Assembly: GCF_963676685.1 (NCBI RefSeq)
Contig: NC_092350.1
Coordinates: 71,424,001 to 71,488,000 of the forward strand
DNA: 64,000 nucleotides
Direction of reading: 5' to 3'
Source of the DNA: Mytilus edulis
Lineage: Eukaryota
Shown here: positions 1 to 64,000 of the stretch, in pieces
Numbering within the stretch: the first letter of the stretch is position 1
Layout: each line of letters starts with the position of its first letter
Made by a program: the position numbers and the translations under genes
Notes under the pieces: model-generated
What the model was told of the DNA's origin: nothing
Database searches by the model: none
Seen by the model: only the letters and a program-made list of their open reading frames with translations

Positions 1-129
1 AATGAATATACATGTATGTACAATATCTTTTATCAAGATAATAGGTATATAATTGTATTATATGTCTCTGCTTAGGCTAAGGATGACTTTTCAATACTGT
101 AACAGTTTATTTTTTACTGAAGTAGACAT

Positions 130-215
130 GCTGATTAATGATTACACTGATTACTTGAAAAATTGTAACCAATTACAGCTGATTAACGATTACAATTACA
201 ATTACCCCAAGTCTG
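130..215 (-). mobile_element. Terminal fragment of a non-autonomous DNA transposon (CAG-terminal, hAT-like)
   Basis: Run of gattac/aattac motifs ending ...aattaccccaagtctg (reverse complement CAGACTTGGGGTAATTGTAATTGTAATCG), adjacent to the start of the paralogous block. Confidence 0.4.
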
Positions 216-219
216 CTTC

Positions 220-1150
220 ACAGGCCATTTTTATCACATATTACTTTTGTTGTTTGGAATTTTTTTACATGATTATGAATTGTAAAAAGATGCAAGGTTA
301 GCCTTATTGCGCCTGACAGTTCCTTATTTGTTTACTCATTTTATAACTATATGTCCTAAATAAACTCATCGTAGATAAGCCAGAGTATGTTATTCGTTGT
401 TTGTCGTTGATTTCCGTTTTTCGTTAATTTCCGTTTGTCGTTGGTTTCCATTTGTCGTTGGTTTCCATTTGTCGTTGGTTTTCGTTTGTCGTTAATTTCC
501 GTTTGTCGAATATGATTTTCCTCATTTTTTTCATAGATCATGTTGTTTGATTTTTATTCGCTTGAATTGACAAAAAACTAAATATATTGTAAGTGTTATT
601 TTGGAATATTCGAACTTTGAAAAAAGATCAGCTTTGCAGAATTTCCTTTCAAAGTATCATTTTAACAGCCAAGTATCACACACAACTATCAAACGCTCTA
701 ATATCTTATAAGTATATTACACTCTTTCGATTAAATACTATTTTTCTTACAATAAATTAATTTAAATTTGATTTAGGGATACAACATTTTTTTTTCCATA
801 ATTGTGTAATGGTTCGTGTTCAATGTTCTAAAATCCCATATATAAATGTATAGAATCTTTATTAACTGGTCATACGGCCAAACTTATATAATATCGATAA
901 AACCCGTCATTAACTTCCTTATCTCAAATAGCATGAATACAGGATAGAACGTTCCTTTAATTTATTATGTTTATAGTCAGTTTAAAGATAAATATGTGGC
1001 GGCGTAACATTTGCATTTTCTTCTAAAGAAATATAAAAGGAAACATGATCAGTCATTTACACATGATCTGTATAAAATGACATAAAATCCGTAAGAAAAT
1101 CGTTTGTCGTGTATAAATTTTAAGTTTCGGCGCTCTTTATAATAGAAATT
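220..1150 (+). repeat. Duplicated spacer, paralogous to about 31380-32150
   Basis: Colinear match, e.g. cttattgcgcctga at 303 and 31460, gatcagtcattt near 1047 and 32047. Confidence 0.85.
400..508 (+). repeat. 17-bp minisatellite, about 6.4 copies (tttgtcgttggtttcca)
   Basis: Units start at 400, 417, 434, 451, 468, 485 and 502. Confidence 0.9.
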
Positions 1151-2080
1151 TTATTGAATGCCTTTTTATTATTGAACTAAGGAACGTTAACATGTTAACA
1201 TAAACAGTTCTATGTTTCATTGGTTTAACAAGTCATTCTTTAAATGCGTGTCCAAAGTCAAGAGCCTGTAATTGGATATGGTTGTTGTCTGATACATACG
1301 TTTTCTATTGATTGTTTTAGAATTTACAGCAAAGCCGTTGGTTTACTTGTAATTAATTATTTCTCATTTATCATGACGGAACCTTTTAAAATGTACCTTA
1401 TGGTATTGATTTTGTTAATTTTTAAAAGCCAGTCAGTGATGTAAAGATGATTTAACCTGCGTTCCTTGTTTTTTTTTCAATTGTTCTCATATTGCCAATC
1501 ATCAGTGCAAATTTAAATTTAGATAATCTTAAAACAATTCATCAGTGTAGATTATTTTCATGAAAGGATGCGGTTAGTTGAATTACTATTCATTTCATAA
1601 TGTGAATGCATTGTTGAATTTAACTGAAATATCTGCATGTGACAAAACAATAATAAAGTCCGTATTCTAGATATAATTTGTGTTTAAGTCGTGTTGTTTT
1701 TATTTTTTCCTTTTTCTATGGGGAGGGGGATTAATTTTTAAATTTTAAACCGTGTTCATTTAGTTTTCCACCCAGGTTCAACCCACAATTTTAAAAAAAA
1801 AAAAAAAACATTCAAAACCTTGTAAAAGTGAAAAGACGATTGTTTTTCGTTCATTAATATAGTGGAGCGTCGAATTTGTTAGATTTTGTAGACTTCTCCT
1901 ATTTTGAATTTACCTTCAAGTTGACAATCTGAATTTTTGTTAATACTTTTCAATCATTTGCAGGGTTTTAAGTCCATTTCCTTTGTTTTTGTTTACTTTT
2001 TAATCAATCACAATTATGTTTTAAAACGTGTTTGTAGTCACAATTTGTTGTTGGTTTCTCAGATATCCTGTTTCCATAAT

Positions 2081-2380
2081 AATATAAAAAAGAAGATGTT
2101 GTATGATTGCCAATGAGACAACTATCCACAAAAGATGATAATAGAATAAGTAGACAGCTCTCTCACAACCAAAAACCCCTAACTGTAAAAATATAAGGGC
2201 ATACACTACAGGCACGGGGACACATTCTACTGAATCCACACAGCACGAGTAACAAACCCTGCAGAAAATATAAAAAAGAAGATGTGGTATGATTGCCAAT
2301 GAGACAACTATCCACAAAAGATGATAATAGAATAAGTAGACAGCTCTCTCACAAGCAAAAAACCCCTAACTGTAAAAATA
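2081..2380. repeat. Insertion made of two ~113-bp direct repeats around a 73-bp spacer
   Basis: 2081-2193 matches 2267-2380; absent from the paralogous site (23045-23055, ccataataaacccatttt). Confidence 0.85.
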
Positions 2381-4187
2381 ACCCCATTTTACCTAACATT
2401 AGAAATCTGTTATTAATAATCATGCAATCTCAATCAGCAAAAATAGCCTAAACAGAGTTTTGAGATTAAAAAGAAAAAATATATCTGTATGATTTGGATC
2501 ATTGAAAATCAAACCTATATATTGAATACAGGTCCGTGTTACACATTTAAGCATGAATGTGTATATCTCACCTGTTATTACTATTGATTAGATTCGTTGT
2601 AAACTGCCTTATTCATTTGTTATTTTACATTCGGGATAAAGACGTCGTTCATATTCAATTACAAGTTATCCATTTTGCATTGTAACTATTTTTCTTCTAT
2701 AATTACAGGAAAAAAACATATTTTATGACAAGAGATACAATAATATCTGTTAAATCCTTAACCTTGGGTCAGTTGTAAAACGGTTTTAAGTCATGCGTTA
2801 AATCGATATTTAAATCTAATATATATTACCTGTTCAAGGACGAAGTGTAAAGTCATTTCGTAATCAATTGTTTGCACATCAATGGATTTTTACACATGTT
2901 TTTATAATATCAAAAGAATGTAAATCTTAATCACAACATGCACGAACGTCTAGCTAGGTTTTCCTCATTCATGCCTTATGTATTTTATAACCCGGTTTCT
3001 CTGATATATCTTTTAATGGTGCTTACCATTAAAAGATATATCAGATACTTTGCAAATGCACGACCAACTTCGATTCTCGAACATAAACTATCACGTAAAA
3101 CATGTTGGTGTTTAGTACAGACACAGACACATCGTATCGGTCACCATAATATCTAAAGTATCTATTTCAGCCGTTCATCGTTAAAAAATCTTTTGAATCA
3201 GTATGTGTGTCACACGCGAATTCTGGATTTCTTTTTTGTTGATACAAATTGATGTGGATTATGGAATGATTGTTATTTCGTGGATATGTGATACAAGTCT
3301 ATAAAATTATATGTCGTTGATTATTTAATTCAATGTAAACTTAAACCCACAAATCTATGAATATCGTTATCAAAAATAAAAAAAAAAATTGTTTTATTTT
3401 TACCAAGGCACTGTAAATTTCTTTTCCACTTATGAGTTTGAAAATTCTCTTGGCTTCTTATTCTACGGTTTATATGTTTTAAATGGACTAGTATATTATT
3501 AATATATGCGTTTCGCTGTGATTTTTCGTCAACTAAAAATATCGCTCTAAACTGATAATCTACAAAATGGATATACATGCTTTGATACAAAATGATCGAT
3601 TGCTATTCAACTTCATTATCTTTGAACCTCGTTGGCATGTCCATATTCCGCCCTGGCATTAGTGTGCATTTACCCATCATCTTCAGCTACTGAGAACGAT
3701 CAATATAACAATACCAATAAAGGTCCTTATCTAATTTATTGTCAAAAGTTAGTAGGTGTAGATTTAACTAGTTTGTATCATAACAGGCTACCAACGGGAT
3801 ATAAATCTCGTTCGAATATCTGCCTAATAGTTTTGAACAAATGAAGATCATCTTAACTTATCAACATAAATGATGGGGAAAAAACCAAATGTTTGCTAAT
3901 CTTTTATTCAAATTTAAACTCTTTAAAGCACGGTATGTATTTAGTTTTATATACATGTATGTGGTTAGTATGGCAAAATTATAACACAAATGGTTTACTG
4001 ACATGAAAAGAAAATTAAGTATTTATATTTGCTAAAGCAATAGTTTATCTTTATAAGACGAAGTAATAATATTTACATATTGTCTCTTAACAAAACATCT
4101 AATTAAACACAAATAAAAACCCAAATGCATACCGGAATTCCTTGTACATAATTAACGATACATGGTGTTAAATAGAGGACATATTCA

Positions 4188-6772
4188 CTAATAAGATTTG
4201 ATTGCCCTTATAAGCTGTTCCCAAAAGACAACGTCACCGTACTCATCATTTGGATACTCAATATATGATTGACAATGAACCAGTTCCAGTATTTGAAGTG
4301 GAAGATCGCAAGCAGAGATTTGCTCGTAAAATACTAGGAAAAGAATGTTCTCACAATTGCGTTCATAGATACTCTCCATTTTAGCCATATTATATTCGAA
4401 CATACACCAGTACGAAGCTAAATATTTTGAAGACATTAAGACAATTGTTTTTCGGCTGTTATGAATTGCGGATGTAATGTTCGTGGCGATAACATTACCA
4501 GGAAGGAAATTACGCCTATGCAAGCACAATTGAACCCCACCGTTTTTTCTCTAATTTGTGAAGAAGTGTTTTGTGGACAAATGTATGATCTTCGTTGGCA
4601 TATGACACGAAAGCATCATACATATATAGTCTTTCATCTTTGTTGACGGATTTAGGTTCGGGGTCATGCCATTTGACTTTGACCATGTAGTAAAAATAGC
4701 GTAGTTTCCATCTATATCTGTAAACAATACCACCACAAAGTATAAAAATAAACATTAAAATTCCTGTCGCTACTCCAGTTATTAAACCTTCATATGACAT
4801 ACATTCTTTTTGTATTGTTTCGTAAAATTCGCTGGGGTTTCGTAGAAAACTGATTGTGTTTTGTGATGTCTTACATTCATATTCTTCACGATTATGAAGA
4901 TAAGTAGGTGTGTCAATTATCCATTTGACAAAAGACAGAGAATCACAATTACATACAAGATTATTACCACTAAGATCAACGGTTAGATTTGTGTTCATTT
5001 TTGCTATTGAGTCCAATCCGTTGATGGCATATTTACTCAGCATAGATATTCTATTTTTTCTTAAATTCAAAAACATGAGCTTTTTCATATGAGAAATTTT
5101 AAAGTTAATATCATCAATAATATTTTCACTGAGGTCTAATTTTTCAAGATGTTCTTGCTTTTTAAATAACATATTTGGTATATTTGATATTTTATTTTTC
5201 GAGAGATTAATGTGAACTACGTTCTGAAGATTCTGAAATATTTCTCCATCGACATCCATTGGTAGAATGAGTCCCAACAGATTATTTTGTAGTAGTAAAT
5301 ATCTTAAGTTGATAAAGTCTTCGCTGAAAAATATCTTTGAAACATTAGAACAAAACTTTGACGATAAGTCTAAAACTGTCATGTTATTTACATTAGTTAT
5401 AGGGCCTGTCCATGTGTGAAAGATATTGTCACTAAAATTAAGATTTGTTAATTCATTTGTGATGAATCCGAATTTTGGTATTTCAAATTTCATTTTGCTT
5501 GACGTAAGTGATATTTTTCTTAGTTTTCTTGGTACTGGCAGTCGGGCAACAAAATGATCAAACTTCTTTATCTGGAAATCAAAGCGTGAACGTAAATTAG
5601 ACAACCAGTTATTTTCAGAATTCATTGTAAAAGTATCTGTTTGAGAATCACATGTCTCTATGTAGCTTGTGAGAACATAATGTGAAGAGGAAATTTTGAA
5701 ATATCTAAAGATGTTATTGGTAATCTAACTAAATCAAAGAGATATTTGCCGAAGGAAAAAGCGTTGTCCCTTACAATCACACTTTCAAATGATTTCGGAA
5801 AGTACTGCACGGCCCCATATTTTACTCTTTGAATACGGTTTCCAGCGGCTTCAAATCTAACAAGAGATGTGTTTCTTAAATTTCGAATGTGGGAAGTCTT
5901 CAGTAGTGTGCTCATTTCGAAAGTACTATGAATGTAGTTTACTTTAAGAATTTTGATTGCGGTATATTGTAAATCTGTGGTTATATTTTCAAGCCCCGCG
6001 AACCTCAAACAAGTATTTAAAGAGACATCAAGCTCCGAAATATTTTTCAAACTTTCAAAAGTTCCTTTGTAGATTTATTGTATTTTGAATTTAGACAGAT
6101 TGATATGGGTTAATTGAGAAAGAGGCAATAATGTTGCCTCTGTAAGTGTGTTCATTGTGCAATTACCAGTAGAACCGTATAGATCTAAGCTTCTTAGGTG
6201 TTTCAAATGTATAAAATTGTCAGTAAGAACTGCAATTTTGTCCGATACATAATCTATTGACAGTGATTCTAATGTCCGAAGTCTCCATAAATCTGGCAAG
6301 AATGAAGTGTGGAAATTATTTTTCATATTCAAAATCTTCAAGTTCTCCAAAAAATGAAAGGCAGAACTTTCAAATGACATGTTTTCATATTTCAAATTGT
6401 TGGCTATGAGATCTAACGAAAGTAAATTATTGAGTCCTTTGAACGTGTTTTTGCGTATTTTACTTATTCTATTGAAAGACAGATCCAAAAACTTCAATAA
6501 ATAATTTCCTTCGAAAATCCCATCTTGTATTGTATTGATTGCATTATTTTGCAGCGATAAATCTTGAAGATTGTTTTGTAATCTAGGTATAAGAAGTAGA
6601 TTCTTGTTGGAACAATCCGCTAGAAGTTCATTTGAATCATGAATATTTTTGCAAATACAGGAACTAGCGAACTGACATTCTGTCCATTCCTTCAGCTCAT
6701 GGACTCTGTTGTTGTCACAACTAGCTTGAAGTATAAAAGCAGCAACCAGGAAATAAGAACGTTTGATGGTAC
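4188..6772 (-). pseudogene. TLR: TLR-A: Toll-like receptor pseudogene (LRR-TM-TIR), recent duplicate of TLR-C
   Basis: ORF fragments 6075..6791, 5658..6050, 4516..5625 and 4188..4529 together make a full TLR (LRRNT CQFASSCIC, LRRs, LRRCT NNLVCNCDSLSFVKW, TM, TIR). Lesions: TAT>TAA nonsense at 6075-6077, 1-nt deletion near 5697, +1 in the T run at 4543-4548. Phase-1 acceptor (TCTTCTTCATAG|GT) at 6773/6772; no matching ATGT|GT exon found upstream. Confidence 0.9.
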
Positions 6773-8287
6773 CTATGAAGAAGATATGCATACTTATGAT
6801 TTTGAATTGTCTTAGATAGATGTGATGTTAATAATTAAAAAAAACTAATATGCGTTACCAATGGTTAAAGGAAAAAAAGCTAGAAAAAATAATTGAATGC
6901 AAATTTTTAGGCTAAACTAGTTTATTTAAACATGCAAACCATATAGTTTTGATGTTGATCGAGCGATATGACGTTTTGGCGTATATCCTTTCGGATTTGG
7001 GTTCTCAATACTTTACAACTTTGTGCTTTTTTTAGCCTTACAATTTTATTACATTTTATTCTTTATTCACGCGTGACTTATGGGTTGTTGATTGTACAAA
7101 TACATAATTGAGTTTTTTGTAAATATCGTTAGCCTTTTGTGTAATATGCCTACTGAGCTTTATGTATATTCTCGAATATTTTTTAAGATTACTTTCCATC
7201 TCGCTTTTGTAATTCATCTTTTTTAATCAAAATTGCTCATCGAATATTCAAGCCTATCTCAGCGAAAGTTTCCTATATATCATAAATGGAACTCGAAAGA
7301 AATCAGTTGAAAGGTTAAATCAAATATGAGCTAAAGAACATTCAATTAAAAGATTTCTAAATACTTTTGGATTATATAGCTAATATAGAAAAGAAGAGGT
7401 GGTCTGATTACCAATGATACAACTCTTCAAAAGAGACTGAATAACACAAAAATTATCAACATCTCAAACATCTATAGGTCACCGTTCGGCATTCAACAAT
7501 GAGCAAAAGCAATCTATAAAATATTTTATAAAGACCATAGTGGTTCAATCTATTGGAAATTAGATACTCACAAAATTCACAGAATAATTATTGTATCCTT
7601 AAAATTTAATGTCAATACAAGTGCTTATTATTTGGCCATGATACCGTCTGGAACGAACATTCAGCAGCATTGGAATATAATCAGGAATCATATGAGATAG
7701 ATTTGGCATGATTTTTATTGGACCAATTTTCCAGCAGTCAGCAACTGATATAACATTAAAGCAAGTATAGGTCAACGTACGTTATCATGAGCAAAACCCA
7801 TACTGGTTAGCGAAGCTATACAAAATTCTAGATGACAAAAGTAAAACAGTTCAAACTAAAATGATTTCGACTTGTGTCATGTACAAAGCAATGAACAAAG
7901 CACAAATTTGATACACAGCAACAAGCAAATAACCACGGACTTGGGACAGGCGTATACAGGATGTTATAATGTCATAAATGTTTGCAGTTACCCATCAAAT
8001 GCATAACTTTGGACAGCATGCATGAGCACACCATACACATCTATTGAATTGGGTCAAACTCCTCAAATCGATGATTTAAAGATTAGACAAAAATTACTGA
8101 TATCAGCGTAAACGTAGTTACAAAATTTAGTTGATGTGCCTGTTCAGCATAGTGTTTATGACAGATCTTTATTATTTTCTCTTTAATTTATTCCCACTCT
8201 TTTTCTTGTTCCGTGCGATTTAGAGCATGTCTTAAACATAGACACTTTTTTAATTTGTTGCACACATTTGACTTATGATGTCTTCTC

Positions 8288-8484
8288 AAGTGAGAGGTTT
8301 AGCTAGCTATAAAACCAGGTTCAATCCACCATTTTCTACATTAGAAAATGCCTGTACCAAGTCAGGAATATGACAGTTGTTATCCATTCGTTTGATGTGT
8401 TTGGACTTTTGATTTTGTCTTTTGATTTTTGATTTTCCTTTTTGAATTTTCCTCGGAGTTCAGTATTTTTGTGTTTTTACTTTT
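8288..8484 (+). mobile_element. Dispersed repeat (caagtgagaggtttagc...cctcggagttcag family), inserted in the TLR-A intron
   Basis: Second copy at 40138-40333, decayed copies near 1771 and 22738; absent from the TLR-C paralog near 30215; possible TSD ttctc. Confidence 0.8.
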
Positions 8485-9358
8485 TTCTCCTGTTAACGTT
8501 GATACATTACGACTGATTTTTATGGCAATATGAATCGCTGTACTGCTAGTACCCAGGCTTTATCTGGTTTAGTTGCCAAAATCTGAATGTTTCACTGATC
8601 AATGAATTCACTGCTATGTGAATATGACCTGTACAGATTAAGTAGACAATTGTATTTATCTTATTGAAGCCAGGAAAAGAAAAGGGCCATTAGACTCTAG
8701 TATAAGCGTAGATCACACATTTAGACATAAAGGTGCAATGTTTTCTTAAATAACAAATATTATTTTTAAGGATATCCAAACTTTTTCTAGATTTTATATC
8801 ATATAAGTCTTTTGTATTTTCCTTATTTTACATCCCTTTTAAGCATATGTTAGAATGAACAGTTGGATTATTTCTATGGTGAAAACAAAGCTTCTTTAAA
8901 CTTTGTTGTTGTTTTCTATATTTTCATGAAATACATACATATTGGGACTCTGTTTTGACATCCTTACATTACTAATCGTATGTTGTTCATTGATATATTT
9001 CTTTGAGCAATACCGATCCATAAATACACCTACAGTGCAAAAAAGTATGAATGAAATGGAAATTTTGAATTATATAAAAAAAAAGTTTAGTAATAAATGT
9101 TTAACAGAACCATTCAATCGTAATATGGACGTATGCTATAGGTTTTGACTACAGAAAGGGTCCGTTTGTCCGACAGCCGAATATTTAAACAATTTATTGT
9201 TTAATTATTCATCAAGAAGTTTTTATTATTGCTCGTCCTAAGCAAAGCTCTTGTAATTCAGTGACTGCGTATGGTTGTTATCAGTCATATTGTTTTCTGT
9301 TTATTGTTAATGAATTCACAGTAAAGCCCATTTGTTTACTTATTATAACAGAACATTT

Positions 9359-9472
9359 TCACTGGTTTTAAAGTGATAACCGTAACTGGAATTACGACTA
9401 TCCCAATATGGCGTGTGCAGATATAGGTAAAATCTTCACAGACATTTACGGTTATCACTTTAAAATCAGTGA
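9359..9472. mobile_element. ~114-bp MITE with ~27-bp terminal inverted repeats
   Basis: tcactggttttaaagtgataaccgtaa ... ttacggttatcactttaaaatcagtga; flanked by ttt on both sides. Confidence 0.7.
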
Positions 9473-10714
9473 TTTAAGAGTAAGGTTATATATATTTTTT
9501 CTAAAACCATACGGTTATGTAAAATGATTACGACTACGACTCTTGGTATTTATTTATAAAGTTGTCTTATCGCCGATGAACATATCAAATTTCAATAATT
9601 TCAAAACAAATTATAACGTGTCAATGTAGGCTTATTGTATGCAAAGAGTGCAGTTAGTTGTATTATAATTCATTTCAAAATGTCAAGGCTTTGTTGAATT
9701 TAAATGGAAGAATAACAAAATGGGATGCACGGTACAACGCAATCTTTTCAATTGATATGTTTTGAACCGCGTTTATTCACGCGTTATATCGGTATTCAGA
9801 TCTTATATTTATAACTTGTTCAAGGACAAAGTTTAAAGTCATTTTGTAATCATTTCTGTTTTCACATTAAAGTGATGTATAAGAGGCTTTATAAATATTG
9901 AAGATACATTAAGAATAGAAATCTGAATCAGTATATGCACTCGAGCATTTTGATGATTTTTACTCATTATTGCCAAAAGCATTTTTGTTATTATGCTTTT
10001 TTATATTTTTGGTTTACTCCTTATTCAAAATTCATCATTGTCCTGTCTCTTGTTCATAAAAAGCATGACTGCTTTAATTTAAACACAAAAACAGGGTGAA
10101 TATCTTTAATTCTATTGCAAACTATTAATAACTGATGAGTGGACTGCCTATACTTAATGAATAACAAACAAGAACATTTATAAAAAACATTATTTGAAAT
10201 AAATTTTTTAATACCTATTGATTAAATTGGGAAATTGCCGACAATTTCCACATCATGAAATATGCTTTCAAATTCGGTAAAAAGCTGATCACTAAAAATA
10301 ATTTCACGATACATTTTAGGAAAAGGTTCATCCATTTTGTTTCATTTTTTTTTATTGCTGAGCGGCCTCAGACTCTTACTAAATGTCCTTTTCTCTATCT
10401 AGATAGAAAATTTAAAATTGCATTAACCAATAGATTTAATTTGTTAGCATTTTCATTTCTGAGGTCATTTTATAATAATTTCATTGAAATATTGGTATAG
10501 TGCTAGATGGCAATAACAAAATGAACCGGTCTGCTAACATTTGTTCAAATTATATATGAGGTTCTTTTTTGCATTCGGTTCTTTCCTAATTTACAAAACA
10601 TAATATAACTACTTGGCATTACATTTTTAAATTTCAGAAATGTCACATGTGTTTGAAATTTGTGACTCTGGCCACATTACATCAGTTGTTTGGGGTCACG
10701 AATGTGACGATAAA

Positions 10715-10940
10715 TAAACTTATCATAAATACCCGGATTCAATTTTCTATTTACGCCTGACGCTTGTTTTGTAATCTAAAGACCTATTAATGACGCCCGA
10801 ATCAAAAATAGTTAAAAAGGCCAAAAAAGTACGAAGTTGAAGTGCATGAAGAACCAAAATTCCAAAAAGTTTTGGCAAATACAACTTAGGTTATCTATGT
10901 CTGAGGTAGAAAAGCCTTAGTATTTCAAACATTCAAAAGT
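10715..10940 (-). mobile_element. Decayed copy of a hammerhead-bearing (Penelope-like/retrozyme) repeat
   Basis: Homologous to 21435-21535 and 19735-19920 (acgcc.gacgc...tgacgc...aagttgaag...ccaaaattccaaaaagtt). Confidence 0.6.
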
Positions 10941-11619
10941 TGTGTTGACTGCAGAAAGCACTACAAATAATGAAGAAAGCACAAAACTGAACTAACTGCT
11001 GAATATAAGAAATCACACGGAAAGAATTTTAAATGAGCAAAAAATTTGAGGTAACCAAAAGCAGATATATCAGGTAATTTGAAAATATATTAACAACCCT
11101 GATTCTAGTATATACGGACCAACAACTGTGAAGACATATCTTTGATGAGTTAAGACATAGACATATCGTCTCGGTCAACCAATCCATGATGATGATCATA
11201 ATGTCTACAGTATCGATTTCAGCCGTATATATGTTAGAACAATATTTGTATCAGACGTACACTTCTGTTAATGAAGTCTGTATAGCACTCAGTCTTTATT
11301 TTCCTCTCTTGTACATTTTTCATGTATATTTTCTACTCTGATTTCATTTATCATGTTGATACCGCTTTTTGTGGATTATGGAGATATTACAATTTTGTGA
11401 ATATTCTAACAAGTCTATAAAACTATAGTTCGTTGATCTTAAAGATGTACTTCGTTGGAATTAAAAATGTCTATAATTTAAAATTGATATTATAAGTTGA
11501 AAGAGCACTAGTTAAGGTACAAACTAAAATACAAATACTTATATGTTTATGAGCTTCTTTTTGAGATATTTGATTTAAATTTGTTTTATTAATTACAGGA
11601 ACATGATAACTCGAACTCT

Positions 11620-11900
11620 TTTCCAAAGTCAGGATCTGATGTTCAGTCGTTGTTGTTTGTTGATGTGTTTCATAAGTGTTTCTCTTTTTTCGTTTGTTAT
11701 AAAGATTAGATTGTTAGTTTTCTCATTTGAATGGTTTTACACTTAGTCTAGTCGTTTTTAGGCCCTTTAGGGCTTGCTGTTCGGTGTGAGCTCCGTGCTA
11801 AAGACTGTATATTGACCTATAATGGTTTATTATTACTTTTATAAATTGTGACTTGGACGCAGAGTTGTCTCATTAACACTCATACCACATCTTCCTATAT
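11620..11900 (+). mobile_element. Dispersed repeat, family ending ...gttgtctcattggcaatcataccacatcttct
   Basis: Homologous to 36550-36925 and 63233-63772. Confidence 0.75.
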
Positions 11901-12354
11901 TTATTTAACCTTATATTTGCATTGGAATTATTATGGCATCAAATCGAAACAAAATACATTAAGAACTCGCTTTAATGTTGGTAAATTACCCTTTATGAGT
12001 TATTGGTGTCTTATATAAAAAGAAAATGGTCCAAAAAGCTTACCCTGTATTAATGGACAAAAAACATGAGTCCAAACCTCTGACACATTGCCTAAAACTC
12101 ACTTAGGTACATCCTTAAAACGAACATTTTTTCTTTCCTTTTTATCAAGGTACTGTCGATTTAAATATTCCCATGACCTCATTGTCTCCACTCTCCTTTG
12201 TGTTGTTTTAACTTAAAGGAGAGCTTATAGTAAAAAAAAACTGACGAATGATGTTTAAAGGAGCATTGCTACTGACGACACAAGAAATTGGTTGAACTAT
12301 TTTATATATCTAAATCTGTGAAGCTAACATACCATAACCGATAAGGCATTGTTT

Positions 12355-12552
12355 TATACTAACTTCCTTAACACATGAGACCCCCCCCCCCCCCCGATGT
12401 CTAAAGGGGTTCGTCTTGCTCAGTCTTTATATTTCTACGTTGTGCACTGTAGTTTGTCGCTTGGTCTTTTTCTTCTTTACCATGGCGATGTCAGTCTGTT
12501 TTTGATTTGTTAGTTCGAAAATATCCCTTTGGTACCATCTGCTTCTCTTTTA
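12355..12552 (+). mobile_element. Dispersed repeat (ggggttcgtgttgctc...ccatggcgttgtcag family), probable retroelement 3' end
   Basis: Related copies in inverted arrangement at about 40622-40810 (-) and 40880-41010 (+). Confidence 0.6.
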
Positions 12553-15500
12553 TCCCCTTTAAGTCGTGGTATTGAATAAATAGACAAGCTTAATGCATTT
12601 AAGAACAATTGCAAATCCATATTTTTGTTGCGTCGATATGTATAGCATTCTTCAAAAGTTTTGGCACGGTTCAACAAATTGTTTTGTCTGAATTTTAAAA
12701 TATGCCGTAGATAATTAAAATAGAACAGATATTAAAATCGTTCCTGCATTTTACGAAAAAGGAGCGAATGATACCAGAAGAGTTGTCAACATAACCATCA
12801 CTAATATGTATTTAAAACTTAACTTTCAATTTTGCTTATCATCGCGTACCGGAGGATATTTGCATACAAAAGGATATTTGCGATAACGCGCACAAAATCA
12901 TATTTGCAACAGTTAATTACAGTTTTACGAAAGTCAAGTTTACAACACAATACATATCTCAATTCAAACATTACATATACAGAAAATCTCAGTAAATGGG
13001 TAGCATTATAAAAGCAATGAAAGAATTTAACCCGCTTAAGTGTTACATTGCTTTTAAATTTAGGCAATGTGGTGAGATAGGTAAAGTCTCGATGTCAAAC
13101 ATAAACACTAGACTCATGCGTTTATAGATGGTTTAAAGACTAACAATAAGAAGATTTTGAGGAACAAAATGTGACGTTCTTGATTTTATTTCTTAAGAAA
13201 TTACATACCAGAAACATTTGGATATTAAAATGATGGCTTCTCTATCTTACCGACGGGTATAACGTGCAATCTAACTCTTCAAAATGTTTACCAACGTCCA
13301 TAAAAATTATGCCTCCAAACTAATTCCATTAGAATGTCATGATTTATTACTGTGACATCATCAACACTGCTACTAAAACTACCTCCATTAGTGTTATATG
13401 TAATGATAGATGGAAAATAGATTTTCGATTATATAAATTAAATGCAGTATTGTTTTACTTTAGTTACGCATCTTTGATCTATTCTGAATATGCAAAGCTC
13501 CTGGTGCGGGATTGTTTTCGGTTTTTTAGAGACCCATTTGTGGCCTTGGGTGGTTTTCTTCTGTTTGGTCGGTTGTTATCTCTTTTGCACACACCCCGTT
13601 TCCATTCTCAAATTTACTTCTTACTCATTCTACTGCTTTATTTGGAAAAGTTTCGTTAATAGGCTTGCTTCCATTCAAGAATAACTTTCATGGTTGAGTG
13701 TGCTTACACGTATAAATGCAATATAAAGTTAAAAATATAATGTTAAAGACATGGCAGTTGTTATCTTATAGTTCGTTTCTGTGTGTGTTACATTATTATT
13801 TTGTTTTTTTGTTGCACTTCAGTGTTTCTGTTGTATCGTTGTTTTCTATTATATTAGTTAATGTTTTCTTCAGTTTTAGTTTGTAACCCGGATTTGTTTT
13901 TCTCAATCGATTTATGACTTTCGAACAGCGGTATACTACTGTTATCCTTAATTATAGTTCCCATTACTAAGACCTTGGGCATTCAAGATTTAGACCTTTG
14001 ACGTTGAGCATTTCGTTAGGCTAACATGGTGTTTTTTTCAAATCATGTCTTTTTCTGGTTTTTGCATCTCTTGTGGCGATCCATCAAATAAGCCAAATTG
14101 TTAATATGAAAATAAGAAGATGTGGTATGATTGGCAATGAGACGCATATCCACCAAAGTTCAAATGAAGTCGATGTAGTAAGCAATTATATGCAAAACCC
14201 CATAACGCGTGGCCGGTTATAAAAGGCCCAAACATAAGAAATATGAAAAATTCTGTTTAGAAATTTTATAGTTTAATTTAAAACAAAGCAAGTTTGTTCT
14301 TTAATTGATTCAATAAATCTTTATAACAAACGTTAACGTGCAATGTTTGTTGACAATTCAGGAACGGTAAATGTTATTTGAAAGCAACTGAACACAAATT
14401 TAACCTAACTTATTTTCAATTATTTTTTTTTATTTAGTATTTCCTGAATATGCAAATAATCTCTTCAAAGTGGACAGAAATCACCTATAATTCATTAAGC
14501 ATTTCTTGAAGGAAGATACATCGCACCGTTGAATAAATATGAAAATCAAACAAAAACACAGATGTATGTTATATTTTTATGTAACATGAGCACACATGAT
14601 ATAAAGATAATATTACGGATATATATATAATATGATTTTGTTCAAAATGTTTTTTAGCATGTCTAACATTAGGAAATGTGGAAAACTTCATTTTTTTTTC
14701 AAAGGCAATTGTTTTTTACAGTTTAGCTAGCAGAATGCCTTAACATTTTATGTTATCTAGTTATCTAGTTTTGTTGAACCCAAATAAGAAAATGCACGGC
14801 ATTTGAAATAGCTTATAGTCTAAATAGCATAGGATTACTATCTATTAAACAAAGTATATCAAAAATATGATAAACACCATCTATTCTAAATAAAGATATC
14901 GACAATTCTAGGTTATTTGAGTATTGAGTTAAAGTATACAGCTTTGGATATTTAAAGACAACGGAAATGCATAGTATAGGTGTCTTCCTAATCCACTTGC
15001 ATACATTTCAAACATTACTGAATATCTTATATGAAAAATATTTTCCATTGTATAACCCTATCATAAGTGGCAAAAAATCTCAAAAATTTTTAAAGTGACG
15101 CCTCCACTTTTTATTTCTATTATCCTACTAATTTTAAATTTAAACTTGATATTTTATCTTTTTCGAAAACAATTGTTATTGCTATGATATGACAAAGTAA
15201 GACAAAATATATTAGATTATCCCATTATCGATTAATATGTTAACTAACAATTGTTCCATTATTCGTCGGATTAAATACGCATTACAATTATTCCTTTGTT
15301 ACTTAAAAAGATCCTTTGTATTGGTATCGTATTACTTTTTTTTTATTCTATACTTGAATTAAACTAAAGGAATAGTTATAAGGTAAATGTTTAACAAAAC
15401 GGCTTTTGGTAAATGATCATAAAACAAAACAAAAACACATCTATACATGGTCATTCATACCTTCTACAGTTATAGCTGATGACAATTGTTTTCAAAAATG

Positions 15501-16790
15501 GTAACATATCTTTAAAGCAAAACGTAACAACTTTTAACTGCTGACTTACTTTAGTCAGGTGTAACGAATTTTGCTGGTTGAAGGTAAAAAAACTAATTAA
15601 AATTTACAACACTGTGTTTCTTTTTTTTGATAAAATAAAATCGCTCCAAACGGAAAATCTATAAAATAGGGATATCTTTGATACAAAACTATTTAACGAT
15701 ACTGGTACAGCAATACAATATTTTGTTTCTTCACATATTAAATCATAAAGTTCTACTGTCTAAGAAAAATACAAGTATTTAAAAATAAGTGTTGGTTTTC
15801 ATAATATTTTCAACATAAAAATATTGAACATGTTTTATACTCCAATTGTTAGAAAGAAAATACTAAAAAAAATTACAATGTCACGTTTTATACAAAATAA
15901 AACGATAATAAAGCAATAAAAACAAATCTTTGCATTGCTACCTATTTCAAACATCATTGGAGCAAGAAAGAAATTAAACATTTAAGATAATAAGCGATTC
16001 AAAACAATCAAAACAAAAACATGTTGAAATAAAAATGAAAAATTCTTGAAAATACGCTTTTCCTTTCATAATATCATCATTTAACGCATAGCTCTTTTAA
16101 ATAATTAAAATTTTCATACTTTTTTCTCCCAATTTTCAAAGATCAGTTCTATAAGATTTATCTAACGTGAAGAGAGCTTGGCAACTGTCATTACACTCTA
16201 GGCATAGGATGGTATGTGCATATTTCGACCGTGCATTAATATACGATTATACATTATAAATTGCTATACAAAAAGCAATAAAACAATACCAATAAAAGTA
16301 CATTTCTAATTTGTTATCCAGCGTTAGCAGGTCATACTGTTAGTATATTGTTACTATACTAAGAATTGTCTAGTATGTAGCATAGCAGGTAGTTCACGTG
16401 ATATACAAATTTATTCTAAGATCTGCCTAATTGTTTTGAACAAATGAAATCATCATATACAACCAATATAAATGATGGAGAAAAAACGAAAGTTTGGTTA
16501 GTCTTTGATTTTAATTTAAACTCTACGCGGTTCTTTAGAGCACTCTGTATATTACTTTTTATATACATATATTTGGTTAGTATGGCGAATTTATAACACA
16601 AGTGGTTTACTTTCTAGAAATGCTTCATATTTGCTAAAGCAATGATAGTAGATCTATTTCAGAAGAACTTATAATCTTATGACATGTTATTGACAAAACA
16701 TCTAATGTAACACACTTAATAAGCCAAATGCATGCCGGAAGTCCTAGTATGTAATTAACGATAAGTAGCGTCAAATAGAGGACATATTTA

Positions 16791-19360
16791 CTAGTAGGAT
16801 TTGATTGCCTTTTGAAGCTGTTCCCAAAAGACAACATCCCCGTACTCATCATTTGGATACTCAATATATGATTGACAATGAACCAGTTCCATTATTTTAA
16901 GTGGAAGATCGCAAGCAGACATTTGCTCGTAAAATACTAGGAAAAGGATGTTCTCACAGTTGCGTTCATAAATACTCTCCATTTTAGCCATATTATATTC
17001 GAACATACACCAGTACGAAGCTAAATAACTTGGAGACATTATTACAATAGTTTTCCGGCTGTTATGAATTGCGGATGTGATATTAGTAGCGATGTCATTT
17101 CCGGGTAGAAAATTCCGCCTATGCAAGCACAACTGAATATTACCGTTTTTCTCTAGATTATTGAGAAGTTTATGGTGGACAAATGTATCATCCTCATTTG
17201 CATATGACACGAAAGCGTCATACATGTATAGTCGTTCATCTTTGTTGTCGGAATTATGTTCGGGGTCCCTCCATTTGACCTTGACCATGTAGTAAAGATA
17301 GCGTAGTTTCCATCTGTATCGATAAATCATACCTCCACAAAGTATAAAGATAAACATCAATATTCCTGTCGATACTCCAATTATTAAACTTTCATATGAC
17401 ATGCATTCCTTTTGCAGTGTTTCGTAAACTTCTCTAGGGTTTCGAAAAAGACTGAGTGTGTTTTTTGATGTTTTACATTCGTATTTCTCCAAAAGATGAA
17501 AATGCGTTGGTGTGTTTACTATCCATTTGACGAAAGACAGAGAATCACAGTTGCAAACAAGATTATTTCCACTAAGATCAATAGTGAGATTTTTATTATA
17601 TTTGGCTATCGAGTCCAACTCGTTCATTGCATATTGACTCAGTGTTGATATTCTGTTATTCCTTACATTTAAAAACATGAGCTTTCTCATATGAGATATT
17701 TTAAAGTTGATTCCATCAATCATATTTTCACTGAGGTCTAATCTTTCTAAATTGTGTTGCTCTTTGAATACAAGATATGGTATATTTGCTATTTTATTTG
17801 TTGAAAGGTTAATGTACCCGACGTTTTTGAGATTTTGAAATATTTCTCCGTCAACATCCGTTGGTAGAACGAGACCTAAAAGATTGTTTTGAAGCAGTAA
17901 GCTTCTTAAATTGATGAAATCTGCATTAAAAAAATTCTTTGAAATATTTGAACAAAAGTTTGCCGAAAGGTCTAAATCAGTCAATCTTTTTATATTCGTT
18001 ACTGGGCCTGTCCATGTATGCAAGACATTATCACTTAGACTTAAATAGTTTAACTCATTTGCCATGAAACCTAAGCTGGGTATTTCAGAGTTCATGTAGT
18101 TGGACTTAAATAAAACTTTTTTCAGTTTTCCTGGCACAGGAAATGCAGATATGTTTTTCCAAATTTCAAACAAGGGAAGTTCATTAAAAAAAAAGTTGTT
18201 AATTAAATTAATTGTAACATTCTCCTCTCTAAGAGGACATTCCTCTACATAAGAGTTGAACACATTATGAGGAGAAAAATTATCCGAAATTTCTAGTGAT
18301 GTAATTGGCATAAACTGAAGATCAAGCACATATTTCCCTAAAGAAAAAATGTTGTCGCCTACATCCGCACTTGTTAAGGACGGAGGCAAATATTGTACCA
18401 TACCGAATTCTATTCTCTGAATACGGTTTCCAGCGGCCTCGAATCTTTCAAGTGACGTATTTTTTAAATTCCAAATATGGGAAATATTCAGTACTGTAGG
18501 CATTCCGAAAATACTATGAATATTGTTAACTTTAAGGATTTTAATTGCCGAGTATTGCAAGTCAGTGGTTATATTCTCAAGCGTTTCGAATCTCAAACAT
18601 GTATTTAAAGACACATCAAGGTTGGATATATTTCTTAATATCGCAAACGTTCCTTTGAAAATATGTTGTATTTTGCATTTGGATAAATTCAAATGAGTTA
18701 TTTGAGGCAAGAACACAAATGTTTTCTTTGTTAGTATAGTCATTTTGCAATTTCCTGTAATACCAGATAGATCTATACCTGTCAGTTTTTTTAAATTTGA
18801 AAATTTCTCGTCGAGAATTGCAATTTTGTCTACAATATAATCTATTGACAGTAATTCTAGTGACCGAAGTTTCCATAAATCTGGCACAAATGAGGTGTTG
18901 ACATTTCTTTTTAAATTCAAGCTCTTCAAGTTTTCAAGAAAATTAAAAGCTGAAATTTCAAACGACTTATTTTCATATTTCAAATCATTGTTGCTGAGAT
19001 TCAACGATATCAAATTTTGGAGTCCTTTGAACGAGTTTTTTCTTAAATAGCTTATTCTATTTAAAGACAAATCCAAAGTCGTTAGTAAAGAACTGTCTTT
19101 GAAAATCCCATCTTCTATTCTACTGATATTATTGTTTTGGAGAAACAATTTTTGAAGATTGTGCGGTAGCTTAGGTATACGAAGTAGTTCTTTTCCTGAA
19201 CAATCCGCTATAATATTTCCTGAACGAGGGACGTTTTGGCATCGACAAGAACTAGCGAAGTGACATGATTTCCATTCCTTTATCTCATGGAGTATTACAT
19301 GTTTGCAACTAATAAGTAATAAAAAGGCCGTAACAAGGATGTAAGGAAGGTTCATGTTCC
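16791..19360 (-). CDS. TLR: TLR-B: intact single-cysteine-cluster Toll-like receptor, main exon (857 aa with exon 1)
   Basis: 854-aa ORF with hydrophobic N-terminus, LRRNT (CHFASSCRC...DCSGK), LxxLxLxxN repeats, LRRCT (NNLVCNCD...YECK...C), TM (LIIGVSTGILMFIFILCGGMIY) and TIR (YDAFVSY, LHRRNFLPG, FWEQL). Acceptor TTTTCTCTGCAG|GG at 19361/19360. Confidence 0.95.
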
Positions 19361-19412
19361 CTGCAGAGAAAATAGGTAGTTATTATATTTCAGACTGACT
19401 TAGAAATGAAAT

Positions 19413-19592
19413 GCAATTGGCCGTTTCAGAATCTAATGGACTATCGGTCATTTCATTGTTCGTACCCCAAAATGAAAATAACGTCACGACATTGGTTGAA
19501 TTGTTAGGACGTTTTCAACCAATTACGACGTTTTGGTGTACATTTTTGAAAATATTACCCAGAATGCATTATATTCTGAAACGGCGAATTGC
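19413..19592. mobile_element. 180-bp MITE in the TLR-B intron
   Basis: TIRs gcaattggccgtttcagaatctaatg / cattatattctgaaacggcgaattgc plus an internal inverted repeat (attggttgaa / ttcaaccaat). Confidence 0.75.
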
Positions 19593-20144
19593 TTAATGAT
19601 GGGTAATATACTGAAAACTGAAATTCACTGAAAAAAAGCAAGATAAACTAAATTATCATAAAATTTGTGCTAATGAGATAATTTCCCACCTTGCTGTTGT
19701 TAGATTATGTTTCATTTTAGTTAAAATACCTCATCAAAGATGCAAGGCTTATAATTGGTTACCTGAGACATGCGCACGGTTCGTCTGTATAAGACTCATT
19801 GGTAGCAAAATCGGATACAAAGTTGAAGAGCACAAGAAATCAAAATTTCAAAAAGATGTGACTTATACGAATATAGAAATATATGAAAGTGTTAGAAAAT
19901 TCAAATATTTTGAAACATTTGACATTTTTTAAACTCTAGACTTACAGAAAAAAAACATTAATGATATTTCAGATTAATTAAGTGTTGACAATTAGGTAGG
20001 CCATATACTCGGCGAGGAAATGTTCACCAGTAGTGGCATCGAACCGATCTCGAATCTCGGAAGTGTTTTGATATATGTCCTAGTACATTGTCTGTTGCTG
20101 TTAGATCTTTAATAGGCGGTGTTTATTTTATTCTAATTTTTTTT

Positions 20145-20360
20145 CAGTTGTCAAAACTTAGTAGCGCTGGTTTATACAGTTGTGAACCAATGTAACAAAG
20201 ACAACTATAATGTCAAAACCAACTATAATTTTTATTTGGACATGCCGCCTTTAATTGCAGTTGTCAAAACTTAATAGCGCGGGTTTATGCAGTTGTGAAC
20301 CAATCATACAAAGACAACTTAAATTTCAAAACCAAATTATTTAAATTCGTATTTGGACGA
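20145..20360 (+). repeat. ~113-bp tandem duplication in the TLR-B intron
   Basis: cagttgtcaaaactta...cagttgtgaaccaat...caaagacaact at 20145 and 20258. Confidence 0.85.
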
Positions 20361-20620
20361 TACAAATAATATTTAGAACCGACAGTCATTGACAAGGTGT
20401 TAAACTACAAAAGACACAAACATTCATTTCAAAATTAAATGTGTTTTGTGAGTATTGCACTGTACCTTTTTTGCGGCCGAGCACTTTTGATTTGACTAAC
20501 TCCTGCATAACCGAGTATCGTTGTGCTTCGTTATTATCGTTGTGTCCAGTTAAATAGTCTTTTGGGTATTAACCTTTACCAAATTGTTTTGTGTGCTTCT
20601 GTAATACGGAGTTAACTAAT

Positions 20621-20760
20621 TATGAAAGTTCTCACCTGAATCTGAGTGTATGAAAGTACTAACTTGTATTTGAGTGTATTTAAGTACTCACTTGTATCTA
20701 AGTGTATCAAGGTACTCATCTGTATCTGAGAGTATGACAGTACTTATTTGTATTTGAATG
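20621..20760 (+). repeat. 28-bp minisatellite x5 in the TLR-B intron
   Basis: Consensus tatgaaagtactcacttgtatctgagtg repeated five times. Confidence 0.85.
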
Positions 20761-20914
20761 CTTCGTGAGTATTTCGTTTTTGATATTGATTTCAACTGAA
20801 TAAAGTTGCAGCATTGCATACCAGCATTAGTTAGATTTAATTGTTTCATACAAAATTAGTTAAGTCTTTCTCCCCATGATACGATTTTCTAAAAATAAAC
20901 AAATAAATACTTAC

Positions 20915-20918
20915 ACAT
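20915..20918 (-). CDS. TLR: TLR-B exon 1 coding part (ATG-T), intron 19361..20914
   Basis: Minus strand reads ATGT|GTAAGTAT; splicing gives in-frame ATG TGG AAC ATG AAC CTT (MWNMNL...). Same arrangement in paralogs C, D and E. Confidence 0.75.
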
Positions 20919-21465
20919 GATACCAGTATCCAAAGAATAACAAAATAACACGCACACTTCTATAGTAATATAAAGTTACCAAACCCGGAACAAGATGTTT
21001 AACTTGATATATTATATAAAATGATTGGTCGTAAATTTTCCCCAGTTTAAAGTTCACAAACGCTGTTAAATAATGCGTATTTAAAACGTTATTTATAATC
21101 TATAAATAAATTTAGATTGTAGTCTTCTCATATCAAAGTGGCGTTAGTTATGACGATTTGAGATGACTGCATCTGATTTACAGAGAAGTAATAAACAATT
21201 AATTATCTTTTTTCTTGTTCTAAACAGAACAATTGTTATTCAAAAATAGAAATAGTGTCATTATCTCAAATTTCATTATGGAGTAACACCATCAGAACAT
21301 GTTTTATTGCTATGGATTAGGAGCGCAATCTTAATTGTGTCTATTTTATTGGCAAATTGATAAATGACCACTGCTTTGTATAGCAATATGAATCGCTCTA
21401 ACACTAGTAGCCTGTCTTTATCAGGTGAAAAAAGGTCATCAAAGGTTCCAGGAGTATAATTTAAT

Positions 21466-21509
21466 ACGCCAGACGCGCGTGTCGTCTACATAAGACTCAT
21501 CAGTGACGC
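21466..21509 (-). ncRNA. Minimal type I hammerhead ribozyme relic with one core mutation
   Basis: Minus strand: GCGTCA-CTGATGA-GTC(TTATGTA)GAC-GACA-CGCGCG-TC-TGGCGT, i.e. stem I, CUGAUGA, stem II, GAAA mutated to GACA, palindromic stem III and GUC cleavage triplet. Confidence 0.7.
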
Positions 21510-24105
21510 TCAGATCAAAAGAGTTATAAAGCCAAATGTTTTCCTGATATATCATAACACATCTATGCAAATATGAACTATACAAAGTTAGTAGACAATT
21601 GTCTTTATCTTATTGAAGACAGTATATTTACCTTTAGATGTATTTTGTCGTTCGATTGCTTTATCAGGTACGCATACCATCATTTTAAGTCACATATATA
21701 GAAATCAATTTGCCGCCTCAATTCGTAGTTGTCGAAATTGAATCACTCGGGTTTAGACAGTTGTGAATTTTTTACAAAATCTAGAAAAATTACGTCGTCA
21801 TTATCAAGTACCCAGTAATAAAAAAGCATTTATAAACAACAACTGTCAATGACAAGCATAACTCATTTAAAAAGAAGTCAATCGGCTGCATCGTGAACTA
21901 TGCACATCTCGATATTCATTTCTCTCCAGGTTAACTTCTGCTTGAACAAAAGATAAGAAGTCAGAATGTATATAAAAAAAGGAAAAATGTAGCTGTTGGT
22001 AGCTGGACAGTAACATTTTATAAAACTTGTACAAAATATGGTTTAGTCAGGTAAAGGGTGTGTGAACGTGAACTGCTTTATAAATTCTGGCCATTAGGAG
22101 AACGTCATGTTTATATAACCGTCAAAGTATTTCTCAAAAATTTGTATTTCTAGAGCAAAAAATGGCCCTTAAATACCCCTGTCTTACGGTTTAAAAATGT
22201 AAATGCACTGGGAATTTCAAATAAAAAAAAGAAAGTTTACCAGGGCCATTTCATTTTATATATTGTTTACATGGTTGTTATGGTTATTGATTTTGATTAC
22301 AGCTGAAAAGGCGTACAGAATGGGTCAATTAGTCCGACAACAAAATAGTACAACAGGTCTTTGTTTCATTGGTTTAACAAGTCATTCTATAAATGCGTTT
22401 CCAATGTCAAGAGCCTGTAATAGGGTATGGTTGTTGTCTGATACAGACGTTTCCTGTTGTTATTGTTTTTGAATTTACAACAAAGCCGTTGGTTTACTTG
22501 TTATAATTGTTTTCACAATTATTATGATGGAACTTTTTAAAGTGTACCGTATGGTATTGATCTTTTTAATTTGTAAAGGCCAGTCAGTGATGTAAAGATG
22601 ATTTTACCTACGTTCCTTGGTTTTTTTCAATTGTTCTCATATTGTTTAAGTCGTATTGTTTGAGTTTTTTTTTTCTTTTTCTCTGGGTAGGAGGATTGAT
22701 TTATAAATTTTTAACGGCGTTCATATAGTTTTCAATCCAGGTTCAACTCACTATTTCCAAAAAAAATTCAATATCTTGTTAAAGTGAAAGGACGATTGTT
22801 TTTCATTCGTGCCGTTCGTTAATATAGTGGAGCGTCGAACTTATTAGATTTTGTGGACTTCTATTTTGAATTTACCTTGACGATCTAATTTTTTGTTAAT
22901 ACTTTTCAATCATTTGCAGGGTTTTAAGTCCATTTCCTTTGTTTTTGTTTACTTTTTAATTAATCACATTTATGTTTTTAAACGTGTTTGTAGTCACAAT
23001 TTGTCATTGGTTTCTCAGATGTGCAGCAAAGTCATCCTGTTTCCATAATAAACCCATTTTTACCTAACATTAGAGATCTGTAATTAATAATCATGCAATC
23101 TAATTCAGCAAAAAAAAGCCTAAACGGAGTTTTGAGATTAAAAAAGAAAAAAAATCTGTATGATTTGAATCATTGAAAATCAAACCTATATATTGAATAC
23201 AGGTCCGTATTACACATTTAAGCATATATTTGTATATCTCACCTGTTATTACTATTCATTAAATTGGTTGTAAACTGCCTTATTCATTTGTTATTTTACA
23301 TCTGGGATAAAGACGTCGTTCATATTGAAATACAAGTTAACCACGTGCTTTGTTACTATATTTCTTTTATAACTACAGAAGATAAAAACATATTTAATGA
23401 CAAAAGATACAATGATATCTGTTAAATCACCAACCTTGGGTCTCTTGTAAAACGGTTTTTAGACATGTGTTAAATCGATATTTAAATCTAATATATATTA
23501 CCTCTTCAAGGACGAAGTGTAAGGTCATTTCGTAATCAATTGTTGTTTCCACATCAATGGATTTTTATATATATTTATGATATCTAAAGTACAGAAATCT
23601 TAATCATAACATGCACGAACGTCTGGATAGGTTTTTCTCATTCATGCCTTATGTATTTTATAACCCGATTTTTCTTTGTTCTTTATTTCTTTGCACATTG
23701 CCAATTTTTGTCATTTCTTTATTATGTTTTTGTTTTGTTTTTTATCGTTACTATTTATTCTCAATTATTTCAAATCCGTCAAATCATTATTCCTTTAGTA
23801 GCATGCACAAATAGTTTTGCTTTAATAAAACACATAAATTGGGCGGAGTTGTATAGTTTAATTTAAGGTATAAGTCACAGTTGGGTATTTGCAAACAATT
23901 TACACATTGTGAAATAGGTGCTTAGATTCGGTGTGTGAATAATAACTACAAACAGATTCCCGAAACAAAAATAGACAAATAAGAAAAAGAATTCCATTCA
24001 TTGATGGTTACATTTCGGGAAAGGGTTTTATACTTTTATTGGAACGTTGGTATACTGTTGGACGAAGATAACAAAATAACCCGGTATACCAACATTCTTC
24101 CAATA

Positions 24106-24530
24106 TTTGATTGGTTGTTGGTTGCTAAACTTCCAGTGGCAATAAGTTTATGCATATTCAGGACGAGAACAAATTGAGAATAAATATAATAGGTAGGTTC
24201 TGTTATAGAGGCGTCCAAGATAAGGTTCGAAGAAATATAGTATGCCACGAGAAATGAGGGTATATTGGATAGAGACAGAAATGTAGCCTTGCAACTGGTT
24301 ACCAACGGACCCACAACGAGTTGTTGAAAGGGTTCTTAACGTGAAAAGAGTGAGGCACTTTCTTTGCAAAAGGCATCGGATTGAACGTACCCGTTCTGGC
24401 AGTAAGTGGCTGCACATTTGTACATCCCGCACGGCCAATCTGACGCCTCACTTTGGCGAAGGTTTTACTGCTGTTTGGGGGGAGATCAATGGGGACCATA
24501 CTTCTATTCATCAGTCACCCTTAGGGAGTC
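24106..24530 (-). mobile_element. SINE-like element with a Nin/Deu-like core
   Basis: GC-richer island containing aagggttcttaacgtg (compare aagggtatcttaacgtg at 39258) and a ttgattggttg tail; absent from the paralogous spacer near 10550. Confidence 0.55.
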
Positions 24531-26133
24531 GATATTTGTGTATCAGTTTGGAACGTACCAGTCGACTATAATACATGTGTCAACAATTATTTTTTATATG
24601 ATACCTTTTTTGCCATTCTGTTCTGTACCAATTTATACAACATACTTACATGACATTCAAGTTTTAAATTTCAGAAATGTCACATCTGTGTAGAATTTGT
24701 GACCTTCGCCACATTAAATAGTCAGCAGTGGTTTGGTGTTTAAAATTTGACGAAACATTTTGTGTTAACTGCAGAGAACACCACTATTAATCAAAAGGTA
24801 CCAGAAAGCACAAAATTAAACCAACTGTTGATTATTAGAAATCACCTTGATAAGATTTCATTAGGCCAAATTTGTGCTTACCATTAAAAGATATATCAGA
24901 TACTTTGCAAATGCACGACCAACTTCGATTCTAGAACATAAATTTCAACTACCGCGAACACATGTTGGTTCTTAATACAGACACATCGTATCGGTCACCA
25001 TACTATCTAAAGTATCGATTTCAGCCGTTCATCCTTAACAAATCTTTTGAATCATTATTTGTGTCACACACGCAGAGTGCGCGGATAATAGAAATGAATT
25101 AATAAAGACTGTATAGCGCACAGTCTTCAGTCTCTTCTGTAGCGTTGTTTTTTACTCTAAATTCATTTTTTTTGTGGATACAAATTGATGTGGATTATGG
25201 AATGATTTTTACTTCGTGGATATGTGATACAAGTCTATAACAATTATATGTCGTTGATTATTTAATTCAATGTTAACTTAACCCAACAAATACATGAATA
25301 TCGTTATCAAAAATAAAGTTGTTTTTCTATTTTTTGCCAAGGCTCTGTAAATTTCTTTTCCACTTATGAGTTTGAATATTCTCTTGGCTTCTTATTCTGC
25401 GGTTTATATGTTTTAAATGGATTATCATATTATTCATTCATCCGTATCTCTCTGATTTTTCGTCAGCTAAAAATATCGCTCTAAACTGACAATCTACAAA
25501 ATGGATATACATGCTTTTGATACAAAATTATCGATCGCTATTCAGCTTCATTATTTATTTGATCTTTGAACCTCGATGGAATGTCCATATTCCGACCTGG
25601 CATTACTGTGCACTTACACATGATCTCCAGCTACTGAGAACGATCAATATAACAATACCAATAAAGGTCCTTATCTAATTGATTGTCAAAAGTTAGAAGG
25701 TGTAGATTTAACTAGTTTGTATCATAACAGGCTACCAACGGAATAAAAATCTCGTCCGAATATCTGCCTAGTAGTTTTGAACAAATGAAGATCATCTTAA
25801 CTTACTAACGTAAATGATGGGAAAAAACCCCAAAATATTTGTTAATCTTTTATTCAAATGTAAACTCTTTAAAGCACGGTATGTATTTAGTTTTATATAC
25901 ATGTATGTATTTAGTATGACAAAATTGTAACACAAATGGTTTACTGACATGAAAAGGAAATCTAGTATTTATATTTGCTAAAGCAATAGTTTATCTTTAT
26001 CAGGCGAAGTAATATTATTTACATTTTGTCTCTAAATAAAACATCTAACCTAACACAAATATAAACCCTAATGCATACCGGGAGTCCTTGTACATAATAA
26101 ACGATACATGGCGTTAAATAGAGGACATATTCA

Positions 26134-28705
26134 CTAGTACGATTTGATATTCCTTATAAGCTGTTCCCAAAAGACAACGTCACCGTACTCATCATTTGGA
26201 TACTCAATATATGATTGACAATTAACCATTTCCAGTATTTGAAGTGGAAGATCGCAAGCAGAAATTTGCTCGTAAAATACCAGGAAAAGAATGTTCTCAC
26301 AATTGCGTTCATATATACTCTCCATTTTAGCCATATTATATTCGAACATACACCAGTACGAAGCTAAATAATTTGAAGACATTATGACAATTGTTTTCCG
26401 GCTGTTATGAATTGCGGATGTAATATTCGACGCCTATGCAAGCACAATTGAACCCCACCATTTTTCTCTAATTTGTGAAGAAGTGTTTTGTGGACAAATG
26501 TATGATCTTCGTTGGCATATAACACGAAAGCATCATGCATATATAGTCTGTCATCCTTGTTGACGGATTTAGGTTCGGGGTCATGCCATTTGATTTGACC
26601 ATGTAGTAAAGAAAGCGTAGTTTCCATCTATATCTGTAAACGATACCACCACAAAGTATAACAATAAACATTAAAATTCCTGTAGTTACTCCAATTATTA
26701 AACCTTCATATGACATACATTCCTTTTGTATTGTTTCGTAAACTTTGCTAGGGTTTCGAAGAAGACTGACTGCGTTTTGTGATGTCTTACATTCGTATTA
26801 TTCACGAATCTTAAATTCACGAATCTGAAGATACGTAGGTGTGTCAATTATCTATTTGACAAAAAGACAGAGAATCACAATTACATACAAGATTATTTCC
26901 ACTAAGATCGACGGTTAGATTTGTGTTCATTTTGGCTATTGAGTCCAATCCGTTGATGGCATATTTACTTAGCATAGATATTCTATTTTTTCTTAAATTC
27001 AAAAACATGAGCTTTCTCATATGAGAAATTTTAAAGTTAATATCATCAATAATATTTTCACTGAGGTCTAATCTTTCTAGATGTTCTTGCTTTTTAAATA
27101 ACAGATTTGGTATATTTGATATTTTATTTTTTGAGAGATTAATGTGAACTATGTTCTGAAGATTCTGAAATATTTCTCCATAGACATCCATTGGTAAAAT
27201 GAGTCCCAACAGATTATTTTGTAGTAGTAAATATCTTAAGTTGATAAAATCTTCGCTGAAAAATATCTTTGAAACATTAGAACAGAAATTCGACGATAAG
27301 TCTAAAACTGTCATGTTATTTACATTTGTTATAGGGCCTGTCCATGTGTGCAAGATATTGTCACTAAAATTAAGATTTGTTAATTCATTTGTGATGAATC
27401 CGAATTTTGGTATTTCAAATTTCATTTTGCTTGACGTAAATGATATTTTTCTCAGTTTTCTTGGTACTGGCAGTCGGGCAACAAAATGAACAAATTGTTT
27501 GAGATGGAAATCAAAACGTGAACGTAAATTGGACAACCAGTTATTTTCAGAATTCATTGTAAAAGTATCTGATTGAGAATCACATGTCTCTATGTAGCTT
27601 GTCAGAACATTATGTGAAAAGGAAATTTCGGAAATATCTAAAGATGTTATTGGTAGTCTAACTAAGTCAAAGAGATATTTGCCGAAGGAAAAAGCGTTGT
27701 CCCTTACATTCACACTTTCAAATGATTTCGGAAAGTACCTAGCCGCACCATATTCTACTCTTTGAATACGGTTTCCAGCGGCTTCAAATCTAGCAAGAGA
27801 TGTGTTTCTTAAATTCCGAATGTGGGAAGTCTTCAGGAATGTACTCATTTCGTACGTACTATGAATGTAGTTTACTTTAAGAATTTTGATTGCGGTATAT
27901 TGTAAATCTGTGGTTATATTTTCAAGCCCCGCGAACCTCAAACAAGTATTTAAAGAGACATCAAGCTCCGAAATATTTTTCAAACTTTCAAAAGTTCCTT
28001 TGTAGATATATTGTATTTTGCATTTAGACAGATTTATATGGGTTAATTGAGAAAGAGACAATAATGTTGCCTCTGTAAGTATGTTCATTGTGCAATTACC
28101 AGTAGAACCGGATAGATCTAAGCTTCTTAAGTGTTTCAAATGTATAAAATTGTGAGTAAGAACTGCAATTTTGTCCGATACATAATCTATTGACAGTGAT
28201 TCTAATGTCCGAAGTCTCCATAAATCTGGCAAAAATGAAGTGTGGAAATTATTTTTCATATTCAAAATCTTCAAGTTTTCCAAAAATTGAAAGGCAGAAC
28301 TTTCAAACGACATATTTTCATATTTCAAATTGTTGGCGCTGAGATCTAACGAAAGTAAATTGCTGAGTCCTTTGAATGTGTTTTTGCGTATTTTACTTAT
28401 TCTATTGAAAGACAGATCCAAAAACTTCAATAAATAATTTCCTTCGAAAATTCCATCTTGTATTGTACTGATTGCATTATTTTGCAGCGATAAATCTTGA
28501 AGATTGTTTTGTTATATAGGTATAAGAAGTAGATTCTTGTTGGAACAATCCGCTAGAAGTTCTTCTGATTCATGAATATTTTTGCAAATACAGGAACTAG
28601 CGAACTGACATTCTGTCCATTCCTTCATCTCATGAACTCTGTTGTTGTCACAACTAGCTTGAAGTATAAAAGCAGCAACCAGGAAATAAGAACGTTTGAT
28701 GGTAC
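26134..28705 (-). pseudogene. TLR: TLR-C: Toll-like receptor pseudogene, main exon
   Basis: Fragments 28512..28724, 26844..28430, 26468..26716, 26382..26627 and 26134..26382. Lesions relative to TLR-A: TTA>TAA at 28512-28514, +1 A near 26861-26865 with a neighbouring TGG>TAG, 15-nt duplication near 26811-26825, GAA>TAA near 26800, 1-nt deletion near 26593, and a 28-nt deletion at 26429/26430 removing the TIR BB-loop. Acceptor TCTTCTTCGTAG|GT at 28706/28705. Confidence 0.92.
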
Positions 28706-30441
28706 CTACGAAGAAGATATGCATAATTATGATTTTGAATTGTCTTAGATAGATGTGATGTTAATAATGAATAAAACTAATATGCGTTAACAATGGTTAC
28801 GAAGGAAAAAAAGCTAGAAAAAATAATTGATTGCAAATTTTTAGGCTAAACTAGTTTTTTTAAACATGCAAACCATATTGTTTTGATGTTGATCGAGCGA
28901 TATGACGCTTGTACGTATATCCTTTCGGATTTGGGTTATCAATACTTTACAACTTTGTGCTTTTTGTGGCCTTACAATTTATTACATTACTCTTTATTCA
29001 AGCGAGACTTTTGGGTTGTTGATTGTACAAATACAAAATTGAGTTTTTCGTAAATATAGTTAGCCTCTTGTGTAATATGCCTACTAAGCTTGAAGTGAAC
29101 ATGTATTCTCGAATATTTTTAAAGATTACTTTCCATTTCGCGTTTGTAATTCATCTTTTTTTTTTATCAAAATTACTCATCGAATATTCAAGCCTTACTC
29201 AGCGAATTTCGTTTACATCATAAATGGAACTCAAAAGAAATCAGTTGAAAGGTTAAATCAAATATGAGCTAAAGAACGTTCAATTCAAAGATTTCTAAAT
29301 ACTTTTGGATTATATAGAAAAGAAGAGGTGGTCTGATTACCAATGATACAACTCTTCAATAGATACTGAAAAACACCAAAATTATCAACATCTTAAACAT
29401 CTACAGGTTACCGTTCGGCATTCAACAATGAGCAAAAGCAATCTATGAATTATTTCATAAAGACAATAGTGGTTAAATCTATTGGAAATTAGATACTCAC
29501 AAAATTCACGAAACAATAATTGTATCCTTAAAATTTAATGTCAATACAAGTGCTTATCGTTTGGCCATGATACTGTCTGGAACGAACATTCAGCAGCATT
29601 GGAATATAATATCAGGAATGATATGAGATAGATTCAGCATGATTGTTATTGGAACAACTTTCCGGCAGTCAGCAATTGATATAAAATTAAGCAACTATAG
29701 ATCATCGTACGTTATCATGAGCAAAACCCATACTTGTTAGCGAAGCTATACAAATTTCGAGATGAAAAAAGTAAAACAATTCAAACTGAAATTATTTCGA
29801 CTTGTGTCATGTACAAAGCAATGAACAAAGCACAAATTTGATACACAGCAACAAGCAAATAACCACGGACTTGGGACAGGCGTATACAGGATGTTATAAT
29901 GTAAAAAATGTTTGCGGGTACCCATCAAATTCCTAACCTTGGACAGCATACATGAGCACACCATACACATCGGTTGAATTGGATCAAACTCCTCAAATCT
30001 GTAATTTAAAGATAAGACAAGAATTACTGATATCAGTGTAAACCTAGTTACAAAATTTAGTTGGTGTGCCTGTTCAGCATAGTGGTTATGACAGATCTTT
30101 ATCATTCTCAGTTTAATTTATTCCCACTCTTTTTCTTGTTCCGTGCCATTTAGAGCATGTCTTAAACATAGACACTTCTTTAATTGTTGCAGAGAATATT
30201 TGACTTCTAATGTCTTCCCCCACTAACGTTGCTGTCTCAGAAACATATTTCCCTTAGCCAAATTTCATCGTAGTTGTCGAGATTAAGACAGTTTTGAATG
30301 AATATTTCCGTTACAATAAAATGTGATTTAAACGTGCATTTTATTTTTTACAGAGTTATCTCCCTGTAATGTTGTCTACCACCATAATTTAGGTTACATT
30401 ATACAAGGTTTTTTTAATCAGATAGCATATATTGTACTTAC

Positions 30442-30445
30442 ACAT
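30442..30445 (-). pseudogene. TLR: TLR-C exon 1 coding part (ATG-T), intron 28706..30441
   Basis: ATGT|GTAAGTAC on the minus strand; joins in frame as ATG TGT ACC ATC AAA (MCTIKRSYFLVAAFIL...). Flanking sequence resembles the TLR-B exon-1 region (20919-21045). Confidence 0.65.
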
Positions 30446-30464
30446 TGTCAGGTTTACTGAAGAT

Positions 30465-30960
30465 ACCAACAAGAAATTAAATTCAACACACGATTCTGTG
30501 GAAAGAATAAAGCGACTGCACTCGGTAGTAAAAATCCATATAAAAATAAACTGGTTGAAAATTCCAACATTGTAAGGGTTAGAATATCTAATACACAAAG
30601 AAAGGGTTTACAAAGGGAGTAGGGATATTTATAACATGAAATAAAATGCAGCACACGATTCAATAGAAATTGTAATGAGACTACACCCGGAAGTAGATAT
30701 TAATATAAAAAGTCAATTAAAAAACCCAAAATTGTAGGAGTTAAAATGTTGCATACAAAGGAAATGTAAATAAGAGAAGTATGATTAAAAATGCTACAAA
30801 TAACAGAAATGAAATCCAACACACGATACAAAGTTTATCATTGTGTAAAATGTTTAAACCCGGGTGAGAATATGGACTAGACACCAAATCAATTAATAAT
30901 CACAAAATAGGAGGACTTACACTTCCGAATATGCAGACAATGGCGTACAAAAATGATGAA
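30465..30960. repeat. Degenerate ~166-bp triplication directly upstream of TLR-C exon 1
   Basis: cacacgat at 30487, 30652 and 30820, each followed by a c(t/c)cgg motif (30521, 30686, 30859). Confidence 0.65.
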
Positions 30961-33897
30961 TCAATAAGTTGTTAATCATTAAAAAAAAGGACTAAATGTA
31001 CACTTGAACTATATAATGACTAGTTAATAGTTTGTTGACCTAGATATATTTTATCGTTAGGATACCTTTTCAATTAGACCAATATATGCTTTAAGTCATA
31101 TAGACAGAAGTCACTATGCTTGCTCCAATCGTAGTTGTAGAGATAAAATTGCTGACGTTTTAATACTTGTAAACAAATTTTACAATGACAATATTAAAAA
31201 ATGATTCAACAGAAACTTTCTCACCATGGCAACACTGTATTTTCCTGTTTCAAAACATAGAAAAATAAGAAAGTATCAAATAGAATAACTCTGGTTAGCC
31301 AAACTGTTATATGTTATAATGTATTATACTTTCACGACGTATGGTCTATATAAGGGAAAATAATCTTAAACCTAGACAGACCATTGTTATCACATATAAC
31401 TTGTTTAGCTTAGGATCTTTTTATATGATTATGACTTGTAAATAGACGCTAAGATGAGTCTTATTGCGCCTGATACAGTTCGTTATCTATTTAACTCATA
31501 AGTATATTTCCTTAGCCATAGTAGATCTATGTTATTCGTTGTTTGTCGTTGATTTTGTTTGTCGTATATTATTTTTCTCAATTTTATAATCGATCATGCG
31601 ATTTAATCTGTGTTCGCTTGAATTGACACGAAACACAAAAATTGTAATTGTTATTTTAGAATATCATAAGCTTTGAAAAAAGATCAGCATTGCTGGATTT
31701 CCTTTCAAAGTATCACTTAATCAGCCAAGAATTATCACATACAATGATCAATCGCTATAACATCTTAATATTATATAACGCTCTTTTGATTAGATACTAT
31801 TTTTCTTACAATAGACTAATTTGAATTTGATTAAGGGATCAAGGATTTTTTTTCATAATTGCGTAATGATTCGTGTTCAATGTTACAATATTCCCATATT
31901 TAAATGTATACGCCCAAAATTTTGTTATATCGATAATCCCTTCATTAACTTCCTCATCTCTAATAGCATGAATACAGGATAATGTGTTCATTTATATTCA
32001 GTTTAAAGATAAATATTTTCTTCTAAAGAAATATAAAATGAAACGTGATCAGTCATTTATACATGATCTGTATAAAATAACATTAAATCCGTAAGAAAAT
32101 CACCTGTCTTGTATAATTTTTAAGTTTTGGCGCTCTTTTCAATACAAATTATACATTTCGTGACTTTAATTAATTACCTATTCAAGGATGAAGTTGACAG
32201 CAATAATTAAATTTTTGTTAATAGTTTTGGTGTCATGGTGTTATAGAACATATATCTGTATAATAGATTTTTACAATTCTCATCATTGATTCTGATGATA
32301 TATGAATTTATTAGAAGCAGAAACTCTGGAATAAAAACATACATGAGGGTATAAATGGGCGGAGGGGATGGGTCTATTTAAATTAGCATGATTACACTTA
32401 CAACGTTGCATTTTGTCAAACCGTTTTCTATGATTTCTGCATATAATTTGATACAAGCAAATATGGCTAAGTCTAGTTTTTGCATTAAAGCCATCAACAT
32501 AACTATATTCAAAACACAAAATATCAGATGCACATCTTCAGGTTCTATAAAAGTAATTTTGCAAGATATATTCAATCTGAGACAGCCGTCTAGAAACAGA
32601 AAAAAAATAGAACGACCAAATTCACTCACGCTCAGAACATTTTAAGCTAAATGTTTTAATAAATGATACTTTAATAGAACGGTACAAACACAAAATTTTC
32701 AAAATTAATTACGTAAAAGTTAAAATAGATAAAATAGATAAACAAGTACTATTTCTGTATCATAAGTGTTTCATGAAGGGTTTAATTTTCCATTAAACAT
32801 ATGAATTGCGGACATCCGGTTTATTTATAAATCTCTAAAATTGACATTTTAACCTCACATTTCTCGTGTGATAAAAGTCGACAAATATAAATTGTTTTAC
32901 AGAAAAATCCAGAAGGCATGTAAAAGTATGACATTTTTGTTATTGGAAGATATTATTGCATCTCTAATTTTCAAAATTCAAAACAATATAAGGGAAATTT
33001 TTCAAGAATTTACAAATAAAGACCCTCATCTACACCCACTTTTTTTCTGCTTAATTCAGATATGTTTAGTTTAACCTTGTGTCATAAAGCTTGACCGAAC
33101 AGTTGCATGTCCTTTGCTCACCGGGTTGTCCATGATAGGTTGGTCAAAATAGAAAAGTGGCTGAATAATTTCATGTAAAAAATCTATCAGAATCATTTTA
33201 TTTTTTAATTTGCATGTGAGAAAACTCTATCATTTTGATAGATTAAATTGCAAATTACTGTGTTTTTTACCAGCCGATAAACAGTTTAGAATATTTGCAT
33301 ACAAGTTTTAATCGAAAAGATCCTCATTTCTCAGGGATATACACAGAAAGGTTAGCATAGTTAAAATAAGGCCTTTTTATTATTGAAATTTGGGGCCGTT
33401 AACATGCTATAAGAGACAAGTGTGTGTGCTGCTAATAAAGTCACAACAGTTTAATTTCCTACACTTCTTACCGGAATAACTATCCTCTTAGATTATTAGA
33501 AGAAACTAAATGCACTGAACAAATTGCGAATTCAATTTGTCAGAGACTGATTTTTTTCCCCATTCTGTTTTATAATTAAAAATTTATAAAATTAATAACT
33601 TTAAACGAGCATCATTTTAAAATGCAAATCTACTTGTGAAGCTTTAACAGACACAGTCTACAGAAAACAGAGGGAAGAACAAAAGACAAACATTTAAAAC
33701 AGCAAGTTATTCAAATACAATTTCACATGTACATTCTGAAGTTGCATAACAGATGGTTTGAAACAATACTAACTGGCGTCCTTTAAATGCAGTTGGCCTA
33801 TACCCGAAGTAACAATATACGTATACATGCATTGGTAAACACAAATGTATTCTTCTCACGTTAACAAGTTTGTTGCGTCAAATCCAAAACGGAGACA

Positions 33898-36455
33898 TTA
33901 GCAGGATTGAATAGTCCTTTTAAGCTGTTCCCAAAAGACAACATCTCCGTACTCATCATTTGGGTACTCAATGTAAGATTGACAGTGAACCAGTTCGAGT
34001 ATTTGAAGTGGCAGATCGCAAGTAGAAATTTGCTTGTAAAGTACTAGAAAAAGGATGTTTTCACAATCGCGCTCATATATACCCTCCATCCTAGCCATAT
34101 TATATTCAAACATACACCAGTATGAAGCTAAATAATATGGAGACATTATGACCATTGTTTTACGGCTATTGTGAATTGCGGATGTGATATTTGTGGCGAT
34201 ATCATTCCCAGGTAAGAAGTTCCGCTTGTGCAAACATAACTGAATTCCACCATCTTTCTCTAATTTATGAAGAAGTGTATTATGGACAAATGTTTGATCT
34301 TCGTCAGCATATGAAACGAAAACATCATACATATACATTCTCTGATCTTTATTGTCCGATTCATTATCAGTTTGATGCCATTTGACCTTGACTATGTAGT
34401 ATAAATAACGTAGTTTCCATCTAAATCTGTAGCTGATTCCACCAAAAAGAATAGAAATGAAAATCAATATTCCTGTCGTAATTCCAATTATTATCCCTTC
34501 ATATGACATACATTCCTTTTGAAGCGTTTTAAATATTTCTGTAGGGTTGTGAAGAATGATTGTATCATTTGACATTTTACATTCATATGTGTTTCGTCGA
34601 TAAAGATGTGTAGGTGTGGTTACCATCCATTTGACGAAAGATAATGAATCGCAGTTACATACAAGATTATTGCCACCAAGATCAACGGTGAAATTTGCAT
34701 TACTTTTGGCGACTAAGTCAAACTCTTTCATGGCAAATTGACCCAGTTTAAATATCTTATTATTCTTAACATTAACAAACATAAGCTTTTTCATATGCGA
34801 AACTTGAAAGTTGATATCTTCGATCAGGTTTTCACTCAGGTCTAATCTTTTTAAATTCTGTTGATTTCTAAAAAACATTTTTGGTATATTTGCTATTCTG
34901 TTTTTCGAAAGATTAATGTAATCAACGCTATGAAGATTTCTCAAAATTTCACCGTTGGTGTCTTTTGGTAAAACGAGTACTAAGAGGTTGTCTCGAAGAA
35001 TTATCTTTTTCAAATTTTTGAAATCTTCACTGAAAAATCTCTTTGAAACATTAGAACAAAAGTTCGAAGAAAGATCTAAAGAGATAAGATTTTCAACATT
35101 CTTAACCGGTCCTGTCCATGTATGCAAGACATTGTCACTGAAACTAGCTTTTTTAATGTTATTTTTCTTAAAACCGAAACTTGGTATTTCATAATTCAGT
35201 GCACTTGATCTCAATATAAATGTATTGAGTTTTTCTGGAACCAGAAATTTGAAATTGTTTTGATAGGGGTTCCATTGCCTGTAGGCGGACATGATTGAAA
35301 ATAACCAATTGTCATCGTAAATCAGTGTTTCAGTGTCTTTTCGAGGTATGCATTCCTCTAAGTAGCCAGTGAGCACATTGTGGGCAGAAAAAGAATCAGA
35401 AACATCAAGAAATGTTATATTTAGACCAAATACATCAAGCATATATTTGCCAATAGAAAAAACGTTGTCTCTAAAAGAAGCACTTCTGGCGGACTTTGGA
35501 AAATATTTTAATGCGCCATATTCTATTCTCTGAATACGATTTCCATCGGCTTCGAATCTCTTTAGAGATGTATTTCTCAAATTGGATATATGAGAAGTTT
35601 TTAGTATTGTACTCATTTCGAACAAACCATGAATATAGTTTACTTTTAGGATTTTAATTTCTGAATGTTGTAAATCCGCAGTGATATTTTCAAGCACTTT
35701 GAATCTCAAACATGTGTTAAAGGAAATGTCGAGCTCGGATAGATTTCTCATATTCTTAAAAGTTCCGTTGTATATAAATTGTATATGGCACTTAGATAAA
35801 GTTAAATTTGTTATTTGAGGTAAAAATGAAAAAGTCTCCGGTGTAAGTATATTCATCTTGCAATTACCAGTATGACCAGAAAGATCCAAAATTGTTAAGT
35901 GTTTTAAATATGCAAAATGTTTACCAAGATCTGCAAATGTGTCAGAAACAAAATTCATGGACAGCGATTCCAAAAATAAAAGTTCAGATAAATCTGGCAT
36001 AAATGAAGTGTTGAAATTCTTTTTCAAATACAAATTCTTTAAGTTTTTCAGATAATAAAAAGTTGAAGAGCCAAACCTGTCTTCGTGTTTCAAATCGTTG
36101 TGGCTGAGATTTAGGGAAACTAAATTGTTTAATCCTTTGAACGAGTTTTTTCTTAGTTGTTTGATTCTATTAAAAGACAAATCCAAGGACTCCAATAAAA
36201 TACTTTTTTCGAAAATCCCATCTTCTATCATAATTATATTGTTATTTCGGAGAGATAAATCCTGAAGATTATTCGTCAGCCTAGATATATTGGTCAGACC
36301 TTTATCAGAACAATCTGCTTTAAAAAGTCCTGAACTGGGAACTCTACTGCATTTACAATAATTCGAAAACTGGCATGCTTCCTGCTGGAGGAATTTAGAA
36401 TTTTCGCAACAAACTTGTCTCATAAAGGCAACAACAAGGCTGTAATAAATGATCC
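33898..36455 (-). CDS. TLR: TLR-D: intact Toll-like receptor, main exon (853 aa with exon 1)
   Basis: 841-aa ORF with LRRNT, LRRs, LRRCT, TM and TIR. It lacks a signal peptide unless extended to the acceptor TTTTCTCTGCAG|GG at 36456/36455, which gives MWIIYYSLVVAFMRQVCC. Confidence 0.95.
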
Positions 36456-36549
36456 CTGCAGAGAAAATATTCGAATGTTTATCTTTACAAACAAAAATAA
36501 TTAAGCTACATGATTAAAGTCCGTGTTTGACTGTAACAAATTGAAGAGT

Positions 36550-36925
36550 TCGTTCTTATATTGTACTGTTATACCGCTGTCCCAGGTTAGGGGAGGGTTG
36601 GGATCCCGCTAACATGTTCAACCCCGCCACATTATTTATGTATGTGCCTGTCCCAATTCAGGAGCCTGAAATTCAGTGGTGGTCGGTTGTTCATGTGTTA
36701 CATTTTTGTTTTTCGTTAATTTTTTTTTTTACATAAATAAGGCCGTTAGTTTTCTCGTGCGAATTGTTTTACATTGTCTTATCTGGACATTTTATAGCTG
36801 ACTATGCGGTATTTGTTCATTGTTGAAGGCCGTACGGTGACCTATAGTTGTTAATTTCTGTGTCATTTTGGTCTTTTGTGGATAGTTGTCTCATCGGCAA
36901 TCATACCACATCTTCTTTTTTATAT
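36550..36925 (+). mobile_element. Young copy of the abundant dispersed repeat in the TLR-D intron
   Basis: High identity to 63390-63772; fixed end ...cataccacatcttctttttt, variable opposite end. Confidence 0.85.
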
Positions 36926-37639
36926 GAAAAATATTTTCTTATTTTAATCTTTGAAATTTCCATTGAGACATGTCAAGGAAATATCTCAAAAGACCTTAAA
37001 TTTTGCGATGTCTATACGATAAAAAAAATCTAAGTCAGTCCCTTATTATTCCCAAGTACATAAAGTAAATACTTCATACAAATTTGATTTTGCCAAGATG
37101 TGGATTGTTTGCCTTCTTGTATTTTATTTTTACCACAAAAATCAGTTGTGAAGAATAAAGACGACGAAAACATAAATAATATTCGTAGAGAAGGCAAACC
37201 ATTTTATTTGCATCTTATTTTTTTTTTATATTTTATTTCATTTTTTTCAAAATCATTTAAACTTAACATGGCAACTTTTCCCAATCTTTTTGAAAATTCC
37301 AGCACCCTCAATGTCATTCAAATATAAGACAGATTTGATATCCCATTAACGAGATTGCTATTTTTATCAGAAAGAGGTCAATTTTTTTTTCATTTTAATT
37401 AGATTACTTATCAAATATCAGAAATAATAACAGAAAGAAAAGTATAAAAATTAATTGCAATGGCGTCCACTACAAATATTATAAAAAAAAAGTTACGCAT
37501 TATCTTTTAACATATATCTATGATTATCTATTATGATAATAGTGTCTTAGTGTCAGAAAGATACACAAAAAGCACATTTGAGGTTTATTTTAATACCTGG
37601 GGATGTTGTTAAAAAAAACAAAATGAAAATCATACTTAC

Positions 37640-37643
37640 ACAT
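37640..37643 (-). CDS. TLR: TLR-D exon 1 coding part (ATG-T), intron 36456..37639
   Basis: ATGT|GTAAGTATG on the minus strand; the phase-1 join restores a hydrophobic signal peptide. Confidence 0.8.
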
Positions 37644-38561
37644 CCTAAAGGCAATGTTGCAAACTGATAGGAATTAACATTAAGTTGTATTTTTATATTG
37701 TGAATGAGACAGCAAGTAATAACTCACCAAATCGCCGGAACATTGATCTAAAAATAATACGTGTGAAATATTCATGCCATGGAAGTGTGAGAACAGAACT
37801 GCAAGATTTAATTTATTTTAATTTATTTTAATTTATTTTATGGCTACAATACTTTTTGCGATTTTTTAAAAGCTGTGAAAACATTTGGATTACTGCATTT
37901 GATTGTGCCGATTTGGGTGGTATATAAAAGACAAATGAAAAAATACGATTTTGAAGTGTTTGGTCAGAAAAAAAAGTTCTGCTTATTTTGTCATCCCTTC
38001 GCTTTATTAATACAGCATACTTTATCGTATTCATTTTTTTGTCTCCTTCTCCTATTGGTTAATATCGATAAAAAACGGTAGTTTTCGCAACAAAAGCACA
38101 TCACTTCCAAACAAAGAAAATTGTTAACGGAAACCGCATTTAAACTTGAAAAGCTATTATGAACCAAATGTTTACTTTATAATGTCTTAAAATAAATAGT
38201 TAAAATCAGGGGGAAAAAATTAAAAAATTATCCGTGTATCTTTATGAGTACTTTCCAACTCACTCAGGAAAGGTTGACCTAAAATTAATTTGGCTAGTTT
38301 CTTTCGGTCCCTATATGTGTTGCTCTCAAAGTCTCCACGTTTTAAGGACATCCATGGCTTTAAAAACTTAAATGTTTCAGGATTCCCAGTGAAGGTGAAT
38401 CAAGAAATGGGTTTGGAAAGAAAGATATTTATAACATACGTTAAGTTTGATTTCGCCCCTAAATGTACATTCTATTCATTTACAATCAATTTCCTAACGT
38501 TTCAATTGATTGAATCACAATGTTTGAATATCATGATGCAGTTCGACGCGTTTTAGTTGAA

Positions 38562-39133
38562 GGTTCATGTGGACCCTTTGGCTAAAATGGCCGTATTTCC
38601 ACCTCACAATTTACTCTGAGTACAGACAAACTGTAAAAGTTTTAAGGCATAGCGTGCCCTTAATAGATAAATTTCAAAAATGTTTTATGTTTTAGACAAA
38701 TAAAAACTTACCAGGATTTTGCAGTTCACTTTTTTTCATTCCTCCAGAAGGTGCCAAATTAAACTAAGTTGTGAAACAGGTTTGAGAACTTCCTCACGGG
38801 TAATAATTGAAGTGAGCTGTAATGATTGACATGAACAATAGATGGACAATAGATACCTGACAATAATTGGTGATTTAAACTGTGTACCTGAGTGGACCAT
38901 ATCAAGGAAAACTCAACTGTTTGTTAATTTTATCATCTTCTGCAGGGACGAAAAAAAGTGCACAGCAAAATCCAGTTAAGTTATGAATTTTCTAAATCAT
39001 ACAATGCATTTGACTTCTATTTATCTAGGGCATGCTATGCCTTAAAACTTTTCAGATGCACAGATTTGTCTATACTCAGAGTAAATGTTGAAGTGAAAAT
39101 ACGGCCATTTTAACCAAAGGGTCCACATGAACC
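38562..39133. mobile_element. ~570-bp MITE with ~115-bp TIRs, Kolobok-like
   Basis: ggttcatgtggaccctttgg(c)taaaatggccgtattt... mirrored by ...aaatacggccattttaaccaaagggtccacatgaacc; flanks TGAA and TTAA, GG...CC termini. Confidence 0.8.
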
Positions 39134-39169
39134 TTAAACATATTTATGTATAGCGGATTTAGAAACAAG

Positions 39170-39471
39170 TTATTGCAAATTATATTTATCCCTTTCCACT
39201 TTGTAAGTGCGAATGCTGCCTTGTAGCGGCATCAGCCTGCTCTTTTTCGAAATCGACAAGGGTATCTTAACGTGCAAGAAATGTGGCTCTTTCTGAACAC
39301 GGGTCCGCCATTTATTGTCCCCTTCCGACAGACTATCATCGTTTCTCGAGACCAAACTCGCAAATGGTGTCATGGAGAACCCAAATTTAGTCCCTAAAAT
39401 TTTCTACCCGGATCGGGTGATCGAACCTTTGTGTTAGTAGTCCGATGCGCTAACCACTACACCACGGCTCT
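39170..39471 (-). mobile_element. tRNA-derived SINE (Nin/Deu-like core)
   Basis: Minus strand starts AGAGCCGTGGTGTAGTGGTTAGCGCATCGGAC (A box) ... GGTTCGATC (B box), then ACCCGTGTT...GCACGTTAAGATACCC core. Confidence 0.75.
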
Positions 39472-40137
39472 ACATGGTTCGACGCATTCCAAATATTTAT
39501 ACCAATTAATGTGAAATTTAAAGAACTTCCATTTTTTGAAGTTGTTAATAAATATATAACAGAATATGAAAACATTTTACAACAAAAAATTACATTACAC
39601 AACTACCCCAAAAATATAATCAGGTATTGCATCAATTGAACAATAATTCTCTATAATAGTTCAATATGTGATTTACACATGGAAACTTACTTAAAATAGA
39701 TCTAAAATAAATAGCAATGGTTTTCCTTCCTACATTTTGATACATCAGTTTTACAAGGGAAACGCTTTACCGAACTGTAACGCAAAAATGACAACTGAAC
39801 ACTCGCAGTTTTGACGTTAATGTTCATTTGGTGTGCAAACTATATAAATATTTCTAACTCGTACTAAAGTTGCGTGTCTTTGGGTTTCAATGAATGTGTA
39901 ATATGTATCGCTTGTTATGAAAACATAATACTGTCTGTACTATTTATTTATATATTGGCATTGACTGTAAAAGGGCACGCTTCGCATATTGTTTACGACG
40001 TCTTACATATGTATCAATTGGAACTATAGTTTATGAAAACATGACAAATTTTAGTTTTCCTTTAATTAATCGTTCATTAATAACTGTCGTTGGTTGCTGT
40101 ATGTGACATTGCGTTGTAAATATAATGGAATTTGATA

Positions 40138-40333
40138 CAAGTGAGAGGTTTAGCGCTATGAAACCAGGTTCAATCCACAACTTTCTTCATTTGAAAATGC
40201 CTGGACCAAGTCAGGAATATGACAGTTGTTTCCATTCGTTTAATATATTTTATCGTTTGATTTTACCGTTTGATTAGGGACTTTCCTTTTTGAATTTTCC
40301 TCGGAGTTCAGTTTTTTTGTGATTTTACTTTTT
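40138..40333 (+). mobile_element. Dispersed repeat, same family as 8288-8484
   Basis: caagtgagaggtttagc...ccaagtcaggaatatgacagttg...cctcggagttcag. Confidence 0.8.
40277..40286 (+). promoter_or_regulatory. Perfect NF-kB consensus site GGGACTTTCC (function untested)
   Basis: Exact match to the canonical kB decamer; lies inside a repeat about 2.6 kb upstream of TLR-D exon 1. Confidence 0.35.
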
Positions 40334-41650
40334 GTTTATCGTTAAATAGTTCTTTTTATTAATCAGACAAATGTTTTTCTCATTTGAATTGTTTTACATT
40401 TTTCATTTTACTGACTTAATGATATGGGTTTTGTGCATTAATGAGTGTCGTGCAGTAACCTGTTTAAGCATTGAAAATCAGGCCACAGATCTTCTGTTGT
40501 CAGGACTAAGATACTTAAGACAACCGCTGTAGATGTTCCTTACTTTAAATAAGTATTATTAACAGAGGTATTCGTTAAGCCTTTGTTTGAAAACATTAAA
40601 ACGTCATTGTTATAAATGACAGAAAAGAGCTAGAGGCCAAAAGTACTGCAAAAGGGATATGCAAGTTAAAAAAAAGTCGAAAATAAACTGACAACGTCAT
40701 GGCTAGAATAAAAAAGACCAACAGAAAAAAACGCTAGTGCACAAAACACAACACGACTATTAAGCAACACGAACACCTTTTAAAAACTGTGGGTGATATC
40801 AAAAGCCAGGTCAGCCTGAGATATCAGAATGCTCTGTGTTTCCATTATTATACCATTATTCATATAATTGATTGATACTCATTCTGGAGTATGTAAGTTC
40901 ATTGCCTGTTTTTAATAGGGTTCGTGTTCCTCCAAGTTCAGTTATCTTGCAACTATATGCATTCAGTCTTGATTGATCCTTTCGGGTTTTTTCTAGTTTT
41001 GTCAGTTGTTAATACCATTATATCGAGGAATACAGTAGTTGATGATAACAATTAAGAGCTTGTTATGTTCAATTCCTCTGCTAATGGACATACAATCATA
41101 TCAAAAGTCAGTACTTATGATCTGGCATGAAAATCCGGATATTGTTTGATTGATACTTGGTGTTATAAACTTTTGAATAAAAATCATGTCATGCAAAACT
41201 CCGATTCCGTGTCAGGATTTGTATTTAACTGTTGTAAAAGGTTTGTGATCTTAAATTTGATTGACTCTCGCTTGTTGAAGATACATTCATTCTCGCACTT
41301 CGTTGATTAAACTGGTTACGCTAATGTAATTATATCTAACTTTGAAAACATTGGTCAGTATTTAGATACACTTATCTAGTTCATAACAAGATAATCATGC
41401 AGTTTTAAAATTTGATGGATTTGACAAACGCACATAGTATTTTCCAAAGCATATTTAGCGCCAATATTTTGTTTTTGTCTATTGAGAGAGACATGTTCCT
41501 GTTATTGCAACATAAATTAACAATAGTAGTGCAAATATTGGTTTTATTTTACAAAACAAAATAGATGATATAAAACATAAATGATTAAAGCATTGATGTC
41601 AGGATGTCAAAAAGCACAACGTTAAACATATGTACAAATAACCTATTTAA

Positions 41651-42248
41651 GGTAGATACATGGTATACCGCCATCTTGGATTGTACAATAATATTACAGT
41701 AAAAAATCGGTCTAGTTATTTGCCTTAATCTGCAAATTTGGAGACAGATTTGAAATTTAAAGGTTAGACTGTTTAATAGTATAAAGAAAACTTGGTAATT
41801 TATTTTATAATTAAAAATATTTAAACAAATATCATTTTTGATTGCTTTTAGAATCATTTTTTTCAAATGTGCCACTTAAGGGAAGATAACTATTTTAGTA
41901 TAAAAAAATCATACTGGACTGATAGGAACATTTTTTCTTTTTACTTGTAGCAAGAAAACAAGTTCGGTGACACTGTTTTTCTTTTTATTTTCTTACAAAA
42001 ACTATCTTTTCACAATTTAATTCAAAATTCTATCTCATAGATTTTTTTTTATGCACACAAATGTGTTTTTCCATGAACATGATGAACAATCTAACCATAT
42101 TTAGGCAATTTTCAACGACCCATAGCTTGAAAAATAGCACGGTGACCCATATTTTTTTTATTATATTTTTGAAAAGAGCATAGTAAAATCTTCATTTTGG
42201 CTAAGTATAAGAAAATTCTGTCTCAAAAAATATTAACTTATGATCTAC
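41651..42248. mobile_element. Non-autonomous DNA transposon, Kolobok-like
   Basis: Starts TTAA|GGTAGATACATGG and ends ...tatgatctac (decayed inverted terminus). Confidence 0.45.
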
Positions 42249-42840
42249 TGCAGTTTGAATTCTTCTCCTACAAACTGATCAACTGGTAAAATATTTGAAC
42301 AAATTGCTCAAGTGAATGGTTGTTAGTATGAAGTGAGTGCTGTAATATAAAAAGTAATACTTGCCATCCAAATCCAGTTAGTTACGATCTGTGAATCATT
42401 TCAAACAATATAATGACTTACTATAATATGAGTAACTGATTTAGAAGGTATAAATTAGACATGAAAACTTCTATCATAAATAGATTTATAGATAAATAGG
42501 TCAAAACATTGTTGTGTAAGTTATAAATTTAAATCTCTGTTTTCCAAGAGTTAGATGTTAGGTAATTGTAATTTGGAAAATTTTTCTTAAACAATATTAA
42601 TCTGCTTTGAAGACATCAAAGAAAGTTCATAACTTATTGAGTGCTGATTTCGTATTCAAAAAGAAGGCAGACAAATGTAACATACTATATATTTTAACAG
42701 TTTGGAGAAACTTTAAATTTAAAAATCCATATCCTTCTATTATATTGTAAGGGCAGCTCATCCAAAAATACAAAAATAAGAAGCCCAATGGATGAAACAA
42801 ATTATGGTACAGGGCAAGACAAGTCGAAAACGGGTCATCA

Positions 42841-45404
42841 TTAGGATTTAACTGCCCTTGTGAGCTGTTCCCAAAAGACAACATCACCATACTCATCATT
42901 CGGATACTCAATGTAAGATTGACAGTGAACCAGTTCGAGTATTTGAAGTGGAAGATCGCAAGCTGAAATTTGCTTGTAAAATATCAGGAAAAGGATGTTT
43001 TCACAATTGCGCTCATATATGCTCTCCATTCTAGCCATATTATATTCGAACATACACCAGTAAGAAGCTAAATATTTCGACGACATTATGACAATTGTTT
43101 TTCGGCTATTGTGAATTGCAGAAGTGATATTGGTGGCGATGTCATTTCCGGGTAAAAAATTCCGCTTGTGCAAGCACAACTGAATTCCTCCAATTTTCTC
43201 TAGTTTATAGAGAAGTATATTGTGGACAAATGTTTGATCGTCGTCGGCATATGAAACGAAAGCATCATACATATATAGTCTTTCATCGATGTTGCCTGAC
43301 TCATTACCGCGTTGATGCCATTTGACCTTGACCATGTAGTATAGATATCGTAGTTTCCACCTGTACCTGTAGCTGATTCCGCCAAGAAGAATAAACATAA
43401 ACATCAATATTCCTGAAGTTAATCCGAAGATTATACCTGCATAGGACATACATTTCGTTTTTAGGGTTTCATAAACTTCTTTTGGATTGCGAAGGAAAAT
43501 TGTTGTATCATTTGAAAGTTTGCATTTATATTTCTTCCTACGATAAAGACGTGTAGGAGTGTCGATCATCCAATGAATGAAAGACATGGAATCACAATTG
43601 CATACAAGATTATTGCCACCAAGATCAATAGTTAAATTCGTGTTTGTCGTGGCAACCGAGTCCAACGCGTCCATTGTAAACTTACTCAGTTTAGATATTC
43701 TATTATTTCGTAGATTCAAAACCATCAGCTTTTTCATATGAGAAATTTTAAAGTTAATTTCATCGATCATGTTTTCACTAAGATCTAAATTTTCTAAATT
43801 GTGTTGTTTTTTAAAAAACAGAATTGGTATATTCGTTATTTTATTATTTGAAAGATTGACTGTACTGACGTTATGCAGATTCTGAAATATCTCTCCGTCA
43901 CTATCTGTTAGCATCACTTGTCCTAGAAGATTGTTTTGCAGTTGTAAGTATTTCAAATTTATAAAATCTTTACTGAAAAATGATTTTGAAACATTGGAAC
44001 AATAGTTAGATGATAAATCTAAAAAGGTCAGGTTTTTCACATTGGTTACTGGTCCTGTCCAGGTATACAAGACGTTGTTACTAAAACTAAGACTGTTTAA
44101 TTCATTTTCAGTAAAACTGATTTTTGATATTTCATATTTCAGTGTACTTGATGAAATTAAAAATGTTTTCAGTTTGTTTGGAACCGGAATAATGAAATCC
44201 GAATCCTTAGATTTTGTTTTCACGTAAAAAGACACTTTGTCAATCAAGTTGTTTTCGGACTTCACTGTCACAGTATCTTCTGGGTCAATACATTCCTCTG
44301 TGTAGGACGTAAAAACATTGTGTGAGGAAAACGATTCAGAAACATCTAGGAATGTGATACAAATACTCATTAAATCAAACAGATATTCCCCAATAGAAAA
44401 AACATTGTCCCTAAAATTGCCACTTTCGAAGGAATCTGGAAAATATTCTAACGCACCAGATTCTATCCTCTGAATACGGTTTCCTGCGGCTTCGAATCTA
44501 ACCAGTGATGTTTTATTTAGATACCAAATGTGAGAAGTCTTCAGTATTGTGCTCATTGCAAAAATATCATGAATATAATTTACTTTCAGTATTTTTATTG
44601 CCGAATTTTGCAAATCTGTGGTTATATTTTCAAGTGCATCAAATCCCAAACAGGTATTGAGGGAAACATCAAGCTCGTAAATGTTTTTCATATTTGTAAA
44701 CGTGCCAATGTAAATATATTGTATTAAACATTTTGATATGTTTAAATGAGTTATTTGAGGTAAGAAAAATAATGTTACCGGTGTAAGTATATTCAATTTG
44801 CAATTACCAGTAAAACCTGATAGATCTATAATTGATAGGTTCTTACAATTAACAAATTTTTCATCAAAAATTGCAATTTTGTCCGTAATGAAATCCATTA
44901 ACAACGTTTCAAGTGATTTTAGCTTCGATAAATCTGGCACGAATGAAGTGTTGGAATTATTTTTCAAATTCAAGCTTCTTAAGTTCTCCAAGAAATAAAA
45001 GGACGTAGAATCAAACGATATTTCTTCATAATTCAAATTGTTGTTGCTGAGATCTAAGTAGAGTAAATTGTGTAGTCCTTTAAATGATTGTTTTCTTATT
45101 TGTTTTATTCTATTAAAAGACAAATCCAAGGACTTCAGCAAATTGTTTTCCTCGAAAATACCATCTTTTATTATACTGATGTAATTTCTTTGGAGAGATA
45201 AATATTGAACAACGTTCGGCATCCTTGGAATACAGAATAGGTTTCTGCCAGCACAATTTGCTACAAGTAACTTTGAACCGGGAACTGTTATGCAGACACA
45301 AGAACTAGCAAATGGACATGCCTTCTGTGCATAGACTCCTGGATTTCCACAACATACTAGTAACACACAAACAGGAACAAAGCTGTTGATGAGATTTATT
45401 TTCG
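42841..45404 (-). CDS. TLR: TLR-E: intact Toll-like receptor, main exon (855 aa with exon 1)
   Basis: 860-aa ORF 42841..45423 with full LRR-TM-TIR architecture. Its first codons overlap a polypyrimidine tract and acceptor TTGTTTTTGTTTGCAG|CG at 45405/45404. Confidence 0.95.
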
Positions 45405-45962
45405 CTGCAAACAAAAACAACATTTATTAACAACAAAAATCTGGTACATTGGGATTGTTCCTTGTTTGATGTTGTAAATTACTGTTTAAAAACAAGTAGT
45501 CTTTACCTCAGGAATAAATAACCTATGCTATATTTTAAAAACCTCAATTCTTTTATACTTCTTATTTTATTATTTGGCTTTTTTTTAAAGATATTTGATC
45601 GTCGTTGATAAGGTTTTTGCATTGATGATCAGACTCGTAAGTATCTGTTGCCTTCATGCCGAGTTAAGAAAATTAGTTTTCAAAGTACTAATCCATCTCG
45701 TTTTTGTGAGTTTTCGACTGTTATTGTTTGTTGCAGGATGGAGACAGCTTTTTTGTGTGCAATCATGATCATGTTATTTAAGTAAGATTCGATTAAATTG
45801 AATGACATCGCTGAACAAATGTTAAAAAAAACTCGTAAATGACAGAAAGTAATGTTACAGTATTGAAAAAAATCCCATTAGTATCAGAAGATCAAAATAC
45901 AACATTTAATATCTCTCAAATTGCTTAACATATTTGTTAATTTTGAAACAAATAATACTCAC

Positions 45963-45969
45963 ACATCAT
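45963..45969 (-). CDS. TLR: TLR-E exon 1 coding part ((ATG)ATG-T), intron 45405..45962
   Basis: ATGATGT|GTGAGTATT on the minus strand; joins as ATG TCG AAA ATA AAT (MSKINLINSFVPVCVLLVCC). Confidence 0.75.
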
Positions 45970-46094
45970 GAAGTCAATTGTATCAAATAACTACAACTAA
46001 AGTAAAGCGTGTGTCATTTAATCGTGAGTGAATTGGAGGGACAAAGTTTTCAACAAAAAATTACTTATTAATATCAAAATCAAAAGTTCAAAAA

Positions 46095-46230
46095 TGAACG
46101 AAACGGAAAGGACAAAGTTTTTAAAATGGAATGAAATGTTATAAAATGACATGTTGTAATAGGAACGAAACCAAAGTCTAACATTTAACAAAAAATAAGC
46201 TCAAACTTTGCATAAACGGAAGGAAATGAT
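46095..46230. promoter_or_regulatory. Cluster of ISRE/IRF-like motifs upstream of TLR-E exon 1
   Basis: GAAACGGAAA at 46100-46109 (GAAANNGAAA), plus GGAATGAAA, GAACGAAACCAAAG and AAACGGAAGGAAA within 130 bp. Confidence 0.4.
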
Positions 46231-46492
46231 AGCACGGTATGATTAATAAATGAAAATTTGTGTATATAATATTAGATAAATTATGAAATAAAATTATTCA
46301 AATACAAAATGATTTGTATAAAACAGAAGCAAAAGGTTGTATGTGAAGTTAATGGCCGGTTCGTTATTCAATATTCAATATCCAATCTGATGTTAGTTTG
46401 ATTTTGATTTTGAATTAATTTAGTTGAAAGCAATAAAATTTAGATGTTCGATAACATTAATACTAAAGTACATGTAGCATGATAGTAATATA

Positions 46493-48010
46493 CAGTCCGC
46501 CAAAAGTTAAGCACCACCTATTTATATTGCATCGATTTTTTTAATTTAAAAATTCAGTTTATCCTCGAAAAAAAAGAAAATATTCATGTAGCAATTTTGC
46601 TAACATAAACCATAGACAAACCATAAAGTTAAGTTTGGTCACTTATGTAGGTTCTATGCAAATGGATTTTACGTTCCTAGAAATTGTGAAAATCACACAA
46701 ATCAGAAACGGAATTTAAGTTTCACTTTGATTTTATTTTTTTACAACAATCAATCGCCCATTATCATTAAAAGTCTCTAAAATTTATCTTTTGTTTGTTC
46801 GGCAAATTTAATGTCAAAAGGATGTGTGAACACCTCATTTCCGGTACAGTTCCATAACACGGCGTCTTATACTCTGTACAAGCCTTCTGAACTTTAGTTT
46901 AGCAAATTTATTCCATTCAGCAACCATTGGCCCTTTTAAATCGTCAAGATTTTGCAAACTTTAGGTTGATCTATGCGATTGATATTTCTGCCAATGGCAT
47001 CCCAAACATATTCGAAAGGTTTCATGACTGGAGACATGGAAGGCCAAAAGATAGTGCCAATGGCTACTTGCTCTTTGTACTCGGTTACGATCATTGTCCT
47101 GTGTGGTCTAGCGTTATTTTTCATGTACAAGGATCTTGACGCAAGTGTAGGATCATCAAAATGAGGGACTTCAATGTTTCTAAGCACCAAATCCCCGTAT
47201 GTTAGTCTGTTCATGTTACCCTGATCAATATGCATACCCATCTTACAACAGTATGAGAAGAAATCCCTTACAGTAACACCATCAGCAACAACTGCAGACG
47301 TTGGGCAAATGTTGTAATGGTTATGGGCAGTATTATTTCCCCGCCAAACTCGTATTCTGCCGTATATTGGTCGTAACAGAAACCGAGTCTTATCTGATAA
47401 TTGAATATTTTGCCAGCTTCTCATGTTCCAGCTTCGGTGGTCATTGGCCCGTTGAAACCTGATTTTACGGTACCTGACTGTTAGGGCAGGTCATTTGACA
47501 ACGCGACATGCTCTTAGCTAGATCTAAGAAGTTGACGGACCAATGCTCGAACACTAACACAACCACCTGGGGTATAAGCTGTAGGGCAGGAGTAAATGTA
47601 TTAGCTTTAGCACGACCAATAAGCAGTCTGTCATCGCGATAGTTACCTAAACGGAGTCTTCCTGAACTTGGTCTATCATTTAAAGTTCCTGTGTCAATAT
47701 GATTTTGTAAAAATCTGACAATAACGGTCTGATTAACAATGACATGGTTACCTATGCTCCTATTGCACCTACCGGCATTTGACATGTAAATAACTTGTCA
47801 ACGTTCGGTCACAGATAACTTAAGCCTTGCCATACTTCACAGTGACTTGGTGAATATCAGGCTTTAAAGATATATCTTTGATCGGTAATAATCTATGTTT
47901 CAAAAAGGAAAATAGTTGTACTTAACGGTTATAATTTGTGGATAACTAGTACTTGAAGGGGTCAAATAAAGATTTATGGCATCCATTGTTTTCTATTTTA
48001 AACTATGACT
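46493..48010 (-). mobile_element. Decayed Tc1/mariner (DD34E-type) transposon with one TIR
   Basis: TA|CAGTCCGCCAAAAGTTAAGCACCACC terminus at 46491-46518 and internal transposase remnants; no partner TIR found. Confidence 0.85.
46814..47833 (-). pseudogene. Tc1-like transposase pseudogene (about 340 codons)
   Basis: MARLKLSVTER*...DRPSSGRLR (HTH, GRPR-like), LSDKTRF (first D), KNNARPH (DNARPH-like), WPSMSPVMKPFEYVWD (SPDLNPIE-like), ending GVHTSF*; stops and frameshifts present. Confidence 0.85.
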
Positions 48011-48019
48011 ACCATGCAC

Positions 48020-49391
48020 GCTTTAAAAGTTATCAAAAGATAAGATTTATATTACCTTAACTTCTCCGTGAACAAAAAGAGGACTACTGGATTCGACATT
48101 TAGGAACTGCAACACCATATGGTTGCCATGACAACATTGCTGGAATCGGTATTCTATTTTGTCCTTCTTGAATCTCGGGGAATGTGATGAATATTTCCAA
48201 CTCTACTCGACAGAGACGCAGTCCTGGTCATCGTCATTATACATCACCAACTCTACATGATGTCACTATTAATGACTTGCTGTCATTTATACAAAAACGG
48301 CTATTACAAAGCCTCATTCAAACCAATATAAACTTACAGCTAGCATTTCGGATATAGCAAGTCACAGACTTTTCAGACTAGTTCGGATTGGAAAAGATGA
48401 AAAAGAGAAAAAAAAATTCCTTTGCCAAGAAAGGTCTCACTGGCGTCAACTTGGGCAATATCCTTCATCATAAATGAGTTCAATCGAAAATACCTCCCTA
48501 TCTTGAATTTCAGTCTGTTCCAACCATTTCTTATACCTATACCAAACCTATTGCAACTTAATTTTCAACAACAAACCCCTTTTGCAGGATCTCAATATTG
48601 AAGACTTTAAGGTTAAACCTACTGATTGCACCTGTACTAGTTCCCAATTCCCATATGATCCGACGGTCCTATTATTACCGGTGACCTTAACATTGTCAAT
48701 AACACTTCCCTGTGAAATGTGTTTCGGAAGGTCCGAACTATACCCAAATGGATTAAGGCTGTGGTGTTGTTGATACAAACCAGAATTAAGAAACTGAATG
48801 GGTCTATCAATACCAATACTACGTAAATCTTTAAAGACCAAAATGTTGCAAAGCACTTATCCTACCCCCCGCAGATAAAGCCCTAAACAACAATGTATTT
48901 TTTGTGTGTGTAAATCGCATTACATACACTGCTCGATAAATGAATAAGTATTGACAATTCACTTGGAAACTCAACATATACCCCCACGACAGTAACAAAA
49001 GAGGAAATCCTGGATAATCACAGGTCTGTTCTATTTTTTGGGAATTGCAATCAAAGATGAAGAACTGGATTTATCACTGTATTGGGTACCTAAACTACAG
49101 AAGTGTCCTTACAAGCAACGGTTTACTCAGTATTGCTGGGTCGTCCTAGTGCTCCTTGAAGTCCCTTTCTTTAATTTTAACATCAATAGTATTAGCAAAG
49201 CCGGTTTCAAAGTTATTATGAAACTGCCTATTCTAGAGGTTGTGTGAATTAGATGTGGATACTTAAAAATTCCAGAGACATTTTTAAAGTACATACAATC
49301 TAAGACTTTTTTATCTTGTAATAGTATCAAAACATTTGACTTTTCTACACTTTACACAAGTATTCCCCATTCCATACTAAAAGACAAATTG
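48020..49391 (+). mobile_element. Penelope-like retroelement remnant, 5' part (GIY-YIG C-terminal motif, then RT N-terminal half)
   Basis: LREQKEDYWIRHLGTATPYGCHDN (48064-48135), DCTC, LYWVPKLQKCPYKQRF, IKTFDFSTLYTSIPH (about 49326-49370); many stops and frameshifts. Confidence 0.75.
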
Positions 49392-51740
49392 AACAAGTGA
49401 AACTGCGAGCTGCTGCTCACTGATGGTACCCCCACCCAAATAGTTCGGTCCTGACAAAAATGTGACGAAAATTTCAACTTGGCTATCATGTGAAAAACAG
49501 ATGATCCGCAGGGCGCAGTTTTATACGACCGCAGAGGTCGAACCCTGAACGCTTGGGGCAAGTATAGACACAACATTCAAGCTGGATTCAGCTCTGAATT
49601 TGGATTGTGATTAAATAGTTGACACAGCATAGGTTTCTGACACAGAATGAATGTGGTCTAATGAACTTAAACTTTTTTTTTTGCGTTTGAGCAATTCACT
49701 TTGCTGTTGAATATTAATCCTCTAAAAAAAATGTTTTCTTTTTATTTCTGAAATCTGAAAAATTGAACACCCCCCAACTTTTTTTCATCTCCCCCTTTCC
49801 CTTATTCCAAAAATGATCTCAATTCAAATTTCTAATGGAATAACTACTCATTTAAATACATCATAAAATATTAAAATATTAAATGTCATGGTTAAAATTA
49901 ATTTTAATTAATAGTAACTTTAAAAAAAAAATGGGGAATGTGTTCAAAGGGACACAGATGATGCCCCCACTAGCATATAACATTAAAAAGGGACATAACT
50001 CAAGAACTGTAAAAGTGAAGCTGCCAAAAATTGAACTTGAACTGAGTTTAGAAGTACTAAGAATTATATAAATATTTCATTAAATTTAGTTGAGACAAAC
50101 TTAAGTTAAGAGAATAGAAACGAAAAAAATCTTCAATTTTTCCACTTGTAAAGAGGCATAACCCTAGAATGGTAATCAAAGTGCTTGTAATCACTGAATG
50201 GCAAAGATTGTTTTAATTTATCAGTTGGTAGTAAGAGAATATTGCATTGTATATTGTATATAGCATTGATTTAAGTTGATTCAACTACTATTCTGGACAA
50301 AGAAAGATAACTCCAATTTTCAAAGAATAATAATAATGGCTAAAAATAAACAAAAAAGCTTCATCAGCAACATTTTATATTGGCAAATTTCCAATGTACA
50401 TAATTTAAAAGCAGTTTAGGTGAGATAAACAAAAAAGCTTCATCAGCAACATTTTATATCGGCAAATTTCCAATGAAGTTCATTAAACTAAAGTTATTGG
50501 CAAATTTCCAATGGAATTTATCAATAATAAACTTTTTGGCAAATTTCAAATATACATAATTTAAAAGCAGTTTAGGTGAGATATTCAAATGAGTTTCAAT
50601 TACCAACCTTACACTACTTTTAAATTATGTTTTGTACTTAAGTAATTGTCCATTAACCTGGGAACCCTTTCCACCCCCTTTTTGCACCTTATTCCTTAAT
50701 GGTTTGAGCCATAACTCCCAAAGACAATTCTTACCATCCCTTTGTGGTATTCCAATATCCGAAATCTAAATACATGGTTAGATTCAGCATATCAGAGAAC
50801 CCCAAGAATTCAATTTTTTTATGAAATCAAATAAAGTTTAATTTTGCACCCTTTAGACCTCACTGTGGACCAATTTGATAACTGGGCCCAAATATCATAA
50901 ATCTAAATACATGGTTAGATTCAGCATATCGAAGAACCCCATATATTCAATTTTTGTTGAAATCAAACAAAGTTTAATTTTGGATCCCGATTTTGACCAA
51001 CTTGAAAACTGGGCCCATAATATAAAAAAACTAAGTACATGTTTAGATTCAGCATATCAAAAAACCCCAAGGATTCAATTTTTGTTAAAATCAAACTAAG
51101 TTTAATTTTGGACCCTTTGGACCTTAATGTAGACCAATTTGAAAACGGGACCAAAAATTAAGAATCTAAATACACGGTTAGATTCGGCATATCAAAGAAC
51201 CCCCATAGTTCAATTTTTGATGCAATCAAACAAAGTTTAATTTTGGACCCTTTTGGCCCCTAATTCCTAAACTGTTGGAACCAAAAATCCCAAAACCAAT
51301 CCCAACCTGCCTTTTGTGGTCATAAACCTTGTGTTTGAATTTCATAGATTTCAATTTACTTATACTAGAGTTTTTGTGCGAATACCAAGAAAAATGCTTA
51401 TTAGACCCTTTTTTTTGCCCCTAATTCTTAAACTGTTAGGACCAAAACTTCCAAAATCGATCCCAAGCTTCCTTTTGTTGTCATAAACCTTGTGTTTAAA
51501 TTTCATAGATTTCTATTAACTTATACTAAAGTTATAGTGCGAAAACCAAATGTCTTCGGACGACGACAACAATGTCATACCAACATACGACCGCAAAAAT
51601 TTTGCGGTTGTATAAAAATGATACAAGTGTTTGATAAACAGGAAGTCGTTGAGTGATGGATCCCAAAATGCATCACACTGTATAGCTGAATTATTTAAAT
51701 CCCAAAATATCAAGTTTCAGAAATCCTTGTACTGTAGTTT
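49392..51740 (+). mobile_element. Nested pearl/Helentron-type (HINE) elements; inner element about 49496-51618
   Basis: Outer element starts AACAAG. Inner element has subterminal atacgaccgca (49523), ~133-bp core repeats x4 (50765-51250), ~160-bp x2, gac microsatellite and 3' hairpin atacgaccgcaaaaattttgcggttgtat + aaaaa. Confidence 0.75.
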
Positions 51741-51980
51741 GAGAAAATGGTATTGTTTTGTTTTATCAAAAAGAATGGCCAATGTAGATACAAGTATCTT
51801 GTCTTAGGAAGGGAAAAATCCTACTTTGTAAAGAATCACTCTGATTCGAAACAAAAAAATCTGAAACTGTCATTATCAAGATGCTTTTTTTTCTTGATTG
51901 ACCACATATTTGTTACATTTGGAGGTGTTTTTCAACAAATTAACAGCATTTACATGGGAACCAATTGTGTTCTACTCTTA
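51741..51980 (+). mobile_element. Penelope-like RT remnant, continuation after nested insertions
   Basis: CFIKKNGQCRYKYLVLGREKSYFVK...LIDHIFVTFGGVFQQ...MGTNC (RT motif B-like) resumes where the 5' part stops. Confidence 0.75.
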
Positions 51981-52491
51981 TATGCTTTGAAGTTTGGTAT
52001 GACGTTCATTTACAATGGACTAGTACACATTTTTTAAAGAGGCAAGCTAAAGCCAACTCCTAGTGGAGTTTTTTTCTCTCTGTGAAGAACACCCTGTCGT
52101 ATCTGTCTTTTGTTTGCTGTAATTTGGGGTCGGTTTATTGTCTCTTTGGCACTCTCCATTTCCATTTTCAATTTTATCTGTATACAGGCGCTGCTTGAAT
52201 GCTCAAGCTATTCAAATTCTTAAAGAAATAAAAGTCAAATGCAGATCCAAACAATAGGTTTTCGTGGAATAATGACCAAAAGACAAATTACAGTAAAATT
52301 ATAAATGATGTCTTGCACTTGAAGTAAGGTGAGACTTTTTTGGTCCTCATTGTGACTTTGAAATGAAGAGTAGCAATAAAAGCACAGTTCTTTTTCTGTC
52401 TATGTACTGATTTTGTGTCATGATTGGATACCCAATAATTCATTTTTTTCTATATATAAAGGTTTGACAAAAAAAATATTTTGAGATAACA

Positions 52492-54350
52492 AACAAGAGG
52501 CTCTCAAGAGCCTGAATCGCTCACCTTAATTCTTTTGGTTAAAACTCTCATCAAGGATTATTTTGGCTTTTCAATTTATTTAAATGTTCTTTGGATCGTC
52601 CTATTTTCTTCAAAAGCCAAAAAAAATAATCATTTTCTCCTATGTTCTATTTTAGCCATAGAAGCTATGTTTCTTGACATACAAGGAAATAAAATATAAA
52701 ATTTATACTAGATACTCTGAAACTCATTTAGCCTAAGTTTGGCTGAAATTGATACAGCAGTTTCAAAGGAGATTTTTTAAAGTGAGTCAACATGATGAAA
52801 AAATTGTGAAAAAAGTCTTTAAAGGGCAATAACTCCTTAAGGGGTCAATTGACAATTTTGGTCAAATTGACTTATTTGTAGATCTTACTTTGCTGAACAT
52901 TATTGCTGTTTACAGTTTATCTCTATCTATAATAATATTCAAGATAATAAACAAAAACAGCAAAATTTCCTTAAAATTATCAATTCAGGGGCAGCAACCC
53001 AACAACAGGTTGTCTGATTCATCTGAAAATTTCAGGGCAGATAGATCTTGACCTGATAAACACTATATCCCCATGTCAGATTTGCTCTAAATGCTTTGGT
53101 TTTTGAGTTATAAGCCAAAAACTGCATTTGACCCCTATGTTCTATTTTTAGCAATGGCCACCATGTTTGTTGATAGATCAAAACTTCGGATACAATTTAC
53201 AAACAAGACACCCTAAGGAACATTCAGTTAAAGTTTGGAAGTATTTGGCCCAGTAGTTTCAGAGGATAAGATTTTTGTAAAAGATTACTAAGATTTACGA
53301 AAAATGGTTAAAAATTGACTATAATGGGCAATAACTCCTAAAGGGGTCAACTGACCATTTCCATCATGTTGACTTATTTGTAAATCTTACTTTGCTGAAC
53401 ATTATTGCTGTTTACAGTTTATCTCTATCTATAATAATATTCAAGATAATAACCAAAAACAGCAAAATTTCCTTAAAATTACCAATTCAGGGGCAGCAAC
53501 CCAACAACGGGTTGTCTGATTCATCTGAAAATTTCAGGGCAGATAGATCTTGACCTGATAAACAATATTACCCAATGTCAGATTTGCTCTAAATGCTTTG
53601 GTTTTTGAGTTATAAGCCAAAAACTGCATTTGCCCCCTATGTTCTATTTTTAGCAATGGCCACCATGTTTGTTGATAGATCAAAACTTCGGATACAATTT
53701 ACAAACTAGATACCCTAAGGAACATTCAGTTAAAGTTTGGAAGTATTTGGCCCAGTAGTTTCAGAGAAGAAGATTTTTGTAAAAGATTACTAAGATTTAC
53801 AAAAAATGGTTAAAAATTGACTATAAAGGGCAATAACTCCTAAAGGGGTCAACTGACCATTTCCGTCATGTGACTTATTTGTAAATCTTACTTTGCTGAA
53901 CATTATTGCTGTTTACAGTTTATCTCTATCTATAATATTATTCAAGATAATAACCAAAAACAGCAAAATTTCCTTAAAATTACCAATTCAGGGGCAGCAA
54001 CCCAACAACGGGTTGTCTGATTCATCTGAAAATTTCAGGGCAGATAGATCTTGACCTGATAAACAATATTACCCCATGTCAGATTTGCTCTAAATGCTTT
54101 GGTTTTTGAGTTATAAGCCAAAAACTGCATTTGACCCCTATGTTCTATTTTTAGCAATGGCGACCATGTTTGTTGATAGATCAAAACTTCGGATACAATT
54201 TATAAACTAGATACCCTAAGGAACATTCAGTTAAAGTTTGGAAGTATTTGGCCCAATAGTTTCAGAGGAGAAGATTCTTGAAATAGTTTACAATGACGAC
54301 AGACGACGACGGACGCCAAGTGATGGCATAAGCTCACCTTGCCCGAAAGG
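52492..54350 (+). mobile_element. pearl/Helentron-type element with three ~502-bp tandem units
   Basis: AACAAG start, gctcacct subterminal repeats (52519, 54332), units at about 52821, 53323 and 53825, gacgac microsatellite; 3' hairpin truncated. Confidence 0.85.
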
Positions 54351-54946
54351 ACACATTGATTGCATTCGGCCTGTTCTCCTCAAGTACAATTTGTTCCTTC
54401 CTAGAGTGAAACAAATATTCTTGTGATAGCAATTAAATAGACAAAAATCATGCAGATATTTATTTTATTTTATATAACATGAGCATAAATGATAATGAGA
54501 TATCCTTTACAAATATAAATGTCTGGATGGAATAAGAAGTTAATGAAATAAATGTACAAATGTCCTATTTACAATGTAAAAGACGATAAACTTAAACATT
54601 TTCTCCAATAAAACAATGCATGGTTATCTAATCAAAACTAAAGATGGTATATATTTACATTCAACACATGGTTACACCTTAACAAATTTGAAACTTTCCC
54701 CTTTAAAACATATATTACTTTTTCCATCAATTTTAAATAAAGAATAATTATAATTTTTGTTCATTTCTTTTTGTTCAAATAATAAATTTTCTATTATGTT
54801 GGCATTGAAATTGAATAACTATTCAATCATTTACTTAACCGTCTGCCATAAATTGAGATAGCCATGCATTGCATTTTCAGCACTATAAAATGTAAGCCAT
54901 TTGAACTTCCCAAAACTTCAACACTCCTTATGCAATATCAAAAGTA

Positions 54947-55170
54947 CTAGTACACAATGGGTGATTCAATGAAAAATCACTCTGGCTAGTGTTGAGTGAT
55001 TCACTGTCAAACAATGATTCCTGTTGATTTTAGTTGATAACTCTTTATTTCAGGAATCATTTATATTCATACTTCAGAAAGATAGTTGAAAGTGAATAAC
55101 CTATGATGCCCTTCAAAGTGAAAATTCACCAGGTAGAGTGATTTTTAAATAAATCACCTTGTGTGTACTG
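54947..55170. mobile_element. ~224-bp TA-flanked MITE (Tc1/mariner-like)
   Basis: ta|ctagtacaca..ggtgatt...aaaaatcactct mirrored by agagtgattttt...aatcacc..gtgtactg|ta. Confidence 0.6.
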
Positions 55171-55424
55171 TATTTTCTTTATCATTCTGTTGTTCATTTT
55201 ACATCTAACTATTAAAAGCAATGTCTAATTCATCAGTAATAAAATAAGTTTTACATCTCTTTTTCTATTCTTAACTAGAAAAACTTTAAAAATTAAAATA
55301 CTCTGACTTCTTGTCATCAAAATTACAAATATTTCAATTGTTTTCTTGTCAATTGGAAATTTAGAAATTTACTATAGATTATATTTTATAATATTTTTTT
55401 TGTTATCAATTATATTGTAGATAT

Positions 55425-55570
55425 ACAATATTAGGTCAATGAAAGAAAAATATAAACTTTTTTGTATGAGGCTGAGAAACTGGGGAAGAGCAAGGTTCTA
55501 CCGAGCCCTTCCCCAGTTTTGTGCCGAGTACAAAAAAGTTTATATTTCTATGACATTGACCTAATATTGT
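55425..55570. repeat. 146-bp near-perfect palindrome (hairpin MITE-like)
   Basis: acaatattaggtcaatg...aaatataaacttttttgta...aaactggggaag / cttccccagttt...tacaaaaaagtttatattt...cattgacctaatattgt. Confidence 0.85.
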
Positions 55571-55999
55571 TTTTATACTGCAACTTAAACTAATACATTG
55601 ATAGCTTTTTAAATCGTAACACAAATGTCAAACTTATTTTCATCCCTTAATGCACCTCTGATTGTTGAAAAAGTGTTCCATGATGAAATTGACATTATAC
55701 AAAATATAGCTGTGTTACTATATTTAGGAAATAAACACAACTAGTTGCAGTATAAATCTGATTACTTGTTTATAATAATATCATTTATCTAGTATATTTT
55801 TTTTCCTTTTTGTCAAGTATAATCTATTTTTTTTTTTTGGAATATTGAAATATTTTATGGTTTTTGAATTTTTAAATCCTTCACCAATATTGCCCAAATT
55901 ATACTATCCCTTAGCTATTCTAACAAAATAATAATAATGTAAAATTTATTACAATTTTTTTTTTTTGTAAATAGATATTAAACAAGAATATACAACAAA

Positions 56000-56162
56000 G
56001 GGGGATTATGGGGGGGGGGGGGGGGGGCAGGGGGCCTTGGCCCCCCCTTTTCTGGGAAAAATTTGGTTGCTTATATAGGGAATCACTGAAGCATGACCGG
56101 AGCGGCCCCCTCTTAGGCAGTCAACGGGCCCCCACTTATGAAAATTTCTGGATCCGCCACTG
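56000..56162. mobile_element. MITE fragment ending ggatccgccactg, with a long G run
   Basis: GC-rich island in AT-rich DNA; reverse-complement terminus CAGTGGCGGATCC. Confidence 0.5.
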
Positions 56163-56827
56163 TACAATCATACGGCTTTAAAAAACCAACTTGCAAACTA
56201 CAACTCTGATAGTCTTTGTCATTAATCCCTGCCCAATGTGGGCAGTGTCAAACTCCTCACTAAAAGGACATGGGGGACAGTGTTGTCTCCTCAGTGTCCA
56301 TGCCCACTGCCAATTAGTTACAATGATAAAATCTACCAGAGCTGCAGTGTATTTTTAGTGACTTACTCTTTAGTTCAAATTTTTTTTTTTTCTTCCACTA
56401 AATACAAAAAGAATGTCAAAAGAAATATAAGGAGATGGTGATTTCGAGCAAACAAGATGTCAACCCAGCAACACAATGATCATTTCATTGATTTTTTTTA
56501 CAGATTATTAGTAGTAATTTCTGTTTCAGCCCAAAAAAAATTATATAAATGGCTTTTTTTACTGTTAGAAATTAAAATACACTTTTAATTTATCAAATTA
56601 GAAAACATATAGAAAAAACATTTATAGCAAAAAGATAAAATTTATCTTTTCCAGGTGCATAAGAATAAATTTTTTGCCAAATGTAAGACATACATGAGTG
56701 ACAGCTTCAATGCTCTAGATTGAATAATTAAATATATCAATGTTCTCTGAATGCAATCTTTCAATTAACCAAACCAATTATAAATAACATTCTCTGTTTG
56801 AGTTATCTATTGAAGAAAACAAATAAA

Positions 56828-57130
56828 AACAAGAATGTGTCCTCAGTACACGAATGCCCCACTCGCACTATCATTTTCTATGTTCAGTGGACCGTGAAAT
56901 TGGGGTAAAATCTCTAATTTGGCATTAAAATTAGAAAGATCATATCATAGGGAACATGTGTACCAAGTTTGAAGTCGATTGGACTTCAACTTCATCAAAA
57001 ACTACCTCGACCAAAAACTTTAACCTGAAGCGGGACAGACGGACGAACGAACGAACGAACGAACGAAGGAACGGACGCACAGACCAGAAAACATAATGCC
57101 CCTCTACTATCGTAGGTGGGGCATAAAAAA
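56828..57130 (+). mobile_element. Complete short pearl/Helentron-type element
   Basis: AACAAG start, atgcccc subterminal motif, single core, (gaac)n microsatellite, 3' hairpin atgcccctctac-tatc-gtaggtggggcat, A tail. Confidence 0.85.
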
Positions 57131-60100
57131 AGGAAAATTTACACCAGATATTAGTAGAAAAATTCTACAAGCCATTAAACCAAAAAAGATAAATTAGTCT
57201 ATATAACACTAAAAGATGACATAATAATTATGACTGTTTTCAAAATGGAAGACAACTCCATTATTCAAATCTTTTTAACATAAAATTCACATTCCAATTA
57301 CACTAAGTATAAAAATACATATGAAAGTTTGTTCATTTTATAAAAGAATGTCCTCAAATTTTAATGGACTCATTGTTTTATCATCAGTAATTGGTGGTAT
57401 TTTAATCGCAGTGTAAACAATAGCAGAAAATCAACAAGAAAAAAACATACAACAAATTGACCAAGTTGAAAAAAATCAATTCTTTAAACACTAAAAAAGT
57501 TCGTGTATGTATGCATTGTTAGTATATTAGAAAATGCATCTTGTCTGTCGACTGAGAAGAAAAATTTTATTTGTTAAATCTTTACCTCTCTGCACTATTA
57601 TTGAAAAATATGAATCATGACAGAACAAATTAGAGGGTTGAGGTCTGAAAATTAGATCAATTCAAAGGTTAAAATACACATAGATTCATGTTCTGAAACT
57701 TTCTAATGATGTCAAAAGATTTTTTACATATTATACATTTGTCATTTTACGAAATAAGTTTGACAGACATTTGTAATTACAATAGCAGGTCGTTAAGCAA
57801 CATAAAAATAAACCTGAACCCAAAAAGCAGTGGCACTACCTACATTTTACTCCCTACTTGAGAAATCTAAAATAACTTAAAAAAAGAAAAATACCGGTAA
57901 ATAAATTAATCTCATTTTAATGGCAAGGAATTAATCATGTACTATATGCAAGGAAAAATGTGTTCTAAGGACCATTTCGACCTAAAAATGTAAATTTAAC
58001 AGAATAATGTGATCTAAAGAACTTTAACATGAACATTAATTTGTAAGTGTTAAAAATTTAAGTCCTTCAAGTAACATGAAAAAAGTTATTTATATAGACA
58101 AATCGGTGGTTTACAAATTTATGTTGTACATCTAAATAGTCTATATTTGGGGTAAAACAAAACACTTAGAATACAACGAGACGTATCTTAATAATATCAT
58201 TAAAAATGAAGGCAAAATAAGGTCCTTATCACACCCTTTTCTCTATGGGTATAAGATTTTAGTACAAAAAATTAATAAAATAAAAAACTAAACTTTCTTA
58301 ATAACATTTAACTGTCATGACTGTTCTATTGAACTATCAATTTGCTGGTTTCTGTATTGAATAATATGAATCTTGTATCAGTAGTTCTTGTGTTGCTTTC
58401 AGAGTTTTGAATGCAAGTCATGAATAAATAAAATTTACCCTACCATTTAAATCAAACCAGAATCCTGATTACCCTTTAATATAATAACAGTTTCTGTTCT
58501 TTGTAAGTTGTGTACCTTAAAAGTTCTTTATGACTGGAACATTTTTTGTTAATAATCAATCTTTAAAAATATGTTTCTAATGAATTTGGTTGAAACCATC
58601 CATATAGCTATAGAGATTCATATAAACATTTATCAATAACTTAAATCTATAAATAGCTTAATTATTGTTTAGATCATAAATAAATAAACTCATACATAGT
58701 ACATGTAGTATAGATTTCTTTCTTCTTTTAGAGACAATAAGAACATTGGGACATAAATGTGATAAACAAACGATATAACAAATGAAAAAAAATAATGAAA
58801 TATACATATAAATTATACATGTCAACACTACATGAAACTCTTCATTGACAAATAAGGGATACAAGAAGGATATGCATGAGAGATTTAAGAAATGACAAGA
58901 GATTAAAAACTGGTACAGACTGGAAACAAAATGATAGCAGAACAAAATAAAACATATTATTTTTTTATTCAAAGTTAAATAACAGCAACAAAAAATAATT
59001 TACATCAACAAATTTCTAAGAAAAAAACATAACTTCCCACATTAAAAGTAAAAAAAAAAATTAAAAGGGTAATTAACTATATGTTTGTTATAGTGTTAAG
59101 AATTTCTTACATCATTCTTTTATGAATTATTTCCCTTTGATCACGAAGAGCTATTTTCTGTTGCAGATAGGTGGTATTTTTTATTAACAATAAAATGTCT
59201 TACAAAAAATTAACCTAAATACCACACTTGTCCATTTTCTACTTAAATAACTTTAAATTTACAAATTGCATGTCAAGGAGATATAAAAAACAGAACAGTA
59301 CAATAATATTTCCCTGACTAGTCCTAATACGAGCATCACTTTTACAAATAAATTGTTCAAACCAGACAATCATGTGTGTCGCCTTTTCAATTTTGACCAA
59401 AAAATAAATTGCCACCCAAAAAAAATCTGTATTCAACTAGCCAAGTATATATATATATATACTAGGAATGTACTTACAATGCATTTAAAATCAGCATTGA
59501 AATTTTTATTAACATATCAAAGATAAAATTTTGAAGATTGTATTCTTAAACTTTTTTTCTTAAATTGTTTCCAAAAGGAATAATTTTTTCACAGATTTTT
59601 TTTTTCGTTTTTTCTTATTTTACATGATTGCGTGGTTCGATACATCATAATAATCAACATAACATTATTATTGTTATTCTTAACAATCAATTATTAACAA
59701 ACTGATAAAATCTGTTAGTGACAAATCCTTCTTGTCATGTCTTTCTGTAAAGATAAATGATGAAAAGGCTGTCAGAGGGATGTAAATGGCCATCAGAGGC
59801 ACATCTTCTCGGTCATTTCTCGCTGAGAAGTAAACAACAATAAGTGAATTTAATTTGTGATCAATTTTATGTGTTGATCCTTTGCATGCCATGCCGTTAA
59901 GCAGGAATTGATGGTGTTACCGTGTGGTCAGCAGATTTGGTAAATTGTGTGCAATAGTTTTAAGCTCCCAAATGCATTAGAAAAGCCATTTCTATAGGTC
60001 TCTAATTTCATATCAGTTAAACCATAGAGTAATGAATATGTTTTGAAAGAAATAGAGTAAGAGGTTCTACTGGTATTATGTTTGTTTGTGAATATACAAT

Positions 60101-62296
60101 GCAGTTGACCTGAATTTTGGTCATTTTCATTTGTCAATGATGGACAGCCAATTTTAAATTTTCAAATTTTTGTAAAAATAATGTTCAGAAAACTTTTTCA
60201 CAAGGAATTGAAATACAGATCATGTATCCTGCTTCGCCTACAAAGATCTATAAGCGCTCTGTTCTATTTCTGTTTTAAACCTTCCGGCATCCTCTGGTTT
60301 TGTCCTAATAATATCATGAATATACAACTTCAAAAATCTAAAGGCTGAAATTTCATTGGCTGATGAATTAATTACAAGAACAGAAAGTAGAATAAAGTGT
60401 TGGCAGAACCTTGTATGCAAAGCATGGACATGATGGACAAAGGATCTGTATTTTTATCAGATTGCTAGGAATTGTAAATTAAATTTGGTGGCTAATCCCA
60501 ATGTGGACAGTTGGAAAGTACCATCTAAACTCTATTTTACACTCAGTCAAAATACACCATTGAAAATTCACAATCTGACTAAATTTTGCTAAATTTGACC
60601 TAAAACTACAATGTAATAAATAAAATAAACATTTTGTCCTTTATAATTAGACGATGAAATTTCAATGGTGTATTTTATAACTTCTTGTAGTCAGCTTTGT
60701 ACTTGTATTACATGTTTTATTATAAATCAATAAACCAGAAAAGAGTTTTAGATCTCCAATACCAATCAATATGTGTTGAAAGTTTAGGAAGCAACGATTA
60801 TACAACAGCAGACAGTTTTTCCTAATTGCTACAGCTATTTGTGTCAAGTTCATTAGTAATAAAATAATGTCAAGAAAATTATACATTGGAGAAAAGATTG
60901 AAAAAACATGTTTTATAAAGTATAATAATGGTATATTCTAACTTAATATTACTGGTCCATTAATTTTAAACAAGGTTTAAGATAATTTTTCAACATTCAT
61001 TTCAGAGTAAATGAAAAACACTCGAATAACACTTCAAAGGTGATCAAGAGCCTTGCATCCAATAGTTGTTGATGATTGCTGTCTTGCACAAGTTTGTCTT
61101 CTGCTTACTGTAGAACATATACCAAAGTAGTGTTTTTTTCTTTGAATAGTTTCGAAATGATGTCATCCCATTGACTTTTATAGCTTATTATAATGTTTGA
61201 GTATTGCTCATTGTTGAATGCCATATGGTGACCTGTAATTTTTCAAATCTTTGTTCTTTCGTGCTTATAGTCTTATTCGATAATTGTCTCATCATTTTTT
61301 TTCTCATTGGCAATCATTCATATACATTATTTATTTCCCTTATTTTATAAAAAAAAGTGTTATTACATTTCTTTTTATTGACAACCATTTATTTTAAAAG
61401 CTTTGACATATCTTGTACAAAGCAGGATTTCCTGTTTCAATTCTTAAAAAAAATTTTAGTTTGTTTTTTTCTTTATTCATTTGACGGATTTGCCTAAAAT
61501 GATGACTACTTACTAAAGGCTCCAGCTCCTTCTTATCTACTAAGCTGTATTCCACCACAAAGTAATAGAAATGTTTATAGCACGTGTTTACATGAGCTTC
61601 CTACAAAACATGTGATATTCAATTAGTTAAAACAGTGGATTAAAATTGCATGACGTGCGGGGCTAGACTATTCCTTTAAAATTAATGTGGGAGGATAGAC
61701 ATTATTTATAATATGTCTTTTCCCTAATTTTAAATGCTTAAATCAAGAAATAATTGTGGCAGTTTTATTCTTAACATATCTATACAAATTTTCTTTCTAT
61801 TTAACTTTTAAGTTAGAATAATAAATGGGGAGTGAGTCCATGAGATACAGATGATTGAGGCAAACTTAAGTTAGAGAACAGAAACCAAATTGGGGAGGGA
61901 TGGACAGATGACAGACGGACAAGGATACAAATTAATGCTACCTCCGCTATGATGGGAGCATGAAATTATGGGTAGTTTTGGTTTCTTGACAAAAAGTTGG
62001 TAGATTATCATTTCTTCGGTTTTTTTGGTCACAAGACAGAACATACATGACAGATATATATTGCATCTTTACCACAACAGTTACACATGTTACAGTTAAT
62101 ACAAAATATTTCACCAGAAGTTAGCAACTTGTTATCTGTCTATGAATAGAGTGACAATAGTAAATGTATAATTGAAATGCAGAGATGATTTAGCTTTGAA
62201 ATATAGTTAACTGAAAGTCAATAAAATTAATGCCAAAACACATACCGGTAAATATTTTTAATTACTGTAGAACAATAATAGTTACTATGGATCTAT

Positions 62297-62556
62297 TGAT
62301 TTGATTTTTTGTGTTTTTAACGCCACTTTTAAGCACCTCTTTTGGGCTATTTCATGGCGGCTAGTTTTTATTGGTGGAGGAAGCCAGAGTGGCCGGAGAA
62401 AACCAACAACCTTCGAAAGGAAAACTGACAATCCTAGTCAATTAAGATTGGAGTTGAGTGCACCCGCACGAGCGGGGTTATAACTTACAACCTCAGTGTT
62501 GACTGGCTAATGATTCCAGTAGTAACTACTTAGACCACTAGGCCACCGAGGCCACC
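62297..62556 (-). mobile_element. Full-length tRNA-derived SINE (V-domain-like) with 10-bp TSD
   Basis: Minus-strand head GGTGGCCTCGGTGGCCTAGTGGTCTAAG, core TTTCTCCGGCCACTCTGGCTTCCTCCACC, tail AATCAAATCA; TSD atggatctat at 62287-62296 and 62557-62566. Confidence 0.85.
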
Positions 62557-62939
62557 ATGGATCTATCTCATATGAATACTGTTTTAGATGACCTTAAGAT
62601 ATCTGCTCTTCATAAAGAAGAGCATTACAAGGGAAATAATCATACTATACTTACAGCACCTAAGGCAACTAATGTATCAAAATGATGTATATACACATGT
62701 ACAAAAACTCTGTATAGTCGGGTTAGTAATTTTTTCACCACTTGTAAGTAATTCTTTGGGAATGGTACTCCTATAAAAGAAATTATATTAAAACAAATTA
62801 TTTCTCGTTATATGGAAATTTGTTGATTGCAAATCTTAGATAGTCTTTTATTTATTCACAACATTTTACAAAATGTTTAAGACTCACTAATAAAACATAG
62901 GATTTTACATGGAAAATATTTCCCTAATTATTATTTAAT

Positions 62940-64000
62940 TCTGCAACCAACTGGTATTTTGTGGTAAACAAGGGACATACTCAACAACTTTCACAGTGAA
63001 TACATTTTCATCATTTGTTAGCGGCTCCATCAGAACAGTAATTTTGTGGTGAACAAGGGACATAACTGTGCATCTTCCATAGTAAATAAATTTTCATCAT
63101 TAGTTTGAGGCTCTTTTGGAACAGCAATTTTGTGGCAAACAATGGACATAACATAACAAATTTAAGAGGGAGAATATTCATAAATATTAGACTGCATGTG
63201 CACCCTAATAATGGTATTTTTGTAGTAAACAAACTAGCTGCCAGTAACTGTCAGTGCTCTCAGATCTGTACTTAAGTGTCTTTTTGTTGTTAGGATATAC
63301 AAGTACCCGGCCACGTCCACTCTGTTTTTGTTAGATGCATTTCTTTTTGTATCCATCTGATGAGTTAAGCCTTTTTCAACTGATTTTTTATAGTTCGTTC
63401 TTATGTTGTACTTTTACAATACTGTCCAAGGAAAGAGGGAGTGTTGGGATCTAGCTAACATGTTTAACCCAGCTCCATTCTGTATGTATGTGCCAGTCCC
63501 AAATCAGGAGCCTGTAATTCAGTGGTTGTCCTTTGTTGATGTGTTACATATTTGTTTTTCGTTCATTTTTTTGTACATAAATTAGGCCGTTAGTTTTCTT
63601 GTTTGAATTGTTTTACATTTGTCATTTCAGGGCCTTTTATAGCTGACTATGCGGTATGGGCTATGCTCATTGATGAAGGCCATACGGTGACTCAAAGTTG
63701 TTAATTTCTGTGTCATTTGGTCTCTTGTGGAGAGTTGTCTCATTGGCAATCATACCACATCTTCTTTTTTTATAAACAAGGGACATACACAACAACTTTC
63801 AGAGTGAATACATTTTCATCATTTGTTTGCAGCTCCATCAGATGATCAGAACAGTAATTTTGTGGTAAATAAGGGACATAACTCTGCAAATTCCATAGTA
63901 AAATAAATTTTCATCATTTGTTAGCAGCTCCATTAGAACAGTTATCTTGTGGTAAACAAGCGACATAACTGTGCATCTTCCATATAGTGAATAAAGTTTA
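62940..64000 (+). repeat. Degenerate ~85-90-bp tandem array interrupted by a dispersed repeat
   Basis: ttgtggtaaacaagggacata-like motif near 62957, 63041, 63127, 63217|63773, 63857 and 63947. Confidence 0.8.
63233..63772 (+). mobile_element. Longest copy of the abundant dispersed repeat, with 7-bp TSD
   Basis: Flanked by taaacaa at 63226-63232 and 63773-63779; homologous to 36550-36925. Confidence 0.85.

What the first reader, a model, noticed from the sequence alone, without database searches (positions are those of the whole stretch)
4188..45969. Five-gene tandem Toll-like receptor array undergoing birth-and-death evolution
Seen: five same-strand paralogs at 7-13 kb spacing, three intact and two disabled, with clearly diverged LRR ectodomains, near-invariant TIR domains and duplicated intergenic DNA of two different ages. 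Established: bivalves have large lineage-specific TLR expansions. Inference: this is a diversifying receptor cassette with variable sensors and a shared signalling module, and may vary in copy number between individuals.
Basis: partly seen in the sequence, partly recalled or inferred. Interest (0 to 1): 0.8.

Follow-up and report, generated by a model that had tools for sequence, protein, structure and literature searches.

The report
Mussel Toll-like receptor tandem gene cluster
This is a real row of five duplicated Toll-like immune-receptor genes (three usable, two dead) in the blue mussel genome, part of a larger cluster of a kind already described for mussels, so it is genuine but ordinary.

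Summary
Five LRR-TM-TIR genes lie on the minus strand 7.8-12.6 kb apart. B, D and E have open frames. A and C are pseudogenes with unshared lesions.

The genome is Mytilus edulis, chromosome-scale contig C7. The array is larger than reported: a sixth minus-strand copy lies 7.5 kb left of the window. A plus-strand group of three full-length copies, a chimeric pseudogene and several fragments lies 80-190 kb to the right.

All copies, with their orthologues in four other Mytilus species, form one clade (100/100). The nearest other paralogues in the genome are 48% identical.

TIR conservation (82-88% amino-acid identity, not near-invariant) comes from purifying selection: omega 0.10 with ordinary dS of 0.74. 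It does not come from gene conversion or a shared module. The ectodomain has omega 0.28, peaking at 0.55-0.8 at residues 323-440, never above 1 when pooled.

Contigs from runs labelled as three organisms carry A-type sequence. One keeps all three of A's lesions; another keeps the stop codon but lacks both frameshifts. A is therefore not an assembly artefact.

The start codon sits in an upstream micro-exon.

Saco et al. 2023 (PMC10279657) already describe tandem TLR duplication, domain-specific selection and presence/absence variation in Mytilus. Copy-number variation was not tested here.

The scan's notes hold no earlier TLR-array finding.

The parts
4188..6791 (-). Gene A: TLR pseudogene (homologue of the large coding exon). 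Lesions: stop at 6075-6077, 1-nt deletion at about 5697, 1-nt insertion in a T-run at about 4543-4548. No start micro-exon was found in place.
   Evidence: Contigs of run X2 reproduce all three lesions. X8 has the stop but neither frameshift. X1 lacks the +1. No RNA reads in X21.
16791..19360 (-). Gene B, large coding exon (open, 854 aa from the in-exon ATG at 19355). A conserved splice acceptor lies just upstream.
   Evidence: Allele P0005 from an older M. edulis assembly is 98% identical and starts MW before this exon's residues.
20915..20918 (-). Candidate end of exon 1 of B: ATG plus one base, followed by a GTAAGT donor. Implied intron 19361-20914.
   Evidence: A 37-nt homologue with 2 mismatches lies 0.85 kb upstream of the twin gene, whose RefSeq model P0001 starts MMW.
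26134..28724 (-). Gene C: TLR pseudogene. Lesions: stop at 28512-28514 and two further stops, +1 at about 26865, -1 at about 26593, 28-nt deletion at about 26429.
30442..30445 (-). Candidate end of exon 1 of C (ATG+T, GTAAGT donor). It lies outside the block duplicated to A.
33898..36455 (-). Gene D, large coding exon. The in-exon ATG at 36423 lacks a signal peptide, but the frame stays open back to the acceptor at about 36455 and there encodes a hydrophobic leader.
   Evidence: M. galloprovincialis P0016 is 99% identical.
37640..37643 (-). Candidate end of exon 1 of D (ATG+T, GTAAGT donor).
42841..45423 (-). Gene E, large coding exon (open, 860 aa from the in-exon ATG). A possible acceptor lies at about 45405.
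45963..45969 (-). Candidate end of exon 1 of E (ATGATG+T, GTGAGT donor).
3232..8285 (.). Younger duplicated block holding A. It pairs with 25168-30217 (holding C) at 92.1% over 5.1 kb, and 95.4% within the gene.
25168..30217 (.). Partner block holding C.
1203..3218 (.). Older duplicated flank, 82-89% identical to 22352-25072. A third copy lies left of the window.
8287..8486 (.). Interspersed repeat of about 200 bp at the right edge of the A block. There are 20 copies in the 264 kb region, one of them at 40138-40333.
   Evidence: (summed contig depth about 1e6, loose ends at 8286/8287 and 8485-8488).

Best explanation
The window holds five members of a lineage-specific cluster of single-cysteine-cluster (V-type) Toll-like receptor genes on a chromosome-scale contig of Mytilus edulis.

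Each gene has a tiny first exon (5' UTR, ATG and one base), an intron of 0.5-1.7 kb, and one large exon. The large exon encodes the leader, LRRNT, about 20 LRRs, LRRCT, one transmembrane helix and a TIR domain.

The cluster grew by repeated segmental duplication, both tandem and at least once inverted, and loses members by decay. This is classical birth-and-death evolution.

Each gene carries its own TIR domain, kept similar by strong purifying selection. That fits all copies signalling through one adaptor, presumably MyD88 (inferred). The ectodomains are much less constrained, most of all the N-terminal cap and a central segment at residues 323-440. This would let the paralogues recognise different ligands (inferred).

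A and C come from a younger duplication and were probably functional for most of the time since it. Each then decayed independently.
For: Domains and motifs:
- Pfam finds LRR_8 and TIR in all five genes.
- Each of B, D and E has one LRRNT, one LRRCT, one TM helix and TIR boxes 1-3.
- The best solved relatives are TLR3, TLR7 and TLR5.

Species and annotation:
- The relatives are RefSeq and GenBank Mytilus TLRs. P0001 lies on a contig of 93,447,462 bases, the length of C7.

Cluster extent:
- Searches give a further minus-strand copy left of the window.
- They also give three full-length plus-strand copies, one chimeric plus-strand pseudogene and at least five fragments to the right.
- An inverted colinear duplicate of window 8765-26767 lies at window-scale coordinates 190549-174725, about 111-127 kb right of the window's end.

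Phylogeny:
- The cluster and its Mytilus orthologues form one clade, 100/100.
- An intact M. californianus gene (P0009, 862 aa) is the outgroup to A+C.
- The lineages have orthologues in M. coruscus, M. californianus, M. trossulus and M. galloprovincialis.

Selection:
- TIR: dN 0.07, dS 0.74, omega 0.10. Ectodomain: dN 0.23, dS 0.82, omega 0.28.
- pS is flat along the gene.
- Ectodomain and TM+TIR trees agree for every copy except the chimeric copy outside the window.
- A-C: dS 0.113, omega 0.27.

Lesions:
- A and C share no lesion.
- Other individuals' contigs confirm A's lesions and show stepwise decay.

Gene structure:
- A conserved acceptor precedes each large exon.
- Database models begin MW or MMW before this exon's residues.
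- ATG+T followed by GTRAGT lies 0.5-1.7 kb upstream of B, C, D and E.

Literature:
- PMC10279657 reports the same pattern for Mytilus TLRs.
Against: - No RNA evidence was obtained for B, D or E. Reads were laid on A. The exon 1 positions rest on motif, homology and database models.
- Pooled pN/pS never exceeds 1, so diversifying selection on the ectodomain is not shown. Only one small pairwise window (B and its twin, residues 361-430) gave 1.34.
- TIR dS is somewhat lower than ectodomain dS within the Z/A/B/C subclade (0.34 against 0.57 for Z-B). Best 150-nt windows there reach 96-97%. Minor old gene conversion in the TIR cannot be excluded.
- Function (ligands, adaptor) is entirely inferred.
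Confidence: 0.9

Rival explanations
1. A and C are two haplotypes of one locus wrongly assembled in tandem, so the array has four genes and no young duplication.
For: A and C are the most similar pair (95.4% in the gene), and mussel haplotypes are known to be very divergent. Depth in the assembled individual could not be measured, because all DNA runs offered were contigs.
Against: B and 9 kb of unrelated DNA lie between A and C. The neighbours that would then be allelic (B and D) are only 73% identical. A and C differ at 119 of 2574 aligned sites and share none of their nine or so lesions. A 2-kb contig of another run (X2) matches A at 99.85% across a stretch where A and C differ at 127 sites. 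A run labelled as a third organism carries an A-type copy with A's stop codon. The homologue of C's exon 1 and promoter lies on the other side of A, a rearrangement that no haplotype duplication would produce.
Confidence: 0.03
2. The TIR domains are kept alike by concerted evolution (gene conversion), making a physically homogenised 'shared signalling module'.
For: The best 150-nt identity windows between non-sister copies all fall in the TIR (89-97%). TIR dS is lower than ectodomain dS in the Z/A/B/C subclade. One copy outside the window has a TM+TIR part of A/C type joined to an ectodomain of another lineage.
Against: Mean TIR dS (0.74) is close to ectodomain dS (0.82), and pS is flat at 0.35-0.55 to the 3' end. 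TIR and ectodomain trees agree for all window genes. The one chimera sits at the breakpoint of the inverted segmental duplication and carries a 1.2-kb insertion at the junction. It is therefore a rearrangement product, not a conversion tract.
Confidence: 0.07
3. Ectodomain divergence is driven by positive (diversifying) selection for new ligand specificities, rather than by relaxed constraint alone.
For: pN/pS peaks at the N-terminal cap (0.65-0.8) and at residues 323-440 (0.55-0.8), against 0.2-0.35 in the flanking LRRs. B and its 91%-identical twin give omega 1.34 over residues 361-430. PMC10279657 reports episodic positive selection in the extracellular parts of Mytilus TLR subfamilies.
Against: No pooled window exceeds 1. 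The one pairwise value above 1 rests on 70 codons. No site or branch-site model could be run here.
Confidence: 0.4

Closest known systems
Mytilus V-type (single-cysteine-cluster) TLR subfamilies and their tandem duplications, as catalogued by Saco et al. 2023 (Mol Biol Evol 40:msad133, PMC10279657)
   Same: Same genus, and the same species is included. TLRs of one subfamily are tandemly duplicated on M. edulis and M. coruscus chromosomes. Negative selection is stronger on the TIR, and variability and episodic positive selection are higher in the ectodomain. 30% of M. galloprovincialis TLRs show presence/absence variation.
   Different: That census took ORFs of more than 300 codons starting at ATG, on the premise that mussel TLRs are single-exon. 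It does not mention pseudogenes (0 occurrences). Here the start codon of this subfamily appears to sit in a separate micro-exon. Two dead copies, one chimera and several fragments belong to the cluster. I did not map this cluster onto their subfamily names V1-V5.
Oyster (Crassostrea gigas) innate-immune gene expansions (Zhang et al. 2015, Sci Rep 5:8693, PMC4346834)
   Same: Large lineage-specific expansion of TLR and other immune families in a bivalve, largely by tandem duplication.
   Different: A different family of bivalves. The closest Crassostrea protein is only 29% identical to B, so the expansions are independent.
Vertebrate TLR3/5/7/13/21/22-type receptors
   Same: Architecture LRRNT-LRRs-LRRCT-TM-TIR. 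They are the best solved-structure matches (7c76 TLR3, 7cyn TLR7, 3j0a TLR5).
   Different: Only 24-29% identity and no orthology. The RefSeq names 'toll-like receptor 4' and 'TLR13' are automatic best-hit labels.
Birth-and-death multigene families (for example sea-urchin TLRs, vertebrate MHC and olfactory receptors)
   Same: Duplications of mixed age, pseudogenes and fragments beside working copies, and orthologous lineages retained across species rather than homogenised within a species.
   Different: Nothing of substance. This is a small and typical example.

Membership tests
Toll-like receptor (type-I membrane LRR-TIR receptor) | Extracellular leucine-rich-repeat solenoid | tested here: met
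   Pfam LRR_8 at E 1e-30 to 1e-32 with 4-6 stretches in B, D and E, and hits in pieces of A and C. There are 18-21 LxxLxLxxN-like starts.
Toll-like receptor (type-I membrane LRR-TIR receptor) | Cysteine-capped ends (LRRNT and LRRCT) | tested here: met
   Each of B, D and E has one Cx6CxC...C cluster at residues about 27-52 and one NNLVCNC cluster at about 595-603.
Toll-like receptor (type-I membrane LRR-TIR receptor) | Single transmembrane helix between ectodomain and TIR | tested here: met
   One 19-residue window has Kyte-Doolittle mean above 2.3, at residues about 653-679 in B, D and E.
Toll-like receptor (type-I membrane LRR-TIR receptor) | C-terminal TIR domain with boxes 1, 2 (BB-loop proline) and 3 | tested here: met
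   Pfam TIR at E 1e-17 to 1e-19. YDAFVSY or YDVFVSY, LCLH(R/K)RNFLPG and FW are present.
Toll-like receptor (type-I membrane LRR-TIR receptor) | N-terminal signal peptide | tested here: inconclusive
   B has a hydrophobic leader after its in-exon ATG. D has one only if translation starts in the inferred upstream micro-exon. No RNA evidence and no signal-peptide predictor were available.
Toll-like receptor (type-I membrane LRR-TIR receptor) | Signals through a TIR adaptor (MyD88) after ligand binding | not testable with these tools
   Needs experiments.
V-type / single-cysteine-cluster TLR (as opposed to P-type / multiple-cysteine-cluster) | Only one LRRCT, next to the membrane, with no internal LRRCT-LRRNT pair | tested here: met
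   The motif scan finds a single CxC LRRCT motif and a single LRRNT per protein.
Orthologue of vertebrate TLR4 (the RefSeq product name) | Closer to TLR4 than to other vertebrate TLRs, with one-to-one orthology | tested here: not met
   The vertebrate hits are TLR13, 21, 22, 3 and 4 at 24-29% identity, in no consistent order. The best solved matches are TLR3, TLR7 and TLR5. The genes sit in a Mytilus-specific clade.
Birth-and-death multigene family | Duplicates of different ages in one cluster | tested here: met
   dS is 0.11 (A-C), 0.21 (B and its twin), 0.41-0.53 (Z-related pairs) and 0.8-1.0 (B/D/E).
Birth-and-death multigene family | Pseudogenes and fragments among working copies | tested here: met
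   A and C in the window. One chimeric pseudogene and at least five fragments lie to the right of it.
Birth-and-death multigene family | Copies cluster by lineage across species, not by species (no concerted evolution) | tested here: met
   Each lineage has orthologues in two to four other Mytilus species. Domain trees are congruent.

The most novel reading that the evidence does not exclude
The A block may be a dispensable, differently decayed element segregating across the Mytilus edulis species complex. A's stop codon is shared by runs labelled as two organisms, its two frameshifts are present in some and absent in others, and one contig in run X1 joins 3478 to 8358, which would remove almost exactly the A block. 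If this is real, the cluster carries trans-specific or introgressed presence/absence and pseudogene polymorphism. The dead copies might also serve as sequence donors to the live ones.
Probability: 0.12. Interest if true: 0.35.

Novelty: already known. Interest (0 to 1): 0.2.

Why it matters
The finding gives a clean, coordinate-level example of how a bivalve builds and prunes its innate-immune receptor repertoire. The general picture is already published for Mytilus: tandem TLR expansion, a conserved TIR, a variable ectodomain, and presence/absence variation.

Three small points are of practical use:
- In this subfamily the start codon appears to lie in a separate micro-exon. ORF-only censuses will therefore mis-start or truncate such genes. 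D is an example, and so is its M. galloprovincialis orthologue, annotated at 652 aa.
- Pseudogenes and a breakpoint chimera belong to the cluster and should be counted in birth-and-death rates.
- The TIR similarity needs no gene conversion to explain it.

Tried and rejected
**Explanations considered and rejected**
- Haplotype artefact for A and C: rejected.
- Gene conversion as the cause of TIR conservation: rejected as the main cause.
- Shared disabling lesions, which would mean a pseudogene was duplicated when already dead: none found. A-C omega of 0.27 argues both were constrained for most of their separate history.

**Steps that led nowhere or were limited**
Exon 1 was inferred from motifs and homology instead.
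The DNA between window-scale +224 kb and the last copy (L005), and further left of the cluster, was not examined.
- The RNA raw-read run X21 gave no reads on A apart from two repeats. This is weak, because only about 6% of one run of unknown tissue was read.
- All DNA runs were Logan contigs, so depth and copy number could not be measured.
- Pfam finds nothing significant in ORFs 46936-47785 beyond a sub-threshold DDE_3 match.
- A word search of the scan's own notes found no earlier TLR-array finding.

**How sequences were handled**
All searches used the large exon alone.
- In one search a script read A and C through their lesions, dropping inserted bases and putting X at deletions, only to compute dN/dS.
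Full report
**1. What is in the window**

A six-frame ORF listing shows long open frames only on the minus strand:
- 16791-19355 (854 aa), here called B
- 33898-36423 (841 aa), D
- 42841-45423 (860 aa), E
- four adjoining shorter ORFs at 4188-6791, A
- a 528-aa ORF at 26844-28430, part of C

Pfam finds LRR_8, LRR_4 and TIR in B, D and E, and the same families in the pieces of A and C. The window has no N and about 31% G+C.

Stop-to-stop spacing is 12.6, 9.3, 7.8 and 8.9 kb.

**2. Whose genome, and how far the cluster runs**

The window is G000:C7:71424001-71488000 in a 1.37-Gb assembly. The word-based protein search returned Mytilus TLRs only at the top. One of them is 'toll-like receptor 4 [Mytilus edulis]' (P0001), on a contig of 93,447,462 bases, the length of C7. 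The genome is therefore M. edulis.

The genome-wide search and a tblastn over 264 kb of contiguous sequence show that the array is larger than five genes.
- A sixth minus-strand copy, Z (75% identical to B), lies 7.5-10 kb left of the window.
- To the right, after about 83 kb, come decayed fragments at window-scale coordinates +128 kb, +132-134 kb, +150 kb and +157 kb.
- After those come plus-strand copies at +165 kb (L002), +171-175 kb (L003, broken), +183-185 kb (L004, 88% amino-acid and 91% nucleotide identity to B) and about +254 kb (L005).

The two groups are transcribed away from each other. The next most similar genes elsewhere in the genome are only 48% identical.

**3. Duplication structure**

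Self-alignment shows three layers.

(a) A young block: 3232-8285 (A) matches 25168-30217 (C) at 92.1% over 5.1 kb. Identity is 95.4% inside the gene and 91-93% outside it.

(b) Older direct duplication. The Z-to-A spacer matches the B-to-C spacer at 74-88%, and 1203-3218 matches 22352-25072 at 82-89%.

(c) An inverted colinear copy of window 8765-26767. This stretch covers the A-B spacer, B, the B-C spacer and the 3' part of C. The copy lies at +190549 to +174725, at 73-90% identity.
- It makes L004 the twin of B.
- It gives L003 a TM+TIR part of A/C type joined, across a 1.2-kb insertion, to an ectodomain of another lineage.

The remaining gene pairs are 73-76% identical, and only within the genes. 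'Duplicated intergenic DNA of two ages' is thus confirmed, and the true history has more layers.

**4. Gene structure**

Just upstream of each large ORF lies a polypyrimidine tract followed by (C/T)AG.

Database models of the orthologues and alleles begin MW, MMW or MHKMW before the residues this exon encodes (P0001, P0002, P0003, P0005, P0006, P0009).

A scan for ATG plus one base followed by GTRAGT on the minus strand found six sites in 64 kb. Four of them lie 0.5-1.7 kb upstream of E (45969-45963), D (37643-37640), C (30445-30442) and B (20918-20915).

B's site sits in a 37-nt stretch that recurs, with two mismatches, 0.85 kb upstream of L004.

The start codon therefore lies in a micro-exon, and the second codon is completed by the first two bases of the large exon.

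This matters for 'three intact'. D's in-exon ATG would give a protein without a leader. However, the frame is open back to the acceptor and there encodes a hydrophobic segment.

This structure is inferred from sequence and from others' models.

A has no such exon in place. The A/C homology ends at 8285/30217, before C's candidate exon 1. The homologue of C's exon 1 region (30282-32153) lies on the other side of A, at -1972 to 1153.

**5. The two pseudogenes**

The references were an intact M. californianus orthologue (P0009, 862 aa) and each pseudogene against the other.

Lesions in A:
- a stop at 6075-6077
- a 1-nt deletion at about 5697
- a 1-nt insertion in a T-run at about 4543-4548

Lesions in C:
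- a stop at 28512-28514, plus two further stops
- a 1-nt insertion at about 26865
- a 1-nt deletion at about 26593
- a 28-nt deletion at about 26429, inside the TIR

None is shared. A-C divergence is dS 0.113 and dN 0.030, omega 0.27. This is far from neutrality: 60.5 non-synonymous against 54.5 synonymous differences, where sites stand at 3.9 to 1. Most of the divergence therefore arose under constraint, and both copies died late and independently. Import of constrained differences by conversion from live paralogues is an alternative that I cannot exclude.

**6. Are A and C real?**

The one read-laying run was used on 3001-9000, with contigs from three DNA runs labelled as three organisms and from three studies, plus one RNA raw-read run.
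- Run X2 has a 2,004-nt contig over 5498-7501 with 3 differences. A and C differ at 127 sites there. X2 also shows no change at any A lesion.
- Run X8 has a 676-nt contig over 5450-6124. It keeps A's state at 25 of the 36 A/C differences, including the stop codon. It carries the extra base that A lacks at about 5697 and lacks A's extra base at 4543.
- Run X1 also lacks that extra base at 4543.

A is therefore a real locus in several individuals. Its stop codon is the oldest lesion and the frameshifts are younger.

These results add to B lying between A and C and to the rearranged exon 1 region. Together they refute the two-haplotype reading, as far as contigs can.

Depth in the assembled individual could not be measured.

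The RNA run showed no reads on A outside two repeats. That is weak evidence, because only about 6% of one run was read.

**7. One clade?**

A DNA tree of the ten full-length copies has all seven inner branches starred.

A protein tree of 39 rows used genome paralogues, Mytilus relatives, a scallop and an abalone.
- The cluster copies and their orthologues form one clade with 100/100 support.
- A+C (100/99) has the M. californianus gene as outgroup.
- B pairs with an older M. edulis allele.
- L004 pairs with an M. galloprovincialis protein, and D with an M. galloprovincialis protein at 99%.
- Z pairs with M. trossulus, M. californianus and M. coruscus orthologues.

Most duplications therefore predate the Mytilus radiation. 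The A/C duplication postdates the split from M. californianus.

**8. Selection by domain**

Nei-Gojobori estimates over the seven open copies:

| Region | dN | dS | omega |
|---|---|---|---|
| TIR | 0.071 | 0.74 | 0.10 |
| TM + juxtamembrane | - | - | 0.14 |
| Ectodomain | 0.23 | 0.82 | 0.28 |
| Residues 361-430 | - | - | 0.40 |

In 30-codon windows pS is flat (0.35-0.60) from end to end. pN/pS peaks at the N-terminal cap (0.65-0.8) and at residues 323-440 (0.55-0.8). It falls to 0.02 at residues 740-769.

Amino-acid identity among B, D and E is 58-61% in the ectodomain and 82-88% in the TIR.

Ectodomain and TM+TIR trees agree for every copy except the chimeric L003.

The TIR is conserved by purifying selection acting on each gene separately. 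It is not a shared or homogenised module.

The central peak agrees with the separate note on this window about a hypervariable mid-ectodomain segment (s1-832709).

Positive selection is not shown. Only B against L004 over 70 codons gives 1.34.

**9. Family membership**

B, D and E each have one LRRNT cluster, about 20 LRRs, one LRRCT, one TM helix and TIR boxes 1-3. They are single-cysteine-cluster (V-type) TLRs.

The best solved relatives are TLR3, TLR7 and TLR5. Vertebrate hits are 24-29% identical in no consistent order. The RefSeq name 'toll-like receptor 4' is therefore a label and does not indicate orthology.

**10. What is known**

Saco et al. 2023 (PMC10279657) analysed TLRs of 85 metazoans. 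They predicted M. edulis, M. coruscus and M. galloprovincialis TLRs de novo. Their results:
- TLRs of one subfamily are tandemly duplicated on M. edulis and M. coruscus chromosomes.
- Negative selection is stronger on the TIR.
- Variability and episodic positive selection are greater in the ectodomain.
- 30% of M. galloprovincialis TLRs show presence/absence variation.

Zhang et al. 2015 (PMC4346834) showed the same kind of expansion in the oyster. The finding is therefore a correct recognition of a published phenomenon in a genome whose genes are already annotated.

The details added here are small:
- the micro-exon start, whereas that census assumed single-exon genes starting at an in-frame ATG
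- the pseudogenes, the word being absent from that paper
- the inverted duplicate with its breakpoint chimera
- the test that excludes conversion as the cause of TIR similarity

**11. Limits**

- The reads tools allowed one search and one laying.
- The large representative-protein search, structure prediction and fold search were not used, because family scans and the word search left nothing open.
- Copy-number variation between individuals remains untested here. The only hint is one X1 contig joining 3478 to 8358, with 21 nt on its shorter side inside a high-copy repeat. That is not reliable.

Noticed in passing
outside the window: G000:C7:71413960-71416530 (-), 71552314-71581856 (+, fragments), 71589332-71609689 (+), 71677706-71680258 (+): The TLR cluster continues on both sides of the window. 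There is one more minus-strand copy on the left. On the right is a plus-strand group with three full-length copies, one broken copy and at least five fragments. The two groups are transcribed away from each other.
   Followed up: yes
window 8765-26767 against G000:C7 71598725-71614549 (inverted): An inverted colinear segmental duplication (73-90% identity) mirrors B and the 3' part of C. Its breakpoint falls inside a gene. It yields a chimeric pseudogene (L003) whose TM+TIR part is of A/C type and whose ectodomain belongs to another lineage, with a 1.2-kb insertion at the junction.
   Followed up: partly
window 20915-20918, 30442-30445, 37640-37643, 45963-45969 (all minus strand): The start codon of these TLRs appears to lie in a micro-exon (ATG plus one base, GTRAGT donor) 0.5-1.7 kb upstream of the large exon. 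ORF-based TLR censuses that assume single-exon genes would mis-start or truncate such genes.
   Followed up: partly
window 25618-25621 (minus strand), 0.5 kb downstream of C's stop: A second exon-1-like site (ATG+T, GTAAGT) has a conserved counterpart about 0.5 kb downstream of L003 in the inverted copy. It may be an alternative distal first exon of B and L004, or a relic.
   Followed up: no
window -1972 to 1153 against 30282-32153: The homologue of C's candidate exon 1 and promoter region lies on the downstream side of A rather than upstream of it. A has no first exon in place.
   Followed up: partly
window 8287-8486 and 40138-40333: An interspersed repeat of about 200 bp has very high copy number (summed contig depth about 1e6, abundant in RNA reads, 20 copies in 264 kb). 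One copy sits exactly at the right edge of the A/C duplicated block.
   Followed up: partly
window 7401-7600: A second repeated element, with contig depth 1,000-5,000 against about 10-50 around it.
   Followed up: no
window 3478 | 8358 (run X1): One contig joins these two places, skipping 4,879 bases, which is nearly the whole A block. Only 21 nt lie on the shorter side and that side is in the high-copy repeat, so this is an unreliable hint of a deletion allele.
   Followed up: no
window 46936-47785 (minus strand): Two adjoining ORFs carry a sub-threshold DDE_3 match (E 0.012). They are probably a decayed Tc1/mariner-type transposase just upstream of E.
   Followed up: partly
window 50754-51549 and 52639-54291: Tandem repeats. 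The first has units of 128-263 bp (81-86% matches). The second is an array with a period of about 500 bp, whose copies are 86-91% alike.
   Followed up: no
protein P0014 (older M. edulis assembly, allele of Z) and window about 4543-4548: The older assembly's Z allele ends in a frameshifted tail at the same homopolymer site, after LEK in the TIR, where A has its +1. This is either a mutational hot spot or a homopolymer error in that older assembly.
   Followed up: no
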